64,000 nt of DNA. It comes from Candidatus Moraniibacteriota bacterium (lineage in GTDB: Bacteria; Patescibacteriota; Minisyncoccia; Moranbacterales; UBA9337). The position numbers and the translations under genes were made by a program. Location of the stretch: contig JBAQFQ010000010.1 in the NCBI GenBank assembly GCA_049287345.1, positions 7,795-71,794 on the forward strand. The letters are read 5' to 3'. Within the stretch, counting starts at the first letter, position 1, and every line of letters starts with the position of its first letter. This document shows positions 1 through 64,000 of this stretch, piece after piece. The notes under the pieces were generated by a model that was given only the letters and a program-made list of their open reading frames with translations, ran no database searches and had not been told where the DNA came from.

Positions 1-64
1 TCTTGGACTGCCACATTAACCTCATCTGCATCATTAAAATACCTCAATACAAAAATAATACAAG

Positions 65-136
65 TGGGACCAGAGGGATTCGAACCCCCGACCAAGCGAT
101 TATGAGTCGCCTGCTCTACCACTGAGCTATGGTCCC
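65..136 (-). tRNA. tRNA-Met/Ile2 (anticodon CAT)
   Basis: Minus-strand cloverleaf: acceptor GGGACCA/TGGTCCC, D-stem GCTC/GAGC, anticodon loop CTCATAA, T-loop TTCGAAT; CCA not encoded. Confidence 0.9.
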
Positions 137-249
137 GGGACACATAGCACATAACACACAACATTTAACAAATGACAGACATTCACACTCTGCATCGATA
201 TTTCATGTTTTATATTCTATGTTTTATGTTTCGTGTTCTATGTGAATTG

Positions 250-321
250 TGCCTAGGGTGAGAATTGAACTCACGACACAAGGATTTTCAGTCCTTTGCT
301 CTACCACTGAGCTACCCAGGC
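250..321 (-). tRNA. tRNA-Phe (anticodon GAA)
   Basis: Acceptor GCCTGGG/CCTAGGC (one G-U), D-stem GCTC/GAGC, anticodon loop CTGAAAA, T-loop TTCAATT. Confidence 0.9.
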
Positions 322-462
322 ATTTGTAAATAAATTCCAAATAACAAGCACCAATTTCCAAATAAATTTAAAAAAAATTAAATTTAAATTTGGTTATTAG
401 TTATTGATTATTGTTTGTTTCTTGTTTTTTGGAATTTGTTTTTTAAATGTACTCATTTTTCT

Positions 463-536
463 GTGGGCATACCAAGATTCGAACTTGGGACCTCGTCATT
501 ATCAGTGACGCGCTCTAACCAACTGAGCTATACGCC
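463..536 (-). tRNA. tRNA-Ile (anticodon GAT)
   Basis: Acceptor GGGCGTA/TATGCCC, D-arm GCTCAGTTGGTTAGAGC, anticodon stem CGTCA/TGACG with loop CTGATAA, T-arm CCAAGTTCGAATCTTGG. Confidence 0.9.
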
Positions 537-740
537 CTCCTACTAATCAAACCACTTTATAAAATACTTTGTTTACTTGCCGTGACCTTGTCATTACTCG
601 CCGCGGCGAGCGTCCTCTAACCAACTGAGCTATACGCCCTCCTACTAATCAAACCACTTTATAAAATACTTTGTTTACTTGCCGTGACCTTGTCATTACT
701 CGTGACTGGCGAGCGTCCTCAACCAACTGAGCTATACGCC
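537..740 (-). repeat. Two tandem 102-bp units, each carrying the 5' half of tRNA-Ile (acceptor plus D-arm) fused to a degenerate remainder; tRNA-Ile-derived pseudo-tRNA repeats
   Basis: AACCAACTGAGCTATACGCCCTC recurs at 513-536 (true gene), about 615-638 and about 717-740 with a 102-bp period. Units are about 95 percent identical, lack a T-arm and contain the palindrome CTCGCCGCGGCGAG. Confidence 0.8.
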
Positions 741-817
741 CTCCTGGAATAACAAATTTAAAATAATTTAGACAATATTGAAAATTATTAAATTCCTAGA
801 TTCTCAGATTCCTAAAT

Positions 818-894
818 CTGGTGGACGATACTGGACTCGAACCAGTGACCCCTTCTTTGTAAGAGAAGTGCTCTAACCAACTGAGCTAATCGTC
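818..894 (-). tRNA. tRNA-Val (anticodon TAC), CCA encoded
   Basis: Acceptor GGACGAT/ATCGTCC perfect, D-arm GCTCAGTTGGTTAGAGC, anticodon loop CTTACAA, T-arm ACTGGTTCGAGTCCAGT, then A and CCA. Confidence 0.92.
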
Positions 895-943
895 CTCATT
901 TATTACTTCAAAAAAACAATAATCCCCAATTCATGCAAGATAA

Positions 944-1171
944 GATTCTTTGAGTAAACCCTTCTGCGTCCCAGTTCCTATACAACTATCTTGCGAACAG
1001 AAACATTTTTCTCAAAACTTATTACCGCATGATGTGCCGCGAGTGGGACTTCCCTGCGGGCCTGGGTTCTTTGAGCAAACCCTTCTGCGTCCCAGTTCCT
1101 ATACAACTATCTTGCGAACAGAAACATTTTTCTCAAAACTTATTACCGCATGATGTGCCGCGAGTGGGACT
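944..1171. repeat. Tandem duplication (2 units of about 107 bp, period 121 bp). Each unit is the 3'-terminal roughly 20 nt of tRNA-Leu plus about 85 nt of its downstream flank
   Basis: Units at about 944-1050 and 1065-1171 are near-identical (single C/T difference). Both end in GTGCCGCGAGTGGGACTT, the tRNA-Leu 3' acceptor/T-stem strand. Only the second continues into the complete tRNA. Confidence 0.85.
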
Positions 1172-1238
1172 TGAACCCACACACCCTTACGAGCACCAGC
1201 ACCTCAAGCTGGCCTGTATACCAATTTCAGCACCGCGG
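1155..1238 (-). tRNA. tRNA-Leu (anticodon GAG), class II with long variable arm
   Basis: Acceptor GCCGCGG/TCGCGGC, 3-bp D-stem, anticodon stem CCAGC/GCTGG with loop TTGAGGT, variable arm about 15 nt, T-arm GTGGGTTCAAGTCCCAC. Confidence 0.85.
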
Positions 1239-1337
1239 CCCGCCCAGCTACCTTATTTGTTTTTTATAATAACCAATCTATTTTTTAAAATCACCTAAAC
1301 ATTATAACGCAAAAAATAAAAAAACGAAACACCCAAA

Positions 1338-1841
1338 TTATTTTTCTGCATCCTTTGGAGCTTTTTCTACTACTTCAGCCTCTACTGCTTGAACCTCTAC
1401 TACCTCAGCAACCGGCATTTCTTCTGCTACTTTTTCCGCTTCAACGGCTACTTCCTCAGCTTTCACATCTTCGACTGAAGCAAATTTAGCTATATCCTTA
1501 TATTTTAATCTCAAAGATTTAGCAGATTTATCTCTAATATAATATAATTTTGATCTTCTAACTTTAGCACGTTTAACAACCTCGATCTTATCAATTGAAG
1601 GAGAGTAAATAGGTAAAACCAATTCCACACCTACACCGCTAGAAACTTTTCTTACTGTTATCATTGGAGAGCTACTTTGACCTCCTTTTTTAGCAATTAT
1701 CATACCCTCAAAAACCTGCACTCTTTCTTTACCACCTTCCTTAATTCTGCGATAAACTTTAACGATATCGCCAGTTTGAAAATTAGGCATCTCCTTAGTT
1801 GTGCGTTGATTTAAATTGAATTCTACTAATTTATTGTTCAT
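1338..1841 (-). CDS. rplS: 50S ribosomal protein L19, with an Ala/Glu/Val-rich C-terminal tail
   Basis: Conserved L19 core (FQTGDIVKV, KEGGKERVQVFEG, ITVRK). ATG at 1841; the track start at 1862 is TTG. Low-complexity acidic C-terminal extension. Confidence 0.9.
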   Translation of the reverse strand: MNNKLVEFNLNQRTTKEMPNFQTGDIVKVYRRIKEGGKERVQVFEGMIIAKKGGQSSSPMITVRKVSSGVGVELVLPIYSPSIDKIEVVKRAKVRRSKLYYIRDKSAKSLRLKYKDIAKFASVEDVKAEEVAVEAEKVAEEMPVAEVVEVQAVEAEVVEKAPKDAEK

Positions 1842-2292
1842 TTTTTTATAATAACAAACCAAAAACCGAAGATTTACTCCTCGACCCTTAATTTCATAAA
1901 TTATCTGTTAAATAAGTCTAGAGAATATTTAAAATCTCATGTCTGAATAAAATGTTCAGATTACGAGCGAAAAACGTGAGAGTTGAGGAGGGGCTATCAA
2001 CATAACCCAACGATACTTGAACGTTTTGCAGCCGTAATCTGGATATTTTGGCAGACAAGCGAATATTTGTTTTATTTTTGAGCGATGAGATGTTAAATAA
2101 GCTCTTACATGAGAATACACTTTTATTTTATTTTAGTCAAGCCAAGCGAGCTTAAATGCTCAATATTCAATGCTCAATATTCATTTAATACTAGAGCCTA
2201 CAAATTTCCAATGAAATTTATTATATTAAAAAATCCCTATCTGCCAACAGGCAGGTGTTGAATATTAGCTGTTGTTCATTGAATATTGGGAC

Positions 2293-3039
2293 TTATTTCT
2301 TCCCAATTACCACGATATTTCCCTTTATTCTTCGACATGCTCTTACCCCAAATCCACCTTGCGATAAGAGTTTTTTGATTCCACCCCTAGTAAAAGCATG
2401 ATGAAATCGATTAAATTTTTGCCCCTGGTTATCTGTAAAGCTGATAAAACAGTCATTGAATTCCAACGCACTTCTTCCCAATAACTTATCCTTCCAGTTT
2501 TTAAAAATATTTTTCCGATACTTAGGTTGCCATAAATCCCAAACAGTTACTACTAAATAGCCACCCGGCTTCAATAATCGATACAATTCCGAGATAATTT
2601 CTTTGTGCTGCTTAGTTCCAGGTAAATGATGGAAAACAGCAATGCTATAAATAGTATCAAAGAATTCCGAAGGAAAAGGCAATTTTTTGAAATCATTCTC
2701 AATTTTTAAAAATTGAATCCTTCTGGACTCTCTAATTCCTGCTAAGTTTTTTTTACCCAAATTAATTAGATTTTGAGAAACGTCCACCCCCACATAATTA
2801 ATCTTTTTATCAATTAAGATTTCCAACAATCGCCCATTTCCACAGCCAAAATCCAAAACTCTTCCCTCTGGGGGTGCGAATTTCTTAATAAATTCCAACT
2901 CTCCCCAAAATCTATTTCGGGTCTGCGAGAACTTTTCGGCAATCAAATCATAACCATTCTCCGTATCTTGTAATATTTTTTTTACCAATGCTTCTTCCAT
3001 AATTTTATGTTCTAAATGTTCTAGCTGTTCTAATGTCAA
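2293..3039 (-). CDS. Class I SAM-dependent methyltransferase
   Basis: Motif I VLDFGCGNG and a Rossmann MTase fold pattern. The track start is TTG; an in-frame ATG at 3000 (MEEALVKK) is an alternative start. Confidence 0.75.
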   Translation of the reverse strand: MTLEQLEHLEHKIMEEALVKKILQDTENGYDLIAEKFSQTRNRFWGELEFIKKFAPPEGRVLDFGCGNGRLLEILIDKKINYVGVDVSQNLINLGKKNLAGIRESRRIQFLKIENDFKKLPFPSEFFDTIYSIAVFHHLPGTKQHKEIISELYRLLKPGGYLVVTVWDLWQPKYRKNIFKNWKDKLLGRSALEFNDCFISFTDNQGQKFNRFHHAFTRGGIKKLLSQGGFGVRACRRIKGNIVVIGKK

Positions 3040-3196
3040 AAATGTGATAAATGCTTTTCTTTAACTTAAATTAAATAAAAATAATAATTGTTGCAATATA
3101 TACAACAATTCCAACATTTAGAACACTCCTACGCTCTGGACTCTTGTCCATTATCATACTACTATTAGATGAGATAATCAATAAGTTAAACCGTTT

Positions 3197-4870
3197 ATGG
3201 AATATAATCAAAATCATTTAGAATTAATTATTCAAGCTGCCAAATTACCTTTTAAAAATCCAGAAAAATTCCTAGATTTTAAAAAGAAATTTTGCGGTGA
3301 GCACAAAATTCCCCAACCAACTAACGCTGATTTGCGAGAAATTTATAATATATTGGTCTTGAATAAAAAAATTAAAAATAGCCCCATCCTAGAAAAAGCG
3401 ATGCTTTCTAGAGCGATTCGTACTCAGTCAGGTGTAGCAGTGGTAGCTGTCCTCACTAAGCCATCTACTTGTCCAGGAAAGTGCATCTTTTGTCCAACTG
3501 AAAAAGACATGCCCAAAAGCTATCTTTCCAATGAGCCGGCTGTTATGCGAGCCATCATGAATAAATTTGATGCTTACAATCAGGTACAAAGTCGCTTAAA
3601 TGCCCTGGAGCTAAATGGACATTCTACTGAAAAAATTGAGCTCATTGTAATGGGCGGAACCTTTTCCTATTTCCCCAAAGCTTATCAAAAAAAATTCATC
3701 ACTGACTGTTTTCGCGGTGCCAATGATTATCCTAGACATGAAAAAAAGAGCTCTCGGGATGTCATCTCGAGCGTAGCGAATGCGGAGTCGAGAGATCTAA
3801 GGTTATCAACAGAACAAAAGAAAAATGAAACTGCCAAACATCGAATTGTCGGTTTAACTTTGGAAACTCGACCTGACTATATAGATGAAAAAGAAATTAT
3901 AAATTTTAGAAATCTGGGATGTACGCGGGTAGAATTAGGAGTGCAATCCATTTATGACGATGTTTTAATTAAAAATAATCGTGGACATCTCGTAGATAAA
4001 ACCATTATTGCCACTAAATTGCTTAAAGATGCTGGTTTTAAAATTAACTACCATATGATGCCGGGACTCCTTGGCTCAACACTTACCAAGGATTTTAAAA
4101 TGTTTCAAGAACTTTTTACTAACTCAAACTTTCAACCGGATATGCTAAAAATATATCCTACGGTCGTCACTAAAAACTCACAACTCTATACTATCTGGAA
4201 AAATGGCCAGTACAAAGCCCTTACCGATAAAGAATTCGCTAAATTAATCATTAAAATAAAAAATGAAACCATTGTCCCCTACACTCGCATTCAAAGACTC
4301 ATTCGAGATGTACCGATGCCCTCCATTGAGGCTGGACCGACGGTTTCTAATTTAAGGCAGATAATTGAAAAAGAAACTACTTGCCCATGTATTCGCTGTA
4401 GAGAAATTAAAGGTGAATATAAACTTGATGACGAGATAATCCTCGATAGAATTAACTATGACGCTTCAGATGGCAAAGAAATTTTCCTTCAATTCATCTC
4501 CCCTGATAAGAAAAAATTATACTCCCTTTTGCGACTACGCATCCCATCCTCAGTTTGTCATCTCGAGCGCAGCGAATGCGGAGTCGAGAGATCTAAAATA
4601 AAAAAAATAGAAATGATCCCTGCCCTTAAAAACTCCGCCATTATCCGAGAAGTGCACACTTACGGAAAGCTCACCAACATCAATCAAATAGACAAAAGCT
4701 CCGCTCAGCATATCGGCCTTGGCAAAAAACTTATCCTCGAAGCTGAAAAAATTGCTCGCGATGAATTTGGGCTTAAAAAAATTGCCGTTATTTCTGGTGT
4801 AGGAGTGAGAAATTATTATCGAAAAAATGGATATAGACTGAGGGATAGCTATATGGTGAAAAATTTATAA
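3197..4870 (+). CDS. elp3: Elp3-family radical SAM/GNAT protein (tRNA wobble-uridine modification, Elp3-like)
   Basis: Radical SAM cysteine motif CPGKCIFC, GLTLETRPDY, GCTRVELGVQS, and a C-terminal GNAT fold (ISGVGVRNYYRKNGY). Carries two in-frame copies of a 39-nt repeat. Confidence 0.8.
   Translation: MEYNQNHLELIIQAAKLPFKNPEKFLDFKKKFCGEHKIPQPTNADLREIYNILVLNKKIKNSPILEKAMLSRAIRTQSGVAVVAVLTKPSTCPGKCIFCPTEKDMPKSYLSNEPAVMRAIMNKFDAYNQVQSRLNALELNGHSTEKIELIVMGGTFSYFPKAYQKKFITDCFRGANDYPRHEKKSSRDVISSVANAESRDLRLSTEQKKNETAKHRIVGLTLETRPDYIDEKEIINFRNLGCTRVELGVQSIYDDVLIKNNRGHLVDKTIIATKLLKDAGFKINYHMMPGLLGSTLTKDFKMFQELFTNSNFQPDMLKIYPTVVTKNSQLYTIWKNGQYKALTDKEFAKLIIKIKNETIVPYTRIQRLIRDVPMPSIEAGPTVSNLRQIIEKETTCPCIRCREIKGEYKLDDEIILDRINYDASDGKEIFLQFISPDKKKLYSLLRLRIPSSVCHLERSECGVERSKIKKIEMIPALKNSAIIREVHTYGKLTNINQIDKSSAQHIGLGKKLILEAEKIARDEFGLKKIAVISGVGVRNYYRKNGYRLRDSYMVKNL
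3761..3799. repeat. 39-nt GTCAT element, copy A, inside the elp3 CDS
   Basis: gtcatctcgagcgtagcgaatgcggagtcgagagatcta; near-identical copy at 4557-4595. Confidence 0.85.
4557..4595. repeat. 39-nt GTCAT element, copy B, inside the elp3 CDS and read in a different frame from copy A
   Basis: gtcatctcgagcgcagcgaatgcggagtcgagagatcta; one mismatch to copy A. Confidence 0.85.
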
Positions 4871-4897
4871 TCGTAGAAACAGGGCACTGCCCTGCTC
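4871..4897. repeat. Conserved hairpin element tcgtagaaaCAGGGCactGCCCTGctc (GGCACTGCC apex) immediately after the elp3 stop
   Basis: 7-bp stem with 3-nt loop. Near-identical copy at 16873-16900 after the prfA stop. No U-tract. Confidence 0.7.
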
Positions 4898-4974
4898 TCC
4901 AGCTAACAAAAAATGTCAAAATTCCAATTTCAAATACCAAATAAATTTTAAATTTCTAAATGACTAAATAAAAG

Positions 4975-5095
4975 ACTGTCATTGCGAGGAGGTACTCCGA
5001 CGTGGCAATCTCCTTTATTGCACTCAAAGCTCGCGATTTGTCATTTCGACTAAATAAATTTCTGTACTCGGAAATTTACGCATGGAGAAATCTCA
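4975..5095. repeat. Compound intergenic GTCAT-type repeat region (TGTCATTGCGAGG... and TGTCATTTCGACT...)
   Basis: 5037-5095 shares both ends (tgtcatttcgact..ataaatttc.gtactcg.aaat ... gaaatctcaaa) with 55198-55290. Confidence 0.7.
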
Positions 5096-5189
5096 AATAC
5101 TTATAATAAAAAATAACAAATCTACAAAAACCATTATGCCGCATCTCCGCGATAGCAGAAATGCAAAACAATGATAAAGATAAAATTTA

Positions 5190-5231
5190 AAACCACCGAA
5201 AAGCGCTGCTCCGCTCTCGGTGGGTTTTTTA
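5190..5231. terminator. Bidirectional rho-independent terminator
   Basis: Stem ACCACCGA...TCGGTGG with an A-run upstream and a T-run downstream. Sits after the stop of the minus-strand 5242..6276 gene. Confidence 0.7.
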
Positions 5232-5241
5232 GAAACTATTT

Positions 5242-6276
5242 CTATTTTTGTTGAGATACATGGGGACGCATTAACATGCACTGCAATTGAGTATTTATCA
5301 TTGCAGCCACAATTTTCATACGACACTGTTCATTGTGATTCTTGAAGTTGCCATCGATAGAATCAATGGAGGACCATGAAGGTAGCGAATTTCTTACCGA
5401 CAAAACGAGCGCCAAATCCTGAGCATCTTTAAATTTATATTCAAGACCTTGGAAGTTTTGCACATTTCCCGCTCTCCAAATTCTAACATCATTGGAGTAA
5501 TAATCGGCGCTTCTAATGTTGGTCTTATCCAAGTTTTCTCCGTGTGTTATGCGAGCATAAACAGGTATTCCGCAATAATCACCAACACGGAATTCTTTCC
5601 GACCGCTTTCTTTGTAGGCACCAATAATTCCATCAGTCACTTCACCTTTTCCATTAATAGTAATATCTGGCAATGATATTTTTAGCTGATCAATCATGTG
5701 AGAAAAATCAATTATTTGATCATTGCTGTTACTTTCACATCTGCCCGAAAGAGGTATCCAAGATGATATAGATTCCATGAAAAGTTGAGGGAGAAGCATG
5801 CTATCCAGATTAGCTCTCATGGATTCTATGGCAAACATCCCGCTTTTATGTTCACCCTCTAGTTTTATCCCGAGACTATCTCCAATTTTCATAATATTGA
5901 AGACTGATTTATTGGCGGACACTTCAAATGTTGCTCTATCTTTTTTTAAAACAATTATGGAAAAGATATCACTCTTTGAAATATCGCCCGATATCGAGCT
6001 CAACTTCCACAAAAAATCATCCTCATCTTTTACCCCACCCTTCTCTTTCCGCATATATTTAAACCATTCTACTAAATACTTCGCGGTAAATATCGTTAGA
6101 GTAATTTCAAAATCACTCCTTCTTTCTCCCTCACTTTTCCGACTATCGCCTAAGAAAAAATTAGGAATATAGAAAGGGTACCTTCTCTCTGCCGTAGCTT
6201 TAAAACCAACCCTGGCGAACGTTGAATCTAGAGAGAAAAAATTTGGCTCTTTTGATAATAATTCAGATTTGTTCAT
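5242..6276 (-). CDS. Hypothetical protein (344 aa), no recognisable family
   Basis: Long ORF; ATG at 6276 preceded by GGAGG. The track start at 6366 is upstream and is not the ATG. Somewhat higher GC than its neighbours. Confidence 0.6.
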   Translation of the reverse strand: MNKSELLSKEPNFFSLDSTFARVGFKATAERRYPFYIPNFFLGDSRKSEGERRSDFEITLTIFTAKYLVEWFKYMRKEKGGVKDEDDFLWKLSSISGDISKSDIFSIIVLKKDRATFEVSANKSVFNIMKIGDSLGIKLEGEHKSGMFAIESMRANLDSMLLPQLFMESISSWIPLSGRCESNSNDQIIDFSHMIDQLKISLPDITINGKGEVTDGIIGAYKESGRKEFRVGDYCGIPVYARITHGENLDKTNIRSADYYSNDVRIWRAGNVQNFQGLEYKFKDAQDLALVLSVRNSLPSWSSIDSIDGNFKNHNEQCRMKIVAAMINTQLQCMLMRPHVSQQK

Positions 6277-6559
6277 GGTAACCTCCAAATAAAAAGAACT
6301 TGTTTTTGATAGCTCGTAAGCTATTCCGCCAGACGTATCCGGCAGGACAAAGCAGGGATATCCCACCTTACCTCTTGATGTACATTAATATATGCACCAT
6401 AAGCTAGGCATGATATTTGATTATTAAATTTATACCCGAAGACACTAAAAGTCAAATAAAATCTAGCTAAATTAGATTAGTTTATGTTAAAATATAATTA
6501 ATAAGGTAATCTATCATCAGCAATCAAACATTAACTAAATAAAAATTAATCTCAACTCT

Positions 6560-6958
6560 ATGCAAAAAATAATCATTGCCTCCGGGCCGGTTATCATCGA
6601 GGATAACAAAATATTATTAGATATATCAGGAGATGACAATTTCTGGAAATTTTGCGGAGGAAAAATGAAAGATCTAGAAAACCTTCGAGAAACCGCAACT
6701 AGGAGAGCTCAGGAGGAACTAGGAATCAAAATTGAAATTTTAGATGAAAATCCTTTCCTACTCTACACTATCAAAGAAGCTCCCGAGGGCAATATTGATG
6801 TCGTCTTAGTTCATTATTTAGCTAAAAGAATTGGGAAGATAGTTCCTGGTGAAGATATTCAAGAGTGGAAATGGATTGCCATCGAAAATCTAAAAAACGA
6901 AAATCTCGCCCCTAATATAATGCCGACATTGACTCATTTTAATTTTATAAAAAAATAA
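6560..6958 (+). CDS. NUDIX hydrolase
   Basis: Nudix box GGKMKDLENLRETATRRAQEELGI. Confidence 0.8.
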   Translation: MQKIIIASGPVIIEDNKILLDISGDDNFWKFCGGKMKDLENLRETATRRAQEELGIKIEILDENPFLLYTIKEAPEGNIDVVLVHYLAKRIGKIVPGEDIQEWKWIAIENLKNENLAPNIMPTLTHFNFIKK

Positions 6959-6992
6959 TCTTCCAAAAAAATCAACTTCAGAAGACATAAAT

Positions 6993-7028
6993 AAAACACT
7001 TCAATATATCGATATATTGAAGTGTTTT
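6993..7028. terminator. Perfect 36-nt palindrome (16-bp AT-rich stem) downstream of the NUDIX gene; terminator or operator
   Basis: aaaacacttcaatatatcgatatattgaagtgtttt is its own reverse complement. Confidence 0.5.
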
Positions 7029-7334
7029 AAATTTAATTATTAAATATTGAATGAGAATTGAGTATTGGATATTGGAAATTAAAGTATAAATTAAGGATAA
7101 CATCTCCAGAGAAACCCACTCTTTCTATCACTTAACGGATACTGTCGAAAAATAACGCTTATTATTTTTCTTGCCATAAACCCCCTATTCTGCTAAACTA
7201 ATGGTAACTTGTTCGTGCATCTTTTCGTTTAACTAATAAATAAGTTTAGTACGCGGTCGAAACAAGATAGTAAAATACAATCAATTGATTATTCGTAAAT
7301 AATATTTATAAATAATCAAAGAAAATTTAGTATT

Positions 7335-7628
7335 ATGGCAAAGAAATTATATGTAGGAAATCTTCCTTATTCTCTAAAAGATGGGGACCTAAATCAACTT
7401 TTTACTCAAGCTGGAGCTGTTGAGTCTGCTACTATCATCAATGATAAAGCAACTGGAAGAAGCAAAGGTTTTGGTTTTGTTGAAATGTCTGCTGATGATG
7501 AGGCTCAAAAAGCTATCGAAATGTTTGATGGTCAAGAGTTAGAAGGTAGAAAACTTACAGTCAACGAAGCTCGTCCAATGCAACCACGAGAAGACCGCGG
7601 TGGTTTCAGAGGGGGAAATAGATTCTAA
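7335..7628 (+). CDS. RRM-type RNA-binding protein
   Basis: RNP-2 LYVGNL, RNP-1 KGFGFVEM, Gly/Arg tail; long 5' UTR. Confidence 0.85.
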   Translation: MAKKLYVGNLPYSLKDGDLNQLFTQAGAVESATIINDKATGRSKGFGFVEMSADDEAQKAIEMFDGQELEGRKLTVNEARPMQPREDRGGFRGGNRF

Positions 7629-7636
7629 TTTATCAT

Positions 7637-7680
7637 GTCACTCAACCTGTCGTTCGCGAACGACAGGTCTCATGAGTGAC
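7637..7680 (+). terminator. Long hairpin terminator after the RRM gene
   Basis: GTCACTCAACCTGTCGTTCG / CGAACGACAGGTCTCATGAGTGAC followed by a T-rich tract. Confidence 0.7.
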
Positions 7681-7704
7681 TTGATTTATTTTAGAAACTT
7701 TTTA

Positions 7705-7738
7705 AAAAGCATCTCGCAAGAGATGCTTTTTTATTTGA
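7705..7738 (+). terminator. Second rho-independent terminator
   Basis: GCATCTC-gcaa-GAGATGC followed by TTTTTT. Confidence 0.75.
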
Positions 7739-7833
7739 CTAATTTTCAATTTTCATACTATCATAGCGATAGTTCTTGATAACCACACAGGTTGTGTATC
7801 TATCCATTATATTTAAAAAAGGAGAAATTTTCC

Positions 7834-8145
7834 ATGTCCAGAGGCTATAATATTGATCTCTCTAATACCCAGGGAATAATTATCGCCATGGGTGAGATTG
7901 AAGAATTTGTAAGAATTCTAAAGACCAACTTAATTCTAACCATGGTAGATGAGTTGATAGCTAGAGAACGCTTTGGTTTTAGTTTTAAAATAGTGAATAT
8001 TCAAGCACGGACAGCTATCGCTAACTTCAATTTAGAAAATTTTTTAACCCTTCTCAATAAAAGAATTTCTCTAGAGATGGCAATTGAAAGATCTAAAAAA
8101 AATCTCGATCTCCTTTCTTATCAGTTAATTTATTTAAGGAAGTAA
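7834..8145 (+). CDS. Hypothetical protein (103 aa)
   Basis: ATG at 7834 preceded by AGGAG; the upstream M of the track ORF lacks an SD. Confidence 0.5.
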   Translation: MSRGYNIDLSNTQGIIIAMGEIEEFVRILKTNLILTMVDELIARERFGFSFKIVNIQARTAIANFNLENFLTLLNKRISLEMAIERSKKNLDLLSYQLIYLRK

Positions 8146-8158
8146 GTTTGTTTCTCAT

Positions 8159-8192
8159 TCTCGGAGCTGCCAATGCAGACTCCGAGATTTTT
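8159..8192. terminator. Bidirectional terminator between convergent genes
   Basis: TCTCGGAG...CTCCGAGA 8-bp stem followed by TTTTT. Confidence 0.7.
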
Positions 8193-8592
8193 AATAAAAT
8201 ATATTTTCCAGATGTTTAATCTCCAAGATATCCGTCCCGCTAGTATCAAACAAGATACATATCGCATCAAATCGATAATTCTTATCCCAAAAATCATGCT
8301 CCTTAATGTAAATTTGAGCAATTTTTTGTAATTTATGTAGCTTATCCCTGGTAATATTCTCCTCCGGCAAAACAGTCTCCCCTATTTTGGCGACTCTGGA
8401 TTTAACCTCTACGAAAACAATTTCATCTTTAAATCTAGTCACAATGTCAATTTCTCCCAATCTTTTGCCCTTAGTGTTTTGATAGTTAAATTGAAGAATT
8501 TTGAATCCTTTTTTCTTTAGATATTTTCCTGCTATCTTTTCGCCAAGATTGCCTATGCTTTTAGTCTTGTTTTTATTTCTATTCCAGAACAT
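8191..8592 (-). CDS. yraN: YraN-family (UPF0102) endonuclease-like protein
   Basis: GEIDIV...VFVEVKSR pattern typical of the YraN family. Confidence 0.7.
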   Translation of the reverse strand: MFWNRNKNKTKSIGNLGEKIAGKYLKKKGFKILQFNYQNTKGKRLGEIDIVTRFKDEIVFVEVKSRVAKIGETVLPEENITRDKLHKLQKIAQIYIKEHDFWDKNYRFDAICILFDTSGTDILEIKHLENIFY

Positions 8593-8765
8593 AAAAAATA
8601 GATTTAAGATGAAAGATGTAAGATTTATGAATGAATTTTATAAATACCCAAAAAGATTTTTATCAAACACGCATTTATTGAGGCAACAAACCTTTAATTT
8701 AAATTAATTTGCTTAAAAGATTGATACTCTTATATCTTAAATCGTAAATCTTAAATCAAACAAAT

Positions 8766-9854
8766 CTACTTCTCCAATTCTCTTAATTCACTAATCAGCT
8801 CTTTTTCTCGACGGCTTATTTTTTTTGGCACGATTACTCTAATTTTTACTAAATGATGACCTCTATCATTTTCTCTCAAAAATGGCACGCCCAGATGACG
8901 AATTCTAAAAATCTCACCGTTTTGAGTACCGGCTGGGATTTTCATCGTCATTGGACCCTCGACTGTTTCAATCTCTATCTTGTCACCCAATGTAGCCTGA
9001 GCAAAAGAAATCCCCTCCTCTGAGACAATATTATTTTCCTCATCTCGATTAAATTTAGCGTGCTTTTTCACATGAACATTGATAAACAAATCACCGCTGG
9101 GAGCACCCTGTTTACCTGCCTCACCTTCACCTCTAAGAGAAATTGTTTGTCCATCACTTATTCCCGCAGGAATATCAATTGGAATCTTTTTCTCATTTTT
9201 ATAGATACCTTCTCCCTTGCAGTGACGACATTTTTGAGTGTAAATACTTCCCTGACCCTTACATTTATCACAAACTGCTTCTTGGGCAATAGTGCCTAAA
9301 ATTGTTCGAATTGATTTTCTTATTTTACCCGTGCCATGACAATCACTACAGGTTTCTTTTTTTGAGCCTCTCTCGCCCCCCTCTCCGCCGCAATGATCGC
9401 AAACTACATTTTTATACAAACTAATTTCTTTTCTAGTTCCTGTTACCATTTCAAAAAAACTTATTTCAATATCTACCTGAATATCCCTACCCACCTCCTG
9501 ATGATAACCACTTCTCCCACCACCAAAAATATCAGAAAAAACATCTTCCCAACCACTGGCACCAGAAAATCCACCAAATCCACCCTGCCCAAAACCAGAA
9601 AACCCCTCAAACCCACCAGAAAACCCACCCCCTCCAGCTCCTGAGCCGTTAAAAGTTTGACCGAATTGATCATATTGCGATCGCTTAGCTTTATCTGATA
9701 AAACCTGATAAGCCTCGTTAATTTCCTTGAACTTATCTTCATTACCGCCAGCTTTGTCGGGATGATGTTGATGTGCCAGCTTACGATAAGCTTTTTTAAT
9801 CTCGTCTTCAGAGGCACCTTTTTCCACTCCTAATATTTTATAATAATCAGCCAT
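8766..9854 (-). CDS. dnaJ: Molecular chaperone DnaJ
   Basis: J-domain with HPD, G/F-rich region, four CxxCxGxG zinc-finger repeats, C-terminal domains. Confidence 0.95.
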
Positions 9855-9909
9855 ACAATTAAGTTTAAAATCTATTTTTACTTTAATAATTTAGCATAAA
9901 ATAAAAAAA

Positions 9910-9936
9910 TTAGCAATCATCAAGAGTGAGTGCTAA
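9910..9936. promoter_or_regulatory. CIRCE operator (HrcA site) upstream of dnaJ
   Basis: TTAGCAATC-N9-GAGTGCTAA versus consensus TTAGCACTC-N9-GAGTGCTAA. A TTAGCA-17-TATATT promoter-like sequence overlaps on the minus strand (about 9937-9968). Confidence 0.7.
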
Positions 9937-9964
9937 AATATAAATTCACTACTAAATACTGCTA

Positions 9965-10068
9965 AAAGGTATTAGCCCCGGAGCAAGCCCTGGAATCTAC
10001 TTTCAGCAAGCTGCGGAGAATTTACTCAAAACGAGCTCGTCTACCGAAGCCTGGGCGTAAGTAGACTA
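9965..10068. repeat. About 100-nt conserved intergenic element, copy 1 (candidate ncRNA or REP-like element)
   Basis: About 85 percent identical to 12306-12411; contains the perfect palindrome ACGAGCTCGT and GCAAGC..GCAAGCTGC. Partial third copy at 22308-22378. Confidence 0.7.
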
Positions 10069-10692
10069 AATATTTCCTCGATTAATTAACGGCACAAAGG
10101 TAAAACCCGGGTACTCCTCTTCATAAAAATCATTTTCTCCTCTTTTTTCTAAATAATGGAGATAATTATAGACTGGTATAACCATCTTGCCACCTATTCT
10201 TAACTGATCCTTGAGCTCCTGAGGAACCTCTGTCGCTGAAGCGGACACTAAAATTCTATCATAAGGAGCCCTAGCAGCGTAACCCAGACTTCCATCCATA
10301 TTATAAAACTCTGCCACCTCCTTATTAATTTTTTTAATTTTACGTAAATTTTTTCTCCCCAAATCACACAATTCTTTAACTCTCTCAATGGACATAACTT
10401 TACCCTTTTCTCCAACGATATAAGCCAACAGGGCCGTGGTCCATCCAGAGCCACTACCAATATCCAGGATTTTTTGATTTTCCTGCGGATCAAGTAATTC
10501 CAACATGATTGCCACGGTGGTAGGCTGAGAAATTAGCTGCCCATAACCAATTGGCAAAGGAATATCAGCACCGGCACTTAATTCTAAATCTGAAGTAACA
10601 AAATCAACCCTATCAACATTAGCAAAGGATTCTATAATATGACTAGATCTCAAATAGCCATCTCGCATTAAATCATTGGTTAATCTATTCAT
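10066..10692 (-). CDS. pcm: Protein-L-isoaspartate O-methyltransferase
   Basis: DIGSGSGW motif I, LISQP; ATG at 10692 (the track start at 10698 is TTG). Confidence 0.85.
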   Translation of the reverse strand: MNRLTNDLMRDGYLRSSHIIESFANVDRVDFVTSDLELSAGADIPLPIGYGQLISQPTTVAIMLELLDPQENQKILDIGSGSGWTTALLAYIVGEKGKVMSIERVKELCDLGRKNLRKIKKINKEVAEFYNMDGSLGYAARAPYDRILVSASATEVPQELKDQLRIGGKMVIPVYNYLHYLEKRGENDFYEEEYPGFTFVPLINRGNI

Positions 10693-10720
10693 GTCCAAAA
10701 ATAAAAAAACTAAAAATAAA

Positions 10721-11164
10721 TCAAATTCCCATCACCTGCACAATCACATCTCGCTTACGCCCTCCATCAAATTCAATTACAAAAATATTTTGCCTATCAC
10801 CCAACATGATATTTCCCTTAGCTATTGGCACTACTTCGCTAGTCCCCAATAAAATAGACTTTGCATGTGAATGTCCATTACTGCGACCATCTGAGCGAAC
10901 AGCGGTGTTTCTAAGTTCAAATAAATCATGTGAATATTGATCCTCCACTGGCACCAATCGATATAAGACTCGCATAAAATCTTGCATTAGCATAGCCTCA
11001 TTATGATTAATAGCTAATCCCATAGTAGTATGTGGACAAAAAATTGTCACTTGCCCATCGCGAATACCTGAATTAGTTATTATCTCTCGAACCTTATCAG
11101 TAATATCCATAAACTCAATTTGAGTTCTACTTTCTAAGTCTATTTTTACGTTGTGTATTTTCAT
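10721..11164 (-). CDS. YjbQ/UPF0047 family protein (secondary thiamine-phosphate synthase-like)
   Basis: GHSHAKSILLGTS...IEFDGGRKR matches the UPF0047 signature. Confidence 0.75.
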   Translation of the reverse strand: MKIHNVKIDLESRTQIEFMDITDKVREIITNSGIRDGQVTIFCPHTTMGLAINHNEAMLMQDFMRVLYRLVPVEDQYSHDLFELRNTAVRSDGRSNGHSHAKSILLGTSEVVPIAKGNIMLGDRQNIFVIEFDGGRKRDVIVQVMGI

Positions 11165-11168
11165 ATTT

Positions 11169-12263
11169 TTATTTAGTTAAATTAGTTAAACTATCTTGCA
11201 AAGATTTAGCGGCCACTTCTGGTTGAATCATGGAGATTTCAATACCTGTCTCCAATTCAAAACCTGCCCAAGTCGAAGTGTGTGGCAAAATTTCAATATG
11301 CCAATGATAACGACGGTAATCTTTTCCGTCACAAGGTGAAGTGTGAATATAAAAATTATAAGGAGGATTGTTAACGGTGTGCTTGATAGCTAGCATAGCA
11401 TCTTTAAAAACCGCCGCCAATTTGATTTTTTCTTCGTCAGTAATTCTTTCAAAATAAGGATTATGTTTTTTGGGCATTATCCAAATTTCAAAAGCACTCC
11501 GACTAGCAAAAGGACAAAAAGCTATAAAGCTATCATTTTCAGAAATAACTCTTTTTTTGTGCTGACTCTCATATTCGAGCATTTCACAGTAGACACATTT
11601 TCGTAAACTTTTAAAATACAATTCCGCCCCGTCTATTTCCTGCTTAATATAAGGAGAAATCACGGGTATCGCCATCAGCTGTGAATGCGGATGAGAAATA
11701 GATGCTCCGGCTTCCTTACCAAAGTTGTGAAAAATTGTTATATAATTAACACTCTTTTTCCTCATTAATTCTAAATATCTATCTTGAAATGCATCAAAAA
11801 CTTCGGCTATTTCAAAAATATCCAAATCGGGCAGATGTTTAAAATGATCCTTAGTTACAATTACCTCATGATAACCTGTACCAGTCATAGCAAAATATGG
11901 ACCTTCCTCTAAAGAACGAGGAACTTTACCTCGAGAAAAAGCTGGGTATTTATTAGGAAAAACTCTTAACGTCCAATCCCCATTACTCTTAGAATAAATT
12001 AACACGTCTTTCTCCTGATTGGTTTTAGCTGGATCACAAAACAAACACGAGTCGATATCAGCTTCATCGATTAGTTTATGAGTACTATATTCCATCTTGG
12101 AGAAATCCTCTGGTCGCTTAGCTCGACCCACCGCAATAACCACCCAATCACCCGTAACGATATCCTGCCTTAATTCTGATTGAGCTAATTGCTTATTTTC
12201 GTCCAAAACAGCTTTATTTTTTTCGACTTTTTTTTCCCCTTCTTGGGAAATGTTTATTTGCAT
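11169..12263 (-). CDS. Galactose-1-phosphate uridylyltransferase-family (HIT-like) protein
   Basis: HPHSQ histidine triad-like motif, CLFC zinc motif, duplicated half-barrel organisation. Confidence 0.65.
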   Translation of the reverse strand: MQINISQEGEKKVEKNKAVLDENKQLAQSELRQDIVTGDWVVIAVGRAKRPEDFSKMEYSTHKLIDEADIDSCLFCDPAKTNQEKDVLIYSKSNGDWTLRVFPNKYPAFSRGKVPRSLEEGPYFAMTGTGYHEVIVTKDHFKHLPDLDIFEIAEVFDAFQDRYLELMRKKSVNYITIFHNFGKEAGASISHPHSQLMAIPVISPYIKQEIDGAELYFKSLRKCVYCEMLEYESQHKKRVISENDSFIAFCPFASRSAFEIWIMPKKHNPYFERITDEEKIKLAAVFKDAMLAIKHTVNNPPYNFYIHTSPCDGKDYRRYHWHIEILPHTSTWAGFELETGIEISMIQPEVAAKSLQDSLTNLTK

Positions 12264-12305
12264 TTTTATTTTTTTGTTTATCCCCGATTAAATATTTTAA
12301 TTACA

Positions 12306-12411
12306 GGTTATCAACCCCAGGGGCTTGCCCCGAGCCCTACTTTCAACAAGCTGCAGGGAATTTACTCAAAACGAGCTCGTCTGCCGAAGCTTGGGCGTAG
12401 GTAGATTTAAC
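12306..12411. repeat. About 100-nt conserved intergenic element, copy 2
   Basis: See 9965-10068. Confidence 0.7.
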
Positions 12412-12418
12412 TTGGTTT

Positions 12419-13198
12419 TTATTTTTTTTGCAATTCTTCCACTTTTTTATCTAATTGATAAATTCCTCTTAGCATATTAAACTTTACGCTAAATAAATCT
12501 TTAAATGTACTGATGTATCCGCTAATACCCACCGTGCTATCTCCACTATCAATCCACTCTACTGGCACTTCCACTATTTTATATCCCAATTTTTTTCCAA
12601 TCATCAACAATTCAAAATCCAAACCCCAACGATTAACTGTTGTTCGAGGAATTATATCCGCTGTGGCTTCTTTAGTAAAAGCTTTAAATCCACATTGAGT
12701 ATCTTTCATTCCCCAAAGTCCACCTACCATTTGAATTAATAAATTTCCACCATTTCCCAAAAATTCCTTCCAAATTGGTTGATGCACCTTAACCTCGGAT
12801 TCTTGCATATCTCTGGAACCGATAACAATATCATAATTTTCATCTTTAAATTTTGGCAGAAATTTATCCAACATCTTAATTGGAGTAGCTCCATCCATAT
12901 CAGTGAATAATACAATTTCTCCCTTGGCCTCCATCATTGCTTCTCTTAAAGTGAAACCCTTTCCCTTATTTTCTTTTCTATTTAAAACTCTAACACCCTC
13001 CAACTGTGAGGCGTACTCCGACGCTAATTGAGGTGTATCATCAGTTGGTCCATCTAGCGCAATTAGCACTTCGTAGCTTAATGATTTATTTTTAAAATAT
13101 TGGACGATTGATTCCAGGTGAGCTTTCATTTTATCTTTTCGTACTGCTTCATTATAAGTAGGTATCACGATTGATACGTAAGGATTGTTGTTTTCCAT
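12419..13198 (-). CDS. Family 2 glycosyltransferase (dolichyl-phosphate sugar synthase-like)
   Basis: VSIVIPTYNE, DGPTDDT, FTDMDG (DXD) motifs. Confidence 0.8.
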   Translation of the reverse strand: MENNNPYVSIVIPTYNEAVRKDKMKAHLESIVQYFKNKSLSYEVLIALDGPTDDTPQLASEYASQLEGVRVLNRKENKGKGFTLREAMMEAKGEIVLFTDMDGATPIKMLDKFLPKFKDENYDIVIGSRDMQESEVKVHQPIWKEFLGNGGNLLIQMVGGLWGMKDTQCGFKAFTKEATADIIPRTTVNRWGLDFELLMIGKKLGYKIVEVPVEWIDSGDSTVGISGYISTFKDLFSVKFNMLRGIYQLDKKVEELQKK

Positions 13199-13280
13199 TT
13201 CTTTTTTATTAAAAATTAAAACTAAAAAATTATATAATAACTTAATTAAATTATACTACAAACTCATATCACACACAATA

Positions 13281-14364
13281 TTATTTTTTTAATTTCAAGA
13301 ATGCCTGAATAAATTCATCAATTTCTCCATTTAAAACTGCCTCCGGATTAGTACTTTCAAAATCAGTCCGATGATCCTTAACTAGTTTATAGGGATGAAC
13401 CACGTAGGATCGAATTTGACTTCCCCACTGAGCACTTTGATGCTCTCCCTTTAGCTCCTTCTTTAAAGCAAGTTGCTCTTCTAAAAATTTCTTATGCAAC
13501 TTAGCTAGTAAAAGCTTCATTGCCCGCTCCTTATTTTGCAACTGGGAACGCTCTGTTTGACAAGCGGCGACAATGTTAGTTGGTAAGTGAGTTATCCTCA
13601 CTGCACTATCAGTAGTGTTAACACTTTGTCCGCCAGCTCCCGAAGAGCGAAAAGTATCAATTTTTAAATCATCACTTTTTATCACAACTTCCTTTAGATT
13701 TTCAATCACTGGCAAAACCTCCACCAAGGCAAAAGAAGTTTGTCTTAAATTATCCGAATTAAAAGGAGATAATCTTACTAGTCGATGAGTCCCCACCTCT
13801 CCTTGCAAAAGACCATAAGCATAAAGACCATTTACTTCAAAAGTTACACTTTTAATTCCAGCTTCCTGACCCCGAGACTCATCCATTATCTTTGTTTTAA
13901 AATTATTTTTTTCAGCAAAGCGTAGATACATTCTAAAAAGCATCTCTGCCCAATCCTGAGCATCTACCCCGCCCGCCCCAGCATACACAGAAATAATCAC
14001 ATTATTTTTATCATATTCTCCACCCAGAAAAGTTTCCAATTCCAACTGCTGAAATTCTTTCTCTAATAATAAAATCTGTGCTCTCAAATCATTTTGCTCC
14101 GCCTCGTCTTCTGCAATCGCAATAACTTCTAATAAATAATCAATTTGTTCTTTTATTTTTTCTATTTTTATAATAATCTGCTTAAGCTCCTCCAATTCTC
14201 TCATTACCAAACCTGCCGCCTCATGATTATCCCAAAAATTAGCTTGATTTATCAATAATTCCAACTCTCCAATTCTGACCTCTTTATTTTTTAAGTCAAA
14301 GGCATTCCCGCAAAGACGGGAGCTTACTTTTTAAATCTTCTAATTTCTTTCTAGATTCTATCAT
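13281..14364 (-). CDS. prfB: Peptide chain release factor 2, expressed via programmed +1 frameshift
   Basis: ORF0 ATG at 14364 ends in CTT TGA C at 14295-14301. The +1 frame continues into the 13281..14264 ORF with SPF and GGQ motifs. Confidence 0.9.
14293..14301 (-). promoter_or_regulatory. RF2 autoregulatory +1 frameshift site CTT TGA C
   Basis: In-frame UGA after codon 22 with the canonical CUU UGA C context. Confidence 0.85.
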
Positions 14365-14369
14365 TAAAT

Positions 14370-15167
14370 TTATTCACCACCCATAGCAGCTCTTAACTCC
14401 TCCTGAGCTGATTTCATTGTAAGTTTAAAATTATCAATAGCAGTCTCAACGGCTACTTTTCTTGTTTCTCGCAAAGCTTGCAAGGTAGTTTGAACTTTCT
14501 TAACTTCTTGAACTTTAGCCTTGTGAGCTACTTGAATTCCTTTGATATCTGCCTTTAACTTATCTAACATAGTTTTCAATTCTTCGCTAGTGGCAGAATC
14601 ACTACAAGCGTTTTCTGTTTTATTCACAGCAGCCTCAATATTGTTTTTTAATTCATTTCTCAAAGTTTGCATATTTGTTTCTCGCGCATCGATAGCTTGG
14701 TCGATTCCAATGTTCATATTTTTTCGAGCTTGGTCAATTGCTCTTCTGCGAACTTTGATAGCCTCCTCTACGGAAGCCGTAAACTCTTCCACTGCCGCTT
14801 TCTTAGCTGCATCGTCACCAGCCTTAAGTATTAATTCATTGTAAAATTCTTCTCGTGTTTGATCTCGCTCAGTTCTCCTTGATTCTAATTCAGCATCTCT
14901 ATTGATTCTGTTTTCTTCCATTTCCTGAACTCTATTTTGCTCACGCTCCCTTAGCTGACCCTCATCACTACCTAATCGCGCCACCAAACGAGTACCTACC
15001 TTTGCAAATCTATCGCAAAGTTTTTCTGTTTTTTTATCCTCTATGGCTGCCTTACGATCCTCAATTTTATCAGCTCGGTCCTGATTAATCGCCTGGGCGC
15101 CGGTTGAAACCATACCCAAAAATCCAACTGCTAAAAAAAATCCCAATAATTTAATTTCAATTTTCAT
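14370..15167 (-). CDS. Secreted coiled-coil protein (signal peptide), hypothetical
   Basis: N-terminal hydrophobic signal; Glu/Arg/Lys/Ala-rich heptad-like body. Confidence 0.6.
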   Translation of the reverse strand: MKIEIKLLGFFLAVGFLGMVSTGAQAINQDRADKIEDRKAAIEDKKTEKLCDRFAKVGTRLVARLGSDEGQLREREQNRVQEMEENRINRDAELESRRTERDQTREEFYNELILKAGDDAAKKAAVEEFTASVEEAIKVRRRAIDQARKNMNIGIDQAIDARETNMQTLRNELKNNIEAAVNKTENACSDSATSEELKTMLDKLKADIKGIQVAHKAKVQEVKKVQTTLQALRETRKVAVETAIDNFKLTMKSAQEELRAAMGGE

Positions 15168-15242
15168 ATTTATTTTTTCTCTCGTTAAATTATTTTAATT
15201 TAACTTGAGCTTAATTTTAAAAGATTAACTAACAGAATTAAA

Positions 15243-15548
15243 TTAATAAACCTCATTTTCAAATGAATCCACATTAAGCTCCTCATCGAATTGGTTATCA
15301 TCTACTAAACCATCTGATAAATCATCGGCGTCCTCCTCAAAATCAATATTCTCGACAGTCAAATCCTTTGTCGGCTGATTATTCTGAGCAGGCGAATTAT
15401 TGTTTGTTTTTTTAAGCTGACCACTTTCAGAAATATTCCTTTGACCGCTATTTAAATCACCACCCAAATTATTGGCGATTGCCCAAATTAATCCCCCTAA
15501 AACAATAGCTACTCCAATGAATATCCATAAATACAAATTTTTTTTCAT
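15243..15548 (-). CDS. Small membrane-anchored acidic protein, hypothetical
   Basis: One N-terminal TM helix, Asn/Gln-rich linker, acidic C-terminus. Confidence 0.5.
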   Translation of the reverse strand: MKKNLYLWIFIGVAIVLGGLIWAIANNLGGDLNSGQRNISESGQLKKTNNNSPAQNNQPTKDLTVENIDFEEDADDLSDGLVDDNQFDEELNVDSFENEVY

Positions 15549-15742
15549 ACTCCTTTGCTCAGCAGCTCGCGAAAAATCGCAGATACTACTTAAGTTTTAT
15601 TTTAATTATTTTGCTTTTCTATATTATACCATTTTTTCCATCAATTACAAGAACAGTTTGACTTAAGCCGCCAATAGAGATAGAATTTACTTGAGTTTAA
15701 AGCTCATTCAAAGCAGCTAATTTCCGCATTTAAAATCAACTT

Positions 15743-16819
15743 ATGTTTAATCAAATTAAAAATATCCAAAAAGAATATCAAGAATTAACCGAACAGTTAA
15801 ATTCCCCGACTATTACCTCTGACTCTTCTCAGATGGCCAAAGTTGGTAAAAGAAAATCTGAGTTAGAAAAGATAATTATTCTCATCAATCAATTAGAATC
15901 AATCACCAATGAAATCAAGGAAAATGGTGAAATTATTAATTCCCAAGAAGATGAAGAAATGACCACTATGGCCATTGAGGCTAATGCTCAATTAGCTAAA
16001 GAAAAGGAAGAATTAGAAAGGAAGTTAGAATTTGAACTATTACCTAAAGATCCCAATGATGGGAAAAACTCCATTGTTGAAATCCGAGCTGGTGCAGGTG
16101 GCGATGAAGCAGCTCTTTTTGCTGGCACTCTTTTTAAGATGTATTCTCGCTATGCCGAAGCTAATCGTTGGTCAATTTCTGTCCTTAATTCTCATCCAAC
16201 GGGAATCGGCGGCTACAAAGAAATAGTTTTCACGCTTTCCTCTATGGATAATGAAAATTCTGTTTTCAAAAAAATGAAATATGAATCAGGCGTGCATCGT
16301 GTCCAGAGAATTCCTGAAACAGAAAAATCTGGCAGAATTCATACCTCTACTGCTACAGTGGCGGTTTTGCCAGAGGTAGAAGAAATTGATATTAAAATAG
16401 ATGCTAAAGATTTACGCATTGATACTTTTGCCTCCTCTGGCCCGGGTGGTCAAAGTGTTAACACCACCATGAGTGCAGTACGCATCACTCATCTTCCTAC
16501 TGGCATAGTGGCTTCCTGTCAGGACGCCAAATCTCAACATAAAAATAAAGATCAAGCCATGAAAGTTCTCCGTTCTCGAATTGTTCAAATTCAGAGAGAT
16601 GAAGAAGCAAAAAAATTAGGTGATGCGCGACTTAGCCAAATAGGTACTGGTGATCGCAGTGAAAAAATTAGAACTTATAATTTTCCTCAAGATAGAATTA
16701 CTGACCATCGCATCAAAGTTTCTTGGAGTAATATCGAGGGCATCTTAAATGGCAACTTAGCGGAGATTATTAAAACCTTGCAAGAGGAGGATATTAAGAA
16801 AAAACTGAATCAAAAATAA
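15743..16819 (+). CDS. prfA: Peptide chain release factor 1
   Basis: PET (PxT) codon-recognition motif, GGQ motif, RF-1 domain. Confidence 0.93.
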   Translation: MFNQIKNIQKEYQELTEQLNSPTITSDSSQMAKVGKRKSELEKIIILINQLESITNEIKENGEIINSQEDEEMTTMAIEANAQLAKEKEELERKLEFELLPKDPNDGKNSIVEIRAGAGGDEAALFAGTLFKMYSRYAEANRWSISVLNSHPTGIGGYKEIVFTLSSMDNENSVFKKMKYESGVHRVQRIPETEKSGRIHTSTATVAVLPEVEEIDIKIDAKDLRIDTFASSGPGGQSVNTTMSAVRITHLPTGIVASCQDAKSQHKNKDQAMKVLRSRIVQIQRDEEAKKLGDARLSQIGTGDRSEKIRTYNFPQDRITDHRIKVSWSNIEGILNGNLAEIIKTLQEEDIKKKLNQK

Positions 16820-16872
16820 ATATTCAATATTAAAATACTGAACAAATTGCAAACCCGCTCCCACATAGCATT

Positions 16873-16900
16873 ACTCGTAGGAACAGGGCACTGCCCTGTT
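16873..16900. repeat. Conserved hairpin element ctcgtaggaaCAGGGCactGCCCTGttc, second copy of the 4871-4897 element
   Basis: 27-nt identity with the copy after elp3. Confidence 0.7.
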
Positions 16901-16940
16901 CGATAAAAAACATTACCCTGTTCTCTATTTTTCCAATTTT

Positions 16941-16978
16941 AAAACCCCAAGCAGATTGTTCCCTGCCTGGGGTTTTAT
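16941..16978. terminator. Bidirectional terminator (serves the minus-strand 16989..17822 gene)
   Basis: CCCCAAGCAG...CTGCCTGGGG stem followed by TTTTATT. Confidence 0.7.
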
Positions 16979-16988
16979 TCTTCCTCAC

Positions 16989-17822
16989 TTAGACAGAATC
17001 ATTCAAGCTCTTATCAGGAAATAATTCCAGAGCCTTCTTAATTCTTGTCTTTCTCCTTTCAAACACAAATCCTTCGCCCGTTCTACTGCAACCATACCTT
17101 TTCTCGATAAATGGCGAATTCACAGCATCTCGAAGTTGAGTTGCGGCTTCTTTCCAGTCGGTAATATATTTCCTCAAAGCTTTGAGCTCAGCTTCATGAT
17201 CTTCAATGAGCCTGCATTTTTCTTCTTTCCATCCATATTCATTGATTGTAGACAATTCAATTTCCTCATAAAGAACTGCCTTGTTTGCCTCTAACTGGCT
17301 ATTCACTTCTTGCAAATATTTAGCTTCCTGCTCCAGATGTGCACATCTTCCCTGGATATCAATTTGCTTCTGAGTTTCCTGGGCAGCTAACATCAATTCC
17401 TCAAGGTCAATGTGCCCGACAAGAAATTTACAGCAAGCATTCGCATCGCCGACGAAAAATACTCCGTCGCTAGCATTAGGATCAGTTGAAAAAAGTTTTC
17501 CTTGAGTTTTCATCTCGATATATCCATCGGGATTAATGATTCCCAATCGATCTCCAGAAGGAATCCAATTTCTCTGTGCGTCAAAAGAAATCTTATCTTC
17601 TTTCCATTGAAGATAAATAAATGTGTAGGAGCCGGCAATTTTTACCGCCAACAATTCATCTCTTTCGTTGGAAAAATTAACCACAAATGAACTTGATCCC
17701 TCTTCTCCGCCAAGCACATCTTCAACTGAACATCCCAAGAGCCTAATAACATAGTTGAATTTCCCGTCAATAAGAACAGTTTTTCCATTTATTGTAACTG
17801 CAATATTCTGACTCCATAACAT
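16989..17822 (-). CDS. Hypothetical protein (277 aa) with a coiled-coil C-terminal half, inserted between prfA and prmC
   Basis: ATG at 17822 with GGAGGTG 5 nt upstream; no recognisable family. Confidence 0.65.
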   Translation of the reverse strand: MLWSQNIAVTINGKTVLIDGKFNYVIRLLGCSVEDVLGGEEGSSSFVVNFSNERDELLAVKIAGSYTFIYLQWKEDKISFDAQRNWIPSGDRLGIINPDGYIEMKTQGKLFSTDPNASDGVFFVGDANACCKFLVGHIDLEELMLAAQETQKQIDIQGRCAHLEQEAKYLQEVNSQLEANKAVLYEEIELSTINEYGWKEEKCRLIEDHEAELKALRKYITDWKEAATQLRDAVNSPFIEKRYGCSRTGEGFVFERRKTRIKKALELFPDKSLNDSV

Positions 17823-18000
17823 AATTACACCTCCATGATGTTTAAATTTTCCGACCCATCGGCCGCGAAGAACAATCGACCCCAGGCAGACCTGGCGATC
17901 TAGAGCGTTTTTTTATTAATCCTCGCCCCTACTAGGATTTTCTGCTTAAGTGTGGTATAAAAATAGCACACTGTTCAGACTGATAATTTAAACATATTTT

Positions 18001-18897
18001 ATGAAAAATGTCAAGAATACAATTGAGGATATAAAATTAAAATATCTCGGAAAGTTAGATTCTCTTGATCTAGATCTTTTAATTTCTTTTGTATTAAAGA
18101 AAGAGCGGGAATTCATCCTCGCTCATCCAGAATACCTATTAACCAGTAAGCAGCAGTCAACAATCGATAAGGTGATGGCCAGACGCCTTAAAAATGAACC
18201 CCTTTCCTACATCCTGGGAGAGAAAGAGTTTTATGGCTTAAATTTCAAAGTTAATCAACACACCCTTATTCCCCGTCCAGAGACAGAATTGATGGTAGAA
18301 TTAGCATTGGAGGAAATACTCAAGGCTCAATATCCAATACTCAATACTATTGATATCGGTACTGGTAGTGGAAATATCATCATTTCACTTGCTCATCAAT
18401 TAAAAAATACTAGCTACCAGTTACCAGTTACTAATTACCTTGCTATCGATATTTCCAAAGAAGCTATCAAAATTGCCAAGCAAAACGCCAAATTTCATAA
18501 TCTGAATAAACAGATAAAATTCCTCCATGGAAACCTCTTGGAGCCCATCGTTAAATCTAAAATCATAAATCATAAATCTTCCCTGTTGATTCTGGCAAAT
18601 CTTCCCTATCTCTCCAAAGACATCTACAACGCTTGTGCTGAGAACGTTAAAAAATACGAACCCCGAACTGCGCTCTACTCAGCTACCTATGGTCTTGCTC
18701 ATTATGAAGAACTTTTGGGTCAAATAAAATTGCTAATCGATACTCACCAACAAGCTATTGTCCTGCTAATAGAAATAAGCCCTGAGCAAAAAAAATTATT
18801 GCCCCCGCTAATCAAAAAATACTTTCCCCAAGCACAATTAACATTCATAAAAGATTTGACTCAGCGCTGGAGATTTTGCAAAATAATTTTAAAATAA
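18001..18897 (+). CDS. prmC: Release factor glutamine N5-methyltransferase PrmC (HemK)
   Basis: IPRPETE, DIGTGSGNI, and NLPY variant of the NPPY motif; its position after prfA is conserved. Confidence 0.85.
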   Translation: MKNVKNTIEDIKLKYLGKLDSLDLDLLISFVLKKEREFILAHPEYLLTSKQQSTIDKVMARRLKNEPLSYILGEKEFYGLNFKVNQHTLIPRPETELMVELALEEILKAQYPILNTIDIGTGSGNIIISLAHQLKNTSYQLPVTNYLAIDISKEAIKIAKQNAKFHNLNKQIKFLHGNLLEPIVKSKIINHKSSLLILANLPYLSKDIYNACAENVKKYEPRTALYSATYGLAHYEELLGQIKLLIDTHQQAIVLLIEISPEQKKLLPPLIKKYFPQAQLTFIKDLTQRWRFCKIILK

Positions 18898-18929
18898 AAA
18901 AGTATATACCTAGGTATATACTTTTTTTA
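18898..18929. terminator. Bidirectional terminator
   Basis: AGTATATACC/GGTATATACT stem followed by TTTTTTT. Confidence 0.8.
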
Positions 18930-18954
18930 TTGAAACTTTTTTAAATACTAGGAA

Positions 18955-20070
18955 TTATTCCTCAACTACCTCAGTAGTTTCCGTTGAAGAAACAGGCTTT
19001 CCAGTTAAAATAGCATCGATTGAATCTCGCAATTCTTTTCCATCTACAGCTCCATTTTTAAATTGATCATTGATAAAAATAGCAGGGGTACCAGAAATTC
19101 CAAATTCATTAGCCTCAGCCAAATCACTCTCTATCTTGCTCTTGTATTTTTCATCATTAAGACATTGAGTAAATTGAGCCGTGTTTAACTTTAAGTTGGC
19201 AGCATAGTTAATGAAAGATTTATTATCTTTTTCAGCTCCCCAAATTTTTTGATTTACAAACAATTTATCTGAATATTCCAAAAATTTCCCTTGCTCATGA
19301 GCACATTCACCAGCCATTGCCGCTGTCATTGCTCGAGGATGAATAGACTCCAATGGTAGGTTTTTGAAAACAAATTGAACCTTGTCTCCATACTCCTTCA
19401 CTATTGAATCCATAGTTTTTTGGAATTGTTGACAATAAGGACATTGAAAATCAGAAAACTCTATCAATTTAACCTTAGCATCGTCTGGTCCAAATTTTAT
19501 GGCGTTTTCACCAACTTTAGGAGTTTCTAGATATTTCCCTACTGGTAATCCAGCTTTGGTTGAATCCATTAAATATTTACCATTCTTTTCAACAAAAATT
19601 GCTTTGGCTTGTCCAAAAATTTCAGTATCCTCAATCTCTTTTCCAAAAATAAAGGCAGGTAAAGTTTTGATCTTGAAATCCTCAAGCATTTTTTGACCCT
19701 CAGGAGAATTAAAAGATACTTTATTAGAAAGCATAGTTGGCATCACCTTTCTTAAAGAAAGTACTACTTCATCAGTATTACAAGCCTCACAAGTCTCATC
19801 ATTTATCACAGTTACATCAATAATTGGATCACTATACGCTACCCAAGTTTTTCCATCTAATTGGAAAAGGTCCTTATTGTTTAAAACTTTTTGAGAAATT
19901 CCACCACCTTTAATCAATTGGGAAAAATCCACAAAAAGACTTCCCACAAAAAGACCAGCTAATAAAATAACCAAAGAAGTTAAATTTTTGATTTTTTTAT
20001 TACTCTCTTCCACTACTCCACCAATAACCTCATTATCCTCATCTATTTCTGTTTTATTTTCTTCGTTCAT
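18955..20070 (-). CDS. Membrane-anchored DsbA-family thiol-disulfide oxidoreductase
   Basis: N-terminal TM helix, thioredoxin fold with a CPYC active site. Confidence 0.8.
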   Translation of the reverse strand: MNEENKTEIDEDNEVIGGVVEESNKKIKNLTSLVILLAGLFVGSLFVDFSQLIKGGGISQKVLNNKDLFQLDGKTWVAYSDPIIDVTVINDETCEACNTDEVVLSLRKVMPTMLSNKVSFNSPEGQKMLEDFKIKTLPAFIFGKEIEDTEIFGQAKAIFVEKNGKYLMDSTKAGLPVGKYLETPKVGENAIKFGPDDAKVKLIEFSDFQCPYCQQFQKTMDSIVKEYGDKVQFVFKNLPLESIHPRAMTAAMAGECAHEQGKFLEYSDKLFVNQKIWGAEKDNKSFINYAANLKLNTAQFTQCLNDEKYKSKIESDLAEANEFGISGTPAIFINDQFKNGAVDGKELRDSIDAILTGKPVSSTETTEVVEE

Positions 20071-20150
20071 AGATTTTTACTTTTACCCAAGCGCCTTATT
20101 TTGATACTCGCCTAGGCAATATTAATTTAATTATATATTTATATTTCTAT

Positions 20151-20459
20151 TTATTCATTTTCACCAGCCGCTGGATTAGCTGCTTGATTGGCTTCCTCTT
20201 TAGCCTTTTTGCTTTCCTCAAGTAACCGCTTTTCAATCTCCGCCAAATCATAACCTTGGGTGCCGCCACTTACTTTATAATCACTGAAGCCGATGCTTAA
20301 TTTCTTTAGAGATTCAGCTTTAATCATCACCCCTAGCAACAGACCAATAATCAAAATCAAAATAACTTCTGTTCGATAATTTTTCCTTAACGCATCCCTC
20401 TCCTCAATCACCTCTTCGATTTGAGCATCTTGCACATCATTTTTTTCTTGATCTTCCAT
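20151..20459 (-). CDS. Small membrane protein, hypothetical
   Basis: One TM helix and a charged coiled segment. Confidence 0.5.
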   Translation of the reverse strand: MEDQEKNDVQDAQIEEVIEERDALRKNYRTEVILILIIGLLLGVMIKAESLKKLSIGFSDYKVSGGTQGYDLAEIEKRLLEESKKAKEEANQAANPAAGENE

Positions 20460-20888
20460 ATTTTTTATATTAACAATTTACTCCTTTAAAAATATATTTG
20501 AAATAAAAATATTTTTTAACAAATACACAGCCCCGATGTTTAAATTACTGCAGTCTCAGTTTATGAAAAATAATATTCAGATACGTAAGCCCTAAAATAT
20601 TCCAATAACAAAATTTAATCGGATGTAAGTCTTTTAAGTATAACAACTATCAAAAATCTAGCAATATTGACAAATTTAAACTTTATTGCGTTGACCGTTA
20701 ATCATCATCAATTTACAATCTTCATCCAGGCAACTTTTTTTATTTTTTTATTTTTCATTGACAAAAAGCTTTAAATATGCAACTATTAGATTAATCAGAT
20801 CAGAACTGTAAGAGAAGCAAAGTCGACTTTTATCAAACAGTATTCTGTATTTGAATATTAATCAACAAGCTTATCTTACAAAAAAACG

Positions 20889-21089
20889 ATGAACAAAGGA
20901 AAAATTGCTCGTCTTACTGATAGAGGATTTGGCTTTATATCTCAAGATGGTGAAGAGAAAGATCTTTTCTTCCATGCATCTGAATTACAAGGTATGGAGT
21001 TCAATGAACTTAAAGAAGGAGACGCTGTAACATTTGAAGTGAAAGATGGTCCTAAGGGTCCTAACGCTGTGAATGTTAACAGAGCTTAA
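20889..21089 (+). CDS. cspA: Cold-shock protein (CspA family)
   Basis: GFGFI RNP-1 motif, FFH RNP-2; long 5' UTR with a candidate TTGACA promoter near 20757. Confidence 0.93.
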   Translation: MNKGKIARLTDRGFGFISQDGEEKDLFFHASELQGMEFNELKEGDAVTFEVKDGPKGPNAVNVNRA

Positions 21090-21096
21090 ATACAAC

Positions 21097-21128
21097 AAAA
21101 AACACCTCTATTATGGAGGTGTTTTTTA
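21097..21128. terminator. Bidirectional terminator after csp
   Basis: ACACCTC-tattatg-GAGGTGT followed by TTTTTT. Confidence 0.85.
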
Positions 21129-22283
21129 TTTGGCTATTTCTGACAAAATACCGATAAATCGTTTGGCTGACCTAGTCCAGGAAAATTTCTGCAGCTGCTT
21201 AATTCTTTTTACAACTAACTGGGCTTGCAATTCTTTGTCCAATAATAGATTTCTCAAAGCTAGGGCAATTTCATCTGGGCGATCAGCATCTACCAAGAGC
21301 CCCGCCTCGCCCACTGTCTCAATTAAGGACGAGTTGTTGGAAGCTACCACTGGTAGTCCACATTTCAAGGCTTCCAAGGGTGGGATACCAAAGCCCTCAA
21401 AAAAGGAGGGATAGACAAAGGCACTCGCTAAATTATAGACAAAGACTTTGTCTTCATTTTCAATAAAATTAACAACCTGAATAGATTTTCTATATTTTGA
21501 TTTTCTAATACTTTTTCTAATTTCCATAGATTTCCAACCCTCTGAACCAGCGATTACTAAACTATACTTATTTAAATCTCTATGCTGTTCATCTCTCAAT
21601 AATTCATAAGCCCTTACGATTCCGACAATATTTTTTCTAGGCTCAAAAGTGCCCAGAAATAAAATAAAATTAAAAGGTAGCTTATATTTATCTTTTACAA
21701 CTAAAAGCTGTGGGTTATTTCTATCCACTCGCATAAATTCATCCGACACACCATTATAAACAACATCAATTTTAGCCGGATTAATTTTATAAAAATTTAC
21801 CAAATCCTCCTTAGTAGATTGAGAAACCGCCATAATTCTATCCGCTTGCTGACTTAATTTTCTCGGATTAACAAAGGTATGCCAAAGCCGACGCTTAAAG
21901 GAAAAGGTCTCTGGATAGTATTCAAAAGAAAGATCATGCATTGTTAAAATTAAACGACTATCCCCAGAAAGCGCCACAAAATTTAAATTGGGCATAAAAA
22001 AAATGTCTACCCCACCTAAAAGTTTATCTAGCTTTGGCCAATTAAGATACCACAAAGATAGGTTAAGCAATTTATTAGGAAAATGAAAAAACTTTATTTT
22101 GACATTTTTATACTGCTTTAACCATTGGATATCTATGGATGATTTTCTCCAAGAATTCAAAAAAAGAATATACTCATTTTTTGCATCCTCCCTAAAAACC
22201 TTATCTAAAAAATTAACCACATATTCCTCCACTCCAGTTCTGCGACCCTCAGATAAACATCGTATGTCTATTCCTATTCTCAT
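21126..22283 (-). CDS. GT4-family glycosyltransferase
   Basis: EGFGIPPLEA motif and a GT-B fold. ATG at 22283 (MRIGIDIR); the track start at 22328 is TTG and would overlap repeat copy 3. Confidence 0.8.
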   Translation of the reverse strand: MRIGIDIRCLSEGRRTGVEEYVVNFLDKVFREDAKNEYILFLNSWRKSSIDIQWLKQYKNVKIKFFHFPNKLLNLSLWYLNWPKLDKLLGGVDIFFMPNLNFVALSGDSRLILTMHDLSFEYYPETFSFKRRLWHTFVNPRKLSQQADRIMAVSQSTKEDLVNFYKINPAKIDVVYNGVSDEFMRVDRNNPQLLVVKDKYKLPFNFILFLGTFEPRKNIVGIVRAYELLRDEQHRDLNKYSLVIAGSEGWKSMEIRKSIRKSKYRKSIQVVNFIENEDKVFVYNLASAFVYPSFFEGFGIPPLEALKCGLPVVASNNSSLIETVGEAGLLVDADRPDEIALALRNLLLDKELQAQLVVKRIKQLQKFSWTRSAKRFIGILSEIAK

Positions 22284-22307
22284 ATTCGTAAAATTACTCC
22301 CAATTAA

Positions 22308-22378
22308 AAGGTATTGACCACTGGGCAAGCCCTAGGCTCTACATGCGGCAAGCTGCAAAGAATTTACCCAAGGGGAAA
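22308..22378. repeat. Divergent partial copy 3 of the roughly 100-nt intergenic element
   Basis: AAAAGGTATTGACC...GCAAGCCCT.GGCTCTAC...GCAAGCTGCAAAGAATTTACCCAA aligns with copies 1 and 2. Confidence 0.55.
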
Positions 22379-22499
22379 TAATTATTCCATCCAAGACCGG
22401 TCATTAAATAGGTTATACTACAAACCCAAATGAACATATTGCCACCTCTTCAATATCCAACAGTTTAAGGCCTTTTGAAATTTTTAGCAAAGAATAAAT

Positions 22500-23087
22500 T
22501 TAATCCTTCAAATAGTGCCGAATAAGCACCGCCCAGACTCCCAAAAAAATCCCCCCACTCAACCAAGCCAATATTAAGTTAGTTAGACCTATTCCAGCTT
22601 GACTTGCAATTGGATAACTCACTAACACTCTAAACCATTGTGGGTTTTTTTGTTCCAAATTTAATTCCGAAATCTTGGTATTAATCACTGTATCAATTGC
22701 GCTAGCTACTGACTGCGACCATTCTTTATTTGCTACGACAAAAGAAACTCTTATCATCTGGGAGGATAATCTCTCCGCCTTAAGTTTTTCAAACTGAGCC
22801 GTTCCTATTTTTTTGTTAATTTCATTTTTAATTACCTCCGAACCCAACCAACGCACTACTGTATCGGCAAACCTTTCATCCGCCTGAAGACGATAAAATT
22901 CATCATAACGATATTCATTAGTTTCCTTTTGATAGCCAGTCCTGGTTACATTGAGATCTAACTCTACTTTATATTTATTTACTCGCAATAGTTGCCCAAC
23001 ACTCCCCACCAAACAAACCAAACCCAAAGTAATTAAAAATACTTTATAATTTTCCTTAAATATTTTTATATACTCTCTCAATTCCAT
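22500..23087 (-). CDS. Membrane protein with N- and C-terminal TM helices (Wzz-like topology), hypothetical
   Basis: Topology only. Confidence 0.5.
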   Translation of the reverse strand: MELREYIKIFKENYKVFLITLGLVCLVGSVGQLLRVNKYKVELDLNVTRTGYQKETNEYRYDEFYRLQADERFADTVVRWLGSEVIKNEINKKIGTAQFEKLKAERLSSQMIRVSFVVANKEWSQSVASAIDTVINTKISELNLEQKNPQWFRVLVSYPIASQAGIGLTNLILAWLSGGIFLGVWAVLIRHYLKD

Positions 23088-23259
23088 ACTTTAAATTAAT
23101 TTTTAATTATTGATTTTAAATTTTTAGTCAATTTTATAAATAATAAATTTTTAATGTTTTCATACAATATATTTCTAAACATCCCATAAGATTTTAGCCA
23201 TTAAATCATTTGATATTGATTTGAAATTTAAAATTTGAAATTTAAAATTTTTCAATATA

Positions 23260-24939
23260 CTACTTATCTTTCGGGGTTACCCAAAACTCAGTAAAATATT
23301 TTTTAATCAAAATTCTAGTCTGAGAATCAATCGCTGGCATCGCTCCCAATGTCGGAGCGATTATCGGTATTAGTAACCACTGAAAAAACATATTAAGATA
23401 CTTCCAGCGAGAATATTTAGCTGGTCGCTCCGGCATCAAAATAAAACTCAGTGACATAGAAATAATCAAACCAAACATCGCCAAGCTCATTAATCCTCTA
23501 GTAATAAAAGGCAAGTTATGAGCTAAAACACTTTCATTAAACTCACTCCCCCCAAAAATAAGAGGCATCCAACCCAAAAAGGCTAGAATAAAAGGAGCAG
23601 TCGCCCAAGAATGGTGACCTTCTAGCATCTCAAAAGCAATGTGCAATTTTCTACTTAACTTTATTGATTTATTTTTCCAAATAGCCCTCATAATAATTGG
23701 AAAATTTTCTATCCCATATGCCCAACGCCTTTTCTGAAAATATTGATTTTTTATAGTTTGCCAATATGTTTTAGCCAACACCGCATCCAATGAAATTGGT
23801 AAATATATAGGAGTCACCTGATAATCTCCATTATAAAAAGCAAAACACTTCCAATAAATAATTGAATCTTCACTGATCATATTTACTGGCCAGAAATCTA
23901 CATTTACCAACGTTGCAAACGGCTCACTATGCGAAGAAAAGGTAACCATCTCCTTTCTAGTGCTTTGAAACATATGCCAAAAAGAAGAACTCGTAACAAT
24001 CACCCGCACGAAAGCATTCGTATCCCATAAGTTGTTATGATACATCGGGATTGGCTGATATGAGCGCTGTAGGCGCTTGGGATCAATAATATAGTTATAA
24101 GTGAGGGCAGCGAAGTATTCTCGATGACAGACACTATCACAATCAAAATTAGAAAATAAGACTTTTTCAAAATCGACATCTCGCTCTTTCAGATATTTCA
24201 TCAGCTCCTTAGCAGCAAAAGTAGCATTAGAAGCCTTACATTTCATCTCACCATCCGCCACAATATGCGTAGTCACTAAAAAATCCCGAAAGACACCACT
24301 GAATTTATCTTTCAGGTAATTAACTTTTTTTAACCGCTGCTCGGCGTTTTCACGTTCCTCTGTGGCTAAAAGAATTATTATTTGTTTATTAGGAAAATTA
24401 CTTTGGGCAATTGCTTCGATAGTGGGCTCAATTACCTCCGCTGGCTCACCAGCGGTAGGGAGCATCACCACATGAACAATTTTTCGCCAATCCCAAATCT
24501 CTGCTTCTTTGCCCTTAAATTTAGAAACTTCTCGGCATTCTGTCTTTAAAAAACTAATTTCTTTTCTTATTTTTCTCTTTTGACTAAAGGAAAGTCTTTC
24601 CTTTAATACATTTTTCAAATCACCAATTCTCGTTGTCAGCATATCCACATAAGCTTCAGGATTTCCAATATTTTGACATCTCTCCCACCAATTGGTATTT
24701 TTTCCGCGGACCAATCGCCGATAAGCAGTCACCGAGTAAGTAGAGATAAAAATAGTTCGATGAATCCAATAAATATCAAACATTATAATAAATACTGAAA
24801 CCCACACTGGTAGCAAAAATGACAACAGCGGCATCCCAATAAGCGTTGACCAGGTCAAAATTCCTGGAATTACTTCCAGAGCTCTTTGCACTTTTTTATC
24901 AGTTGGATCTTGAGGATAAGGACTTGGAAAGTTAAACAT
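23260..24939 (-). CDS. Processive family 2 glycosyltransferase (cellulose-synthase-like), integral membrane
   Basis: QKRRWAYG (QxxRW) motif, multiple TM helices. ATG at 24939; the track start at 24945 is TTG. Confidence 0.75.
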   Translation of the reverse strand: MFNFPSPYPQDPTDKKVQRALEVIPGILTWSTLIGMPLLSFLLPVWVSVFIIMFDIYWIHRTIFISTYSVTAYRRLVRGKNTNWWERCQNIGNPEAYVDMLTTRIGDLKNVLKERLSFSQKRKIRKEISFLKTECREVSKFKGKEAEIWDWRKIVHVVMLPTAGEPAEVIEPTIEAIAQSNFPNKQIIILLATEERENAEQRLKKVNYLKDKFSGVFRDFLVTTHIVADGEMKCKASNATFAAKELMKYLKERDVDFEKVLFSNFDCDSVCHREYFAALTYNYIIDPKRLQRSYQPIPMYHNNLWDTNAFVRVIVTSSSFWHMFQSTRKEMVTFSSHSEPFATLVNVDFWPVNMISEDSIIYWKCFAFYNGDYQVTPIYLPISLDAVLAKTYWQTIKNQYFQKRRWAYGIENFPIIMRAIWKNKSIKLSRKLHIAFEMLEGHHSWATAPFILAFLGWMPLIFGGSEFNESVLAHNLPFITRGLMSLAMFGLIISMSLSFILMPERPAKYSRWKYLNMFFQWLLIPIIAPTLGAMPAIDSQTRILIKKYFTEFWVTPKDK

Positions 24940-24993
24940 ATACAATATTTTTGATTATTCTTTTTTTAAATTAATTTATCACCACCCATTTGC

Positions 24994-25353
24994 TTAAAAA
25001 TAATTCACTAAAATTAAAGCCCCACTTGCTACACTTATTCCCAGCTGAATAATTAAAGTAGTTAAAGATAAGATGTGAGAAAGCATTCGTTCTTTTTTCG
25101 AAAAAAAATAAATAGCTAAAATTAAGTTAATCACCGCAAAAAAAGCACCAATGGCTGGCACTAGAAATAATTGTGTACTTTTACCCATCAGATCCACCCC
25201 CAAATAAACGTTGTAATGTAAAATAATTAAATTATTTAGCTCTCTGACAAAATAAAATAAAAAAACAAAGTTTAAAATATTAATCAAAAAAGATATCCCA
25301 AATATGGTTATCAGTAGATTATTTTTAAAAAATTCTTTAATATCCGCTATCAT
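24994..25353 (-). CDS. Small polytopic membrane protein, hypothetical
   Basis: Three to four hydrophobic helices. Confidence 0.5.
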   Translation of the reverse strand: MIADIKEFFKNNLLITIFGISFLINILNFVFLFYFVRELNNLIILHYNVYLGVDLMGKSTQLFLVPAIGAFFAVINLILAIYFFSKKERMLSHILSLTTLIIQLGISVASGALILVNYF

Positions 25354-25359
25354 ATAGAC

Positions 25360-25968
25360 TTATTTCTTTAAAACTGAAACTATCTGCTTTATCTTTGGAA
25401 CCTTACTAAAAACTATTTCATGAGGCTCTTTAAAAGTATTGATCAAAAATCTATCCAGCATATTGAGACGATAATTCAACTCTTCACCAGTTAAAACCAT
25501 ATATCGAATCTCTTTGCCCACCTCCGCCTCTAAATGATTAATCAATGTCTTTAATTTAACACGGCTAATATTATCCACCACCAAAAGCAAATCCAATTTG
25601 CCCTTAGCATAATTCATAAAAACACCCGTAGTCAAAACCAACTTTACATCCCCCACCTTTTTGATATTTGCCAAACTACTACATTGAGGAAAAATATCTG
25701 ATTTAATTACCAATCTCTCCAATTCTTGATAAAAAGGGAAATTAGTATTTGTTTGATAAAATTTCTTTCCCTTTCTGGTTTTTTCCCTGATAAAATCAGC
25801 CTTTCTGAAAGACTTCAATTCTTTACGCGCCTCAGCTGAATTTAAGATATTTTTACTAATAATATCTGAAAAGGAATAATCCTGACTATTATTCAAAATA
25901 AAAAAACGCATCATTCGAGCCCTCGATTTTGAACCAAATAATATTTCTAAAACTTGAACTGCAGACAT
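25360..25968 (-). CDS. Hypothetical protein (202 aa)
   Basis: ORF with ATG; no recognisable motifs. Confidence 0.5.
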   Translation of the reverse strand: MSAVQVLEILFGSKSRARMMRFFILNNSQDYSFSDIISKNILNSAEARKELKSFRKADFIREKTRKGKKFYQTNTNFPFYQELERLVIKSDIFPQCSSLANIKKVGDVKLVLTTGVFMNYAKGKLDLLLVVDNISRVKLKTLINHLEAEVGKEIRYMVLTGEELNYRLNMLDRFLINTFKEPHEIVFSKVPKIKQIVSVLKK

Positions 25969-26224
25969 ACTTTATATAGAGTTAATTAATAATTAAAATT
26001 CCTCAAAAGAAACTATGCATTCTTTGATGTTTTCGGTAATTATTTTGAACTCAAATTTTACCGTTATTCTTAAAGGTATTTGGCAAGACCTATTTCAAGG
26101 GCATTTCCAAACCAGTTCTTTCTAAGACTTAGTTTAATACCAAAAAAACAAAAAGTAAATATTTACCATTCTGGGAAAAATGGGATAATATAAGCCAAGC
26201 AACTCCTAAATTTATCCGACTCGC

Positions 26225-26782
26225 TTAAACAGTCATGATATCCTGCTCTTTCTTTTCTCTCAATTCATCTACTTTTTTATTATAATCATTGATCACTTCT
26301 TGCAATCTCTCCTTACCTCTAAACTTATCATCCTCAGCAATTTCTCCTGATTTTTGTGCCTCCTGAATTTCCTGCCAAGTTTCCTCTCGCACATTTCTAA
26401 TAGAAATTCTCGCTTCTTCCGCTTTTTTATTTAAAACTTTTACCAATTCCATTCTGCGTTCTTCATTTAAGGCTGGAATATTGATGCGAATAACTTCCCC
26501 ATCATTGTTAGGAGTTAAATTTAAATCAGACGTTTTAATCGCCGCCTCAATGCTTGCCAAACTATCCCTGCTCCAAGGTTGGATAAGCAAAGTTCTTGGC
26601 TCAGGCACATTAATGTTGGCCATTTGTCGAATAGGGGTACGTACTCCGTAATAATCCACCATCAAATCTTCCAAAATAGTAGGATTGGCTCGACCAGTTC
26701 TTATTTTTGTCATCTCATTTTTAAAATGTTCCATCGCCCCATCCAAATCACTTTTTTTATCCTCTATAATTTTCTTGTACAT
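26225..26782 (-). CDS. frr: Ribosome recycling factor
   Basis: Full-length RRF signature (MYKKIIED...VDYYG...NIPALNEERRMELVK). Confidence 0.93.
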   Translation of the reverse strand: MYKKIIEDKKSDLDGAMEHFKNEMTKIRTGRANPTILEDLMVDYYGVRTPIRQMANINVPEPRTLLIQPWSRDSLASIEAAIKTSDLNLTPNNDGEVIRINIPALNEERRMELVKVLNKKAEEARISIRNVREETWQEIQEAQKSGEIAEDDKFRGKERLQEVINDYNKKVDELREKKEQDIMTV

Positions 26783-26818
26783 ATTTTTATAAAATAAAAA
26801 ATTACTTAATTGGTTTTA

Positions 26819-27868
26819 TTATTGAAAACTTCTCAAACTAGCGTAGATTGTATTAACATCACTCGGGTTAAAAATAATTTTTGAAATTAATTTTCCAGTG
26901 TTTAGTTGAAAGGTGGACCAATTTTTCCCACCATCTACTGATCGATAAATAGCTTGTGCCGCACTATAAACTATCTCTTCTGAATTTTGTGGATTAATTG
27001 CCAACGAACGAATCGGAAAACTCTTGGCTGTAGCTAAAACATTTATCTCCGCAAAAGTTTCTCCTGCATTGCTACTTTTAAAAATTCCATTATTAGTTCC
27101 CACATAAATCCAACCACTATCATTATCGCTTACCGCCAAAGAATACGGTTTGCCCAACTCGCTACTCGCTGCTCCCAAGTTATTGCCCACTATTTTAAAA
27201 TTATCCCCAGCCGCTCCGGAAACTAAAACCTGACTTTCATAAACTAAATAATAAATATGACTATCAGCACCTCCACCTATGATTATTTTGCTAATTGGAC
27301 CAGCGGCCGTATAGATACTGCGCCAAGTTTCGCCGCCATCCACTGTTTTTAATATAATCCCATTTGAAGTTCCCACATACAAAACAGCTGGGTCATTTTT
27401 ATCCATGGCCATAGAAATAATCATTGTTCCGTCAGCCGGCTCAGTATAAACCTCTTGCCATTCTTCTCCATAATCGCTAGTTTTATAAATTTTTCCCCGC
27501 TCGCCTAGCACACCACTAGCGTAAATCTCGCTCGGTTTAGAATAATTAACCGCCAAAGTATAAACTTTATTAGCGGGAAATTTTATTTTTTTCCAAGTTT
27601 CCGCTCCGTCCTCAGAAAAAACTATACCTTTATCTTTGGTACCCAAATAAATTCTATCATTATCAAGCGGATCAATTACCATCTCCAGGGCATCTACCTT
27701 TGCTAAAGTTTGTTTTTCATCTACTTTCCTTTTAAGCTCCCAACTGACTCCAGAATCTGAAGTTTTCAAGACACCCCCAGTTTCCCCACTTGAGCTACCA
27801 CTCAAAGAGCAACCCGTTATCAAAAAAATAATACTAGAAAAACAAATACCCAAAAATAACTTATTCAT
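26819..27868 (-). CDS. Lipoprotein with BNR/Ycf48-like repeats (beta-propeller)
   Basis: Lipobox LITGCS; six S/T-x-D-G-G-x-T-W repeats. Confidence 0.75.
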   Translation of the reverse strand: MNKLFLGICFSSIIFLITGCSLSGSSSGETGGVLKTSDSGVSWELKRKVDEKQTLAKVDALEMVIDPLDNDRIYLGTKDKGIVFSEDGAETWKKIKFPANKVYTLAVNYSKPSEIYASGVLGERGKIYKTSDYGEEWQEVYTEPADGTMIISMAMDKNDPAVLYVGTSNGIILKTVDGGETWRSIYTAAGPISKIIIGGGADSHIYYLVYESQVLVSGAAGDNFKIVGNNLGAASSELGKPYSLAVSDNDSGWIYVGTNNGIFKSSNAGETFAEINVLATAKSFPIRSLAINPQNSEEIVYSAAQAIYRSVDGGKNWSTFQLNTGKLISKIIFNPSDVNTIYASLRSFQ

Positions 27869-27983
27869 AATTTGTTAAAAATAAAGTTTAATTCTATCCT
27901 ACTGGCTATTATATAGGGAAAATCAAAAAAAATCCAACAACAAAAAATACCCTGGATAAAATATTAATCCCCACGCTTGCGAA

Positions 27984-29177
27984 CTATTTCACCTCTCGAA
28001 TTTCAGCGCTTACTGGGCAAGCTGGCATTTGGCAAGTTGTTATAGTCTCCTGATTTGTACAATTTGTTCTGATTAAACCATCAGTTTTATGCCCCCGTCC
28101 ACATTGAACATCACAAACACCCACCTTGGTATAAGCGTTGCAATTTACATAAGTAGTTGCCACCGCACTACCCGTACTATTTGTAGTATCTTTTTTTGTA
28201 CAACTAGCCTTAAAAGAATTAATTCCATTAGTGCCATATGTCGCTATCGTAACAGAGGCCTGATGGCTAGTTACATCACCCGAATTAAACATTTTTGGCG
28301 ATGAAGTGATACCAGGGCCAGTAAGTATACATTCGCAACCCTTGCTATCACTGCCACAACTTCCTGATGCTAAATTAGTTATATTCCAGTTCAGAGTTAT
28401 ATTTTGTGGATTATTTAATGTTATACTATCGGGCGTATTTAATTTAAGTCTTGCTCCTGAAGTAGATGGAGGGGTAGCTGTTAGGGTTACTGTTGGCACC
28501 GGCACGTAAGGTGCACTACAGCTATCATTTGTCGCCGCACCTCGACAAGTCCAAACCCACTTATTTCCACTCTTTACTGGGGTTGTACTGCTAGTACTAA
28601 AATAGCAACGCTTATCTGCCGCAGGTGCAGCTCCGGTGGCGATGGCCTCAGTCTCGGCATTGCAAACTCCACAAACCCTCGGGTTAGGAACATCCGAACA
28701 AACTGGTCCTTCAATTTTTTCTGAACCAAATTCTTTACCAGTGGAAATATCGCACGTAGTCCATTTTTTGTAACCAGTAATTCCTGTGCAGGTGCACTTA
28801 TCTGGTTGAGCCACACAAGTAGTAACATCTCTGCCGCATGTCCCAATAGTATGACAACCACCAATGTCATCACAATTAATTGAACCAGGTCCGCAATTAT
28901 CACAATAAGCATCAACATGCTTAGCGGGGAGGCAATGTTGATCCCATGGGGGACCAAAACAAAGTTCAGGAAGATCTACGGCACCATGGCAACTATCATA
29001 ATTTGTGTTACTTGGATTGCAAAGATCCGGATTCCAGCAAACAAAACTTGTCGTACATTTATCTGGTTGAGGCGTACAAGTCACACTATAAGCTACCGCG
29101 AGATCAATATGCCCAAAAAACAAAAAACCTCCGCCAACCAAAAAACTCAGCATTAAGGTAAGAAAATTATGTTTCAT
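27984..29177 (-). CDS. Secreted, extremely cysteine-rich protein (397 aa, about 45 Cys), hypothetical
   Basis: Signal peptide; Cys/Gly/Thr/Pro-rich body; markedly higher GC than the flanks. Confidence 0.65.
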   Translation of the reverse strand: MKHNFLTLMLSFLVGGGFLFFGHIDLAVAYSVTCTPQPDKCTTSFVCWNPDLCNPSNTNYDSCHGAVDLPELCFGPPWDQHCLPAKHVDAYCDNCGPGSINCDDIGGCHTIGTCGRDVTTCVAQPDKCTCTGITGYKKWTTCDISTGKEFGSEKIEGPVCSDVPNPRVCGVCNAETEAIATGAAPAADKRCYFSTSSTTPVKSGNKWVWTCRGAATNDSCSAPYVPVPTVTLTATPPSTSGARLKLNTPDSITLNNPQNITLNWNITNLASGSCGSDSKGCECILTGPGITSSPKMFNSGDVTSHQASVTIATYGTNGINSFKASCTKKDTTNSTGSAVATTYVNCNAYTKVGVCDVQCGRGHKTDGLIRTNCTNQETITTCQMPACPVSAEIREVK

Positions 29178-29201
29178 ATTTTAAATTTAATTAATTATCT
29201 T

Positions 29202-30161
29202 TTATTTTAATAATTCTAATATCTTATTAGCTTGCTGGCGAATCTCCTCGTTTTCACTACTGGCTGCTCTTTCACAATTTTTCTTAGCCTGGGAATTATT
29301 TTCTTTTTTAAAATATAAATCACATAAGTAAGAAGCTGTCGCAATCTCGTTGGTGCTATTTTTATTAGCCTTTTCTAAATCATTGATAGCTTCATCATAT
29401 TTATTTAATTTAGTATAAGTTATGGCTCGATTAATGTACCCACCCTCATTATCTCCCAGTTCAATACTCCTAGTGTAATATTTTAACGCTGCCTCATCCT
29501 CATTTTTTAACCTAGCTAAATCACCCAGCACCAGTTGAACCCTGGCATTATTTGGATTGAATTTTTCCAGCTCCTGAGCTAAAGTTACTAAATTATCAAT
29601 GTCACCCAGACTTTTACTTCGCAAGTCCGCATCACTCCGGTAGAGAATAATATTTTTCATAATCAAATCCAAATTACTTTGGACATAATTAGCATCCACA
29701 TTTCTTTTCTCCACCTCCGCCTGAGTCAAAACCTTAGCATCAGGATTTTCTTTTCTTAGTTTATCCATCTGCGCCAAACTATCCCTGACTACCAACAAGC
29801 ACTCCTCCTTCACAACAGTTGATTTTATCTGCTCACAATTTTCCGCGTTATAGTCCTTGAGAGCTTGTTGATAAAATTTGATATCATTAGCATAATTACT
29901 GCAATGCTCCAATTTATCAACACCCTTGTCTTTTAAACATTGGCAATAATTCTTACCACCATTTTCATAAATTTTTGTATAAATTTCATTGTCTGCAGTA
30001 AATTCACATTTTATCTCTTCAACCTCAACCTTTTCTTCCTTATTTCCAGCTAGCCATGAATCATTATTAAATATTTTTTTCACCTGAAAAAAATAAAAAA
30101 CAACGAAAAAAACAACTGCAATAAAAATCGCACCCAAAATTAAATTTTTTTTGTTTTGCAT
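29202..30161 (-). CDS. Membrane-anchored TPR-repeat protein
   Basis: N-terminal TM helix; TPR-like helical repeats in the C-terminal half. Confidence 0.6.
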   Translation of the reverse strand: MQNKKNLILGAIFIAVVFFVVFYFFQVKKIFNNDSWLAGNKEEKVEVEEIKCEFTADNEIYTKIYENGGKNYCQCLKDKGVDKLEHCSNYANDIKFYQQALKDYNAENCEQIKSTVVKEECLLVVRDSLAQMDKLRKENPDAKVLTQAEVEKRNVDANYVQSNLDLIMKNIILYRSDADLRSKSLGDIDNLVTLAQELEKFNPNNARVQLVLGDLARLKNEDEAALKYYTRSIELGDNEGGYINRAITYTKLNKYDEAINDLEKANKNSTNEIATASYLCDLYFKKENNSQAKKNCERAASSENEEIRQQANKILELLK

Positions 30162-30238
30162 ATTTATTTTTAAAAATTTACTTGTAAATATTATACCACT
30201 TTTTTGTCAATTACAAAATTTAGTATAAATATTTTTAA

Positions 30239-31399
30239 CTAAAATAAATTTTTTATTTTATCCACTAATTCAAATTGGATAAAATCATGAAAAGTAACCA
30301 AGACCATTAAAAATAATAGCAACATAAAGCCTATGGAGTTAGCCATATTTTCAAATTTTTGATTTATCGGAGAGCCTTTAATTTTTTCGATTAAAATAAA
30401 AAATATTCTCCCACCGTCCAGTGCTGGGAAAGGTAAAATATTTATAATCGCCAAGTTGATACTAAGCATGGCGGCAAATTGCAAAACATAAGTTATCCCC
30501 AAGGCGGTTACTTGCTTGGTCATAATAGCGATACCAATTGGACCAGCTACATCCATCGTCGGTTTTGTGCCAGAAAAAAGTTTCAACAAAAGCACTCCCA
30601 AGGTTGAAATAATTAACCAGGTAATCTCTGCTACCGCCTTCAAACCCTTGCCAATCGCCTCATACCAAGGATATTGCATCAAGGCGGTGCGAGCCAAACT
30701 AACCCCCAATGCCCCCTGTCCCTCTGGAGGGTTTAAACGTGGCACCCCTTTTAATTCGAGAGTTTCCTCACCTCGTACAATTGTTAAAGTTACTTCTCTA
30801 CCTTTATATTTATCAATATTATTTTTTAATTCCTCCACTTTGTCCACCGCCTGACAGCTATTTTTATCTCCACAAATTTTCAATACCTGATCACCAACTG
30901 CCAATCCCATTTCCTTGGCTGGAGTACCATCCATTATTTGAGAAATTTGCACCTTAGCATTTTTAACTTTTTGCTGATCATCAATTGCCTCAGGGGCGCC
31001 CAAGAAAAATACAATAGCCAGCAAAAACCAAGCTAAAATAAAATTCATTGTTACTCCCGCCGCCAAAACTTTAATTCTTACCCAGGCGGATTTTGTCACA
31101 AAACTATCTGCATCATTTTTTCCACTACCATTTTCCCCCTTAATGTTCACAAAGCCACCCAGGGGAATCCAATTCAAAGAAAAAACAGTATTTTTTGATT
31201 TGATTTCTTTGTTTCCCCAAATGATTTCGTACTTTTTAGTTTTATCGTTTTTTACAGCCCCCACAATTCTTGGAGGAAAACCGAAACCGAACTCATCAGC
31301 CTTAATTCCATTTCTTATCGCCAACAAAAAATGGCCCAATTCATGCACAAAAATTAAAACTCCTAAAATCAAACCAAAGACTATTATTGTCATCCACAT
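30239..31399 (-). CDS. rseP: RIP metalloprotease RseP (site-2 protease, M50) with PDZ domain
   Basis: HELGHF zinc motif, PDZ domain, LDGG motif. Confidence 0.88.
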   Translation of the reverse strand: MWMTIIVFGLILGVLIFVHELGHFLLAIRNGIKADEFGFGFPPRIVGAVKNDKTKKYEIIWGNKEIKSKNTVFSLNWIPLGGFVNIKGENGSGKNDADSFVTKSAWVRIKVLAAGVTMNFILAWFLLAIVFFLGAPEAIDDQQKVKNAKVQISQIMDGTPAKEMGLAVGDQVLKICGDKNSCQAVDKVEELKNNIDKYKGREVTLTIVRGEETLELKGVPRLNPPEGQGALGVSLARTALMQYPWYEAIGKGLKAVAEITWLIISTLGVLLLKLFSGTKPTMDVAGPIGIAIMTKQVTALGITYVLQFAAMLSINLAIINILPFPALDGGRIFFILIEKIKGSPINQKFENMANSIGFMLLLFLMVLVTFHDFIQFELVDKIKNLF

Positions 31400-31470
31400 A
31401 AATTTTTAAAAAATATAAAATCTTAAACCTGCCTTTTGATTATAAAGCAAATCAATCAATAAGCCAACTA

Positions 31471-31499
31471 TTGACTTTTTTGCCATTTTGGTGTATAAT
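31471..31499 (+). promoter_or_regulatory. Consensus sigma70-type promoter TTGACT-N17-TATAAT on the plus strand
   Basis: ttgact(31471-31476), 17-nt spacer, tataat(31494-31499). A divergent TTGGCT-17-TATAAT for rseP lies on the minus strand around 31439-31470. Confidence 0.6.
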
Positions 31500-31504
31500 T
31501 AAAA

Positions 31505-31550
31505 ATCGTAGCCAAAAACACCCAAAACAAGGTCTTTTCTTGTTTTTTTT
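31505..31550 (+). ncRNA. Candidate small RNA (about 45 nt) between a consensus promoter and an intrinsic terminator
   Basis: The promoter at 31471-31499 is followed by the hairpin ACAAG-gtctttt-CTTGT plus TTTTTTTT (31527-31550). There is no plus-strand ORF; it lies antisense to the uppP 3' end. Confidence 0.35.
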
Positions 31551-31554
31551 GATT

Positions 31555-32364
31555 TTAGCGCAAATTAATCACTATGATTATTATAATTGCCAAAGCTAAC
31601 CGATACCAAAAGAATACTTTATAGCTATAATTTTCCACAAACTTAATCAGATATTTTATCGCTAGATAACCACTGATGGCAGAAAAAATCACCCCCCAAA
31701 TTAATCCACTATTTATCCCCTCATTTATTAAATCAGGCATTTGGCTCAGCGTTGCACCCAAAATTATCGGAGTGGAAAGTAAAAATGAAAACCTAGCCGC
31801 ACTCACGCGAGTAAGTCCCAACGCCAATCCGGCTGAGATGGTGGCGCCTGAACGTGAAACACCTGGAATAATTGCCACTGCTTGAGCTAGTCCGATAATT
31901 AAAACATCTTTTAAATTAATTTTTTCCAAATCTCTTTTTTGCTGAGCATACTTATCCAATAAATATAAAATCAAACCAAATACAGACAAAGTAAGCGCAA
32001 TTAAATAAGGACTACGAAAAGCGCTATCGACAAATTTTTCTAAAGAAAGTCCAATTACAACACCCGGTATTGTACCGATAATCAAAAGCCACAAAATATT
32101 TTTATTATACCTATGAGAACCGAGCGACGCCCCGCCCCTACCCTCACGCCACAAGGCAATTTTAAAAATCTCCAACCAATCTCGCCAAAAATAAATTATT
32201 ACCGCAAACAATGTGCCCGCGTGCATTGCCACATCAAAAGCCAAACCAGGATCTTGCCAACCAGTAAAATATGGCACCAATATAAGATGGGCGGTAGATG
32301 AAATTGGCAAAAATTCTCCCAACCCCTGCACGATTCCTAATGTAATTGATTGTAATATGTCCAT
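31555..32364 (-). CDS. uppP: Undecaprenyl-diphosphatase
   Basis: BacA/UppP signature (GLGEFLPISSTAHL, PGVSRSG). Confidence 0.9.
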   Translation of the reverse strand: MDILQSITLGIVQGLGEFLPISSTAHLILVPYFTGWQDPGLAFDVAMHAGTLFAVIIYFWRDWLEIFKIALWREGRGGASLGSHRYNKNILWLLIIGTIPGVVIGLSLEKFVDSAFRSPYLIALTLSVFGLILYLLDKYAQQKRDLEKINLKDVLIIGLAQAVAIIPGVSRSGATISAGLALGLTRVSAARFSFLLSTPIILGATLSQMPDLINEGINSGLIWGVIFSAISGYLAIKYLIKFVENYSYKVFFWYRLALAIIIIIVINLR

Positions 32365-32622
32365 GATATTAGTTCTTTGTTACTAGTTACTAGTTATTAG
32401 ACTCTTAAAAAAAATATTTAAAATTATAAAATTCTTAAATTCAATTCAAATTCTAATTTCTTAATTTTTCAAACATTTAAAATTTATTTTCTGAATTATT
32501 TTTTAACATTATAATTTTAATCATTAAAAATTCATTTGAAATTCAAAATTTGAAATTTGAAATTCAGATATAAATTTTTACTTTACAAACCTTATAACTT
32601 TATAAACCTTAAAAACTATCCC

Positions 32623-33750
32623 CTAATACACCACCACCTTTGTTCCAATCTCCGCCCAATTATACACAGTTTCCGCGGAATTGACACCTAGGCGCATGCA
32701 GCCATGAGAAACAGGGATACCCAGATGATTCTGCCCTTCTTTATATCCACTGGGCCATTCAGGAAGTTCGTGAATTCCATACTTACCATCAGCGGTAATC
32801 GCCATCCAAAAAGGCATATATAAACCATATTGTTTTGACCAAGGTCGTGGATTTTTATTATAAATTTGATGATCCCCCTTGGGCGTATCCATGCCCCTTT
32901 TCCCCGAAGAAATCAGAAATGAGTTTAATGCCAATCCATTTTCAAAAATTGTCATCACTTGCGTAGACAAATTGACATCGATATACTTACCCACTTCAAT
33001 CCTAGGTACAGTAAATCTCTTAGCCTCCACAATCCGCTGAGCTAGATCTTGCGACCAAGTTTTGGGTTTAGGTGGCAAAGTAGTAAAAGAAGTTTCATAA
33101 ATTTGCTGATAAGTTTCATCCTTGGCTTGTTTTGCTTTGATAAAAATCTTTAAATTATATTGCTTTCCTGGCTGTAATAAATCCTTACTCAAAATACTAA
33201 ATTGCTTTTTTTCTTGATCATTTTGATATTGAGGATTTGCCTCTGGCGTTAAACGAAAATCTACAAAAAAACCTTCTGTTGATTTATCAAATTGCACCAC
33301 AATTGGCTCTTCGATATCCAGACTTACATCAACCGCTCCGTTTTCTGGCTTTACCGCCAAAACCTTTGGATAGTCGGTTGTTTTGAACTTAAAGGAACTT
33401 GCTTTTATTTGTAAATAATTTTTTGTCCGACCTTCTGGTAAAAAAATTTCGTATTGAGTACTTACTCTCCAAGCCGTTTTAGGTTTAATAATAATTTCAT
33501 CTAAGTTTTCATTAATCACCGCCTGCATGGAGGCCTCTGGGCTTATTTTAATTTTATCTTTGTAATAATTTACATCGATTGATTTATCAAATACTATTTT
33601 TAGTTCACCGCTAGGCAAAAGCTCCTCAGTAAAACCAACGGCCTGTGGCGACAATACAAAATAAGGTGAAAAAGCGTAAACATAAACACCCCCAGAAGTA
33701 ATACCTAAAATAAACAATAAAAAAATTATTAATTTATATATTTTTTTCAT
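32623..33750 (-). CDS. L,D-transpeptidase family protein
   Basis: YkuD catalytic motif HGIHE...SHGCMRL; N-terminal signal anchor. Confidence 0.8.
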   Translation of the reverse strand: MKKIYKLIIFLLFILGITSGGVYVYAFSPYFVLSPQAVGFTEELLPSGELKIVFDKSIDVNYYKDKIKISPEASMQAVINENLDEIIIKPKTAWRVSTQYEIFLPEGRTKNYLQIKASSFKFKTTDYPKVLAVKPENGAVDVSLDIEEPIVVQFDKSTEGFFVDFRLTPEANPQYQNDQEKKQFSILSKDLLQPGKQYNLKIFIKAKQAKDETYQQIYETSFTTLPPKPKTWSQDLAQRIVEAKRFTVPRIEVGKYIDVNLSTQVMTIFENGLALNSFLISSGKRGMDTPKGDHQIYNKNPRPWSKQYGLYMPFWMAITADGKYGIHELPEWPSGYKEGQNHLGIPVSHGCMRLGVNSAETVYNWAEIGTKVVVY

Positions 33751-33982
33751 AAAAATAAAAAGACGACCAGCTCTCCCATTATATTATCTAAAATAAAAAG
33801 AAGCAAAAAATTTAAAATTATCATCAAAAGATAGATTTATGATTTAAGATTTACGAATTACGAATTTTTTCAATATCTCATTTTCTTAAATCTTAAATCA
33901 TAAATCTTAAATCCAATCATTCAAAATTTATTAATCCGTTAACTCATTAACTACACAATAATCAATGCCAAAAAGCTACCCG

Positions 33983-34216
33983 CTATTTCAAAGGATCATA
34001 TCCGCCATCATTCCAGGGATTGCAACGGACTATTCGTTTTAATCCTAACCAAGTCCCTTTAAAAATTCCGTATTTATCAATAGCTTCATAGGTATATTGG
34101 GAGCAGCTTGGATGAAAACGACAAAATCTCTCCGAAAAAAAATAGCTTAAAAATCCCTGATCGGGAGAAAGAAAGCGCTGATAAAATCTAATTAACATTA
34201 GGGCTATTTTTTTCAT
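33983..34216 (-). CDS. yidD: Membrane protein insertion efficiency factor YidD
   Basis: YQRFLSP...[10 protein letters not shown] signature. Confidence 0.88.
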
Positions 34217-34377
34217 TTTAATTTAACTTTTAATTTTGCCAATAATTGAAATAAGTTATATAATGATGATATATGTTTTTCTAAAAAATAACAATTATAA
34301 AAACATATTTTTCAATGAAGGTGCCCTATCTCCATGATAGCTAACTGCGTTGAATTATTCAAATTTAAAAAACAAAA

Positions 34378-35286
34378 ATGAAAAAAATTTCCTTTAAAAA
34401 TACTACTTGGATAGATTTCGAAAATCCGGATAGCTCCACTACTCGCTATTTACAAGAAAACTTTAATATCCATCCATTGGCTATTGAAGAATTTATCACC
34501 CCCACTATCCGACCCAAAGCTACGATTTATCACAATTGTATTTTTCTCACGCTGCATATTCCCCTATTTGATAATATCGAACGCACCACCTATCCAGGAG
34601 AACTCGATATTGTAATTACCAAAAATCACCTAATCACCGGACACAATCATAAGATTTTTCAACTTACTGATTTTTTTGAAAAATTAGAAAGCAGTGAGGG
34701 TCGCAAAAGACTTTATATGAACGCTACCCCAGCTCACTTGCTATATCACCTAATTGAAACATTGATTGAATCCTGTTTTCCACGGTTAGACCATATCCAC
34801 AAAAATATAGACATCATTGAAAATCACGTTTTTAATGGCGATGAAAAGGAAATGGTGCGTGAAATATCTATTGCCAAAAGAGATGTCTTGAATTTCAGAA
34901 GAGCTCTAAAACCACAACGCTCCATCCTTGAATCCCTCTCTCAAATGGAAACCTCCCTGATTAGCAGTGAATTAAAAATTTATTATCAAGGCTTGGTGGG
35001 CACCAATATTAGACTTTGGAGCTCATTAGAAAGCGCCAAGGAAACTATCGAATCTCTGGAGGAAACTAATAATTCACTCCTCTCCAATAAACTAAACTTA
35101 ACCATGAAAGTTTTGACAATTTTTTCCGCTGTGATGCTACCAATGACTGTTTACTCAAATATCTTAGCCATGAGTGCTGGTATTCCCTTTGGTAATCATC
35201 CTTACGGATTTTGGATTCATATGGGGATAATGATCATGCTTTCATTTTTCACTATCTTAGCCTTTAAATTCAAAAAATGGCTTTAA
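34378..35286 (+). CDS. CorA-like divalent cation transporter family protein with a degenerate GMN motif (AMS)
   Basis: Large cytoplasmic N-domain plus two C-terminal TM helices. LPMTVYSNILAMSAGIPF aligns to the CorA LPxTxIAGIYGMNF. Confidence 0.55.
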   Translation: MKKISFKNTTWIDFENPDSSTTRYLQENFNIHPLAIEEFITPTIRPKATIYHNCIFLTLHIPLFDNIERTTYPGELDIVITKNHLITGHNHKIFQLTDFFEKLESSEGRKRLYMNATPAHLLYHLIETLIESCFPRLDHIHKNIDIIENHVFNGDEKEMVREISIAKRDVLNFRRALKPQRSILESLSQMETSLISSELKIYYQGLVGTNIRLWSSLESAKETIESLEETNNSLLSNKLNLTMKVLTIFSAVMLPMTVYSNILAMSAGIPFGNHPYGFWIHMGIMIMLSFFTILAFKFKKWL

Positions 35287-35312
35287 TTTATTAACTCCGG
35301 CATTTACTACAC

Positions 35313-36725
35313 ATGAAATTATATACTCAAAAAATAAAATTCATCCCTTTACTATTAATTCTTTCTTTATTCTTTAGCTGCCTACCATTAGCTTCGATCG
35401 CTGATGAAGCTGCTTATAGTAGCAGTGAGGAACTTGAGCGGGATTTAGATCTCTACGAAAAATATGAAAACTACGAGAAATACGAGAAATATCAAGATTA
35501 CAAAGATTACAAGGAGGCTAAGGACAAATATGGATTTAAAAGCTCTGCCGATAGACTAGCCGCTAAAAAGGCTTACGAGCTATACAAGGAAACTAAAAAC
35601 GAAAAATATTATAAAGATTATAAAAAATACAAAGGTTACAAAAACAAATATAAACCACTAGCCAAATATGCTAAGTATGGAAAATATTCCAAATATAATG
35701 AAAAGGAATATAAAAATTATGGCTCCGGTGAATATAAGGATGGGTACAATCGTTATAAAAATTATTTAGCTAGTACCAATACAGTTAGCGGTGACTTGGG
35801 TGAAGCTAATCTTGGCGGTGGCGCTCTAGGGCCAGAAATTACCATTGGACTTTGGAACTATACTCGAGACAACCTAAGAGATTCTCCATTTAAATTAGAA
35901 GCTAATAGAAATTACAATATAAAAAATGGGGATGGAACAATTATTGGCCAAGTAGCTGCAGGAACCACCACTCGCGTAACTTATGACACTGATGGGAATT
36001 TAAAAGTCTACGGCTCAATTACTGACACCCTTTCTGCTAGAGAAGTATTTTTTGAAGACACTGCCGGAGATAACTCTGCGATTATTTTTGATATTCATCG
36101 TCCAGATTCTGATTTTGACCAATATCGTGGCAAGGTAAAATTACGCTACAATTCATCCAGCAAATTAACTTGGGTAATTAATGCCCTACCAATGGAACAT
36201 TATGTCTGGGGCATGGGAGAAATTACCGGCACAGGAGAAACTGAATATAACCGAGTGATGACCACTTCTTTTAGAACTTATGGTTATTGGAAATTAAAAT
36301 TCAGCACAAAATATGCAGCCGATGGATTTAAGGTCAATGCCACCCCTGGTAATCAACTTTATTACGGTTATGATTGGGAAACTGGACACACCCGCATTCA
36401 TGATGCAGCGATAGATACTCAAGGAAAAATTGTGATGTATAAAAAACAAATTGCCATTACACCTTATAGTTCTTGGACTGACGGACGTACCCGAAGCTTT
36501 GAAGATCGCTGGGGTTCAGATGATTATCCATGGTGTCAATCAGTTAGTGATCCTTATGGTAAACATCCGACCAAAAGTACCGCTACGCTAGAAGCGGAAG
36601 GAAATCACATGGTAGGACTATCTGCGCATGGAGCTTTAAACCTTGCTGGAGATGATTACGATTGGGGTTGGGAAAAAATCCTCAAATATTACTATGATGA
36701 TATTGATATTAAAAAAGTTTATTAA
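35313..36725 (+). CDS. SpoIID/LytB-domain protein with an N-terminal Tyr/Lys-rich repetitive region
   Basis: Signal peptide, a YK-rich low-complexity segment encoded by 9-nt tandem codon repeats, C-terminal SpoIID-like region (NALPMEHYVWGMGEI). Confidence 0.6.
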   Translation: MKLYTQKIKFIPLLLILSLFFSCLPLASIADEAAYSSSEELERDLDLYEKYENYEKYEKYQDYKDYKEAKDKYGFKSSADRLAAKKAYELYKETKNEKYYKDYKKYKGYKNKYKPLAKYAKYGKYSKYNEKEYKNYGSGEYKDGYNRYKNYLASTNTVSGDLGEANLGGGALGPEITIGLWNYTRDNLRDSPFKLEANRNYNIKNGDGTIIGQVAAGTTTRVTYDTDGNLKVYGSITDTLSAREVFFEDTAGDNSAIIFDIHRPDSDFDQYRGKVKLRYNSSSKLTWVINALPMEHYVWGMGEITGTGETEYNRVMTTSFRTYGYWKLKFSTKYAADGFKVNATPGNQLYYGYDWETGHTRIHDAAIDTQGKIVMYKKQIAITPYSSWTDGRTRSFEDRWGSDDYPWCQSVSDPYGKHPTKSTATLEAEGNHMVGLSAHGALNLAGDDYDWGWEKILKYYYDDIDIKKVY

Positions 36726-36733
36726 AAATATCT

Positions 36734-37246
36734 ATGAAAATTAAGATAATCTCAATATTTTTCCTGGCTCTTTTGGGTGGAGTTTCCTATTTTGCTTATC
36801 CACTAATAAGAAGTCGCTATTTCCAATCAACTGATGACTTGGCTATTCCTGGCAATGAGAAGGGTTCCAAGCTAGTTAATCCCACAGATAAAGATAGTAA
36901 CTATGCAAAAGATGAATTGGATGATATACCTGATGAGTCCACAGTTGCCGATGATGTTTTTATAGAAATAGATACGGAGGATTGTGAAAATAATTGTGAG
37001 CAATTTGAGGACGAAGAAGATAAAAAATACTGCCAAGAATACTGTGGACTAACGCCCAGCACTTCAACTACTGATGATTGTGAAAAATTAGCTGACTTAG
37101 AAAAGGATTATTGCTTTAAAAATAAAGCCCTTAAAGAAAAAAGCTTTACTTTGTGCAAAAAAATAACTGACAAAAAATTACTTGAATCTTGTAAAAATCA
37201 ACTCACTGAAAATCTAATGAACAACTCCAACTCTCTGGATAACTAA
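36734..37246 (+). CDS. Secreted or membrane-anchored acidic Cys-containing protein, hypothetical
   Basis: N-terminal TM/signal; 12 Cys in CxxxC-type spacing. Confidence 0.5.
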   Translation: MKIKIISIFFLALLGGVSYFAYPLIRSRYFQSTDDLAIPGNEKGSKLVNPTDKDSNYAKDELDDIPDESTVADDVFIEIDTEDCENNCEQFEDEEDKKYCQEYCGLTPSTSTTDDCEKLADLEKDYCFKNKALKEKSFTLCKKITDKKLLESCKNQLTENLMNNSNSLDN

Positions 37247-37252
37247 AAAATA

Positions 37253-37292
37253 CAAAAAAAACAATCATCCCAAAGATGATTGTTTTTATTTT
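37253..37292. terminator. Bidirectional terminator
   Basis: ACAATCATC-ccaaa-GATGATTGT with an A-run before and TTTTT after. Confidence 0.85.
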
Positions 37293-37318
37293 ATTGACTT
37301 TATATATTTTAAAAAAAC

Positions 37319-37714
37319 CTACAAACCCTTTTTCTCTTTCAGCAAGTCTCGAATCTCTATTAATAATTGAACCTCCTTGGTAGGTTTTTTTATTCGAGCC
37401 TCTTCTTTTTTCTTAAATCTCTCCAATTGCTTAATCGCCAAAAAGATAGAAAAAGATATAATTAAAAAGTCGGTTACTGCATTAAAAAACATCCCATAAT
37501 TCATAGTCACCGCTGCCGATGTCTCACTTGCAGCTTTAAGGGTAAGCGATAAGTCAGAAAAATCAACTCCACCGGTCAATACACCGATAGGCGGCATAAT
37601 GATGTCACTCACGAAAGAACTCACAATCTTTCCAAAAGCCGTTCCAATTACCACACCCACAGCTAGATCCACCACATTGCCACGCATGGCAAATTTTTTA
37701 AATTCTTTAAACAT
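37319..37714 (-). CDS. mscL: Large-conductance mechanosensitive channel
   Basis: MscL signature ([23 protein letters not shown]). Confidence 0.9.
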
Positions 37715-37737
37715 AACTATTTTTCATAAATTAAACA

Positions 37738-38229
37738 TTATTCTTTAGCCTCAGTTACACATGTCTCATAAAACATTGAACCTTTGATTCCCTCGCATAA
37801 TTCTGGCTTCTTGTGTTTTTTAGCCACAGAAGAGTAGCAGCTATCCACCATCATATCATTTTCATTATCCGAGATATTCTCACAATATTTAGTCTCTCCT
37901 GTTTCTTCGGCTATATTTAAATAACAAGCCATTCTGGGTAGTCCATTATCCTTGGCGATTTTTTCCTCACAAATTTTAGCATCTTTCTTTTCCTTGGCCT
38001 CAGCTGCCCAACAGCTCCCCTGACAAGTTTCCTTAGTTACAATTGCCCCATTTAACATATCACATCCTTTAAGGCACTCATCCACTGGGGTATAATCGCT
38101 ATTGCCACTATCCATACTAAAAACCTCATTCTTTTCTTTTGAATTTTCTCCCCCGGAAGTTAATTTATTTTCCCCGCCACAACCGCCTAATACAAATACA
38201 ATACTCAAAAATACAACTAGTTTTTTCAT
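37738..38229 (-). CDS. Cys-rich lipoprotein, hypothetical
   Basis: Lipobox LGGCGG; 12 Cys. Confidence 0.55.
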   Translation of the reverse strand: MKKLVVFLSIVFVLGGCGGENKLTSGGENSKEKNEVFSMDSGNSDYTPVDECLKGCDMLNGAIVTKETCQGSCWAAEAKEKKDAKICEEKIAKDNGLPRMACYLNIAEETGETKYCENISDNENDMMVDSCYSSVAKKHKKPELCEGIKGSMFYETCVTEAKE

Positions 38230-38385
38230 TTTGTTATTTTATTAATAAATTAAATTAGCAATTAATCTTAAAATACAAATAAATATTCCGCCTATTCAAT
38301 AATTCATTGTGCTATAATTTTAACATAAAAAAATAGAAAACAAAAATACTAGCTTTATTACAAATAATTAACTTGCTTAAAATAA

Positions 38386-38757
38386 CTAAAAAAAGCGATC
38401 TTCTTGAAATCGCTTTTTTCTATATCTAAAACTCTGCCGTCTTTTTAATCGGCTGCGTTTAACTGGCTCTTCTTTTATTTTTCGATAAATTGCCACAATT
38501 AGCGCTTGGCTAAAAAACATAAATACTAATACTGCTAGCAAAAAGGTGATCGATTCATCCAGATAGCTACTGCTCGCCAACCAAGTGCCGCCAGTACCAA
38601 CTGCACTTAAAGATTCGCCAATAACACCCAATAATCCATTTTCCGAAACTACATCCGCTTGAAAAACTTTTATCGCCAAGGCGATACTCACCACTAGCTC
38701 CACAATGGCTAAAGAAAAACTTAAGGTTGAGCGGATGGATTTAATCATCTTTGTCAT
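38386..38757 (-). CDS. Small membrane protein with a basic C-terminus, hypothetical
   Basis: Two to three TM helices and an R/K-rich tail. Confidence 0.5.
   Translation of the reverse strand: MTKMIKSIRSTLSFSLAIVELVVSIALAIKVFQADVVSENGLLGVIGESLSAVGTGGTWLASSSYLDESITFLLAVLVFMFFSQALIVAIYRKIKEEPVKRSRLKRRQSFRYRKKRFQEDRFF
38388..38421. terminator. Bidirectional terminator
   Basis: AGCGAT-cttcttgaa-ATCGCT flanked by an A-run and a T-run. Confidence 0.75.
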
Positions 38758-38884
38758 AGATTTTATTTAATAGTTAGAATTTGATTTCTTTTCTATTTTT
38801 ATCTATCTACGCCTTTTTGTTTTTGTACCTTAAAATACCACTGTTTAACTACCGTGTCAAGCAATTAATTCTACAAATAAAAAA

Positions 38885-38905
38885 TCCCCAACGTGGGGAC
38901 TTCTT
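38885..38905 (-). terminator. Terminator closing the ribosomal protein cluster after rplO
   Basis: Minus-sense TCCCCACGTTGGGGA followed by TTTTTTATTT. Confidence 0.8.
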
Positions 38906-38926
38906 ATTATCTAAAAACTTTGAATA

Positions 38927-39406
38927 TTATTTAACTTTTTTCTTAGTTTCCTTTTTAACTACCTCATCAGCAGTTTCTATCTTTCCACCCATTTTTCCAA
39001 TCGCCTCAACTGCAGCCCCAGAAACTAAAATGTCTTTAGCAATCACAACTTTATTCTTAAACTCTCCACTAGCTAAAATCTTTACTCCATTTTTAATTTC
39101 ACTTTTTCTGAAAATTCCCTTTTCCACCAAAGTTTTTTGACTAATCACTTCGTCATTAGCAAAAAATTTATCAATTTGACCCAATTTAAAAATGTTTTTC
39201 TTTGGAGTAATAGCTTTAAAACCACGCACCTTCTTTAATCTTTCCAATAAAGAAGTGCTTCCTCCTTGAAACAATGGATCAACATTACCGCCAGATCTGG
39301 CTTTTTGTCCCTTGTTACCTTTACCAGAATAAGTACCGCGCTTACCACCTCGCCCAATTCGTTTGCGATTCTTTTTCGGTTTTACTTTTAATTCATGTAT
39401 TTGCAT
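38927..39406 (-). CDS. rplO: 50S ribosomal protein L15
   Basis: ATG at 39406 (MQIHELK...GRGGKRGTYSGKGNKGQKARSG); the track start at 39448 is TTG and would overlap rpsE. Confidence 0.9.
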   Translation of the reverse strand: MQIHELKVKPKKNRKRIGRGGKRGTYSGKGNKGQKARSGGNVDPLFQGGSTSLLERLKKVRGFKAITPKKNIFKLGQIDKFFANDEVISQKTLVEKGIFRKSEIKNGVKILASGEFKNKVVIAKDILVSGAAVEAIGKMGGKIETADEVVKKETKKKVK

Positions 39407-39425
39407 ACCTTTAAATTTATAGTTA

Positions 39426-39917
39426 TTAGGCTTGAGCTTTAATCTCAAATTCTTTCAAAGCCTTAATTGTAGCCCTAGCTACATTTAATTTATTAGATGT
39501 TCCCAATGATTTAGAAACAATATCCTTAATTCCAGCTAAATCTACTACTGCTCGCACAGCTCCACCAGCAACAATTCCTCTTCCTTCTTTTGCTGGCTTT
39601 ACCATGATCTTAGCACTTCCCATTTTTACACTCATATCATAAGCGATTGTTCCTTTGCTAATATCAATAGTAATCATGGATTTCTTAGCATCATTAACTG
39701 CCTTACCGATAGCATTAGAAACATCCGGTCCCTTTCCTACTCCTACACCCACACGACCTTTTCTATCACCGATAACCATTGTTGCTCTAAAGCTAAAACG
39801 ACGACCACCTTTAACCACACGAGTTACTCGAGCTAAGTCCAAAAGCTTCTGCTCAAATTCAGGTTTTTCTCGCTTCTTTTTATCTGATCTAAATTTTTTT
39901 GATTTGTCATCATTCAT
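39426..39917 (-). CDS. rpsE: 30S ribosomal protein S5
   Basis: S5 dsRBD and C-terminal domain signature. The following gene is rplO directly; no rpmD (L30). Confidence 0.93.
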   Translation of the reverse strand: MNDDKSKKFRSDKKKREKPEFEQKLLDLARVTRVVKGGRRFSFRATMVIGDRKGRVGVGVGKGPDVSNAIGKAVNDAKKSMITIDISKGTIAYDMSVKMGSAKIMVKPAKEGRGIVAGGAVRAVVDLAGIKDIVSKSLGTSNKLNVARATIKALKEFEIKAQA

Positions 39918-39957
39918 AATTTTTTGTAGTCTCCAAATATTTTAACAAAAATGTAAA

Positions 39958-40302
39958 TTAAAATTTAAGACCCTCTTCTCTCATTGCATCCGCTAGAGCC
40001 TTTACCTTACCATGATATCTATATCCACTTCTATCGAAAACAATTTGTCCAATTTTTAATTCCTTACACTTATCAGCCATTGCTTTTCCAACCTTCTTAG
40101 CGCCCTCAACAGTTGCGCCTGCTTTTAAAGATTTAGCACTAGCGGCAGCCAAGGTCATCCCTCGCTCATCATCAATTAACTGAGCATAGACATCACTTAA
40201 ACTTCTAAAAATCGCTAAACGAGGACAGGTAGCTGTACCTGAAACTTTAGCTCTTATTCGTCTCTTTCTGTGCAATCGTTTGTTGTTTCTACTAATAATC
40301 AT
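39958..40302 (-). CDS. rplR: 50S ribosomal protein L18
   Basis: L18 signature. Confidence 0.9.
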   Translation of the reverse strand: MIISRNNKRLHRKRRIRAKVSGTATCPRLAIFRSLSDVYAQLIDDERGMTLAAASAKSLKAGATVEGAKKVGKAMADKCKELKIGQIVFDRSGYRYHGKVKALADAMREEGLKF

Positions 40303-40366
40303 ATAATAATTTTATCTAAATAATTTCTTTATTGAAAATATCTTTGATTCATTTTAATTTTCCTCC

Positions 40367-40903
40367 TTAGGAAGAAGCTTTCTTACCTTCTTTTCTTCTA
40401 ACAATTTCTCCAGCATATCTAAATCCTTTACCCTTATAAGGTTCTACTGGTTTTAGAGCACGAATTTCTGAAGCAAACTGACCAACTACCTGCTTATCAA
40501 TACCTGAAATAGTAAGTGTATTATTTTCCACTTTCGCCTCTAAGCCTTCTATTATCTCCACTTCTACTGGATGAGAAAAACCTAATGCTAGTTTGATCTT
40601 TTTTCCAACAACTTCCATTCTAAATCCCACACCATTCAATTCTAGAATCTTTGAAAAACCATTGGAAACACCCTCCACCATATTACCAATCAGACGATTA
40701 GTAGTTCCCCACATAGCACTAGCTTTCTTACTACTGTTATTTCTATCCACAGCAATAAGATTATCCTTTATCTCCACTTTTACATCATGAAGAATCACTA
40801 GTTCTAATTTTCCCTTAGGACCAGAAACAACAATTTTGTTGTCCACCATTTCTACGGTTACGCCCTGAGGTATTTCAACTGGTTTTTTACCTATTCTACT
40901 CAT
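40367..40903 (-). CDS. rplF: 50S ribosomal protein L6
   Basis: Two L6 alpha/beta domains. Confidence 0.93.
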   Translation of the reverse strand: MSRIGKKPVEIPQGVTVEMVDNKIVVSGPKGKLELVILHDVKVEIKDNLIAVDRNNSSKKASAMWGTTNRLIGNMVEGVSNGFSKILELNGVGFRMEVVGKKIKLALGFSHPVEVEIIEGLEAKVENNTLTISGIDKQVVGQFASEIRALKPVEPYKGKGFRYAGEIVRRKEGKKASS

Positions 40904-41066
40904 TTAATCATGAAACATACGCCATGGAACACAAAACATTTCTGTCGATATTCCACATACCTATGTGTGTATTATATAATTTTTATCAACTCCTTATTCT
41001 AAACTATTTTTCCATACTTAGCAACCCCACCCGCATTAATCTATCCGTGTCATTTGCATCGTATGT

Positions 41067-41474
41067 TTACCAAACTTCACAAATCAATTCTCCACCCACT
41101 CCATTTTTTCGAGCTTCTTCTCCAGTAACAACACCCTTAGAAGTCGATAAAATTGCGATACCCATGCCATTCTTTACTCTGCGAATATCTTCCTTACTTA
41201 CATAGATTCTCTGACCTTCCTTGCTAACTCGCTTAATTGATCGAATAGCTGGAACTACATCTTTGGTTCCCTCTTTACTGTAATATTTCAAATCAACCTT
41301 GATTACATCAAATTTTCCATCCTTTAACTCAGTCACTTGCTTAACGAATTCACTTTTCAATAACACACTCGCAATAGCTTTTTTAAGTTTTGAACTAGAA
41401 AAAACAACCTCGCTGTGTCCAGCCATCTGTGCATTTCTTATTCTAGTTAACATTTCACTAATTGGATCTAACAT
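41067..41474 (-). CDS. rpsH: 30S ribosomal protein S8
   Basis: MLDPISEMLTRIRNA N-terminus. Confidence 0.93.
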   Translation of the reverse strand: MLDPISEMLTRIRNAQMAGHSEVVFSSSKLKKAIASVLLKSEFVKQVTELKDGKFDVIKVDLKYYSKEGTKDVVPAIRSIKRVSKEGQRIYVSKEDIRRVKNGMGIAILSTSKGVVTGEEARKNGVGGELICEVW

Positions 41475-41541
41475 ATACTTCGTTTAATTAAAGTTAATTC
41501 AATAATTATATTTATACTTATTTATCTCTCAAATTTTATTC

Positions 41542-41727
41542 CTACCAACTACTCTTTCTTACACCCGGGATTTCTCCATTACTCGCTAATTCACGAAAAC
41601 AAATTCGGCAAATATCAAATTTACGCATATAGCCTCTTTTTCTTCCACACTTCCAACAACGTCGCACTTCTCGAGTGGAAAATTTTGGAGTCTTTTTGGA
41701 TTTAGCAATTACTGATTTTTTTGCCAT
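41542..41727 (-). CDS. rpsZ: 30S ribosomal protein S14, zinc-binding Z-type
   Basis: 61 aa with [10 protein letters not shown]...CRICFRE zinc ribbon. Confidence 0.93.
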
Positions 41728-41784
41728 ATTATTATTTATCTAAATTATCTTATAATAAAAAATTAATTAATATCTATATTTAAA

Positions 41785-42336
41785 TTATTTCTTCTCCTGC
41801 AAAGGAAATCCCAACAATCTAAATAACATATCTCCCTCTGCTTGAGTCTTTGCATTAGTCGCCACATTAACCTGTAGACCAAAAATGAATTTTGCATCTT
41901 CAGCGGAAATTTCCGGAAAAACGATGTGCTCTTTGATTCCCAAATTCAAATCCCCCTCTTTGCTAACACTACTAGCCTTAACACCTTGGAAATCTCGAGT
42001 TCGAGGATAAACAACATTATTTAATCTATCAATAAAATCCCACATTCTTGGACCTCTTAGAGTTACCTTTATACCAACCTCTGCACCTTCCCTAACCTTA
42101 AAACCAGAAATAGATTTCTTAGCCTTGGTCATAAGTGGGTTTTGTCCGGTAATCACGCGCATTGTTTCCACCATATCATTGATTTTTTCCTTTTCTTTTC
42201 CTAGCTTACCGATACCAATATTAACTACCACTTTCTTAATCACTGGGATTGATAGCTTATTTTTATAGCCAAAAGCCTCCTTAAGTTTTGGTGCAACAAT
42301 TTCTTGATATTTAGTTTTAGAACTAATAATTTTCAT
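41785..42336 (-). CDS. rplE: 50S ribosomal protein L5
   Basis: L5 signature. Confidence 0.93.
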   Translation of the reverse strand: MKIISSKTKYQEIVAPKLKEAFGYKNKLSIPVIKKVVVNIGIGKLGKEKEKINDMVETMRVITGQNPLMTKAKKSISGFKVREGAEVGIKVTLRGPRMWDFIDRLNNVVYPRTRDFQGVKASSVSKEGDLNLGIKEHIVFPEISAEDAKFIFGLQVNVATNAKTQAEGDMLFRLLGFPLQEKK

Positions 42337-42407
42337 AATGATATGGACCCTCTAATCTAAACTAATCTTCTTAACTAATTAGCTTTAAATTTGATTTATA
42401 ACTTAAC

Positions 42408-42716
42408 TTATATATTTTTCTTACATTTTTTACAAACTCTGCTTTTTTCACCGCTCTCATCAATCGCATAACCCACTCGAGTCTCTTTACCACATTTAGG
42501 ACAAATCAACATCGCATTAGAGACATCAATCGGCACAGCAATCTCCACTCTTTGTCCCTTTTCTCCATCTTTCTTAGGGCGCACATGCTTTTTGATTATA
42601 TTAATACCCTCTACCACAATCTTGCCATCTGATTTAATAATATTCAAAACTTTGCCATTCTTTCCAGCATCTTTTCCGGCAATAATTTTTACTTTGTCAT
42701 TTTTTTTAATTCTCAT
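42408..42716 (-). CDS. rplX: 50S ribosomal protein L24 with a C-terminal C4 zinc-ribbon extension
   Basis: KOW domain N-terminus; CPKC...CKKC at the C-terminus. Confidence 0.88.
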   Translation of the reverse strand: MRIKKNDKVKIIAGKDAGKNGKVLNIIKSDGKIVVEGINIIKKHVRPKKDGEKGQRVEIAVPIDVSNAMLICPKCGKETRVGYAIDESGEKSRVCKKCKKNI

Positions 42717-42824
42717 GTTATTCTGTACTAATTACTAATTTTTTACTAATATACTAATCATCATCCATTTTTTTCCTACCACATTCGTATATTCGTATTT
42801 TATTCGTAATTCGTAAATATTAAT

Positions 42825-43190
42825 TTACAATACCTCTGGTGCTAATGAAGCAATTTTATTAAATCCTCGCTCCTTAACTTCTCTAGCAATTGGGCCAAAA
42901 ATTCTACTTCCTTTAGGCTCAGTTCCATCTACTATCACAGCAGCATTTTCATCAAAGCGGATATATGAACCATCTTTTCGCTTCAAACTCTTTACCTGAC
43001 GCACAATTACAGCCTTTACCTTATCACCCTTCTTAACTGAACCTCTTGGCTCAGAAGATTTAACAGAGGCTACAATAATATCGCCCACGTAGGCATATCT
43101 CTTTCGAGAACCGCCCAATACCTTGAAACATTCGATTATTTTAGCGCCGGTATTGTCAGCTACTCTTAATTTTGATTCTGATTGTATCAT
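42825..43190 (-). CDS. rplN: 50S ribosomal protein L14
   Basis: [17 protein letters not shown] signature. Confidence 0.95.
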
Positions 43191-43283
43191 AATTATATAA
43201 AACTCTAGTCTACACTAATTATCTTGAATTTATTCGTGATTATTAGTGGGTAAATTCGAGCCTGCTTTGTGATTTAAATCATT

Positions 43284-43529
43284 TTATAAGACTTGGAATG
43301 TCTTATTCTTACTTATCGGCTTAGTACTAAAAAATTCTACCTTATCTCCAATCTTATACTTATTCGTCTCATCATGCACGTGATATTTTTTAGTTGATCT
43401 ATATTTTTTCAGATATTTTGGGTCTGTCTTGAAGGTCTCTACAGCCACAACAATGGTTTTATCCATTTTGTCACTCACTACCACCCCAACAATAGTCTTT
43501 TTCAATTTTTCTACTTTTTTCTCTGTCAT
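43284..43529 (-). CDS. rpsQ: 30S ribosomal protein S17
   Basis: S17 OB fold. Confidence 0.9.
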   Translation of the reverse strand: MTEKKVEKLKKTIVGVVVSDKMDKTIVVAVETFKTDPKYLKKYRSTKKYHVHDETNKYKIGDKVEFFSTKPISKNKTFQVL

Positions 43530-43540
43530 AATTGCTTTAA

Positions 43541-43732
43541 TTATATATTATTTTTCTCTCTTATCACTGTTAAAATTCTAGCTACTTCCCGTTTGGCATT
43601 TCTTAATTCTCGATGATTCTTTGCCTGCTTTACAGAGACATCAAACATTAAGCTTTGAGTTAAGGATCTCTTTTCACTAAGATCTTTCCCCAATTCATTA
43701 ATATTTTTTTCTCTTAATTCTTTAGTCTTCAT
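43541..43732 (-). CDS. rpmC: 50S ribosomal protein L29
   Basis: 63-aa helical protein in the conserved position. Confidence 0.85.
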   Translation of the reverse strand: MKTKELREKNINELGKDLSEKRSLTQSLMFDVSVKQAKNHRELRNAKREVARILTVIREKNNI

Positions 43733-43794
43733 AATTATATAAATTTATCTTTTTTTCTAAATAAGTTTTTTACCTGGAAATCTAGCTATTTCAA

Positions 43795-44208
43795 TTAATT
43801 CTTTTCAATAAACTTGGTTTTAATGCCTAGCTTATGAGCAGCTAACTGCATCGCCTTTTTTGCCAACTCCTTATCCACACCATCCATCTCAAACATTACT
43901 TTCCCGGGTCTAATTTTGGCAACATAATGGTCAACTGATCCTTTACCTTTACCCATCGGCACTTCATCTCCTTTTTTAGTCATCGGTTTATCAGAAAAAA
44001 TTCTAATCCAAATTTTACCACCTCTTTGAATATGTCGAGTCATCGCCCGTCTAGCTGATTCAATTTGTCTAGCGGAGATCAATCCACCCTCCATAGCTTT
44101 TAGTCCATAAGTACCAAAACTAACTTTACTACCTCTAGTAGTTTCACCTTTAATTGGACCACCACGGTGGATTTTTCTATGCTTAACTTTTCTCGGCATT
44201 AATAACAT
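43795..44208 (-). CDS. rplP: 50S ribosomal protein L16
   Basis: [12 protein letters not shown] signature. Confidence 0.93.
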
Positions 44209-44250
44209 ATATTTACAAAAATTTTAAATTTTAAATTTCAAATTTTAAAC

Positions 44251-44892
44251 TTACTCAAATACTTCTCCCTTATAAATCCAGACCTTTACACCAATAGCTC
44301 CATAGGTAGTTCGAGCTGTTGCTCGAGAAAAATCTATATCAGCTCTCAATGTTTGAAGAGGGATTGTTCCTTTGGATAACCATTCTTTTCTAGACATTTC
44401 TGCTCCACCCAATCTACCGGAAACTTCAACCTTTATACCTTTTACAATCTTATTTTTTTCAGATTGTTCCAAAGTTGTTTTCAAAATTCTTCGAAAGGGA
44501 ACTCTTTTTTCTAATTGCTCAGCTACTTGTTGAGCAACGATTGAGGCATTTGCATCAAAATCTTTAACCTCGCGAATATCAATCTTAATCACCAATCGAC
44601 TACCTGAAAAAAATTCTTTCTTAACTGCTCGACTGATATCTTCAATACCACTACCGCCTCTACCAATTAAAACCCCAGGGCGAGAAGTTAATATTATTAT
44701 TTTCATGTCATTCTCAGATCTTTCAATCTCAACATCTGAAATAGAAGCTTGCTTCCATTTCTTCATAATAAAACCTCTAACACTCACATCCTCTCTTAAA
44801 TTTCTAGCAGAATTCTTTCCACCAAACCATCTAGAGCGCCATGTTGTTGTGATTCCGATTCTGAAACCCCTTGGATTAACTTTTTGTCCCAT
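44251..44892 (-). CDS. rpsC: 30S ribosomal protein S3
   Basis: MGQKVNPRGFR start, KH domain. ATG at 44892; the track start at 44910 is TTG. Confidence 0.93.
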   Translation of the reverse strand: MGQKVNPRGFRIGITTTWRSRWFGGKNSARNLREDVSVRGFIMKKWKQASISDVEIERSENDMKIIILTSRPGVLIGRGGSGIEDISRAVKKEFFSGSRLVIKIDIREVKDFDANASIVAQQVAEQLEKRVPFRRILKTTLEQSEKNKIVKGIKVEVSGRLGGAEMSRKEWLSKGTIPLQTLRADIDFSRATARTTYGAIGVKVWIYKGEVFE

Positions 44893-44995
44893 AAATATAT
44901 AATTCTCCAATCTCCACTAATTTTTCTCTAATTATCTCTAATGACTTCGTGATTATTAGTGAATAGATTCGAGGTTTGATTTGCGACTTAAATCA

Positions 44996-45826
44996 TTATT
45001 TCTTAATTCTTCTTTTTACAATAAATTTATTACTATATTTCTTCTTCTTTCTGGTCTTTTTCCCTAAGGCAATCTTTCCCCAAGGAGTCTTTGGATATTT
45101 CAATCCAACCCCTTGTTTTCCTTCTCCACCTCCATGTGGATGATCAACTGGATTCATAGCACTACCTCTAACAGCTGGGCGTTTACCTAACCAGCGTCCT
45201 CTTCCAGCTTTACCAATTTTTTCTACACCATGCTCGAAATTACTTACCTGACCAATCGTAGCATAACATTCACTATTAACTAATCTAATTTCGCCAGAAG
45301 ACATTTTCAATTGAGCTTTCTTACCATCTAGACCCATCAACAATACTCTCGCACCAGCACTTCTAGCCATTTGCCCACCTTTTCCAATAGTCAATTCTAT
45401 ATTACATAATGTTGTGCCTACTGGAATATTTTTCATCTGCATTCGGTTTCCATTATCAAAGCTAGCTATCGTATCAGCGACAATGGTTTTTCCAACCATC
45501 ATTCCCTCGGAAGCTATAATATATCTTTTTTCTCCGTCAGCATAAGATATCAAAGCTAGTAAAGCTGAACGATTAGGATCTTTTTCAATTGCAACAATTT
45601 TTCCCAATACACCCAATTTATCCTGCTTAAAATCAACGATTCGGTATTTTCTTTTATGTCCGCCTCCTTTATGACGTACAGATATTTTACCAGCTGATCT
45701 TCCTGATTTCTTACTCAAACCAACCAGCAAAGATTTCTCTGGTTTTTTCTTGGTAACGCCCTCAGGTTTTATCACGGACATATTTCTTCGTCCGGCTGCG
45801 TTTCTTTTGTAAACTTTGATTGCCAT
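44996..45826 (-). CDS. rplB: 50S ribosomal protein L2, in a non-canonical position between rplV and rpsC
   Basis: L2 signature including GGGEGKQG. Confidence 0.95.
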
Positions 45827-45914
45827 AATGATATAAATCTCTAATCTACACTAATTACTTTACTAATATTCTCTAATGTTATTCCATTTGCGACTACTTG
45901 CGCCCTATGTCAGA

Positions 45915-46463
45915 TTATACTGATTTTCTTTTAAACATTTTCTTACCCCAGCCCTTCTCACGACTTTCCTTTTTCTTGGCTTCTACTTTATAGTGAGCTC
46001 GCTTATTAGCTCCACCTATTGTCTTTTTAGTTTCTTTAACTTTTTCCACAGTCTCCTCACTGCCCTCAGTTTTGTCCACAGCTTCTACTTTCTTAACTGA
46101 TTTACTTTTCTTTGCAACTTTTCCAGTAACTGCTTCCCCTTCTAAGGTTATATAAACATGTGAACTTCTTTTTAATATCTCCGCCGCCCGTCCGTAAGCT
46201 CTTGGCATCCATCTCTTCATAGTGATTCCTTCTCCTACCTGAATATCAGAAATTACCAATGAATTCTTATCTAGATTGAAGTTATTTTGAGCATTATTAA
46301 CAGCACTCAATAACATTTTCTTTATAGGCTCATTAGATTTCTTTACAGTATTATCCAATCTAAAAATTGCTTCTTCAATTTTACAACCTCTAATAATATC
46401 AGCTGAAATTCTGACCTTTCTTGGTGATATTCTTAAATTCTTTAATTTTGCTTTAACCTTCAT
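45915..46463 (-). CDS. rplV: 50S ribosomal protein L22 with a Lys/Glu-rich C-terminal extension
   Basis: SPRKVR..ADIIRG, MKRWMPRAYGRA signature. Confidence 0.93.
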   Translation of the reverse strand: MKVKAKLKNLRISPRKVRISADIIRGCKIEEAIFRLDNTVKKSNEPIKKMLLSAVNNAQNNFNLDKNSLVISDIQVGEGITMKRWMPRAYGRAAEILKRSSHVYITLEGEAVTGKVAKKSKSVKKVEAVDKTEGSEETVEKVKETKKTIGGANKRAHYKVEAKKKESREKGWGKKMFKRKSV

Positions 46464-46501
46464 ATGCTATAAAATCTAATAAACTTTTATTATAAACCTC
46501 C

Positions 46502-46828
46502 TTAAGCTTTTTTAGCGGCCTTAGCTGCATCCATTTCCTTTTGTTTAGCAGCCTGCTCCAAATCTTTTTGAATCTTTCCTCCATGTCGGAAAAATGTCCG
46601 CGTAAAGGAAAATTCCCCTAGTTTATGACCTACCATTTCTTCCACTACATAAACATTTATAAATTTTCTCCCATTATAAACTCCAAAAGTATAGCCAACC
46701 ATCTCAGGAACAATAGTTGAAGATCTTGACCAGGTTTTGATCACATCCTTATCTCCAGCTTTCTTGTTCTTTATCTTATTTAATAGCTTTTCATCTATAT
46801 ATGGACCTTTTTTTAAACTTCTTGACAT
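46502..46828 (-). CDS. rpsS: 30S ribosomal protein S19
   Basis: SLKKGPYID...GHKLGEF signature. Confidence 0.95.
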
Positions 46829-46923
46829 ATTTTCTGGTAACTAGCAACTGGTGATCAGTAACTAGTAAATTTCCTATTTATACTATTAAAATTATTGAAT
46901 ATTTATTCGTAAATTCTCATAAA

Positions 46924-47361
46924 TTACTCGAAAACCTCAATCTTATCTCCTTTTTTCAATGTTACGATAGCTTTCCGAATAGCAGACTTTTTTCCAGTGT
47001 ATCTACCAAACTTTCTCACCTTTTGAGGAATATTAATGATATTTACTCCAGCTACTCTAACATTATATAATTTTTCCACCGCAACCTTTGCTTCTCGCTT
47101 GGTGGTCTTGGCTCTCAATCTAAAAATATATTTACTACTATTCATCAATTCCTGAGCTTTCTCGGTTATCCATGGTCGAACAATAAATTTATAGGCCATT
47201 TGTCCATCTCCAGCTGGTTGACTCTTCTCTTCTTTTAAATCAACCTTCTTGGTTGTTTTCTTGGAAACATTTTTTTTCTTAGTCACCAAAGCATCAGTCA
47301 TCTCAGCGACTGGCTTTTCCTCAATGTTTTCTTCTTCTTTTTTCTTATTAAATAAACCCAT
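46924..47361 (-). CDS. rplW: 50S ribosomal protein L23 with an N-terminal extension of about 55 aa
   Basis: Conserved L23 core in the C-terminal 90 aa. Confidence 0.88.
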   Translation of the reverse strand: MGLFNKKKEEENIEEKPVAEMTDALVTKKKNVSKKTTKKVDLKEEKSQPAGDGQMAYKFIVRPWITEKAQELMNSSKYIFRLRAKTTKREAKVAVEKLYNVRVAGVNIINIPQKVRKFGRYTGKKSAIRKAIVTLKKGDKIEVFE

Positions 47362-47372
47362 AAAAATAAATT

Positions 47373-47996
47373 CTAATTATACTTTTTTTCTAAATATGCG
47401 ATTGACTCTTCACTTATAACCAAACTCTTATAATTTAAAATATCCAAAACATTCAAATTATCAATTGGGGTACATTTTAAATTAGCAATATTCTTTGTGT
47501 ATAGGTAAGTCTCCTTTTCTCCTTGAGCTAAATTAATCAAAATAGATCCCTTTAATTTCAAAGCTTCCAATCCTTTAACAATATCCTTAGTTTTTTTGTT
47601 GGCTGCTTCAATTTTTTCCACCACAATCAATTTTTCACTGCGGATCTTTTCACTTAAAGCCATTAGGATTGCCTTGGCGTTAGCTTTTTTATTGATCTTC
47701 TTTTTGAAATTTCTATCCTTAGTTGGTCCAAAAACGATTCCGCCACCTCTCCAAATTGGACTTCTTACTGATCCCGCTCGCGCTCTACCAGTTCCTTTTT
47801 GTTTCCAAGGCTTTTTTCCACTACCGGCTACTTCACCTCTACCCTTAGTATGAGCAATGGCGACTCTTTGGTTAGCATCCATAGAAACATAAACCTCATG
47901 TAATAGCTCCTTATTCAAAGGAACATTAAAAACATTTTCAGATAATTCAATATCCTTAACTTTTTTGCCCTCAAAATTGTATACGTTAGTTTTCAT
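47373..47996 (-). CDS. rplD: 50S ribosomal protein L4
   Basis: L4 signature. ATG at 47996 (MKTNVYNF); the track start at 48014 is TTG. Confidence 0.9.
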   Translation of the reverse strand: MKTNVYNFEGKKVKDIELSENVFNVPLNKELLHEVYVSMDANQRVAIAHTKGRGEVAGSGKKPWKQKGTGRARAGSVRSPIWRGGGIVFGPTKDRNFKKKINKKANAKAILMALSEKIRSEKLIVVEKIEAANKKTKDIVKGLEALKLKGSILINLAQGEKETYLYTKNIANLKCTPIDNLNVLDILNYKSLVISEESIAYLEKKYN

Positions 47997-48044
47997 CTTT
48001 TTAATAATTCCCAATAATAAAACTTAGCAATTCACTTTTTTTAA

Positions 48045-48617
48045 TTAAACTAGGCAAATCTGAACCATTCTTCCTACTACTCCAGGCACAGCCCCCTTAA
48101 GTCCAATTAAATTCTTATCTTTATCAATATATACTACTTTCAAATTTTTAACACTAAAATTATTTCCACCCATTCTTCCAGCCATCTTCTTTCCCTTTAA
48201 TACATGTTCAGGAAAAGCGGAACCGATAGAACCTGGGGCCCGATGATCATGTCTGTGACCATGACTAGCTGGAGAACCAGCAAATCCATGTCTTTTTACC
48301 ACACCTTGATATCCCTTACCCTTGGTTGTCCCCCTAACTATAACTTTCTCATCTATCGCAAAAGTATCCACCAAAACTTCTTTTCCTACTTCAAAGCTAG
48401 CTTTATCAGATTCTTTAATTCTAAATTCTCGAGAGACACTCTTGTCTTTCTTATTCTTAAAGCTAAGACAAACAGCATTATAGCCATCTTTTTCCTCATT
48501 TTTCAAAGACTCTATCTTGTTGGGAGTACATTCAACTAAAGTAATGTTTAAAGCACCCTTCTCATTATCATAAATGGTTGTCATTCCCACTTTTTTTCCT
48601 AATATAAACTTTGCCAT
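48045..48617 (-). CDS. rplC: 50S ribosomal protein L3
   Basis: ATG at 48617 (MAKFILGKKVGMT). Confidence 0.93.
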   Translation of the reverse strand: MAKFILGKKVGMTTIYDNEKGALNITLVECTPNKIESLKNEEKDGYNAVCLSFKNKKDKSVSREFRIKESDKASFEVGKEVLVDTFAIDEKVIVRGTTKGKGYQGVVKRHGFAGSPASHGHRHDHRAPGSIGSAFPEHVLKGKKMAGRMGGNNFSVKNLKVVYIDKDKNLIGLKGAVPGVVGRMVQICLV

Positions 48618-48772
48618 CTTAATTTTCTTAAAATTCTTAAAATATTTTACCAAACAAAAAAACTGGTCTTCACGAGCCAGTAAAAACTAAATTTTTATTA
48701 GTTTTTAAATTTTCTGGCTAGTTGAGTATCTCACGTTTTATTAAATAACGCAAGACTTTAACTAGTTGTCTA

Positions 48773-49096
48773 TTACATTTTTACTTCAATATCTACTCCT
48801 GCAGGTAAATCCAAATTAGTCAAATCATCAATTGTCTTAGTCTTAGGATTCAAAATGTCAATCAATCGCTTGTGTACTCGCATCTCATATTGATCACGTG
48901 CATCTTTATGGACAAAAGTAGACTTATTTACAGTTACCTTATGAATCTCGGTAGGTAGTGGTACTGGACCAGCTATCTGAGCACCGGATCTTAGGGCTGT
49001 TTCTATAATCTTCTTAGCTGATTGATCTATGACCTTATTGTCATAAGCTTTAATCTTGATTCTAATTCTAGATTGTACTTCTTCTTTTTTATTCAT
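48773..49096 (-). CDS. rpsJ: 30S ribosomal protein S10
   Basis: ATG at 49096 ([15 protein letters not shown]). Confidence 0.93.
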
Positions 49097-49151
49097 TATA
49101 GTAATAAACTCTAACACTATTAATTTATTCCCTTTTTAAGAGAACTATTCC

Positions 49152-49178
49152 CCGTCCGTCCGCCGAGGCGGACGAGAC
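49152..49178 (-). promoter_or_regulatory. GC-rich hairpin in the tuf-rpsJ spacer (tuf terminator and/or S10-operon leader structure)
   Basis: TCCGTCCGCC-gag-GGCGGACGA stem, exceptionally GC-rich for this genome, without a clear U-tract. Confidence 0.45.
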
Positions 49179-49206
49179 AGGGTGAAGTTCACTCAAATAT
49201 ATGTAA

Positions 49207-50397
49207 TTATTTGATAATTTTTGTTGCAATACCAGCACCTACAGTTCTTCCACCTTCTCGAATTGCAAATCTCATTCCCTCTTCCATCGCTACATTAGAT
49301 GAAAGTTTGATTTTTAGATTTACAGTATCTCCAGGCATAACCATTTCAGTTCCTTCTGGAAGCTCTACTTCTCCAGTTACATCAGTAGTTCGAATATAGA
49401 ACTGAGGTTTGTAACCCTTGAAGAAAGGAGTATGTCTTCCACCTTCTTCTTTAGTAAGAACGTAGATTTCTCCTTCAAATTCGCTATGAGGAGTAATAGA
49501 TCCAGGAGCTGCCAAAACTTGACCTCTCTCTACATCTTCTTTCTTAGTTCCTCGAATAAGAATTCCAGCATTGTCTCCAGCTTGACCCTTATCTAATTGC
49601 TTATTAAACATCTCAATTCCAGTAACTGTTGTTTTTTGAGTGTCTCTTAAACCAATAATCTCTACTTCATCACCAATTTTTACTGTTCCTCTTTCGATTC
49701 TTCCAGTAATAACGGTTCCTCTACCTTCGATAGAGAAGATATCTTCGATTGGCATCAATAAAGGTTTTTCAGTATCTCTAACTGGTTCTGGAATTTTCTC
49801 ATCCAATGCAGCTAGTAAATCCCAAATTGGCTTAGCTTTTTCATCATCAGGATCAGTTACATTCAAAGCTTGAACAGCTGAACCACGAATAATTGCAGCA
49901 TTTTCACCATCGAATTGATATTTTGAAAGAAGCTCTCTAATTTCTTCCTCAACTAAGTCGATTAATTCAGGATCATCCACCATATCAATCTTGTTAACGA
50001 AAACAACGATATTGGAAACACCTACTTGATTAGCCAAAAGAATGTGCTCTCTAGTTTGTGGCATAGGACCGTCAGTAGCACTTACTACGATAATCGCTCC
50101 GTCCATTTGAGCAGCACCAGTAATCATGTTTTTGATATAGTCAGCATGACCAGGACAGTCAACATGAGCATAATGTCTTTTTTCTGATTCATATTCACAA
50201 TGAGCAGTAGCGATAGTAATACCTCGCTCTCTTTCCTCAGGAGCCTTATCGATTTCTGAGATATTTTTTGCTTTTGCCATTCCTTTTAGGCTTAGCACAT
50301 GTAAAATAGCCGCTGTTAAAGTGGTTTTACCATGGTCAACATGACCGATTGTTCCCACATTAACATGGGGTTTGGTTCTTTCAAATTTTTCTGCCAT
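49207..50397 (-). CDS. tuf: Elongation factor Tu
   Basis: [18 protein letters not shown]-motifs; 396 aa. Confidence 0.97.
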
Positions 50398-50537
50398 AAA
50401 ACTTTACGCTGCGAAAGAAAATCCACCTTCGCATTTTTTATATTTTATTAATTATTATTTTTTAAAAATAAATTCTTTTTCTTTGTAAAAAATAACGCAA
50501 CACAAAAATAACATTCCGCTTTTCTTTGTGATACCCA

Positions 50538-50568
50538 ATAATAATAGCACTCTTATTTTTTTTGTCAA
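50538..50568 (-). promoter_or_regulatory. Candidate tuf promoter TTGACA-N16/17-TATTAT (minus sense)
   Basis: The reverse complement of 50536-50568 reads ttgacaaaaaaaataagagtgctattat. A hairpin enclosing the AGGTGG Shine-Dalgarno sits just upstream of the ATG. Confidence 0.5.
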
Positions 50569-50774
50569 TAGGAAAGTCTCTACTAATTACGAATCTGTAC
50601 GAATATACAAAAAAAGTCACAAATTTCTTTATCTATAGGGCAAATGACCATTTTTTAATTCTCAATTTTCAATCAATCTTCAATGATTTAATATCCAGAA
50701 AATTCAATCCTCCACTTCTTAAAATAAATTAAATTTATCATTTCAAAAATACACCCAATTTTACATGGTCTTCC

Positions 50775-50803
50775 GTACAGACGAGGCACTGCCTCGTCTC
50801 TAC
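50775..50803. repeat. Hairpin element GTACAGACGAGGCactGCCTCGTCTCTAC, left boundary of the ORF6N insertion
   Basis: Inverted copy at 51513-51538; shares the GGCACTGCC apex with the 4871 and 16873 hairpins. Confidence 0.75.
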
Positions 50804-50806
50804 AAT

Positions 50807-51427
50807 CTATTTTTTCGCCTCCCTAAAACCTATTACTTTCAACTCTTTATCTTTGGGGTCAGTCATCATTAGTCTGTTGATAATTTTAAATATAATCTTG
50901 AAATTAGATTCATTTTTCTTTTCCATTTTTTCTATTTTATCACGTAGTTCTTTGTGAGTTGAAAGTATTTTTCTCATCCCAATAAACGCTCGCATTATTT
51001 GAATATTCACTTGGATAGCTCGATCGCTTTTAAGAACGCTCGAAAGCATAGCAATGCCTGGTTCGGTAAAAACGTATGGCAGATATTTTATATTTTGACC
51101 CCTGTTCAAGGTCACAATTTGTGACCTTGAAAATTTATCATTTCTTGAAGTCACAATTTGTGACCTTGAGTTTTCATCACTTGAGGTGCCAAATTGGAAC
51201 CCTGAGAAGATATCTGCTTCTTTTTTATTAAGCTGAAACATAAAATCTTCCGGAAATCTTTTTATGTTTCTTTTAACTGCTTGATTGAGAACTTTTGTTT
51301 CTACGCCATAAAGCAACGCAAGATCTTTATCAAATATTACCTTCTCACCTCTGATATAGTAAATCTTTCCGATAATTCTTTCATCAGGAATAATAACTAT
51401 TGATTTTTTGTTTTTAGCTTCGGACAT
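50807..51427 (-). CDS. ORF6N-domain (KilA-N-related) phage-associated DNA-binding protein, inserted between fusA and tuf
   Basis: LALLYGVETKVLNQAVKRNIKRFPEDFMFQL and RSQIVTS...LPYVFTEPGIAMLSSVLKSDRAIQVNIQIMRAF match the ORF6N family. Contains an in-frame 39-nt tandem duplication. Confidence 0.65.
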   Translation of the reverse strand: MSEAKNKKSIVIIPDERIIGKIYYIRGEKVIFDKDLALLYGVETKVLNQAVKRNIKRFPEDFMFQLNKKEADIFSGFQFGTSSDENSRSQIVTSRNDKFSRSQIVTLNRGQNIKYLPYVFTEPGIAMLSSVLKSDRAIQVNIQIMRAFIGMRKILSTHKELRDKIEKMEKKNESNFKIIFKIINRLMMTDPKDKELKVIGFREAKK

Positions 51428-51512
51428 TTTGTTTTATGAAGATTTTACTATGCCTTAATTTTATCACGAAATCACCCCATCATACAAACAAAAATTAAAA
51501 AATACCAATATC

Positions 51513-51538
51513 GAGACGAGGCAGTGCCTAGTCTGTAC
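51513..51538. repeat. Hairpin element, right boundary of the ORF6N insertion (inverted copy of 50775-50803)
   Basis: GAGACGAGGCagtGCCTAGTCTGTAC. Confidence 0.75.
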
Positions 51539-51540
51539 AC

Positions 51541-51577
51541 AAAACAAAAACCTCGACATAGTGTCGAGGTTTTTTTA
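51541..51577. terminator. fusA terminator (bidirectional)
   Basis: CCTCGACA-tag-TGTCGAGG with an A-run before and TTTTTTT after. Confidence 0.85.
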
Positions 51578-51601
51578 TCTATCTATAAAAGATTCTAATC
51601 T

Positions 51602-53734
51602 CTATTTTTTGTCTCCACTGATTATCTCTTGCGCAATATTGGATGGAACTTCAGCATATCTGGCAAATTCCATTACTGATGATGCTCGACCCTGAGTCAT
51701 GCTGCGAAGCTGAGTAGTGTAACCAAACATCGCGGAAAGCGGAACTTCTGTTTCAATTTCTTTAATAATCGCTGTTCCCTCACCCTTGTCGTTAATTTCC
51801 TTAATTATTCCCCGACGAGAATTGATATCACCTACTACGTCTCCCATATATTGCTCTGGAGCACTTATTACAACTTTCATGATTGGTTCAAGTATAATTG
51901 GTTTAGCCATCTTGGCGGCTGATTTGAAAGCCATTGAACCAGCTACCTTAAAGGCGGCTTCGGAGGAATCCACATCATGATATGTTCCATCATAAAGAGT
52001 TGCTTTAACATCCACCATTGGAAATCCAGCTAAAATACCATTTCCCATCGCCTCTTTTATACCCTTTTCTACATGAGGAATAAATTCTTGTGGAATAGCA
52101 CCTCCCTTAATTTCATTAGCAAATTCGAAAATAGAGTCTTCTTTCTTCTTGCCTGATTTTCTTTCCGCCTCTTTTTCCTCCTCAGTCTTCTCCACTTTAA
52201 CCAAAGGTTCAAGACGAATCCAACAATGACCATATTGACCACGACCTCCTGATTGTTTAATATATTTACCTTCAGCCTCAGCATTACCCTTGATAGTTTC
52301 TCGATAAGCCACCTGAGGTTTACCAATATTAGCTTCTACTTTAAATTCTCGCTTCATTCTATCTACCAAAACATCTAGATGAAGCTCACCCATTCCAGAA
52401 ATAATTGTTTGTCCACTCTCTTCATCAGTTCGCACTCTAAAAGTTGGATCCTCTTCAGAAAGTTTTCGTAAAGCAATCGCCATTTTTTCTTGATCAGCTT
52501 TAGTCTTAGGTTCAATAGCGATATCAATCACTGGTTCTGGGAAAGTCATTTTTTCCAAGATTACATGTTTATCCATATCACAAAGAGTGTCTCCAGTAGT
52601 AGTATTTTTGAGTCCTACCAAAGCACCAATTTCACCTACTCCCAAAAATTCGATTTCTTCACGGTGATTAGCGTGCATTCTTAAAATTCGACTAATTCTT
52701 TCTTTTTCCCCCTTAGTTGAATTGTAAACATAAGAACCAGATTTAAGTGAACCAGAATAAATTCTAAAAAAAGTAACTTGTCCCACGAAAGGGTCAGTCG
52801 CCACTTTAAAAGCTAGGGCAGCGAAAGGCTCCTCTTCAGTTGGATGAATATCCAATTCTGCTCCGGTTTTTTCATCCTCAGCTTTTACTGGAGGAAGATC
52901 AAGTGGGGATGGCAAATAATCCAAAACTGCATCCAAAACTAATTGCACACCTTTATTTCGCAAAGCTGTTCCAGTTAAAACTGGGATTAATTTCACATCA
53001 ATCACCGCTTTTCGCAAAGCATCTTTTAATTCCTCTTGAGAAATTTCCTCTCCTTCTAAAAATTTCATTGTTAATTCATCATTTGTTTCAGAAATCTTTT
53101 CTACCAAAATATCTCGACGAGCTTTAGCCTTTTCCATCATCTCCGCTGGGATTTCTTTTTCTACTACTGTCTCACCCATCGCTCCCTCAAATTCATAAGC
53201 TTTCATTTTTACCAAATCAATCACACCAGAAAAATCACCTCTTTCTCCAATTGGAATTTGAATCGCTACCGCCTTAGGGCTAAGTCGATCATGAATTGAT
53301 TTTAAGGCTTTATCAAAATCAGCTCCTTCTTTATCAATTTTATTTATAAAACACATGCGTGGCACACCATATCTATCTGCTTGACGCCAAACAGTTTCAC
53401 TTTGTGGCTCTACACCCTCTTTACCGTCAAAAATAACCACTGCACCATCAAGTACACGTAGTGATCGCTCTACCTCCACAGTAAAATCCACATGGCCAGG
53501 AGTATCGATAATGTTAATTTGGTGTTCTTTCCAAGTACAAGTTGTGGCCGCACTAGTTATAGTGATACCTCGCTCTCGCTCTTGTTCCATCCAGTCCATT
53601 GTTGCTTCTCCCTCATGCACCTCACCAATCTTATGAGTGATTCCAGTATAATACAAAATACGCTCAGTGGTGGTAGTTTTACCTCCATCAATATGAGCAA
53701 TGATTCCAATATTTCTTAGTTTTTTGATATCCAT
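51602..53734 (-). CDS. fusA: Elongation factor G
   Basis: [22 protein letters not shown]-motifs; domains II-V; a lineage-specific Lys/Glu-rich insertion. Confidence 0.96.
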
Positions 53735-53933
53735 ATTTTAATAAAAATTTTTAATTTTAAATTTTTAATTTTAAATAAATTTTAAATGCTCTAATTTATA
53801 ACAAAAAAATAAAACCACTTCTAAAAAAGAATTAGTAATTTTACTTATGATTCAACATCGTTAACGATCTTTAGTCTTTTGGCTTCTTAAGATCTTAAAT
53901 TCCCAACTTCGCAAATTCCTAGCTTTGTAGTGA

Positions 53934-54401
53934 CTAAGCGAAATGCGCAAAAGCTCGGTTAGATTCAGCCATTTTGTGAACATCTTCTTTTTTCTTCATA
54001 GCTGCTCCAGTCTTTTCAGAAGCCTCCAATAATTCGTCCGCTAATTTAGCTGGCATACTCTTACCCTTTCTTTTTTGACAAACATCCTTAATCCAAGCCA
54101 TAGCTAAAGCCTGTCTCTTGTTTCCGGAAACTTGTACTGGCACCTGATAATTTGTGCCTCCTACTCTTTTTGATTTTACTACTAGTAAAGGAGAAACATT
54201 TTTAATGGCTTGTTCAAAAACATTTAATCCACCTTTTTGAGTTTTTTCATGAATAATATCAAAAGCATCGTAAACCACTTTTTCAGCTACGCTTCTTTTT
54301 CCATCTTGCATAATACATCCGATAAATCTACCCAACAAAGAATTACCGTATTTAGAATCGGCTTTCCAATGACTAGGGAATGTTCTTTTTCTTCTTGGCA
54401 T
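53934..54401 (-). CDS. rpsG: 30S ribosomal protein S7
   Basis: S7 signature. Confidence 0.93.
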   Translation of the reverse strand: MPRRKRTFPSHWKADSKYGNSLLGRFIGCIMQDGKRSVAEKVVYDAFDIIHEKTQKGGLNVFEQAIKNVSPLLVVKSKRVGGTNYQVPVQVSGNKRQALAMAWIKDVCQKRKGKSMPAKLADELLEASEKTGAAMKKKEDVHKMAESNRAFAHFA

Positions 54402-54535
54402 AATTGTTATAAATTTTTAATTTAGAATTTTTAATTTTTAATCAATTTCGAATTATTAATTTCTAATTTTTAAAAAATGTGCAACTTTTCTAAATTAATT
54501 TTTAATCTTTAAAATATAGTTATAAAAAATAAATA

Positions 54536-54955
54536 TTATTCAGCTTTCTTTGGTCTCTTAGCTCCATATTTACTGCGCCCTCTGTTTCGACCATCCACTC
54601 CAGCAGTATCCAATACTCCACGCACGATATGATATCGTACACCAGGAAGATCTTTTACTCTTCCTCCGCGAATCATTACGATGGAGTGCTCTTGTAGGTT
54701 ATGTCCGATTCCAGGGATATAAGCAGTTACTTCCATTCCGTTAGTTAGACGTACTCGAGCAATTTTTCTCAACGCTGAGTTCGGTTTTTTAGGAGTAGTA
54801 GTTTTAACACTCAAACAAACTCCACGCTTAAAAGGACCTTGAGATTTTATCGGTCTATTTTGGATAGTATTAAAAACAAAAGCCATTGCTGGTGATTTTG
54901 TCTTCTTCTTAGTTAATGTTCGAGGTTTCTTTTTAAGTTGGTTTATTGTTGGCAT
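54536..54955 (-). CDS. rpsL: 30S ribosomal protein S12 (with an N-terminal insertion)
   Basis: PTINQL start, [19 protein letters not shown]. Confidence 0.93.
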
Positions 54956-55197
54956 TACTTGAGATTTATAGTATAACTGTCACCTTCACGATAGGTACAC
55001 TACAATAAAAAATTAATTTCACTATTAAAAAAACTGCTACTAAGTAGCACGAGATAATGATATCTAAAAGTTTTAATTTTGTCAAATAAAAAAGTAGTCA
55101 CTAGTAATCAGTCATCAGTAATCAGTAATAAGGATATCTACTCGCAATTTCCACAAACACTTACAGTGGACGAATAAATATAAGCATAATTAACGAT

Positions 55198-55290
55198 GTG
55201 TCATTTCGACTGGATAAATTTCCGTACTCGAAAATTCAGAAATGGACCGCGTGTCGCCTTAGCTTTAGCGGTGGCACAGAAATCTCAAAC
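55198..55290. repeat. GTCAT-type repeat element (TGTCATTTCGACTGGATAAATTTCCGTACTCGAAAATT...GAAATCTCAAAC), long variant
   Basis: Shares both ends with 5037-5095 but carries an extra internal segment of about 35 nt. Confidence 0.7.
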
Positions 55291-55442
55291 ATTAAATATA
55301 TCTTACATAGAATAAGATTTTCATTCTTAAATCTTGAATCATACATCTTAAATCTATTATGCCCAATAAATAAAAAGAACCCAGAATGTAAAAGTTCTAC
55401 ATTCTGAGTTCAGTACCTCTATGCGCCGTCAGCGTTATTCGT

Positions 55443-55874
55443 CTATACAGCGATAACTGAGGTGGCCGTCAAATCAACATTGGAGGAGGCCAGCATTTTT
55501 CCGGCGTGGAAAAAGTTACCTCCGGAACTGGCGGTGATGTCGGTATTACCGAGGTTTAGCTTATTCCATTGTGCACAACTGTATCTCATGTCAGAGGAAG
55601 GGGCAGTTTGTGCGGAGTTGATGAGCTGAAAATTGCCTTGGATGATACCGCGGGTAGCATTGATTGTAACCGGGTGAATCATCTGACCAAACAGTTCAGT
55701 GGAGCCGCCGACAATATCCGTGGGCGGGGTACCTCCTGTATTTGTCGACATCATCACACAATCATTTATCATGGCCGGGCCGCCGACGCAGTTTGCTGCG
55801 AATCCGCTCGATAACGTCATCAAGGCGAGCATCATCACCAATCCTGCCAGAGAAAAACAGAATTTTTTTTTCAT
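55443..55874 (-). CDS. Secreted protein (143 aa, signal peptide) in a GC-rich compositional island; possible pilin/SCPU-like surface protein
   Basis: Signal peptide MKKKFCFSLAGLVMMLALMTLSSGFAA; GC near 50 percent versus about 33 percent background. The family call is only a guess. Confidence 0.55.
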   Translation of the reverse strand: MKKKFCFSLAGLVMMLALMTLSSGFAANCVGGPAMINDCVMMSTNTGGTPPTDIVGGSTELFGQMIHPVTINATRGIIQGNFQLINSAQTAPSSDMRYSCAQWNKLNLGNTDITASSGGNFFHAGKMLASSNVDLTATSVIAV

Positions 55875-56147
55875 TGAAACCTCTTTAGTTGAGTTTCAAC
55901 AACTTGAAAAAAGTTTCCACCTCTTTTGATAGTCAAGAACCGCCTCCTGTCGGTTTCTTATTAACTACCTTGATTTATCTTCATACAACGAACTATCACT
56001 CTAATCATTTCCAAGATTTTCCAACACGATAATAAATTATCATATTTATTTTATTCCCGCAATAGAAAGCACATTTCAAGCTAATAACTTTTTTTAAAAA
56101 TTAAATTATTGAATATTGAATGAACATTGAAAATTGATCATTGAACA

Positions 56148-57959
56148 TTATTCAATCACCGCTTTAATTCTCCTTACGCCAGAGGAAGAACTTTCTTCTT
56201 TTTGAATTTTAAAAGCTCCCTTAATATCACCAGTATTAGCCACATGTGGACCACCACAAATTTCATTAGAAAATCCCTCGATTTTATAAACCTTGACAAC
56301 ATCTCCATATTTATTTTCAAAAGCACCTTCTGCGCCGCCATCTTTGGCATCATCTAGACTCATCTCTTTCATCTCCACTGGCACCTTAGCGGTTATGGCT
56401 TCGTTTACAAATTCCTCCACGGCTTTCTTTTCTTCATCAGTCATCTTTTGAGGATGCGAAAAATCAAAACGCAAACGTTCACCATTAATATTGGAACCCT
56501 TTTGATGCACATGCTCGCCCAAAACTTTGCGCAGTCCAGCCAGCATCAAATGAGCTGCGGTGTGCAATTGAGTGGTTTCTTCTTTATTGTCAGCTAATCC
56601 TCCCTTAAACATCCCCGCACTAGCAGTTCGGGAAAGGTCTTGATGTTTTTTTAATTCTTCATTGAACTCCTCTTCATTTACATTAATATTTTTTTCTTTA
56701 GCTAATTCTCTTGTTAACTCAATAGGAAAGCCATAGGTTTGATAAAGATCAAAGGCAATTTTTCCATTTAATTCCTGATGCTTCTCAAATTCTCTCAAGC
56801 CCACCTCTAAGGTTTTCCTGAATTTATCTTCTTCTTTTTGTAACTCAATCAAAACTTTTTCTTGTAAAATTTCTGGATAAACCTCGCCATACATTCCCTG
56901 TATAACTTTGGCGATTTCAATGGTGAAGTTATCATTAATTCCCAAAAGATGTCCTTGGCGAATCGCTCGACGAATCAAACGACGAAGTACGTAACCTCTC
57001 TCAGTGTTAGATGGTTCAATGCCGTCAGCAATAATAAAAACACTCGCTTTGATATGATCAGCAATAATTCGCATCGATTTTTTTATCTCATCGCTTCCAT
57101 CTAAATATTTTTTATTTGAAAGTTCCTCAATCTTGGCGATTATTGGCAAAAATAAATCCGTATCAAAAACATTCTCCTTGCCAGTTAATACAGTAATTGT
57201 TCTCTCTAGCCCCATTCCCGTATCCACATTTTGCTGAGCCATTTTTTCAAAACTTCCTGGTGCCAATTTATTAAACTCCATAAATACGTCATTCCAGATT
57301 TCCATAATTCTAAACTCATCCACCCATTGTTCATGAGTCTTTCCAGTTAACGCACCCTCTTCTGGTCGCACATCATAAAACATCTCGCTACATGGACCGC
57401 ATGGTCCAGTTTCGCCAGCTGGTCCCCACCAATTATCTTTAGCACCCAAAAGAAAAATCCTAGAATCAGCGAGAGCTTTTTCATCTTCCCCACAAACCCC
57501 AGCTTCAATTCCAACTTTTTTATATTGTTCTTTCCAAGCCTCAATAGATTCATTATCCACTGGAGAATTTTCATCGCCCGCAAAAACTGTCACATAAATT
57601 CTCTTTGGATCAAGTCCTAGCCACTTTTCATTCGTCATAAACTCCCAACTCCAAGCAATGGCCTCTTTTTTAAAATAATCTCCCAGTGACCAATTGCCCA
57701 ACATTTCAAAAAAAGTACAATGACGATTATCACCCACATCATCAATATCCCCTGTTCGGATACACTTTTGACTATCCACCAATCTTTTTCCTTGTGGATG
57801 AACCTCACCCATTAAATATGGTACCAATGGATGCATCCCGGCAGTCGTAAAAAGCACAGTCGGATCATTTTCCGGCACCACTGAGGCACTAGGAATAATC
57901 GCGTGCTCTTTGGATTTAAAAAATTCTAAATATTTTTTTCTGATTTCTGATGCATTCAT
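56148..57959 (-). CDS. alaS: Alanine--tRNA ligase, short form (catalytic plus editing domains, no C-Ala/DHHA1 domain)
   Basis: Class II AlaRS N-terminus (FTTAGMHPLVPYL, GDIDDVGDNRHCTFFEMLGNWS) and editing-domain HxxxH...CGGPHV; 603 aa versus about 870 typical. Confidence 0.9.
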   Translation of the reverse strand: MNASEIRKKYLEFFKSKEHAIIPSASVVPENDPTVLFTTAGMHPLVPYLMGEVHPQGKRLVDSQKCIRTGDIDDVGDNRHCTFFEMLGNWSLGDYFKKEAIAWSWEFMTNEKWLGLDPKRIYVTVFAGDENSPVDNESIEAWKEQYKKVGIEAGVCGEDEKALADSRIFLLGAKDNWWGPAGETGPCGPCSEMFYDVRPEEGALTGKTHEQWVDEFRIMEIWNDVFMEFNKLAPGSFEKMAQQNVDTGMGLERTITVLTGKENVFDTDLFLPIIAKIEELSNKKYLDGSDEIKKSMRIIADHIKASVFIIADGIEPSNTERGYVLRRLIRRAIRQGHLLGINDNFTIEIAKVIQGMYGEVYPEILQEKVLIELQKEEDKFRKTLEVGLREFEKHQELNGKIAFDLYQTYGFPIELTRELAKEKNINVNEEEFNEELKKHQDLSRTASAGMFKGGLADNKEETTQLHTAAHLMLAGLRKVLGEHVHQKGSNINGERLRFDFSHPQKMTDEEKKAVEEFVNEAITAKVPVEMKEMSLDDAKDGGAEGAFENKYGDVVKVYKIEGFSNEICGGPHVANTGDIKGAFKIQKEESSSSGVRRIKAVIE

Positions 57960-58038
57960 TTGGTTTATGAAAATTATCTATTATAATTATATTTACTTTA
58001 TCTCCCTTGAAAATTCCTACATTGCACTACAATTAGAG

Positions 58039-58153
58039 CTGTCATCCCAGAAAATAGAATTTCTTAGCGAAGTCATGAGCGATAGAAATTCATTTATGTG
58101 GGATCTCATTCCGAAGTCTGAGATCCTGAATCAAGTTCAGGATGACAATATTA
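58039..58153. repeat. Inverted-repeat-bounded multi-hairpin element (TGTCATCC...GGATGACA) in the alaS upstream region
   Basis: Outer inverted repeat of 8 nt; inner hairpins GGATCTCA-ttccgaagtc-TGAGATCC and CCTGAA-tcaag-TTCAGG. Confidence 0.65.
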
Positions 58154-58221
58154 GTTCAATCAACAATATGCCATTATAACAATTTCAACATCTATAACAT
58201 CTTCAACAATTACAACACTTT

Positions 58222-58437
58222 CTACTTAATTTTTCCCTTTAATTCACTCTGCTCACTCGAACTTAAAAATTTACCCTCTTTTTTAAATTCATCACTTATT
58301 CGGCTCAAGGCTTTATCTGCTTCAATTCTCTTATTTTCAAAATCTCTCTCAATATCTCTCAAATTAGATTTTTGATAATCCCTAAGTGCGATTCCTTTGG
58401 CTGCGGCAAACTTTTCTACTTCATTTTTTATACCCAT
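58222..58437 (-). CDS. Small hypothetical protein (71 aa)
   Basis: ORF with ATG; charged helical. Confidence 0.45.
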   Translation of the reverse strand: MGIKNEVEKFAAAKGIALRDYQKSNLRDIERDFENKRIEADKALSRISDEFKKEGKFLSSSEQSELKGKIK

Positions 58438-58565
58438 ATTATTAATTTCTAATTATTAATTTTTAATTTTAAATCAAATCTTAATTTTTTAATTTATTAA
58501 ACATTAAATCATTTAATTATTGAAAATTCATTCGAAATTCAAAACTCAAAATTAAAAATTTTTTC

Positions 58566-58994
58566 TCACATTTCCCTTATCTGAATTTCCAACTTCTTTA
58601 TCTCCCGATCCATATCTCGCATATCATCTTGAATTTTCTCCTTCTCATGGCTTTTTTTCCTCACCAGTGAATCCGCCTCGATCGATTTTTCCTGCATTCT
58701 AAGCAAATCTTGCTCCAGCATCTTCTTATTCTTTTTACTGTCTTCAATATTTTGAGTAAGTCTATTGATTTCGTTTTCCAGCGCTCGCAATCTCCCCTTT
58801 TTGCTTTCAATATCATCATTTAACTGATCTCGCTCACGAATAGAATATTGGTTTTCTAAATTAATCTTTTCTATCTTGGCACTTTCCCGATGATATTCTT
58901 CTTTCTTGGCAGTTAAATCTCTACGCAAAGAGGCTCTCGCCATCCTCAACTCATCTGGGTTCATATTATCCTTTGATTGAGTATTGTAATTCAT
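58566..58994 (-). CDS. Coiled-coil protein (142 aa), hypothetical
   Basis: Continuous heptad-like Glu/Lys/Arg/Leu-rich sequence. Confidence 0.5.
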   Translation of the reverse strand: MNYNTQSKDNMNPDELRMARASLRRDLTAKKEEYHRESAKIEKINLENQYSIRERDQLNDDIESKKGRLRALENEINRLTQNIEDSKKNKKMLEQDLLRMQEKSIEADSLVRKKSHEKEKIQDDMRDMDREIKKLEIQIREM

Positions 58995-59102
58995 AATTTT
59001 CTAATTTACATTTTTTTTATTTATATCTCAAACTAAATCCCACACTCTTATATTCCCAACTTCCCACATTCCTAAATTCTTAAATTCCTAATTTTCCAAT
59101 AT

Positions 59103-60305
59103 TCAAACAATTATCCCGCCACCCAAAACTTCTCCCTGCTCTGTATAAAAAACTGCCGACTGTCCAGGAGTAATCGCTCGTTGATTATTTTTTAATTTTA
59201 CCCGATAACTATCCATCCCATCCTCCTCTATTGTAGCATATTCTGCCTGTCCATGATAACGCACAACTGTTTTTGCTAGCAAGGGAAACTTCAAAGCTGA
59301 ATTTATCCAACTCGCCTTAATGATACCAAACTCATCACAAGCTAAGTCTCCAATGTCGTTAGAAACTACCAATTGATTATTTGCCAATCTTTTTTCAATA
59401 ACAAAATATGGACCATCACCACCCAAATTAATCCCCTTCCGCTGACCAATAGTATAAAAATGTAGCCCCTGATGTTTACCCAAGGTTTTACCCGCTTTAT
59501 CCACAATTTCACCAGGCTTGTTGATAACTTTTTCGCCGATAAACTTACCGAAATCATTATTAGCGATGAAACAAATATCTTGAGATTCTTCCTCGTTTTT
59601 TATCTCAAAACCATTCTCTTTGGCGATTTCTCGCACCTCACTTTTTAAATAATCTCCTAAAGGAAAAATGATTCTCGCTAACTGCTCTTGGGTTAAGCGA
59701 TAAAGAAAATATGATTGATCTTTGCTGTGGTCCCTAGCAACCGATAAGGAGTAGTTCACAGTTTCTAGTTTATAGTTCACGGATAATGATTGAGATTTTT
59801 TTTCAAATATATCGCCTATTCTCTTCGCTAAATTTGAAATTTGAAATTTATTTGATATTTGGTATTTGATATTTGGTATTTCTTCATGTTCCATGCTCGA
59901 TGATTCATATTCCACGATTCTCGCGTAGTGACCAGTTGAAACATACTGTATCTTTCTTTTATCTGCCTCCTCTATTAAAATCTTAAACTTCATTTCTGGA
60001 TTACAAAAAACACAAGGGTTGGGAGTAATTCCCTTTTCATAATCAGCTACAAACTTATCAATAATTTCTTTTTTAAAAATTTCTCGTGCATCAATTTTAT
60101 CAATTGAGATGTTTAATTTTTTTGCCACTGCTTGGGCTTTTTGGAAATCCTTCCCACTCTTATCCCCACCAATAAAATCCAAAAATACTCCGCTCACCTC
60201 ATAACCCTCTTTTTGCAAAAGCAAAGCCGTCACGCTGGAGTCCACCCCACCGCTCATACCTACTAGCACCTGGCATTTTTTTAATTTCAACTCTTCATTT
60301 GACAT
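59103..60305 (-). CDS. mnmA: tRNA 2-thiouridine(34) synthase MnmA, with an in-frame low-complexity insertion
   Basis: PP-loop SGGVDSS, CVFCN, a C-terminal barrel. Insertion of about 60 aa encoded partly by AT-rich tandem repeats at 59831-59881. Confidence 0.88.
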   Translation of the reverse strand: MSNEELKLKKCQVLVGMSGGVDSSVTALLLQKEGYEVSGVFLDFIGGDKSGKDFQKAQAVAKKLNISIDKIDAREIFKKEIIDKFVADYEKGITPNPCVFCNPEMKFKILIEEADKRKIQYVSTGHYARIVEYESSSMEHEEIPNIKYQISNKFQISNLAKRIGDIFEKKSQSLSVNYKLETVNYSLSVARDHSKDQSYFLYRLTQEQLARIIFPLGDYLKSEVREIAKENGFEIKNEEESQDICFIANNDFGKFIGEKVINKPGEIVDKAGKTLGKHQGLHFYTIGQRKGINLGGDGPYFVIEKRLANNQLVVSNDIGDLACDEFGIIKASWINSALKFPLLAKTVVRYHGQAEYATIEEDGMDSYRVKLKNNQRAITPGQSAVFYTEQGEVLGGGIIV

Positions 60306-60536
60306 ACTTCTTAACGTTACATTTATTTAACCCCGTGATTCCAAGGTACTCATTGGAATTTTACGGGGCATACCCACTAATACCTTTTGCTTTTTTAATT
60401 ATGAATTTTTATCTAACATAATTCAACCCCATATTTACTTGTTTTTTAGTCGTTATTGACTATAATTAGTGTATACAATGTATCCAAAAATAACAATATT
60501 ATATATTCTATACAAAAACACTTCGTATATAAACAA

Positions 60537-61475
60537 GTTATCGGAAATAAAGAAAAAACCTTTTTACTTATTTTTATATAATTTCGGCAATTTATTTTTT
60601 TAAATAATTCAAAAAATATGAACAAAGAAAAACCAGAAGTGCAAAAAATTGTTATTGATATGGGTCACACATGGACTCCCGAGGAGAGGCAACAGAAAGA
60701 ACAACGCGAGAGAAATGAAAAAGAAACGGATAATTCCCAAGAGCAAAAAGAATATCCGAAAAAGTTTAGTTCAGCTCGAGAATATATAAAAAATCTCATA
60801 AGCTTATTTGATAATCCTAGCGGTGATGCTGATGAAGAAATAATGCAGGAATGGCAAGAGGCAGAGGCTGATTTGGATTGTGGCAATGAAAGAGCGGTTA
60901 TGGAGAAATTAGAGTATATGGCTGGAGCGCAACGTTCAACTTCCAAGACAAAAAAGGACTCTAAGTTATGGAGAAAGGCTATTTTTGAAATAACAAAAGA
61001 GACTAGTGGAACTTCTCGGCTCATGAATTCGGAAGCAATCAGTGGAGCTCTTTATGATGAATATATGAAATTGGATGAAGAAATGATCAAAGTTTTGGAT
61101 GAAAATCCAGGAGATTTTAATGATAAAGATAGGCAAGAATATAAGAAAGAGGTTTCACGATGGCACAATGCTTTTAACGAAGTGGCGAATAATGGACGTT
61201 TGGAAAATGCAATGATTTTATTAGAAGAAGAAATTAACGATAAGGTTAGAGATGATCATGATTTACGCAGAGAAATTGAACAAGTTACTAAAGGCAAATC
61301 TCCAAATATTGACTATATCAACAGAACTAAAGAAAAAATAAAAGCTAATTCTAACAAGTTAGCTACCTATAGAAGAATGCGAGATTCCTTATATGCTATT
61401 GAATTTAATGATAAAAAATAAATTGCCGAAATTATTTCACTAAGGAATAAAGGTTTTTTCATTACATCCGATAAC
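60537..61475. mobile_element. Single-gene cassette bounded by roughly 53-nt imperfect inverted repeats
   Basis: Left 60537-60590 gttatcggaaataaagaaaaaacctttttacttatttttatataatttcggcaa. The reverse complement of the right end 61423-61475 reads gttatcggatgtaatgaaaaaacctttattccttagtgaaataatttcggcaa. Confidence 0.55.
60618..61421 (+). CDS. Hypothetical acidic protein (267 aa) carried inside the IR-bounded cassette
   Basis: ORF with ATG; Glu/Lys/Asp-rich; no transposase motifs recognisable. Confidence 0.55.
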   Translation: MNKEKPEVQKIVIDMGHTWTPEERQQKEQRERNEKETDNSQEQKEYPKKFSSAREYIKNLISLFDNPSGDADEEIMQEWQEAEADLDCGNERAVMEKLEYMAGAQRSTSKTKKDSKLWRKAIFEITKETSGTSRLMNSEAISGALYDEYMKLDEEMIKVLDENPGDFNDKDRQEYKKEVSRWHNAFNEVANNGRLENAMILLEEEINDKVRDDHDLRREIEQVTKGKSPNIDYINRTKEKIKANSNKLATYRRMRDSLYAIEFNDKK

Positions 61476-61696
61476 AAAGAATGTCTGGTTCAAAAAATTT
61501 GCCGCAGTTAAAACTAAAAGGAGGGCAAATTTTTCCCTCCCGAATCCCGAACTTTTCCGTTTTGCTGCAATTCAGAGTATAATGAAATTAGTAAAGTAAG
61601 TAAGAATATTAAGGTTTTGTGCATAGAAACCAAAGTGCAGGACTTCAGATATTCTTAACGTTAGGCGAAACTTTCTTTCAAATTATTTTTTACTTA

Positions 61697-61728
61697 TAAA
61701 AAAGGCGTTGACTGTATAGTCAACGCCC
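61697..61728. terminator. Bidirectional terminator
   Basis: GGCGTTGAC-tgtata-GTCAACGCC with an A-run upstream; a T-run follows in minus sense. Confidence 0.8.
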
Positions 61729-61755
61729 TAGGCTTGAACAAATCTGTTCTAGAAA

Positions 61756-61962
61756 TTACTTCCTCTCATACACAACAAAGAGCTCAGCAATATATCCATA
61801 GCAAGTTGTGATAACCATGGGCTTGTGGTATAGAATTAAGAGTGGCACAATTTGCCAACTGGTTACGAGAATATCTTCCCGTGTTAACCACTTACGGAGA
61901 GTTTTTTCCGCATCTCCAATCGCGTCTTCCGTTTCAAAACTCACTCTTTCTAAGGTTGCCAT
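61756..61962 (-). CDS. Small hypothetical protein (68 aa)
   Basis: ATG with GGAGG 4 nt upstream. Confidence 0.55.
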   Translation of the reverse strand: MATLERVSFETEDAIGDAEKTLRKWLTREDILVTSWQIVPLLILYHKPMVITTCYGYIAELFVVYERK

Positions 61963-62429
61963 GTTACCTCCTTTAATGTTTTCGTAAGAGAGTAAATTAT
62001 CCTAATAACGAGAATCCTCTCTTTGGGTTAAAAGATGAATTCTCACCTGAGCTATTGATAAACCATCTTAACAGAAGCAATTAATTTGTAAAGGCCCACA
62101 GGCAATGGATTAAAAAGTAATTTATATTTTTATACCAAACTAACAAAAATATCTTCTTTGGCTTTGATGAGACAGGCATTCTTTCTGAATTTATTTATTT
62201 GGGAAAAGAATTAACGGAGGAATTATTAGGAGAAAAAATAATAACTTTTCTAGAAATGTATCACAATAATAAAATCAAGAAAAAGATGGAGGCCTTATTT
62301 AAATAACAGTGCTGATTAGCTCCCATCCGATACGCTGTGGCGCTAATTTAACAAAATTAATACCGCAATAAAAAAATCGCGTAGGATATCTCCTGCGCGA
62401 TTTGGCTTAATCCAATAAGCACAATGTGC

Positions 62430-62645
62430 TTATTCACCTTTTTTCGAAAAAAATATTTTAACAATTGCTAGGCTCACCAGAAAACAAACTACGGCAGAGA
62501 CAACTCCCCATATCTCCGGCTTAATCTTAAACCAATACCCAATGTAAATTGTGGGAATAATCAAGAGACAAAACACCATCAAAATCTTATTTATTTCTGC
62601 TAATATGCTTTTTATATCTCCCTTTTCTTCCATAACCCCTCCCAT
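62430..62645 (-). CDS. Small membrane protein (71 aa, 2 TM), hypothetical
   Basis: Two hydrophobic helices. Confidence 0.5.
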   Translation of the reverse strand: MGGVMEEKGDIKSILAEINKILMVFCLLIIPTIYIGYWFKIKPEIWGVVSAVVCFLVSLAIVKIFFSKKGE

Positions 62646-62701
62646 TTAAAATAAATAGCTGCTACTTATCAAATTAACACGCAGCTTAATTTGTCGAAAA
62701 G

Positions 62702-63178
62702 CTACAATTTATTGGCCCCATTCATTGCTTCATTAATGTCACAAATATTATTAACGTAAATAATGCCATCTCCCCCATTTTGCAGGTCTAGTAGACACAT
62801 TTCAATTGGGCTTAAAACGCGCTTAACCTCACCTGGTGGATACCAGAAACCCATTCTATCGGCCATCTCACCACAATGCACACAGCCGACATATGAATTA
62901 CTCTCTTTATCATAAAGCACAGCATATTCTGGCATTTTTTGATCTTTATCCTCGAGAGAATAGAGTGTGATTGGCTGACCAATAAAAATAGCCTCGCCAC
63001 ACCAAGCGCACCTGATGGTCATTTTCTCCAAACAACGATGACAATAGGGAGCTTTTCCATCAATGATAGCGATTTCAAGCTCGCCAGTTTCACCAAAGGC
63101 GGATACCTCATCTGTTTTGAAGGTTTTGTGCCCACAATCAGCCATAATTTTTTTCCTGAAAATATTAAAGAACTTCAT
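62702..63178 (-). CDS. Cys/His-rich putative zinc-ribbon protein (158 aa), hypothetical
   Basis: CGH, CHRC, CAWCG, CVHCG motifs suggest two zinc-binding sites. Confidence 0.55.
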   Translation of the reverse strand: MKFFNIFRKKIMADCGHKTFKTDEVSAFGETGELEIAIIDGKAPYCHRCLEKMTIRCAWCGEAIFIGQPITLYSLEDKDQKMPEYAVLYDKESNSYVGCVHCGEMADRMGFWYPPGEVKRVLSPIEMCLLDLQNGGDGIIYVNNICDINEAMNGANKL

Positions 63179-63354
63179 TTGCTTTCCTCCTTTTTTAAAT
63201 TTTCTAAATTTATGGATTCTGCACTATTTTGACCCTAAATTAAAAAAATAATAATGTCAATAAAAAAGAGCGATATATTTCAATCGCTCCCGGCCAAATT
63301 ATTGACCACTATCCATCAGATTGACTGATAAAAAAACTACCAAGACTACAAGTC

Positions 63355-63555
63355 CTACTTGTTGGAAGATTTAATGCGCTCCCAGATACTGGCGCCCTCA
63401 GCCCAAAAACTCTCGCGCGTTAGGCTGGATATCTTATATAAGAAATAAATATCTGACCCCTTAATGCAGATACCAATAAACTTAGCATCTTTACTAAGCC
63501 CCAATTTGTTGAAAGCTTCTTTGGCTGCCGCTTGAAATTCTGTCCAGTCATTCAT
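63355..63555 (-). CDS. Small hypothetical protein (66 aa)
   Basis: ORF with ATG. Confidence 0.45.
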   Translation of the reverse strand: MNDWTEFQAAAKEAFNKLGLSKDAKFIGICIKGSDIYFLYKISSLTRESFWAEGASIWERIKSSNK

Positions 63556-63756
63556 GGCAATCTCCTCATTTTTTAAATGAACATACTTAACCTTCCTCTA
63601 ACTGCTCACCTAAACTATCAAAAAAAATGACTACTTGCAAGAGTGCAGCATACTTAGTAAGACAATCATAATCTTTCCCCTTCGCATATCCTAAGTTTGA
63701 TTTGCCTCAATTTTTCTGCTAAAATTAGGACGTAATTCCCTTAAATTAAATTGATA

Positions 63757-63987
63757 ATGATACATATTTTAAAAAATATAATCTGGATAGTTGGTTTCAT
63801 AGTAGTGACTGGGTTTGTTTTAAATTATTTTGGCTACGAAATAAATAAAAATTATTTTCAGGAAAGAAAATCTGATTGCCAAGAAAAACTCAAGTTCTGT
63901 CAAAATGAACTATTACACCAAGGTTTAGACAACGCTAAGTGTGATTTTAATTGTCTAGATCCCAAACTCATAATTCGCAAAAAATAA
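63757..63987 (+). CDS. Small membrane protein with a Cys-rich tail, hypothetical
   Basis: ATG at 63757; one TM helix; CxxxC...CxxxC. Confidence 0.45.
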   Translation: MIHILKNIIWIVGFIVVTGFVLNYFGYEINKNYFQERKSDCQEKLKFCQNELLHQGLDNAKCDFNCLDPKLIIRKK

Positions 63988-64000
63988 TATCCCGATATAA

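Follow-up and report, generated by a model that had tools for sequence, protein, structure and literature searches.

Palindromic elements of the RPE-1 type, said to have been reported by Ogata et al. in 2000 and 2002, reportedly occur in frame in functional genes, are tolerated at the protein surface and are regarded as selfish DNA. An RPE-1 copy is approximately 100-150 bp in length. Palindromes tagged with (C/T)GTC have been described as CGTC REPs, a class that includes dRS3 of Neisseria as well as RPE-4 and RPE-6 of Rickettsia conorii (Di Nocera, De Gregorio & Rocco 2013, BMC Genomics 14:522, PMC3733652). The tag of CGTC REPs is often TGTC or CCTC, the stem opens with AT at its first two positions, and the repeat ends with a 3-nt tail; the stems are of 8-9 bp and the loops of 4-5 nt, albeit families with other loop lengths were noted (PMC3733652). 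Most CGTC REPs are arranged as HH dimers, in which the tags are outside, and the dimers are often heterodimers. Intragenic copies can be in frame, sometimes with two copies per ORF, and the class has been reported from five phyla, among which Patescibacteria are not included (PMC3733652).

The NTS/Ssn-related motifs are bound and cut as single-stranded DNA (ssDNA) by small GIY-YIG nucleases (Chenal et al. 2025, Nat Commun 16:2388, PMC11893778). NTS is represented by CGTC-ATTCCCGCG..GCGGGAAT-C. Cleavage requires the 3 nt that precede the palindrome, binding requires the C that follows it, and the cut substrate is exclusively ssDNA (PMC11893778). The Ssn family of the GIY-YIG partners corresponds to CDD cd10448, and the SRM string, HGTCWYN(0-2)YYVSBRHN(0-5)WNVSBRGN(0-2)RNCYNB, is based on 29 genomes representing 4 phyla (PMC11893778).

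The repeat pair in the Elp3 gene

The window analyzed in this study, i.e., the whole 64-kb stretch of DNA, contains a gene for Elp3 in which two copies of a 39-nt repeat reside. Elp3 is a radical-SAM/GNAT enzyme that modifies U34 of tRNA. The protein encoded in the window is identical to NCBI protein P0001, which is named Elp3 and comprises the domains PF04055 and PF16199, and it matched solved Elp3 structures with E=3e-110. The gene and the two copies are as follows:

3197..4870, + strand: Elp3 coding sequence, the host gene, an ORF of 557 aa
3761..3799, + strand: repeat copy 1, a TGTC-tagged hairpin of the CTCGAG type, read in frame 0 as VISSVANAESRDL (residues 189-201)
4557..4595, + strand: repeat copy 2, 39 nt, read in frame +1 as CHLERSECGVERS (residues 454-466)

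The 39-mer pattern matched the window exactly twice, both on the + strand, and had no match in 100 shuffles. As the initial annotation described, the two copies differ by a single mismatch, which we located at position 14 (T versus C). The stretch common to the two is, however, really of 41 nt, as each copy is preceded by T (the tag T of copy 1, at 3760) and followed by A. Both copies are in the sense orientation, both are singletons rather than dimers, and their flanks are unrelated to each other. The Elp3 translation includes ...DVISSVANAESRDL... and ...VCHLERSECGVERSK..., so that the reading frame differs between the two copies. Of the three sense frames in the 39-mer, two are free of stop codons, while the third is closed by TAG in the T variant and by ATC-TAA at the 3' end. 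Since each copy amounts to 13 codons and is read in one of the two stop-free frames, the ORF survives both insertions, in agreement with the initial annotation. Equivalent insertions were found at the same positions in the independent assemblies L001, L002, and L003, which excludes an assembly artefact, and we regard the repeat pair as a real feature of the gene. An intron, an intein, and translational bypass were set aside, as the ORF is open in frame, the inserts are of 39 nt, and no signature of these was present.

The repeat consists of an unpaired TGTC tag, which is followed by a stem with an inner hairpin, C, and a short CTA tail. The outer stem, ATCTCGA / TCGAGAGAT, comprises 7 bp and a 2-nt bulge, opens and closes with AT, and encloses 15 nt containing the inner hairpin of 2-3 bp (GC-GAAT-GC). 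TGTCAT...ATCT(C/A) is common to all of the copies in the window, and GTC-AT...AT-C is present in every copy; GTC before the palindrome and C immediately after it are invariant in all of the copies. The stem ends covary between copies (ATCTC/GAGAT, ATTGC/GCAAT, ATTTC/GAAAT, ATCCC/GGGAT, and ATCCT/AGGAT), and the tail after the stem is C-TA or C-TC. Folding, which had been proposed together with the initial annotation, did not set the 39-mer apart thermodynamically, as the single copies were unremarkable against shuffles both as DNA (z = -0.07 and -1.25) and as RNA (z = -0.27 and -1.62). Thus, thermodynamics was not used as evidence in this study. Likewise, an MFE-closure filter for motif detection was dropped, as it missed the copies of the window itself. 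Searching Rfam with the whole window at the gathering threshold, and with 3600-5300 at E<=1, retrieved only tRNAs and two chance snoRNA-like matches, and a full-text literature search for GTCATTGCGAG returned unrelated primer sequences only.

Insertion sites in Elp3 and its orthologues

Both sites in Elp3 are insertions (gaps) relative to 6IAZ. They are absent from the archaeal, Dehalococcoides, and eukaryotic Elp3 structures and from most of the orthologues, and the expectation of the initial annotation that both are lineage-specific insertions was thus borne out. The AF2 model of the window Elp3 had a mean pLDDT of 85.9, and the value fell below 50 only in two segments, namely residues 183-198, which contain the site of copy 1, and residues 461-469, which overlap copy 2. 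The repeats are thus predicted by the model to sit in two floppy surface loops of Elp3.

Site 1 is occupied in the same frame in L002 (38/39 identical) and L003 (35/39). L001 possesses no site-1 copy despite 95% nucleotide identity to the window, and a patch of ~80 nt is replaced there. Site 2 is empty in L002 and in most of the orthologues, while the orthologous copies at this site are decaying in L001 (36/39, with the 3' stem broken) and L003 (27/39). Copy 2 of the window is 39/39 identical to the site-1 copy of L002. In some of the orthologues, the decay of the copy keeps pace with the background rate or exceeds it. We found no clean pair of filled and empty alleles, the closest relative L001 bearing the patch replacement rather than a 39-nt indel. 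Neither target-site duplications nor clean empty sites were found when looked for, the Elp3 flanks being too diverged.

Scanning 84 Elp3 genes for the motif yielded 21 matches against 4.5 expected, 13 of which were convincing. All of the 13 are located at residues 183-194 or 453-461; they belong to scattered lineages, occur in both orientations, and represent several stem families. In-gene dimers with the tags outside were found at the Elp3 sites of L125, L134, and L194. At site 2, other Moranbacteria carry many unrelated perfect palindromes (L139, L146, L132, L156, L154, and L142). The two loops are hypervariable and gain hairpin inserts independently in many lineages.

The repeats could work mainly as hairpins in the Elp3 mRNA, and be kept for an effect on stability, RNase processing, or translational pausing. 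Many REPs have been argued to be transcribed and to act as RNA (PMC3733652), the + strand of the 39-mer, which corresponds to the mRNA, has a slight folding advantage over the - strand, and the two copies of the window share this orientation. On the other hand, the RNA z-scores given above are weak, the repeats have no Rfam match, and the RNA form of NTS is not bound by SsnA (PMC11893778). Furthermore, copies in the minus orientation and dimers occupy the same Elp3 sites in other lineages, and the decaying copies of L001 and L003 lost their stem while the gene stayed intact. Altogether, we consider a role as mRNA hairpins unlikely.

Dispersal of the repeat and its proposed relation to GIY-YIG nucleases

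The window contains further repeats of the same superfamily outside the Elp3 gene:

589-618 and 691-720, + strand: two TGTCATTACTCG...CGAGCG hairpins, each joined to a duplicate of the 5' half of tRNA-Ile
4978..5013, + strand: intergenic repeat, TGTCAT-TGCGAG...GCAATCTCC
5040..5095, + strand: intergenic repeat of the TTCGAC type (DNA fold z = -2.74)
55200..55287, + strand: intergenic TTCGAC-type repeat with an extra internal hairpin, 83% identical to 5034-5086
58041..58108, + strand: intergenic repeat, TGTCAT-CCCA...TGGGATCTCA, forming the left half of a dimer in which both tags are outside
58120..58147, - strand: short repeat TGTCATCCTGAACTTGATTCAGGATCTC, the right member of the 58041 dimer

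The related intergenic GTCAT elements pointed out in the initial annotation were seen at 4978-5013, 5040-5095, and 55200-55287, and the repeats at 58041-58108 and 58120-58147 and the two tRNA-linked hairpins are additional to those first listed. Altogether, seven copies of the superfamily are present in the 64 kb, or nine when the tRNA-linked hairpins are counted, and GTCATYKCGA occurs five times against 0.18 expected. The whole 58041/58120 dimer folds as DNA with z = -3.99. In other genomes, copies of the CTCGAG type usually form their dimers with the TTCGAC type, and the dimer partner in L022 is nearly identical to the repeat at 5040..5095. The homology between the window and L001 stops at ~4969, just ahead of the repeat at 4978-5013.

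Relatives of the CTCGAG type with the same length and 5-7 substitutions were detected in other Moranbacteria MAGs at no fewer than eight loci other than Elp3. All eight intergenic CTCGAG-type copies of Moranbacteria are paired with an inverted TTCGAC-type copy, with the tags outside. Scanning for the stem pattern retrieved at least 118 loci in many phyla, and the base before GTC is C or T in most of these pan-bacterial matches. The repeat family is thus dispersed in Moranbacteria and far beyond, and the initial annotation was correct in treating the 39-mer as an element that is not private to its gene.

Elp3 was the only gene in which the exact loop variant GCGAATGCGGA was encountered, namely twice in the window and in L001 and L002, and such a restriction is what a private internal duplication, or gene conversion within Elp3, would leave behind. 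Likewise, the copies of the window differ by 1 nt while those of L003 are unequally diverged from the window (35/39 and 27/39), which suggests homogenization between the two sites in the lineage of the window. Nevertheless, we regard it as quite unlikely that the pair is a private duplication rather than copies of a dispersed element, given the 39-nt architecture at the unrelated intergenic loci of Moranbacteria, the spread of the stem pattern across phyla, and the other stem families of the motif in the same two loops of other clades. The different frames and the unrelated flanks of the two copies argue in the same direction.

The peptides at site 1 are kept in a similar form in three diverged orthologues (VISS(V/A)ANAESRDL / VISNGENAESRDL), as would be expected if the inserts were adaptive additions to Elp3 under selection at the protein level. 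This is highly improbable, as the same DNA is translated in two frames into unrelated peptides, both segments have pLDDT<50, and the peptides are missing from most of the orthologues, including site 1 of L001. Besides, the conservation reaches synonymous positions: the Elp3 genes of the window and L002 share 76% nucleotide identity and 52% identity at third positions, in contrast to the 38/39 identity of the site-1 copy. The frames, the low pLDDT, and the latter comparison uphold the claim of the initial annotation that selection is on the nucleotides and not on the peptide, albeit the conservation of the nucleotides stood for the site-1 copy and failed for the decaying site-2 copies of L001 and L003. 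Because each copy uses one of the two stop-free frames, we regard the inserted peptides as by-products of the DNA element. Palindromes arising locally at a hairpin-prone hotspot (by template switching or snap-back synthesis), with an incidental likeness to the class, would fit the many unrelated perfect palindromes at site 2 of other Moranbacteria, but can hardly be credited, as the 39-mer bears an asymmetric, non-palindromic tag and tail (TGTC...C-TA) that local palindrome formation does not make, its stem matches the dispersed copies base for base, and no donor template could be discerned in the surrounding Elp3 sequence.

Repeats of the CTCGAG/TTCGAC type flank small GIY-YIG genes at four loci (L049, L057, L029, and L121), and related repeat types do so at the Patescibacteria loci L037 and L167. 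The equivalents of the tRNA-linked hairpin units in L003 and L125 adjoin small GIY-YIG genes as well. This association emerged only from targeted tblastn, and all-against-all clustering of the ORFs at 118 repeat-bearing loci found no enriched neighbour family beyond ABC ATPases. The GIY-YIG proteins were hit by Pfam PF01541 only and by nothing specific in NCBIfam, and UPF0213 proteins are the closest to them in the PDB. In the 64-kb window, tblastn with GIY-YIG proteins detected no such gene. Neither Elp3 copy fits the SRM string, on account of an overlong loop and a deviation at one position of the stem. The other GTCAT elements that were tested do not fit it either, and its single match in the window was the tRNA-linked hairpin at 691-720.

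Thus, we propose that the 39-mer is probably a non-autonomous hairpin repeat of the (C/T)GTC-tagged superfamily (CGTC REPs, dRS3/NTS, RPE-4/-6, and Ssn-related motifs), which was fixed twice in permissive loops of Elp3 and for which recognition of the Ssn type is inferred. Two copies became fixed at the two hypervariable loops, where other lineages carry palindromes that are unrelated or that represent the motif with different stems. According to this proposal, insertions elsewhere in Elp3 would have been removed by selection. By analogy with NTS, the repeat may act, and be kept, as an ssDNA hairpin recognized by a small Ssn-type GIY-YIG nuclease, and its spread, or the homogenization between copies, would depend on such a system.

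A wider reading is that the hairpins of Patescibacteria are not just tolerated but serve as functional targets of an ssDNA nuclease system of the Ssn type, which would shape transformation or recombination in the manner of NTS in Neisseria. We consider this reading rather doubtful, albeit three observations fit it. Firstly, the window and its nearest relative L001 differ exactly at the repeats, i.e., by the patch at site 1 and by a 2.2-kb indel from the 4978/5040 pair. Secondly, the site-1 copy has hardly changed between genes whose synonymous sites are saturated. Finally, six of the seven copies in the window place the cleavable strand off the lagging-strand template. It may also be that insertion is genuinely directed to the two Elp3 loops, instead of these being merely the only positions that tolerate it.

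Comparison with known repeat classes

The genomes of the Candidate Phyla Radiation (CPR) are tiny, and repeats are thought to be scarce in them. We found no report of this repeat class in CPR in the literature, and its occurrence in Patescibacteria appears to be unreported. The novelty suggested in the initial annotation is therefore to be narrowed: the class, its in-frame habit, and the likely partner Ssn had already been published, and what stands is the presence in Patescibacteria. We regard the repeats described here as what appears to be the first record of the class in Moranbacteria, not as a new kind of element. The range of a known repeat class thereby comes to include CPR, as would, by inference, that of the ssDNA-cutting GIY-YIG partner. 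A part of the length variation in a conserved CPR enzyme is repeat-derived, and odd peptides in the proteins of CPR and other MAGs ('VISS..SRDL', 'CHLERS..', '..FHGND', and '..ARDD') can be accounted for in the same way. Such peptides should be masked in annotation and alignment pipelines. As hairpin inserts gather independently in the two Elp3 loops in many lineages, the loops are a convenient natural system for studying the movement of this repeat class.

The likeness to RPEs turned out to be closer than the initial annotation proposed, as RPE-4 and RPE-6, together with dRS3, belong to the same CGTC superfamily (PMC3733652). Like RPEs, the repeats of Elp3 are in frame in an intact gene and at lineage-specific, structurally permissive positions. 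The 39-mer is, however, several times shorter than RPE-1, and only RPE-4 and RPE-6 have been placed in the CGTC class.

With NTS/SRM, the 39-mer shares the frame GTC-palindrome-C, of which GTC and the trailing C are experimentally critical in NTS. The wide phylogenetic spread is common to the two as well. The arrangement typical of NTS/SRM, repeat-ssn-repeat around a small single-domain GIY-YIG gene, has a counterpart at the other loci where repeats of the type of the 39-mer flank such genes. On the other hand, the 39-mer fails the published SRM string, the 64-kb window is without an ssn gene, and neither intragenic copies nor Patescibacteria are treated by Chenal et al. (2025).

The CGTC REPs share with the 39-mer the unpaired TGTC tag, the AT opening of the stem, and the short unpaired 3' tail. 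The dimers with the tags outside, often of two stem types, are matched by the intergenic copies of Moranbacteria and by the pair at 58041/58120. Intragenic copies that keep the frame, sometimes two per ORF, are found in both, and their hosts are often nucleic-acid-handling enzymes. The 39-mer differs in its stem of 7 bp with a 2-nt bulge, its 15-nt loop with a mini-hairpin, its tail (CTA/CTC here versus the published CCA), and its host phylum, Patescibacteria. Finally, the GTAG-tagged REPs/REPINs differ in the tag, which is GTAG and not CGTC, and in the enzyme, as they are mobilized by RAYT tyrosine transposases (HUH/Y1) instead of being linked to a GIY-YIG nuclease; the present sequences showed no RAYT. 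Nevertheless, they resemble the present repeats in being short tagged hairpins that form inverted dimers, and the GTAG REPs and the CGTC-class repeats are alike in having a dedicated enzyme that acts on ssDNA and is encoded by a gene flanked by the repeats.

The 39-nt repeat and its Elp3 host

The 39-mer GTCATCTCGAGCG(T/C)AGCGAATGCGGAGTCGAGAGATCTA matched the window exactly twice, at 3761-3799 (site 1) and 4557-4595 (site 2), both on the + strand, and its pattern gave 0 matches in 100 shuffled sequences. As one further base per side is common to both copies, the shared stretch amounts to 41 nt. Both copies lie inside the 557-aa ORF 3197..4870, which encodes Elp3: it matched solved Elp3 structures with E=3e-110, and NCBI lists an identical protein, annotated as Elp3, for a MAG of Candidatus Moranbacteria. 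The two copies are translated in different frames into the peptides VISSVANAESRDL and CHLERSECGVERS, and the sequence reveals a stop codon in the third sense frame. Pattern search and translation thus bear out the initial annotation, which had described a pair with one mismatch, read in different frames with the ORF intact.

Both element regions fell in gaps of the solved archaeal Elp3 (6IAZ) aligned with the window protein. An AlphaFold2 model computed from 64 orthologues was confident as a whole (mean pLDDT of 85.9, pTM of 0.87); its pLDDT was below 50 only at residues 183-198 and 461-469, the two element-encoded stretches, and these two positions were the chief length-variable regions across 120 Elp3 orthologues. 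Both sites are therefore insertions in permissive loops, as had been anticipated.

The related elements all carry TGTCAT at their 5' and ATCT(C/A) at their 3' end, and the stem bases beside these ends covary (ATCTC/GAGAT, ATTGC/GCAAT, ATTTC/GAAAT, ATCCC/GGGAT and ATCCT/AGGAT).

Convincing hairpin copies in the window, tagged by TGTC before the stem, with shared ends and covarying stems
3761, + strand, tagged hairpin (site 1)
4557, + strand, tagged hairpin (site 2)
4978, + strand, tagged hairpin
5040, + strand, tagged hairpin
55200, + strand, tagged hairpin
58041, + strand, tagged hairpin
58120-58147, - strand, tagged hairpin

A looser scan of the window gave 11 matches against 3.6 expected, so about 4 of the 11 are noise. 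On folding, the free 39-mer hairpin was unremarkable as DNA (z = -0.07 and -1.25) and as RNA (z = -0.27 and -1.62). The inverted pair at 58038-58150 reached z = -3.99. Nothing matching the hairpin elements was found by an Rfam search of the window.

Copies in relatives and dispersal across phyla

A duplication private to the Elp3 gene is very unlikely, because the same 39-nt architecture, with 5-7 substitutions, recurs at no fewer than 8 unrelated intergenic loci of other Moranbacteria MAGs, although Elp3 genes were the sole place where the exact loop variant of the 39-mer turned up. The partner of these copies is always an inverted hairpin of the TTCGAC type, as at 5040 and 55200 in the window, with the tags outward. 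Scanning for the stem pattern GTCATCTCGAG-N(6-36)-GTCGAGAGATC, with one genome per species, retrieved at least 118 loci. The hosts among the matches listed included Bacteroidales, Clostridia, Bifidobacterium, Planctomycetes, Acidobacteria, Verrucomicrobia, Chloroflexota, spirochaetes, Proteobacteria and several groups of Patescibacteria. The 39-mer is thus a dispersed element, as the initial annotation held. Some genomes carry regular tandem hairpin arrays with periods of ~75-330 nt and two alternating stem types (L072 6775-7323, L062 6789-6918, L029 550-2402 and L057 101-420), part of which adjoin a GIY-YIG gene.

Three relatives were compared with the window at the DNA level. L001 (95% nt-identical) retains the site-2 copy (36/39) with a broken 3' stem, and at site 1 an unalignable replacement of ~80 nt stands instead of the element. 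L002 is 76% nt-identical, with third codon positions at 52%. The site-1 copy of L002 matches the window site-1 copy at 38/39 and the site-2 copy at 39/39, and its site 2 is empty. L003 (78% nt-identical) carries a copy at each site, equal in position and length to those of the window (35/39 and 27/39). The element can therefore far exceed its host gene in conservation, though not in every copy; this is consistent with a DNA element of which some copies are refreshed or constrained while others decay.

Homology between L001 and the window stops at ~4969, just before the 4978 and 5040 repeats, and picks up again at 7188. Window 4969-7187 thus holds 2.2 kb where L001 has 126 nt, with the breakpoint right at the first repeat; this segment comprises the two hairpin repeats, a NUDIX-like ORF and a 374-aa ORF, for which a Pfam search gave no match.

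Recurrent inserts in Elp3 loops and other genes

We scanned 84 Elp3 loci (the window, the three relatives and 80 metagenome contigs) for GTC-AT(stem)...AT-C and found 21 in-gene matches against 4.5 expected. The 13 convincing matches are confined to residues 183-194 and 453-461. Both orientations occur, some matches form tags-outside dimers, and the stem families represented are ATTCCGG, ATTCCCG, ATCCC, ATTGC, ATTCT and ATCTC. In a distance tree, the carriers were scattered and the majority of orthologues lacked the motif, which points to repeated gains; the Elp3 loci compared contained no clean pair of empty and filled alleles. Site 2 is also occupied by unrelated perfect palindromes in other lineages. 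The concentration in two loops may reflect targeting, or the insert tolerance of these loops alone.

Other Elp3 proteins of Moranbacteria bear short inserts at residues ~412, ~436, ~455-468 and ~502 (proteins P0005, P0016, P0017, P0021, P0023, P0006 and P0009; loci L123, L132, L139, L146, L154 and L156). Among them are PPFKGGGWEG, LPAxxxxLQAG (present at two separate sites) and perfect inverted repeats, for instance GGAGGCTCGACCTCC-ATTAT-GGAGGTCGAGCCTCC. These inserts resemble the translation products of palindromes from unrelated families.

In other phyla, CTCGAG-type repeats occur in frame inside clearly real genes, identified from their own sequences rather than by family search: leucyl-tRNA synthetase (L113, L094), 6-phosphogluconate dehydrogenase (L041), chorismate synthase (L005), PrmC (L048, Berkelbacteria) and UvrA (L098). 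Peptides such as VISSERSESRDL and DLSTS..ARDD recur among their translations. These cases agree with the 2013 report on CGTC REPs, and the Elp3 case is therefore typical of that class.

GIY-YIG genes and the published repeat class

CTCGAG(+)/TTCGAC(-) repeats flank small GIY-YIG genes in L049, L057, L029 and L121, and related repeat types do so in the Patescibacteria L037 and L167. Small GIY-YIG genes are also present in the Elp3-bearing relatives L003, L125 and L127; none lies within the 64-kb window.

Beside tRNA-Ile(GAT), at window 463-745, are two tandem units of ~102 nt, each a duplicated tRNA-Ile 5' half fused to a TGTCATTACTCG..CGAGCG hairpin; on this strand, the tRNA-Ile anticodon arm itself has the sequence GTCAT. 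In L003 (6250-7850) the same units make up an array of six copies, where two GIY-YIG genes of 86-87 aa are each bordered exactly by an intact tRNA (Met, Ile) on one side and by a hybrid partial copy on the other, and the GIY-YIG/tRNA-Ile junction recurs at L125 1-160. The tRNA-linked units look like a GIY-YIG cassette targeting tRNA anticodon arms. A 106-nt tandem duplication (946-1172, 99% identical) extends into the 3' part of tRNA-Leu (1155-1239) and thereby places a partial tRNA copy next to the intact gene. A separate repeat family of ~70-100 nt (9963-10070, 12303-12410 and 22305-22371; 66-82% identical, GC-richer than its surroundings) had no match in Rfam.

GC skew is negative across the whole window (-0.13 to -0.36), and the + strand is therefore the C-rich, lagging strand. 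The GTC-tagged strand is + in 6 of the 7 tagged hairpins, or 8 of 9 with the tRNA-linked ones. With this bias, the strand that Ssn, a small GIY-YIG ssDNA nuclease, would cut is not on the lagging-strand template; the numbers are too small for a firm conclusion.

CGTC-tagged palindromic repeats were defined by Di Nocera et al. (2013; PMC3733652) in a survey of five phyla, CPR not among them. Their tag is often TGTC, the first two stem positions are AT and the tail has 3 nt; dimers mostly have the tags outside, and no transposase is known. Members include Neisseria dRS3 and Rickettsia RPE-4/-6, and intragenic copies are known, two in some ORFs, with repair genes and tRNA synthetases standing out as hosts (PMC3733652). 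The Neisseria NTS (CGTCATTCCCGCG..GCGGGAATC) and the related SRM flank genes for Ssn, GIY-YIG proteins of ~94 aa (Chenal et al., 2025; PMC11893778). Ssn binds the hairpin as ssDNA only and makes its cut a few nt upstream; cleavage requires the three bases preceding the palindrome, and binding requires the C that follows (PMC11893778). These required bases are exactly the invariant bases of the window elements. Neither intragenic copies nor Patescibacteria come up in that paper, our literature search found no report joining REP with CPR, and the published SRM search string did not match the 39-mer. From the literature and the association in other genomes, we infer that an ssDNA/Ssn mechanism would act on the element of this genome.

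The initial annotation likened the repeat to the in-frame RPE insertions, not known from such genomes. Its observation was real and its reading essentially right, but the in-frame, twice-per-gene habit is already on record (PMC3733652), and the element belongs to that published class. The novelty lies in the host group, in the composite loop and in the repeated occupation of two Elp3 loops.

Follow-up and report, generated by a model that had tools for sequence, protein, structure and literature searches.

Intergenic hairpins in a Moraniibacteriota genome are very probably GTAG-tagged REPs of the subclass 2.4 RAYT type

The window, a stretch of 64 kb from a Moraniibacteriota genome, contains four short hairpins that are dispersed and all intergenic. 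Copy 1 begins 3 nt past the stop codon of an Elp3-like radical-SAM gene, which is convergent with an orphan gene, and copy 2 begins 58 nt past the prfA stop codon, on the prfA-side edge of a lineage-specific insert. The orphan proteins encoded beside these two copies show no relationship to each other. Copies 3 and 4 both lie inside the spacer between fusA and tuf, which also holds an ORF6N gene: copy 3 begins 4 nt past the ORF6N stop codon, and copy 4 is found 7 nt after the fusA terminator, within a 62-nt block (about 51477-51538).

Table 1 Features at the hairpin loci of the 64-kb window
Feature	Position	Strand	Remarks
Elp3-like radical-SAM gene	3197-4870		upstream of REP copy 1
REP copy 1, single-foot	4873..4897	+	GTAG-AAACAGGGC-ACT-GCCCTGCTC
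Orphan gene	5242-6366	-	convergent with Elp3-like gene
REP copy 2, single-foot	16877..16901	+	GTAG-GAACAGGGC-ACT-GCCCTGTTC; perfect 9-bp stem
Orphan gene, 277 aa	16989..17822	-	no Pfam/NCBIfam match; with REP copy 2 parts prfA from prmC
prmC	18001-18897		beyond the orphan gene
REP copy 3, double-foot	50775..50803	-	29-nt near-perfect palindrome; GTAGAGACGAGGCAGTGCCTCGTCTGTAC on - strand
ORF6N (PF10543) gene	50807..51427	-	between fusA and tuf; not a REP-family part
REP copy 4, decayed double-foot	51510..51538	.	GTACAGACTAGGCACTGCCTCGTCTCGAT on - strand
Canonical bidirectional intrinsic terminator	51546..51574	.	after fusA; 13-bp stem, T-runs on both strands

The sequence GGCACTGCC forms the apex of the hairpin in all four copies. 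It has four matches in the window against 0.11 expected, and none of 100 shuffles reached four, which bears out the four copies located in a preliminary description of this DNA. That description placed the shared part in the apex and stem; the hairpin is real, but the diagnostic GTAG at its 5' end, although present in the sequence quoted, was not recognised. The pattern GTAGRRACRRGGCASTGCC comprises the GTAG foot and the apex at a constant spacing of 6 nt and, with up to three mismatches allowed, returned the same four sites only (six strand-readings, against 0.03 expected in the window). The foot is an exact GTAG in copies 1, 2 and 3. Copy 3 has GTAG on the minus strand and GTAC on the plus strand (GTAG...GTAC / GTAC...CTAC). 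In copy 4 the foot has decayed (GTAC / ATCG), and two mismatches to the extended pattern remain whichever strand is read. The scan of the 64 kb found no fifth copy and no further GTAG hairpin of the same kind. The four copies stand singly, which led to rejection of a CRISPR-like or tandem-array reading.

Folding as single-stranded DNA gave -6.5, -9.8, -12.1 and -4.7 kcal/mol for copies 1 to 4, with z-scores of -3.3, -5.2, -6.8 and -1.8; copy 4 alone is not significant. Every copy has a 3-nt ACT/AGT loop and lacks a T-run after the stem, so the earlier statement that these are not canonical terminators stands. A terminator scan reported the site after fusA and none of the REPs; further canonical terminators were found in the same window, for example at 7704-7731 and 21097-21127. 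The fusA terminator indicates that this genome has ordinary terminators, separate from the REPs. At the gathering score, Rfam 15 returned five tRNAs only from the window and no family match for the hairpins, and nothing credible lay over the hairpins with E-values up to 10.

The genomes of 185,579 species were scanned for the hairpin, and at least 120 loci were found to carry it. Hosts among the matches listed were CPR/Patescibacteria, Bacteroidota, Cyanobacteria, Chloroflexi, Brocadiaceae and others, making up at least eight phylum-level groups. Pairing was tested at 143 sites from the scan, among the matches listed, in which the search had left the 3' arm unconstrained. At each stem position the 3' arm was Watson-Crick paired in 122-131 of the 143 sites (85-92%), whereas the shuffle control gave means of 75-105 and a maximum never above 114; at the variable stem positions the paired sites numbered 122-129. 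The stems of these listed sites covary, with compensatory changes. Exact double-foot palindromes (GTAG...CTAC) were present at no fewer than 38 sites among the matches listed. The hairpin pattern had no match in unrelated control loci totalling 580 kb. A metagenome scan with EF-G gave distant relatives only (at most 64% identity) because its peptide patterns were generic; its loci were of no use for synteny and served as a negative control. About 150 kb of DNA from Moranbacteria relatives also contained no copy with this apex, and the family is therefore patchy. In-frame copies were found inside KsgA, GH57, PolA and LepA, in CPR relatives for PolA, LepA and KsgA, as well as inside the RAYT gene itself. 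Separately, a 51-nt tandem array was observed at a Falkowbacteria locus (L022).

A RAYT/TnpA_REP gene was present in eight of the 120 listed REP loci, with the same hairpin on both sides of the gene and, in frame, within it; internal copies were found in all eight. The RAYT-bearing loci include one from the Parcubacteria (L038) and one from a Moraniibacteriota MAG (L053). The REP at the L053 locus is GTAGGAACAGGGCACTGCCCTGTTC, the same as copy 2 of the window, and copy 2 is thus of the subtype found around a Moraniibacteriota RAYT gene. Seven of the eight RAYTs are full-length and have the motifs MPNHxHGI, WQxRF and YIxxN in common; their alignment has L at the middle position in one protein. 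The internal REPs encode peptides such as VETRQCLVST and VGTGHCPV, which lie between MPNHxHGI and WQxRF...YIxNNP. All three RAYTs scanned matched the NCBIfam model NF047646, 'REP-associated tyrosine transposase' (E-values of 1e-14 to 4e-17), at scores of 54-63 bits that lie under its equivalog cut-off of 80, and three RAYTs matched Pfam Y1_Tnp. A PDB search with the L053 RAYT sequence by itself gave no match; a profile of the seven sequences was needed, which matched PDB 4ER8 'TnpArep' with E = 6.8e-7. No RAYT was detected in the 64-kb window by tblastn or profile search, nor in 794 kb of control loci and window together. A RAYT gene flanked and interrupted in frame by hairpins is the signature of subclass 2.4 of Quentin et al.

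Near-identical REPs, GTAGAGACAGGGCATTGCCCTGTCTCTAC and GTAGGGGCAAGGCAGTGCCTTGCCC, are contained in Table S1 of Quentin, Siguier, Chandler and Fichant (2018, PMC6006769); the REP sequence strings had no match in the main texts searched, and were matched in this supplementary table only. The subclass 2.4 REPs of that study have the same 5' GTAG foot, G+C-rich stem of 8-13 bp and 3-nt loop, and the same 'long' single-foot and 'double-foot' (GTAG...CTAC) forms. Double-foot REPs, defined by a 5'-terminal GT[AG]G and a 3'-terminal C[TC]AC, occur here as copy 3 and at the listed double-foot sites, and the RAYTs of that study carry the same NHxH, WQ and YIxNNP motifs. The hosts are different, being Cyanobacteria, Bacteroidetes and 'various phyla' in PMC6006769 and a small-genome CPR member of the Moraniibacteriota here, as is the count of zero RAYTs within the window of this genome. 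A literature search found no paper tying REPs or RAYTs to the CPR.

Classic REPs are present in more than 100 copies per genome. The low copy number here, four in 64 kb, is a difference from the GTAG-tagged REP superfamily of Di Nocera, De Gregorio and Rocco (2013, PMC3733652), which otherwise has the same unpaired GTAG at one palindrome end, the same location mostly 3' of ORFs, between convergent or co-directional genes, the same capacity of the TAG in the foot to act as a stop codon, and copies inside replication and repair genes, as in PolA, LepA and KsgA here. The 20-40-nt imperfect palindrome and stable stem-loop that define GTAG-tagged REPs are found in copies 1-3, at -6.5 to -12.1 kcal/mol. 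The 2013 survey (PMC3733652) reported GTAG repeats in Proteobacteria, Cyanobacteria, Chloroflexi and PVC, and not in Bacteroidetes or CPR. The REP/BIME and TnpA_REP (PDB 4ER8) of E. coli share the GTAG guide tetranucleotide and the imperfect palindrome. However, the E. coli RAYT belongs to subclass 2.2, with a DHLH motif, and E. coli REPs have longer bulged stems and occur in hundreds of copies as BIMEs, with no double-foot form and none inside the RAYT. The subterminal hairpins of IS200/IS605 likewise form on single-stranded DNA, where a Y1 HUH enzyme recognises them, and have a short guide/cleavage motif beside the stem and no target duplication; in contrast, the hairpins here have no transposase gene (tnpA or tnpB) between them, and the RAYTs found have the class 2 tyrosine motif (Y---NP) rather than Y---Q.

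We are confident that the hairpins of the window are GTAG-tagged REPs of the subclass 2.4 RAYT type (Bertels group 4), and that they are passengers rather than the ends of inserted genes. They represent the 'long' and 'double-foot' forms that go with subclass 2.4 TnpA_REP/RAYT. The preliminary suggestion of a REP-like or protein-recognised element was thus correct, the same hairpin flanking and interrupting its cognate RAYTs in other genomes. In the mechanism proposed, the G+C-rich palindrome would fold on transient single-stranded DNA, for example at a replication fork, into a hairpin of 9-13 bp with a 3-nt loop. A RAYT, similar to Y1 HUH transposases, would bind the hairpin and the GTAG tetranucleotide at its foot, and would then cut and rejoin the strand, so that copies could be gained, lost and exchanged; such cutting and rejoining would allow turnover of copies without target-site duplications. 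Recognition and cleavage of single-stranded DNA are assigned to the RAYT by analogy with the biochemistry of E. coli TnpA_REP, the only RAYT known to bind and cleave its hairpin specifically. The REPs may be active in this genome; no RAYT was found in the 64 kb of the window. Copies would be kept where they do little harm: past stop codons, in spacers lengthened by recent gene insertions, and within proteins as in-frame parts of surface loops. The copies of this Moraniibacteriota genome would ride on the 3' ends of genes and in variable spacers, and would not form the ends of ORF6N or of the orphan genes.

The hairpins could alternatively be RNA elements, either terminators lacking a U-tract or 3' stem-loops of elp3, prfA and ORF6N that block exonucleases and are kept by selection. 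This is possible, though doubtful, and is compatible with a REP origin: if transcribed, the REPs would fold into stable stem-loops at the 3' side, with mRNA protection or punctuation as a possible secondary effect. Copies 1-3 begin 3-58 nt past stop codons and carry GTAG on the sense strand of the gene that precedes them, single-foot copies in the listed sample agree with the sense of the upstream gene in 39 cases against 22, gene pairs around the listed REPs are convergent in 20 cases and divergent in 9, and Di Nocera et al. (PMC3733652) argued that many REPs are transcribed. However, the orientation bias is weak, G.T and A.C mismatches in the stems of the listed sites show no clear strand bias or asymmetry (no excess of G.U over A.C), and copy 4 sits after a perfectly good terminator. 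Many listed copies lie in frame within coding sequence or 5' of genes, and Rfam offers no match. The conserved unpaired GTAG foot and the linkage to RAYTs are also left unexplained by an RNA function. The earlier view that the hairpins mark gene ends holds loosely, for copies 1-3 and the convergent excess, and fails for the in-frame intragenic copies.

Two of the junctions carrying REPs differ from those of relatives. The gap between prfA and prmC is 7 nt in relatives and is split here by an insert of ~1.2 kb, whose orphan gene is missing from relatives L216-L218. In the str operon, the lineage-specific insertion is ORF6N, which close relatives lack at this position, and the fusA-tuf spacer differs among relatives. 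At a further locus (L122), an ORF6N gene 80% identical to that of the window lies straight after the fusA terminator, as it does here, with neither copy 3 nor copy 4. The 62-nt block around copy 4 is missing from this orthologous fusA-ORF6N junction, a presence/absence polymorphism at an orthologous site. The empty site differs by 62 nt and not by a clean 29-nt element, which insertion of a REP alone does not account for. Association of the hairpins with insertion boundaries was thus supported in that the prfA-prmC and fusA-tuf loci coincide with lineage-specific insertions, but not by the REP-free ORF6N of L122. As a mechanism, bounding of inserted genes by the hairpins was not supported: L122, other small genes inserted in the fusA-tuf spacer of close relatives without REPs, and the lack of REPs on both sides in all four other ORF6N contexts recovered speak against it.

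A more active role can be imagined, in which REP pairs in the CPR are agents of gene flux and a trans-acting subclass 2.4 RAYT uses REPs at the 3' ends of fusA, prfA and elp3 as entry or recombination points. Accessory genes (ORF6N, orphan ORFs) would then be swapped in and out at REPs, which would account for conserved operon junctions as variable hot spots; we regard this as improbable. Also improbable is a REPtron-like REP-ORF6N-REP composite that would have entered the fusA-tuf spacer in one piece, with copies 3 and 4 as its terminal inverted repeats. The two copies are inverted, lie 735 nt apart and bracket a gene missing there in close relatives, RAYT genes are bracketed likewise, and ORF6N homologs occupy different neighbourhoods in different genomes. 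Against this, the L122 gene has REPs on neither side. Outside the window, the ORF6N contexts recovered with DNA, four in all and each distinct, include no bracketed gene: in two, a double-foot REP occurs on the upstream side alone, and the other two are REP-free. No target-site duplication was found at the ORF6N insertion. Homology of the ORF6N locus covers the gene and its promoter only and excludes the REPs, the upstream REPs of L028 and L126 have different apices, and ~200 nt of further non-conserved DNA separates copy 3 from the tuf promoter. A MITE or TIR-bounded transposon carrying ORF6N was rejected on the same grounds (REP-free L122, no duplication, no bracketed context elsewhere). ORF6N was also rejected as the partner of the hairpins, being present in one of the 120 listed loci and in contexts mostly REP-free or one-sided.

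Equally implausible are operators of the ORF6N/KilA-N-type DNA-binding protein encoded between copies 3 and 4: the double-stranded site is palindromic, and in three of five distinct contexts (window, L028, L126-128) ORF6N is preceded, at 80-250 nt, by a GTAG double-foot palindrome, but the central 13 nt of these palindromes differ (GAGGCACTGCCTC, GCATTGCAATGC, GCCCCGACGGGGC), no such palindrome is present in L122 or L123-125, ORF6N is missing from the vicinity of copies 1 and 2 and of 119 of the 120 listed REP loci, and compensatory stem changes and in-frame copies suit a folded single strand rather than a duplex.

Identification as subclass 2.4 REPs supplies both a name and a mechanism for what might have passed as an unexplained motif, and corrects the view of these hairpins as delimiters of inserted genes. 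That a single REP consensus is near-unchanged over distant phyla suggests, from sequence comparison, either horizontal spread of RAYT and REP or a tight constraint between enzyme and substrate; that a single REP/RAYT lineage recently passed between phyla, leaving the near-identical 29-nt element in groups as distant as Cyanobacteria and CPR, is conceivable but improbable. In this genome, the coincidence of REPs with variable spacers of otherwise rigid operons (fusA-tuf, prfA-prmC) makes them handy markers of genome plasticity. In annotation, 10-residue protein inserts of the 'VETRHCLVST' type and TAG stop codons supplied by the foot can be recognised as REP-derived. CPR genomes, at about 1 Mb, are usually held to be poor in repeats and mobile DNA. 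The CPR is a new host for an already known kind of element, and a modest new point is that subclass 2.4 REP/RAYT systems are present in CPR/Patescibacteria, even in frame within KsgA, PolA, LepA and GH57.

The four hairpins of the preliminary description lie exactly where it placed them. Dinucleotide-preserving shuffles predict 0.11 occurrences of GGCACTGCC in the window, where four were found; no shuffle out of 100 gave that many. On the appropriate strand, each copy carries a GTAG tetranucleotide (the foot) 6 bases 5' of the GGCA[C/G]TGCC apex, a feature not previously remarked on, giving the pattern GTAGRRACRRGGCASTGCC. When up to three mismatches were allowed, this pattern was found only at the four known sites (0.03 expected), and a generic search of the window for further GT[AG]G-footed hairpins of the family found none. 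Folded as single-stranded DNA, copies 1, 2 and 3 reach -6.5, -9.8 and -12.1 kcal/mol, all far stabler than shuffles; copy 4 (-4.7 kcal/mol, z = -1.8) is not. None of the four hairpins is followed by a T-run, and ordinary intrinsic terminators are present in the window, for example directly 3' of fusA. With GC skew negative over its whole length (1-64000) and the majority of genes encoded on the minus strand, the window falls inside a single replichore; the GTAG strands of copies 1 to 3 are too few for a test of lagging-strand bias.

Coordinates of hairpins, genes and other repeats in the window
Feature	Position	Strand	Description
tRNA genes	64-1239	-	Five, clustered (Met, Phe, Ile, Val, Leu)
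tRNA spacer repeat	544-575, 646-677		Repeated spacer sequence
REP copy 1	4873-4897	GTAG on +	Single foot
Orphan gene	5242-6366	-	374 aa
AT-rich palindrome	6992-7029		Perfect, 38 nt (TAAAACACTTCAATATATC, GATATATTGAAGTGTTTTA); just 3' of NUDIX gene; unrelated to REP family
prfA-prmC gap	16820-18000		About 1.2 kb
REP copy 2	16877-16901	GTAG on +	Single foot
Orphan gene	16989-17822	-	277 aa
tuf	49207-50397	-	
fusA-tuf spacer	50398-51601		
tuf upstream hairpin	50400-50430	-	gcgaaggtggattttctttcgc
REP copy 3	50775-50803	GTAG on -	29-nt palindrome; GTAC on other strand
ORF6N gene	50807-51427	-	
Repeated core	51105-51131, 51150-51164		GTCACAAWTTGTGAC, within ORF6N gene
62-nt block	51477-51538		Holds REP copy 4
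REP copy 4	51510-51538		Decayed version of copy 3
Intrinsic terminator	51546-51574		Directly 3' of fusA
fusA	51602-53734	-	

A 19-nt pattern constraining only the foot, 5' arm and apex, with the 3' arm left free, was searched against one genome per species (185,579 species, 596 Gb) and matched at least 120 loci. Hosts among the matches listed include CPR bacteria (Moran-, Falkow-, Magasanik-, Uhr-, Buchanan- and Wirthbacteria, Paceibacterota, Parcubacteria, Gracilibacteria), Bacteroidota (Sabulibacter, Pinibacter, Emticicia, Arcicella, Adhaeribacter and others), filamentous Cyanobacteria (Microcoleus, Oscillatoria, Tychonema, Phormidium), and Anaerolineae, Brocadiaceae, Ignavibacteria, Omnitrophota, Armatimonadota and others. 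The pattern was absent from 580 kb of unrelated control loci. Although unconstrained, the 3' arm pairs with the 5' arm at each stem position in 122-131 of the 143 sites among the matches listed. Four stem positions can be A or G in the 5' arm, and there the pairing partner covaries: Watson-Crick pairs were counted at 129 of the 143 sites for pair 5-25 (shuffle mean 75), 128 for 6-24 (105), 129 for 9-21 (79) and 122 for 10-20 (78), the highest count in any shuffle being at most 114. The 3' arm is missing at about 10 of the 143 listed sites, as many chance matches as 596 Gb predicts. Full GTAG...CTAC palindromes, exact on both strands, make up 38 sites among the matches listed, where G.T and A.C mismatches are about equally frequent in the stems and copies show a slight orientation preference with respect to the gene upstream (39 to 22). 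The hairpins thus form a GTAG-footed family with covariation, and their similarity extends beyond the apex; confinement to the apex had been named beforehand as counting against such a family. In a Candidatus Falkowbacteria locus (L022:1-140), a REP-derived minisatellite of tandem 51-nt units, each with one REP (GTAGAGACGAGGCAGTGCCTCGTTTC), was observed at the contig end, within a predicted ORF.

Partner genes were found at some of these loci. In L119, the 349 nt between two REP copies encode a protein recognised as a Y1 HUH enzyme, and tblastn with this protein identified homologues in eight of the at least 120 loci (L119, L080, L084, L053, L039, L068, L060 and L038), two of them from CPR bacteria. 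In all eight, this same hairpin both adjoins the gene and lies within it; no such gene was found in 794 kb of control loci or in the 64-kb window. Alignment of seven full-length genes showed the common motifs MPNHxHGI, WQxRF and YIxxN(P). Three genes matched Pfam Y1_Tnp, all three scanned matched NCBIfam NF047646 'REP-associated tyrosine transposase' (RAYT; E from 1e-14 to 4e-17, with scores short of the equivalog cut-off), and a profile of the genes matched E. coli TnpA_REP (PDB 4ER8, E = 6.8e-7). The REP of L053, a Moraniibacteriota MAG, is GTAGGAACAGGGCACTGCCCTGTTC, a letter-for-letter match to window copy 2.

GTAG-tagged REPs are defined by a GTAG together with a hairpin, and the survey of Di Nocera et al. 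(2013, PMC3733652) did not find them in Bacteroidetes or CPR. The TnpA_Y1 family has been divided into subclasses, of which subclass 2.4, equivalent to Bertels group 4, has the motifs NH[IFV]H, WQ and YIxNNP (Quentin et al. 2018, PMC6006769). This subclass matches the REP and RAYT features seen here point by point, and Table S1 of that study has 25 entries beginning GTAGAGAC, GTAGAGACAGGGCATTGCCCTGTCTCTAC (AFK02851.1) and GTAGGGGCAAGGCAGTGCCTTGCCC (AFY32102.1) among them; the window hairpins are therefore an element of known kind. We found no literature tying REPs or RAYTs to CPR/Patescibacteria. The hairpins are subclass 2.4-type GTAG REPs in a Moraniibacteriota genome; in other genomes, some from the same phylum, the family is linked to RAYT genes of subclass 2.4. 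The preliminary label 'REP-like' was well chosen.

Some GTAG-tagged REPs are known within genes, and the foot can supply a TAG stop codon (Di Nocera et al. 2013, PMC3733652). In either orientation, the 29-mer is open in two of its three reading frames. In CPR loci, in-frame copies occur in RAYTs themselves and in four housekeeping genes: KsgA/RsmA (L071, peptide NVETRHCLVS), a GH57 glucanotransferase (L035, three copies, representative peptide VETRQCLVP), DNA polymerase I (L106, two copies, RRNRALPC) and LepA (L070, KRTGQCPVP).

The window, about 35% G+C, encodes the tRNA cluster and, on the minus strand, the str/S10/spc ribosomal-protein region, with the str order S12, S7, fusA, ORF6N, tuf. 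Its ORF6N and PrfA proteins match NCBI entries of a Candidatus Moraniibacteriota (CPR/Patescibacteria) MAG at full identity. Relatives with 81% EF-G identity (L214, L215) have 196 nt and no gene between fusA and tuf; at 91% identity, L210 has 545 nt and no gene and L211-L213 carry an orphan gene encoding 122 or 133 aa; at 94%, a 108-aa orphan gene is present in L209. The window and all of these relatives have in common the fusA terminator as well as the tuf promoter and leader, which marks the spacer as a hot spot and ORF6N as a lineage-specific insertion. In this Moranbacteria clade, the small accessory genes of the spacer are ORF6N in the window and unrelated orphan genes in close relatives, and more distant relatives have none. 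The hairpin directly upstream of the tuf start codon is conserved (L209, L210, L211/L212, L214), with apparent compensatory changes in L211/L212 (gtgagagtggtttttctctcgc), and may be a structured leader enclosing the ribosome-binding site. Upstream of ORF6N, the 62-nt block contains a promoter-like TTGGTA-18-TATGAT and has a T-rich motif (TTTTTGTTT) at both edges. The repeated core within ORF6N encodes SRSQIVT twice; its first copy extends to a perfect palindrome with 12-bp arms, and the duplication is kept in the homologues of L028 and L126.

The hairpins had also been proposed to bound inserted genes. As a correlation this holds in part, copy 2 lying in the prfA-prmC insert and copies 3 and 4 in the variable fusA-tuf spacer. 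As a mechanism it is not supported, and REPs as delimiters of insertions were rejected: in L122, as in the window, the C-terminal end of fusA and its terminator are directly followed by ORF6N (80% identical), yet copy 3 and the block holding copy 4 are both absent, and the other genes inserted in this spacer in relatives lack REPs. REP presence is polymorphic at this orthologous fusA-ORF6N junction. A large beta-helix protein follows ORF6N in L122, in place of tuf. ORF6N homologues at 69-72% identity lie in unrelated neighbourhoods. No REP was found in the contexts of L123-125; those of L126-128 have a double-foot REP with a different apex (GTAGAGACGCCCCGACGGGGCGTCTCTAC) upstream only, and L028 has two, again upstream only and with a different apex. 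In three of five contexts, the window included, a double-foot REP lies 80-250 nt upstream of ORF6N, and an ORF6N gene is present at only one of the at least 120 REP loci listed. Palindromes with the same double foot were observed in Moranbacteria relatives (L126:3898-3926, L028:2470-2497, L214:3656-3684), with feet GTAGAGAC...GTCTCTAC or GTAGGGAC... and quite different centres (GCCCCGACGGGGC, GCATTGCAATGC, AGGTTTAAAACCT); thus the foot and outer stem are conserved and the apex is exchangeable.

At the prfA junction, relatives with 82% identical PrfA (L217, L218) share the upstream synteny and have a prfA-prmC gap of 7 nt, and L216 has a gap of 133 nt without a REP. The window gap holds copy 2, a terminator-like hairpin and the reverse-oriented 277-aa orphan gene, which is not present in relatives. 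The two orphan genes of the window are mutually unrelated and without Pfam or NCBIfam matches; each faces a core gene (elp3 or prfA) in convergent orientation across a gap that holds a REP.

If the biochemistry of E. coli TnpA_REP and of IS200/IS605 applies here, the hairpin would form on single-stranded DNA, be bound by a RAYT together with the GTAG guide, and be the site at which the strand is cut and rejoined. A role of REP/RAYT activity as the driver of accessory-gene exchange at conserved operon junctions of CPR genomes seems to us very improbable. Most simply, REPs would settle in places that offer spare non-coding DNA and 3' ends of genes, as recent insertions do.

Follow-up and report, generated by a model that had tools for sequence, protein, structure and literature searches.

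Three short, GC-rich repeats in a 64-kb window of a Moranbacteria genome (the window being the whole stretch of DNA analysed here) are in all likelihood transposase-less derivatives (PATE/MITE) of an insertion sequence of the IS200 group, in the IS200/IS605 family. In each copy a left end, comprising about 16 nt and a G/C hairpin whose loop is CTTG, is joined to a right end that has a similar hairpin and a short T-rich tail. We base this reading on the homology of both halves to the ends of elements that carry tnpA, on the empty orthologous sites of syntenic relatives, on the TTAA/AATT and TTAT/AATA complementarity seen across the family, on the lack of terminal inverted repeats, and on the apparent placement of all top strands on the lagging-strand template.

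Three copies of one repeat between minus-strand genes

The copies lie at 9962-10065 (copy 1), 12301-12405 (copy 2) and 22304-22376 (copy 3), all in one orientation, with the minus strand of the window as the active strand. Copies 1 and 2 had been described in a first-pass annotation as about 85% identical; the repeat itself was recovered, with a somewhat lower figure of 80-82%. A repeat finder gave 82% identity over 95 ungapped nt (9976-10070 against 12316-12410) and a three-member repeat family over a shared 67 nt, and alignment of copies 1 and 2 at full length gave 84 identities in 105 positions (80%) with one gap. This identity is unevenly spread: it reaches 100% across a 7-nt linker, stands at 91% over the extension (the first 34 nt) and at 89% over the left-end core, and drops to 58% at the right end, which forms the right-hand third. 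A degenerate 46-nt consensus matched copies 1 and 2 only (0 matches expected from 100 shuffles), and the perfect matches to the 19-nt core CAAGCTGCNNNGAATTTAC in the 64-kb window are exactly the three copies. In nhmmer searches copy 1 scored E=1.6e-33, and with a left-end profile built mostly from sequences of other organisms copies 1 and 2 scored E=3.6e-9 and E=3.3e-8. The degenerate third copy previously placed at 22308-22378 is real (E=1.6e-19 with the copy profile and 1.2e-7 with the left-end profile); its span could be refined to 22304-22376, with a shorter left end. Profile and core searches found no fourth copy in the 64 kb.

The window has a G+C content of 35%, and the ORF map shows all three copies flanked by minus-strand genes, as had been noted. 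Read along the minus strand, the order is release factor, GT2, copy 2, galT-like, UPF0047, pcm, copy 1, CIRCE operator and dnaJ; farther upstream on the same strand, copy 3 lies between the gene for a 195-aa protein and GT4. Copy 1 starts 1 nt past the pcm stop codon (TAG, 10066-10068) and copy 2 starts 13 nt past the GT2 stop codon, while the right end of copy 3 falls about 20 nt short of the GT4 start codon (22283), beside a GGGAG ribosome-binding site. A 71-aa open reading frame at 12189..12404 on the plus strand does exist mechanically; it runs antisense across the galT-like start and through copy 2, and it is spurious, as suspected. Given that the element abuts stop codons, an integron attC site was considered and rejected, as neither strand has the RYYYAAC...GTTRRRY arrangement and the termini are not complementary. 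A TR/VR pair of a diversity-generating retroelement was likewise dismissed, since the copies do not differ specifically at adenines and neither is intragenic.

Architecture of the copies

Copy 3, with 73 nt on the minus strand, is the short canonical form, a left end TCCCCTTGGGTAAATTCTTTGCAGCTTGCCGC joined to a right end CCTAGGGCTTGCCCAGTGGTCAATACCTTTTAA with no extension. It is colinear with the canonical element from nucleotide 1, that is TCCCCTTGGGTAAATT, the left hairpin, a short linker, the right hairpin and GTCAATACCTTTTAA. Copies 1 and 2 have the same parts in the order TCGTTTTGAGTAAATT, left-hairpin remnant, AAAGTAG, right hairpin and a tail ending in ACCTTTTAG or AACCTGTAA, preceded on the 5' side by 31 extra nucleotides, TCTACYTACGCCCARGCTTCGGYAGACGAGC. 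In copy 1 (104 nt, minus strand, delimited by nhmmer and by the empty sites), this 31-nt extension occupies 10065-10035, the left-end core TCGTTTTGAGTAAATTCTCCGCAGCTTGCTG 10034-10004, the linker 10003-9994, the right-end hairpin CCAGGGCTTGCTCCGG 9993-9978 and the tail GGCTAATACCTTTTAG 9977-9962. Its left flank TTTAG (10066..10070), the presumed target/cleavage pentanucleotide, includes the TAG of the pcm stop (10066-10068). The remnant of the left-end hairpin, CGCAG-CTTG-CTG at 10004..10015, pairs 3 bp against 5 in the canonical form and has a guide-like AATT on its 5' side (10019-10022); it was read by comparison with the canonical left end of locus L022, TTTAA followed by TCCCTTTGGGTAAATTCCCCGCAGCTTGCTGCG, and with 33 other instances. 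Copy 2 (105 nt, minus strand) shares the architecture of copy 1, with its extension at 12405-12375, left-end core at 12374-12344, right-end hairpin GGGG-CAAG-CCCC at 12331-12320 and left flank TTAAA at 12406-12410.

Both hairpins, centred on GCTTGC, lie on the minus strand in all three copies. The inversion of the G/C hairpin between copies that had been reported is borne out in the loop, which on the minus strand reads CTTG in copies 1 and 3 and CAAG, in the right-end hairpin, in copy 2. At 73-105 nt the copies are too short for a transposase, and there are no terminal inverted repeats, the termini TCTAC... and ...CTTTTAG not being inverted repeats of each other.

The foldback extension of copies 1 and 2 is the sole unusual feature of the three repeats. 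The palindrome ACGAGCTCGT pointed out earlier is present at 10031-10040 and 12371-12380; it forms the centre around which extension and left end make a long imperfect foldback in both copies, and it is absent from canonical family members. The copy 1 extension resembles the reverse complement of the left end plus linker, with a score reached by 20 of 5000 shuffles; the same comparison for copy 2 was not significant. An extension in copy 3 was considered and rejected, as the similarity did not rise above shuffles (327/2000), and no counterpart of the 31 nt was seen among the other family members found. We count the extension as part of the element because the whole 104 nt is missing from empty sites, because the outer flanks TTTAG and TTAAA resemble the family target and because copies 1 and 2 still start with TCT, as canonical left ends do. 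Since the extension has no counterpart, the left boundary of copies 1 and 2 is supported by two observations only, the empty sites and the flanks TTTAG and TTAAA. These copies would form a sub-lineage with a 31-nt inverted partial duplication of the left end, placed a few nucleotides in from its start.

Empty orthologous sites in related Moranbacteria

Syntenic relatives were obtained through homologues of the galT-like and 195-aa proteins. The pcm-dnaJ spacer that holds copy 1 measures 211 nt in the window against 111 nt in L052 and 112 nt in L053; copy 1 is absent from both, where the CIRCE operator and everything downstream of it align and 104 nt are missing. Copy 2 is absent from the GT2-galT spacer of all four relatives compared at that site (155 nt in the window; 69 nt in L052, 100 nt in L053, 100 nt in L055 and 65 nt in L061). 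The spacer between the 195-aa gene and GT4, 217 nt long in the window, is 47 nt in L061 and L062, relatives of 70% identity in which copy 3 is absent. The empty-site relatives are 70-85% identical at the protein level, and at that distance the absence could reflect precise excision instead of lineage-specific insertion; mobility is implied either way. At the empty pcm sites CTTTAA is followed by AATAG (L052) and ATTTAA by TTTTT (L053), with TAA as the stop codon, where the window has ...ATTTAG followed by the TCTAC of the element. As for a target-site duplication, the right ends close in TTTAG, TTTAA or TGTAA and so mimic a repeat of the left flank, and the flanks of the relatives are too diverged for a junction at nucleotide level.

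Copy 3 was found at the same site in the near-identical strains L058-L060, whose flanking protein is 97-98% identical. Between these strains and the window, 6 of 72 positions of the copy differ, against a divergence of 2.3-3.1% for the 1.85 kb around it (Fisher p=0.008 and 0.03), and the versions in L058-L060 are nearer to the canonical hairpins and less decayed than that of the window. The faster divergence relative to the flanks, together with the more canonical state in the strains, indicates that the window copy is decaying and is not conserved.

These comparisons bear on the earlier proposal of a candidate ncRNA, namely a structured or cis-regulatory RNA that would be cotranscribed with the minus-strand genes and act between a stop codon and the next start. 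The copies are indeed intergenic and oriented as the flanking genes are, the minus strand of copy 1 folds to -35.3 kcal/mol, copies 1 and 2 differ by some substitutions that preserve pairs (G-C to G-U or A-U), and the left end of IS200 is a known source of regulatory RNAs in Salmonella (PMC4513863, PMC5435999). However, the folds are no better than those of shuffled sequences, with non-significant z-scores from -1.65 to +0.89 over both strands (-1.65, +0.06 and -0.12 on the minus strand of copies 1, 2 and 3), and Rfam returned no match at the element, whether for the whole window at gathering thresholds, for 9800-12600 at E<=10 or for 20 related loci. Compensatory substitutions, suggested at the outset as a sign of an RNA, did not appear either: the differences between copies break hairpin pairs and do not compensate. 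The repeat is moreover absent from the orthologous spacers, it differs at 6 of 72 positions where its flanks diverge by 2-3%, and the downstream genes (dnaJ, galT-like, GT4) are functionally unrelated. An RNA gene is therefore barely credible, and we dropped that part of the proposal in favour of a mobile-element origin.

The repeat ends match those of tnpA-bearing elements elsewhere

A scan with the conserved core CAAGCTGCNNNGAATTTACNCAA returned 13 loci in a collection of one genome per species and 35 loci in metagenome contigs. About eight of these were chance matches in coding regions of high-GC organisms; the remaining loci share a common module, CGCAGCAAGCTGCGGGGAATTTACCCAAAnnGATTAAA in the plus orientation of the window, followed by unrelated flanks. 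Among the hosts of the module are a Chlamydiae MAG, a Planctomycetales MAG, Binatia and Raymondbacteria, and plasmids from Pseudanabaena, Ca. Megaera, Trichlorobacter, Chlorohelix and Leptolyngbya carry it without annotation. A nearly invariant 40-nt left end thus occurs in at least seven phyla, the same left end being seen in Chlamydiota, Planctomycetota, Binatota, Raymondbacteria, Cyanobacteria, Rickettsiales and Patescibacteria. Similarity to the window copies extends over about 75 nt in the Planctomycetales locus L005, where it takes in the second hairpin and the tail ATACCTTTTA. Several contigs of the Chlamydiae MAG end 88 nt from the module, a pattern typical of repeats at which assemblies break.

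Other identities for the module were considered and set aside. A CRISPR or solitary repeat (a 38-nt module ending in GATTAAA) does not fit one copy per locus and the absence of spacer periodicity. A short peptide, AASCGEFTQKD*, was discounted, as a 1-nt indel just before its 'stop' varies among family members. A 5'UTR or promoter element, suggested by L001, L005 and L006, is contradicted by the unrelated neighbour genes and by a different orientation to genes in the window. The right end of a TnpB omega-RNA was abandoned when the module turned out to be a left end, that of an element with tnpA only.

Three loci, L050 on the Ca. Megaera plasmid and the metagenome contigs L022 and L036, have the module in reverse complement at 13-45 nt ahead of an open reading frame of the form MSKYIHKSHN...YH(I/L)V..AKYRR. 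In L022 the distance is 34 nt and the frame is complete, encoding a 156-aa protein that matches Pfam Y1_Tnp, 'Transposase IS200 like', with E=3.4e-38. The same hairpin, CCCCGCAGCTTGCTGCGGGG, occurs again 27 nt past the tnpA stop codon, which gives the layout TTTAA, TCCCTTTGGGTAAATTCCCCGCAGCTTGCTGCG ... tnpA ... CCCCGCAGCTTGCTGCGGGGAGGTTCAT. By this layout the L022 element is of IS200 type, with the same hairpin on the same strand at both ends, and the window module is its left end.

The window copies resemble such elements at either side. Their left-end core is colinear with the left end of the tnpA-bearing L022, L036 and L050, and their right-end hairpin and tail resemble the right ends of the same three elements and that of L051 (CCCCGCTGCTTGCGGCGGGGTTGTTTATTC, beside an enterobacterial IS200-like tnpA). 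As in IS200, the subterminal hairpins are on one strand, there are no terminal inverted repeats, and insertion is 3' of a short specific sequence. The copies differ from IS200 in having no transposase gene and no 5'UTR stem-loop, in their degraded hairpins and in their size of 73-105 nt, compared with about 700 nt for the full insertion sequence.

A deletion series without tnpA bridges this difference in size. The longest members are 165-nt elements made up of a left end, a long stem-loop of 5'UTR type, a start-codon remnant and a right end. In the middle are 98-nt elements from metagenomes, whose right end CCCCGTCCGCTTGCGGCGGGGTTGTTTAT is 88-94% identical to the right end beside IS200-like tnpA sequences of enterobacterial plasmids, and the 73-76-nt two-hairpin form to which L005 and copy 3 belong. 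The shortest are 44-nt elements in which one hairpin serves both ends (L031, L038). By linking the full insertion sequence to the window copies, the series supports a non-autonomous IS200 derivative.

Such derivatives have a precedent in the PATEs of haloarchaea, which are transposase-less relatives of IS200/IS605 elements with 'terminal-only' versions that arise by deletion between two similar palindromes (PMC3119063). The window copies fall under the definition of a PATE in that study: they are too short for a transposase, have near-terminal IS200/IS605-related palindromes without terminal inverted repeats, show a longer distance from start to palindrome at the 5' end and carry a 4-5 nt targeting sequence on the 5' side. 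Their family likewise includes terminal-only forms, here the single-hairpin L031 and L038. In contrast to PATEs, the present host belongs to Patescibacteria/CPR and is not a haloarchaeon, the parent is of IS200 type (tnpA-only) and not of IS605/IS1341 type (tnpB), and a foldback extension like that of copies 1 and 2 is not described for PATEs.

Searches elsewhere added little. The phage collection gave no match to the element, the E. coli genome collection gave none at E<=0.1 with a 98-nt miniature element as query, and the plasmid collection queried with copy 1 gave one weak match of 42 nt only. A literature search for the core sequence string found no paper.

Target site and guide pairing

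Within the family, TTAA directly borders the left end on its outer side in 32 of 33 distinct canonical instances, and AATT stands immediately 5' of the left hairpin, again in 32 of 33. At the right end, AATA precedes the hairpin and TTAT follows it by 5-8 nt in 16 instances; the right end of L022 has a covarying GATA with TCAT. All three window copies keep the AATT. Their left flanks fit the family target in copies 1 (TTTAG) and 2 (TTAAA) but not in copy 3 (TATT), and the guide/cleavage complementarity of the right end is not evident in the window copies, nor in L005.

Guide and cleavage tetranucleotides are complementary at every position once positions 1 and 2 are exchanged. A pairing register swapped in this way is reportedly known from crystal-structure work on IS608. 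The same register would also fit the IS608 pair TTAC/AAAG, which suggests that the two systems correspond. In IS608 (PMC3201880), 'guide' tetranucleotides on the 5' side of the hairpins recognise the cleavage sites by base pairing, and the left cleavage site lies outside the element, 19 nt from the hairpin, with the right one inside, 10 nt away. In the present family the left cleavage site precedes its hairpin by 16 nt, and the right one follows its hairpin by 8 nt. The ends are therefore asymmetric, as in IS608/ISDra2 (16 + 8 nt here; 19 + 10 nt in IS608), and the cleavage tetranucleotide is complementary to the guide in both, with TTAA/AATT, TTAT/AATA and TCAT/GATA in the family and TTAC/AAAG in IS608. 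Unlike IS608/ISDra2, the family has a TTTAA-like target in place of TTAC or TTGAT and no tnpB; the sequences themselves differ, and the family is known here from sequence.

The orientation of the copies also agrees with these systems. GC skew of the plus strand is uniformly negative across the window (-0.08 to -0.37), so that the top strand of each copy coincides with the G-rich one. This is consistent with the top strands lying on the lagging-strand template, three copies being too few for more than consistency. A lagging-strand-template orientation has been reported for the IS200/IS605 family (PMC5027513), and IS608/ISDra2 share it.

By analogy with these elements, a Y1/HUH transposase, TnpA, supplied in trans would bind the two subterminal hairpins in single-stranded DNA ('peel and paste') and would cleave at short sites, recognised through pairing with the tetranucleotide that immediately precedes each hairpin on its 5' side. 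The strand so released would then reinsert 3' of a specific short target, TTTAA-like for this family. Such a target often coincides with a stop codon in an AT-rich genome, which would account for copies that abut stop codons, and copy 1 would stand directly behind pcm because the pcm stop codon is part of the target. We infer that the window copies were inserted in this way, by TnpA acting in trans.

Decay of the copies and possible secondary roles

The window copies are probably old relics that are no longer mobile. Folded as single-stranded DNA, copies 1, 2 and 3 gave z-scores of +0.37, -0.26 and +0.61 relative to shuffles; canonical members form two clean hairpins, with z-scores of -2.9, -2.35 and -5.1. 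The canonical left hairpin has 5 bp, or 9 bp where CCCC and GGGG pair too. In the window, copy 1 retains 3 bp of it, copy 2 retains 2 bp plus a G·T pair, and copy 3 retains 4 bp interrupted by a mismatch; overall the window hairpins are degraded to 3-4 bp. The right-hairpin segment of copy 2 matches that of copy 1 at 17 of 25 positions when reverse-complemented and at 14 of 24 directly. The reversed loop is consistent with a quasi-palindrome flip by template switching, the alternative being two point changes in the loop. No tnpA or Y1 transposase was found in the 64-kb window (tblastn with TnpA, best E=2.3), nor any tnpA in about 150 kb of related Moranbacteria loci. It is on these grounds, namely the degraded hairpins, the flipped right-end hairpin of copy 2 and the lack of a tnpA nearby, that we regard the relics as probably immobile.

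Immobile relics might still have been co-opted as transcription punctuation, either as a terminator behind the upstream gene or as part of a promoter for the downstream gene. In Salmonella the left-end hairpin of IS200 (nt 12-34) is a bidirectional rho-independent terminator, and the 5'UTR yields regulatory RNAs (PMC4513863); in the window the copies are placed exactly between co-directional genes, and a promoter-like match of sigma-70 type, TTAGCA-17-TATATT, spans the right end of copy 1 immediately before the dnaJ CIRCE operator. Nevertheless, a consensus scan found no terminator-like site overlapping the copies, the hairpins are only 3-4 bp with no U tract, promoter-like matches are at shuffle level (13 found, 9.9 +/- 3.1 expected), and relatives express the same genes without the element. 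We consider such co-option very unlikely, though a secondary role for the relics is conceivable by analogy with Salmonella.

The term 'REP-like repeat' used for these sequences at first holds in so far as they are hairpin-bearing, transposase-less repeats with IS200-type ends; they are not REPs in the strict sense. REPs are mobilised by Y1/HUH-family transposases. RAYTs are homologues of IS200 TnpA (PMC2817692). A REP/REPIN-type repeat maintained by a domesticated RAYT of the host would share with the window copies their short, intergenic G/C hairpins related to IS200/IS605 ends, and copies 1 and 2 hold two inverted hairpin-like units in a long foldback, as a REPIN does. However, there are only three copies per 64 kb and none in about 150 kb of relatives, the sites compared in L052, L053, L055, L061 and L062 being empty, neither a Y1 transposase nor a RAYT homologue was found in the window, and the 5' GTAG/GTGG tetranucleotide is absent. 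The ends are instead homologous to those of a classical tnpA-bearing insertion sequence with distinct left and right ends, and, unlike host-specific REPs, the end sequence crosses at least seven phyla. Maintenance by a RAYT is thus still less probable than co-option.

A bolder version of the IS200-derivative reading holds that copies 1 and 2 are a new, foldback-extended IS200-derived miniature that still moves in Patescibacteria by means of a TnpA encoded at another locus, and that the family is a single series leading from IS200 ends to REP-like repeats across phyla. We regard this version as unlikely, although less so than either co-option or a RAYT-maintained repeat.

Significance

To conclude, the repeats are ordinary mobile-DNA debris and not a new RNA gene, and this accounts for three GC-rich islands that lack annotation in an otherwise AT-rich CPR genome. 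The main value of this result is one of annotation, including the removal of a spurious 71-aa open reading frame, and the known mechanism of transposition is unchanged by it. To our knowledge, few mobile elements have been described in Moranbacteria, and we know of no catalogue that lists the wider family as miniature elements. The copies show that IS200-type single-strand transposons were once active in this reduced-genome lineage, and the wider family offers a convenient set in which to follow how TnpA ends decay into REP-like repeats.

Divergence of copy 3 and its adjoining spacer

Copy 3 of the transposase-less, IS200-derived repeat (window 22304-22376, minus strand) was compared with the same site in near-identical strains (L058/L060, 919-1021), whose flanking protein is 97-98% identical. 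The 72-nt element carries 6 differences (8.3%), against a divergence of 2.3-3.1% for the 1.85 kb around it in the same comparison, which indicates that the hairpin element is changing faster than its surroundings. The adjoining 167 nt of spacer show 1-4 differences. About 120 nt of the spacer that separates copy 3 from the 195-aa gene (window 22377-22499) are also missing in L061, a 70%-identity relative whose corresponding spacer is 47 nt long. This stretch may be either another insertion or merely diverged spacer.

Miniature derivatives outside the window

Minimal derivatives of 44-51 nt were found at four genome or metagenome loci (L031, L038, L006 and L014). In these, a single hairpin does duty for both the left and the right end (TTTAA, then TCTCTTTGGGTAAATTCCCCGCAGCTTGCTGCGGGGATTTTTAT between boundaries); the fold z as ssDNA is -5.1, and in size and shape they are REP-like. 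At the locus L024, two mobile elements are neighbours: a 165-nt miniature element derived from IS200 (approximately 2140-2300) is preceded by a group II intron (251-2059; Rfam RF01999 and RF00029), whose end lies about 80 nt upstream of it.

Other repeats in the window

Five minus-strand tRNA genes are clustered at window 65-1239, alternating with direct repeats of 102-121 nt. Among these repeats, the 3' half of a tRNA together with its spacer recurs perfectly (513-600 equals 615-702), and another pair is 99% identical (946-1051 and 1067-1172); their appearance is that of tandem duplications or of pseudo-tRNA fragments. Elsewhere, 48-nt inverted repeats with the G/C palindrome GACGAGGCACTGCCTCGTC (50768-50815 and 51498-51545) enclose a single 206-aa ORF (50807-51427, minus strand); together these may form another small mobile or hairpin-bounded unit. 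A 53-nt direct repeat, CGATTTGTCATTTCGACT...GGAAATTTACGCATGGA, whose copies are 83% identical and 50 kb apart (5034-5086 and 55194-55246), is another small dispersed repeat family. The 113-nt inverted match at 72% between 13558-13670 and 16409-16521 is no repeat element; it stems from a pair of release-factor paralogues with PCRF/RF-1 domains, one on each strand.

The pcm-dnaJ spacer and its CIRCE-type operator

Insertions seem to land repeatedly in the spacer between pcm and dnaJ, where copy 1 lies. In one relative with conserved gene order (L055, 12182-12612) this spacer extends to 431 nt, and different insertions, including the G/C hairpin CCTGCCCGC...GCGGGCG, flank the CIRCE operator on either side. 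In the window, this CIRCE-type operator (9910-9936; TTAGCAATC-N9-GAGTGCTAA, reading TTAGCACTC-N9-GATTGCTAA on the gene strand) is flanked by the dnaJ start and copy 1. The conservation of this operator in L052, L053 and L055, all relatives, suggests that dnaJ in Moranbacteria is under HrcA-type heat-shock control.

What the first reader, a model, noticed from the sequence alone, without database searches (positions are those of the whole stretch)
44893..46923. Non-canonical S10-operon gene order: rplB relocated to between rplV and rpsC
The minus-strand order is rpsJ-rplC-rplD-rplW-rpsS-rplV-rplB-rpsC. The nearly universal bacterial order is rplW-rplB-rpsS-rplV-rpsC. All products are unambiguous by sequence. 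rplB is flanked by 88-bp and 103-bp spacers that are homologous to each other and to the rpsQ-rplN spacer (motifs ATATAAATCTCTAATCTACACTAATTA and CGTGATTATTAGTG..ATTCGAG..TTAAATCATT), suggesting the move involved these repeated spacers.
Basis: partly seen in the sequence, partly recalled or inferred. Interest (0 to 1): 0.55.

Follow-up and report, generated by a model that had tools for sequence, protein, structure and literature searches.

The report
Reordered ribosomal-protein operon in Moranbacteria
In one lineage of the tiny uncultured Moranbacteria, the gene for ribosomal protein L2 sits two genes further down an operon whose order is otherwise the same in almost all bacteria; this is a real, inherited rearrangement, and the similar spacers beside the gene are copies of a common hairpin repeat rather than scars of the move.

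Summary
On the minus strand the order is rpsJ-rplC-rplD-rplW-rpsS-rplV-rplB-rpsC-rplP, and Pfam confirms every product. It is not a misassembly. Ten other species-level Moranbacteria genomes from independent studies share the order, as does a separate 98%-identical raw-read assembly. Several of them have short, unique spacers at the new junctions. The 11 genomes form one clade (100/100 bootstrap). All 70 other loci examined, including other Moranbacteria, keep rplW-rplB-rpsS-rplV-rpsC. So rplB and rpsS-rplV exchanged places once, in the ancestor of a Moranbacteria subclade.

The spacers flanking rplB do share motifs. However, they are degenerate copies of dispersed, roughly 90-190-nt palindromic elements whose arms are tandem 7-9-nt units. 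These elements occupy many junctions, differ between close relatives at the same junction, and are absent from the new junctions in several clade members. They also occur in canonical-order relatives, mostly away from ribosomal genes, and once inside a 23S rRNA gene. They are not relics of the move, although repeats of this kind could have mediated it (inference).

This is a new variant of a known operon, of moderate interest.

The parts
46924..47361 (-). rplW (L23, 145 aa, with an N-terminal extension). It is the last gene before the first breakpoint.
   Evidence: PF00276, 6e-25.
46829..46923 (-). New junction 1, the rplW|rpsS spacer (95 nt, 'family C'). It is conserved in L001, L007 and L008, replaced by family A or B elements in L002-L005, and only 17-23 nt long in L006, L009 and L010.
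46502..46828 (-). rpsS (S19, 108 aa).
   Evidence: PF00203, 6e-37.
45915..46463 (-). rplV (L22, 182 aa). Its C-terminal extension is also present in canonical-order relatives. The 38-nt rpsS|rplV spacer (46464-46501) is conserved, so rpsS-rplV stayed together as a unit.
45827..45914 (-). New junction 2, the rplV|rplB spacer (88 nt). It is a decayed family-A palindromic element. Only the 3' half (ATTAGTGTAGATTAGAGATTTATATCATT-ATG) is well preserved, and the predicted fold is no better than shuffles (z = -0.24).
44996..45826 (-). rplB (L2, 276 aa), the gene in the non-canonical position.
   Evidence: PF00181 and PF03947; 77-91% identity to L2 of clade members.
44893..44995 (-). New junction 3, the rplB|rpsC spacer (103 nt). 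It is a full-length family-A element and folds as a weak imperfect hairpin (-18.1 kcal/mol, z = -1.35).
44251..44892 (-). rpsC (S3). The start is taken as the ATG at 44892 (MGQKVNP).
43191..43283 (-). rpsQ|rplN spacer: a full-length family-A element at an unrearranged junction (z = -2.39).
42717..42824 (-). rplN|rplX spacer: a family-B element with 4x TACGAAT followed by 4x ATTAGTA.
42337..42407 (-). rplX|rplE spacer carrying the family-A 3' motif ATTAGTTTAGATTAGAG.

Best explanation
The window comes from a Moranbacteria (Parcubacteria, CPR) genome. In its S10 operon two adjacent blocks, rplB and rpsS-rplV, have exchanged places. Shown: this happened once, in the common ancestor of a subclade now represented by at least 11 species-level genomes, and it has been inherited vertically since. 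Shown: the operon is still one co-directional, uninterrupted gene string with no terminator-like site between rplW and rpsC. Shown: the organism does not use Shine-Dalgarno sites, so each gene starts on its own A/U-rich leader. Inferred: this independence from tight translational coupling is why the permutation was tolerated. Shown: the similar spacers around rplB are degenerate copies of dispersed palindromic elements (arms of tandem 7-9-nt units such as TACGAAT/ATTCGTA) that colonise and replace intergenic spacers and turn over quickly. Such elements occur throughout Moranbacteria and in at least one more distant Parcubacteria-like relative, and they post-date or are independent of the move. 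Inferred, not shown: the exchange arose by unequal recombination between such direct repeats at operon junctions. That would give a tandem duplication of rplB-rpsS-rplV, followed by loss of the first rplB and the second rpsS-rplV, so every intermediate kept a full gene set.
For: - **Order and identities:**
- **Same order elsewhere:** L001-L010 share it, while L011-L080 are all canonical.
- **One clade:** the rearranged genomes are monophyletic 100/100 in a tree of 15 proteins and 2260 columns. They are also monophyletic in L2-only and S19+L22-only trees, next to or among other Moranbacteria.
- **Independent assembly:** Logan contig L201 from SRR29492082 is 98.2% identical over window 43984-46045 and spans both rplB junctions.
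- **Repeats cannot have misled an assembler:** L006-L010 have unique 17-46-nt spacers at the rplW|rpsS and/or rplV|rplB junctions. Exact matches between window spacers are at most 16 nt.
- **Operon continuity:** there is no terminator-like site on the minus strand between rplW and rpsC, and promoter-like hits number 42 against 51.9 +/- 8 in shuffles.
- **No Shine-Dalgarno use:** 9 of 66 genes carry an SD core, against a 6-16% background.
- **Nature of the elements:** families and turnover; strong hairpins in relatives, z = -5 to -11, with no strand asymmetry; filled versus empty sites in close relatives, with flanking codons changing too.
- **Wider distribution of the elements:** at least 120 metagenome stretches carry the TACGAAT-type pattern, and only 7 of 80 lie near S10/spc genes. 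One copy is inside a 23S rRNA gene. Similar palindromes occur elsewhere in the window.
Against: - The mechanism is not demonstrated. No pseudogene remnants of rplB, rpsS or rplV survive in the new-junction spacers (blastx, all E > 0.5).
- No intermediate genome with duplicated genes was seen.
- The deepest clade members (L009, L010) have short spacers at two of the three new junctions and none of the family A/B/D elements at any of them.
- The nearest canonical-order relatives in the concatenated tree (L012, L013) have compact spacers of 4-48 nt, so repeats at the ancestral junctions are not documented.
- A family-A element with an almost identical tail precedes rplB both in canonical L023 (rplW|rplB junction) and in the window, L004 and L005 (rplV|rplB junction). 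This could mean rplB moved together with its leader, or that the element spread later.
- Tolerance through uncoupled translation is inference. Canonical relatives often have 0-5-nt rplB|rpsS spacers, which suggests coupling.
Confidence: 0.85

Rival explanations
1. Assembly artefact: the similar spacers flanking rplB caused a short-read assembler to join segments in the wrong order.
For: Repeated ~100-nt elements do flank rplB in the window, and all the genomes are metagenome assemblies.
Against: Ten other assemblies, made by different studies and assemblers, share the order. A separate Logan assembly spans both junctions at 98.2% identity. L006-L010 have short, unique spacers at the rplW|rpsS and/or rplV|rplB junctions. 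The window's spacer copies are only 71-88% identical, with exact runs of at most 16 nt, which is below assembler k-mer sizes.
Confidence: 0.01
2. The present-day spacers are the direct agents or scars of the move: rplB was excised and re-inserted by recombination between these very repeats.
For: The spacers flanking rplB share a ~52-nt 3' block. Family-A elements precede rplB both at its canonical position in L023 and at its new position in the window, L002, L004 and L005.
Against: The same families occur at unrearranged junctions. Different families, or none, occupy the same junction in close relatives. Elements are absent from junctions in L006-L010. They are also common in canonical-order genomes.
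Confidence: 0.1
3. Xenologous replacement: a foreign rplB was inserted between rplV and rpsC, and the native copy after rplW was then lost.
For: It would produce the same order. The spacer comparisons also suggest that recombination imports alleles into these operons.
Against: The closest L2 sequences outside the clade are other Moranbacteria at 65-73% identity. The L2-only tree places the clade within the main Moranbacteria group. The concatenated tree also keeps it among Moranbacteria, though joined to different relatives (L012, L013, L033), so the two trees agree on vertical descent within Moranbacteria but not on the exact sister group. No remnant of an rplB gene lies after rplW.
Confidence: 0.04

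Closest known systems
Canonical bacterial S10 ribosomal-protein operon (rpsJ-rplC-rplD-rplW-rplB-rpsS-rplV-rpsC-rplP-rpmC-rpsQ)
   Same: It has the same 11 genes, all co-directional and contiguous, following tuf and followed by the spc genes.
   Different: rplB lies after rplV instead of after rplW, and all 70 non-clade loci examined keep the canonical order. An attenuator-like RNA lies between rpsJ and rplC; in E. coli the known S10 leader lies upstream of rpsJ (E. coli position from my own knowledge). Long repeat-filled spacers replace tight gene junctions.
Archaeal split of the S10 cluster at uL2|uS19 (Asgard and other archaea, PMC10833476)
   Same: The flanks of uL2 act as breakpoints. In archaea uL3-uL4-uL23-uL2 is often separated from uS19-uL22-uS3..., and uL2 stands alone in some Lokiarchaeota.
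   Different: In those archaea the cluster is broken into separate loci. Here the cluster stays contiguous and uL2 is re-inserted two genes downstream.
Dispersed palindromic repeats: REP/BIME, Rickettsia palindromic elements, Correia/ERIC-type MITEs (comparison from my own knowledge)
   Same: They are short (about 90-190 nt) imperfect palindromes present in many copies, mostly intergenic and often between co-directional genes. At least one copy lies inside an rRNA gene, and presence or absence varies between close relatives.
   Different: The arms are built from tandem 7-9-nt units. Several sequence families share one architecture. Whole spacers are replaced, with no visible target-site duplication. 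No associated transposase was identified or sought.
Tandem-duplication-random-loss rearrangements (the model used for mitochondrial gene order; from my own knowledge)
   Same: The outcome is an exchange of two adjacent blocks with orientation kept and enlarged spacers at all three new junctions in most clade members.
   Different: No pseudogene remnants or duplicated intermediates were found.

Membership tests
S10 ribosomal-protein operon | All eleven genes are present, contiguous and co-directional. | tested here: met
   No terminator-like site lies on the coding strand between rplW and rpsC.
S10 ribosomal-protein operon | Canonical internal order rplW-rplB-rpsS-rplV-rpsC. | tested here: not met
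   The order is rplW-rpsS-rplV-rplB-rpsC in the window and in L001-L010, and canonical in L011-L080.
REP/RPE/MITE-like dispersed palindromic repeats (the spacers) | Short imperfect palindrome able to form a hairpin. | tested here: met
   Copies in relatives fold with z = -5 to -11. The window copies are degenerate, with z = -0.2 to -2.4.
REP/RPE/MITE-like dispersed palindromic repeats (the spacers) | Many dispersed copies, mainly intergenic and not tied to one locus. | tested here: met
   At least 120 metagenome stretches match, and 7 of 80 lie near S10/spc genes. By context, 43 copies are co-directional, 8 convergent, 13 divergent and 6 inside a long ORF. The window has similar palindromes at 3008-3125, 23098-23249, 32428-32578 and 33833-33913.
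REP/RPE/MITE-like dispersed palindromic repeats (the spacers) | Target-site duplication, or clean insertion into an otherwise conserved empty site (MITE criterion). | tested here: not met
   In filled versus empty sites among L025-L032 the whole spacer is replaced in most cases and adjacent codons also differ. No duplication is visible.
REP/RPE/MITE-like dispersed palindromic repeats (the spacers) | Cognate transposase (for example a RAYT) in the genome. | not tested
   Only 64 kb of the genome is available, and the window's other ORFs were not screened.
TIGR arrays (TIGR-Tas) | Alternating 8-12-nt edge and loop repeats separated by ~9-nt variable spacers, in 36-nt units repeated 5-15 times, next to a Nop-domain tas gene (PMC12045711). 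| tested here: not met
   The units here are identical heptamers 0-4 nt apart, arranged as a single palindrome between ribosomal genes.
Tandem-duplication-random-loss rearrangement | Decayed gene copies in the novel spacers, or extant intermediates with duplicates. | tested here: inconclusive
   blastx of all new-junction spacers from 11 genomes against L2, S19, L22, L23 and S3 gave only E > 0.5. The event is old (L2 identity within the clade falls to 77%) and the spacers turn over.

The most novel reading that the evidence does not exclude
The heptamer-repeat palindromic elements are a previously undescribed, lineage-spanning class of hairpin repeats in Parcubacteria. They insert between genes of polycistronic operons, and even into rRNA. 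The same TACGAAT unit in organisms with only ~55% L2 identity would then reflect a conserved host or element factor that recognises it.
Probability: 0.15. Interest if true: 0.6.

Novelty: new variant of a known kind. Interest (0 to 1): 0.4.

Why it matters
The rplW-rplB-rpsS-rplV-rpsC order is shared by bacteria, archaea and plastids (from my own knowledge), and it was invariant in the 70 non-clade loci examined here. A heritable permutation inside it is therefore a rare genomic change. It gives a clean, homoplasy-poor marker for a Moranbacteria subclade. It also shows that the order is not absolutely constrained, at least in an organism without Shine-Dalgarno-based initiation.

There is a practical consequence: pipelines that use the syntenic ribosomal block for binning, or for checking CPR genomes, should not flag this order as an error.

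The side observation is that fast-turnover palindromic repeats fill ribosomal-operon spacers and at least one 23S rRNA gene across Parcubacteria. This may be the more interesting lead for work on genome dynamics in these reduced genomes.

Tried and rejected
- **Rfam:** a scan of 39000-54000 at E <= 1 found no ribosomal leader or other credible family in the spacers.
- **Internal promoters or terminators created by the move:** promoter-like hits fall below the shuffled expectation, and there is no coding-strand terminator between rplW and rpsC.
- **Pseudogene remnants in the new spacers:** none were found.
- **RNA-level selection on the elements:** sense and antisense folding energies show no asymmetry (59 versus 52 elements, p = 0.49), so RNA and DNA roles cannot be told apart.
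- **Which block moved:** comparing the last 34 nt before each start codon in rearranged and canonical genomes was not decisive because the spacers turn over.
- **TIGR arrays as an explanation for the repeats:** rejected on architecture.
- **Literature:** searches for a prior report of this order in Moranbacteria or CPR found nothing in the held library. A search for palindromic intergenic repeats in Patescibacteria found nothing relevant.
- **Not attempted:** read-level support could not be checked with these tools.

Full report
**1. Observation**

The minus strand of window 39.9-53.7 kb encodes fusA, an ORF6N-domain gene, tuf, and then rpsJ-rplC-rplD-rplW-rpsS-rplV-rplB-rpsC-rplP-rpmC-rpsQ-rplN-rplX-rplE-rpsN-rpsH-rplF-rplR. 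Pfam confirms L23, S19, L22, L2 (both domains), S3, L16 and L4 with E-values from 6e-25 to 6e-63.

With rpsC starting at the ATG at 44892 (MGQKVNP), the spacers flanking rplB are exactly 88 nt and 103 nt.

**2. Real, or an assembly artefact?**

A scan of one genome per GTDB species with the L2 protein returned 80 loci. I located 12 S10/spc proteins in each by tblastn.

- L001-L010 have 77-91% L2 identity. They are labelled Moranbacteria/Moraniibacteriota or Parcubacteria, apart from one MAG whose record title reads Bdellovibrionales, and they come from several unrelated studies. All show rplW-rpsS-rplV-rplB-rpsC.
- L011-L080 all show the canonical rplW-rplB-rpsS-rplV-rpsC. They include other Moranbacteria, other CPR phyla, Firmicutes, Chloroflexota and others.
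- A neighbour-joining tree of 15 concatenated ribosomal proteins (2260 columns) recovers the window plus L001-L010 as one clade in 100 of 100 bootstraps. The clade has a deep internal split between [window, L001-L008] and [L009, L010].
- An exact-protein look-up found an independent Logan assembly from SRR29492082. It is 2061 nt long and 98.2% identical to window 43984-46045, so it spans the 3' end of rplV, rplB, rpsC and the 5' end of rplP.
- Several clade members have short, unique spacers at the new junctions. Exact matches between the window's spacer copies are at most 16 nt. Repeat-induced misjoining is therefore excluded.
- L2-only and S19+L22-only trees keep the clade monophyletic, next to or among other Moranbacteria, so a foreign rplB is unlikely.

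The rearrangement is a single ancestral event inherited by a Moranbacteria subclade.

**3. What the spacers are**

The 3' motif also precedes rplN and rplE. The 5' motif is shared only by the rplB-rpsC and rpsQ-rplN spacers.

Comparing spacers across the window and L001-L033 shows elements of roughly 90-190 nt that fill many junctions of the S10/spc operon. I distinguish at least four families, labelled A to D:

| Family | Sequence signature |
|---|---|
| A | GATTTAAATCAC..CTCGAATCT..CACTAATAATCACGAAT ... ATTAGAGATAATTAGAGAAAAATTAGTGTAGATTAGAGATTTATATAATT-ATG |
| B | 4x TACGAAT ... 4x ATTAGTA ... CAGAATAAC-ATG |
| C | The window's rplW-rpsS spacer |
| D | CCTACGAAG ... ATTCGTAATTTCGTATAAGTTCGTAATTTGTAGAGAATAAC |

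Families A, B and D share one architecture: an imperfect palindrome whose arms are 3-5 tandem units of 7-9 nt. The palindromes seen in canonical-order relatives have the same build. The window's family C spacer was not shown to have it (z about -1.0).

- **Fold strength.** In other Moranbacteria these elements are strong hairpins, with z = -5 to -11 against shuffles. There is no sense versus antisense bias (59 versus 52 elements, p = 0.49). The window's own copies are degenerate, with z = -0.2 to -2.4.
- **Turnover.** The rplV-rplB junction carries family A in the window, L002, L004 and L005. It carries family B in L001 and family D in L003. L006-L008 have nothing there (19-26 nt), and L009 and L010 have unrelated 45-46-nt spacers.
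- **Filled versus empty sites.** Among the very close canonical-order genomes L025-L032, filled and empty sites differ by replacement of the whole spacer, and the adjacent codons differ too. This suggests that alleles are imported by homologous recombination rather than by cut-and-paste insertion with a target duplication.
- **Nested insertions.** Some copies carry GC-rich mini-palindromes such as CCTGCCTACCGGCAGGCAGG.
- **Wider distribution.** Only 7 of the 80 fetched lie near S10/spc genes. Most are intergenic, and co-directional neighbours dominate.
- **Beyond Moranbacteria.** One carrier, L087, has only 55% L2 identity to the window and a canonical operon.
- **Inside rRNA.** One copy, in L084, lies inside a 23S rRNA gene.
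- **Elsewhere in the window.** Analogous heptamer palindromes occur outside the operon.

These spacers therefore belong to a dispersed, fast-turnover repeat system comparable to REP, RPE or MITE elements. They are not scars of the rplB move.

**4. How the rearranged operon works, and how it arose**

*Shown:*
- The gene string is uninterrupted.
- There are no terminator-like sites on the coding strand between rplW and rpsC, and no excess of promoter-like sites.
- The organism does not use Shine-Dalgarno sequences. Nine of 66 genes have an SD core, against a 6-16% background. Start codons are instead preceded by A-rich sequence at positions -6 to -3 and a T at -1.

*Inferred:*
- Each cistron initiates independently on an A/U-rich leader, so the permutation has little cost.
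- The cleanest route that keeps every intermediate viable is unequal recombination between direct repeats at operon junctions. This would duplicate rplB-rpsS-rplV, and one copy of each block would then be lost.
- That route fits the abundance of homologous direct repeats at several junctions in extant relatives, for example L024 and L027.

*Unproven:*
- No pseudogene remnants survive.
- The basal members L009 and L010 have short spacers at two of the three new junctions and none of the family A/B/D elements.
- Whether rplB moved down or rpsS-rplV moved up cannot be decided.
- A family-A element with an almost identical tail precedes rplB in canonical L023 and in the window, L004 and L005. This hints that rplB may travel with its leader, but later spread of the element explains it equally well.

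**5. Comparison with what is known**

The closest known system is the canonical S10 operon. This locus meets its content and contiguity criteria and fails its order criterion.

In archaea the uL2|uS19 boundary is a recurrent split point, and uL2 can stand alone (PMC10833476). There the cluster is broken into separate loci rather than permuted in place.

[quoted passage not shown] Searches of the held library found no report of this order in Moranbacteria or CPR. TIGR arrays were considered for the repeats and rejected on architecture.

**6. Verdict**

This is a new variant of a known operon, of moderate interest (0.4). The repeat system is an additional lead worth following.

Noticed in passing
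window 48618-48772 (rpsJ-rplC spacer, minus strand); orthologous spacers in L001-L033: A conserved attenuator-like RNA lies between rpsJ and rplC across Moranbacteria. It has a P1 helix (CTAGTT/AACTAG, with CTCG/CGAG compensatory variants), invariant internal-loop sequences (TTAAAGTC ... GATACT), a variable hairpin with many compensatory changes, then a second hairpin and a stem followed by a U-run. Rfam gave no match. It may be an L4- or L3-responsive leader placed after rpsJ rather than before it.
   Followed up: partly
window 42337-46923, plus 3008-3125, 23098-23249, 32428-32578, 33833-33913 and 58451-58560; loci L001-L033 and L081-L160: Dispersed imperfect palindromes of roughly 90-190 nt have arms made of tandem 7-9-nt units (TACGAAT/ATTCGTA, GCTAAT/ATTAGC, ACAGAA/TTCTGT, AAATTTG and others). 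Several sequence families share this one architecture. Presence varies between close relatives, and the TACGAAT unit is shared by organisms with only ~55% L2 identity.
   Followed up: partly
L084 4559-4582 (within the LSU rRNA gene at 2183-5990): A TACGAAT-type palindromic element sits inside a 23S rRNA gene. That gene is about 880 nt longer than the Rfam model. A second copy lies just upstream of the gene.
   Followed up: partly
window 50775-51541 (ORF6N gene at 50807-51427, minus strand): An ORF6N-domain (KilA-N-like) gene is inserted between fusA and tuf. It is bracketed by near-identical GC-rich palindromes (GTACAGACGAGGCACTGCCTCGTCTC) at 50775-50804 and 51514-51541, and it contains an internal 20-nt inverted repeat at 51106-51169. 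It looks like a small mobile cassette inside the str operon.
   Followed up: partly
L003, L007, L024 and L031 spacers (e.g. L024 rplB|rpsS, L031 rplV|rpsC): GC-rich mini-palindromes of 19-50 nt (CCTGCCTACCGGCAGGCAGG and relatives) are nested inside the AT-rich arms of the larger palindromic elements, apparently splitting a TACGAA unit.
   Followed up: no
window-wide (66 start codons): Shine-Dalgarno motifs are not enriched upstream of genes (9 of 66, equal to background). Start codons are preceded by A-rich sequence at -6 to -3 and a T at -1. GGAGG does occur immediately after the stop codons of rpsS (46501) and rplF (40366), far from the next start codon.
   Followed up: partly
window 40904-41066 (rpsH-rplF spacer): This spacer is 163 nt in the window and 183 nt in L002, against 92-94 nt in the other close relatives. 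Its content was not examined.
   Followed up: no
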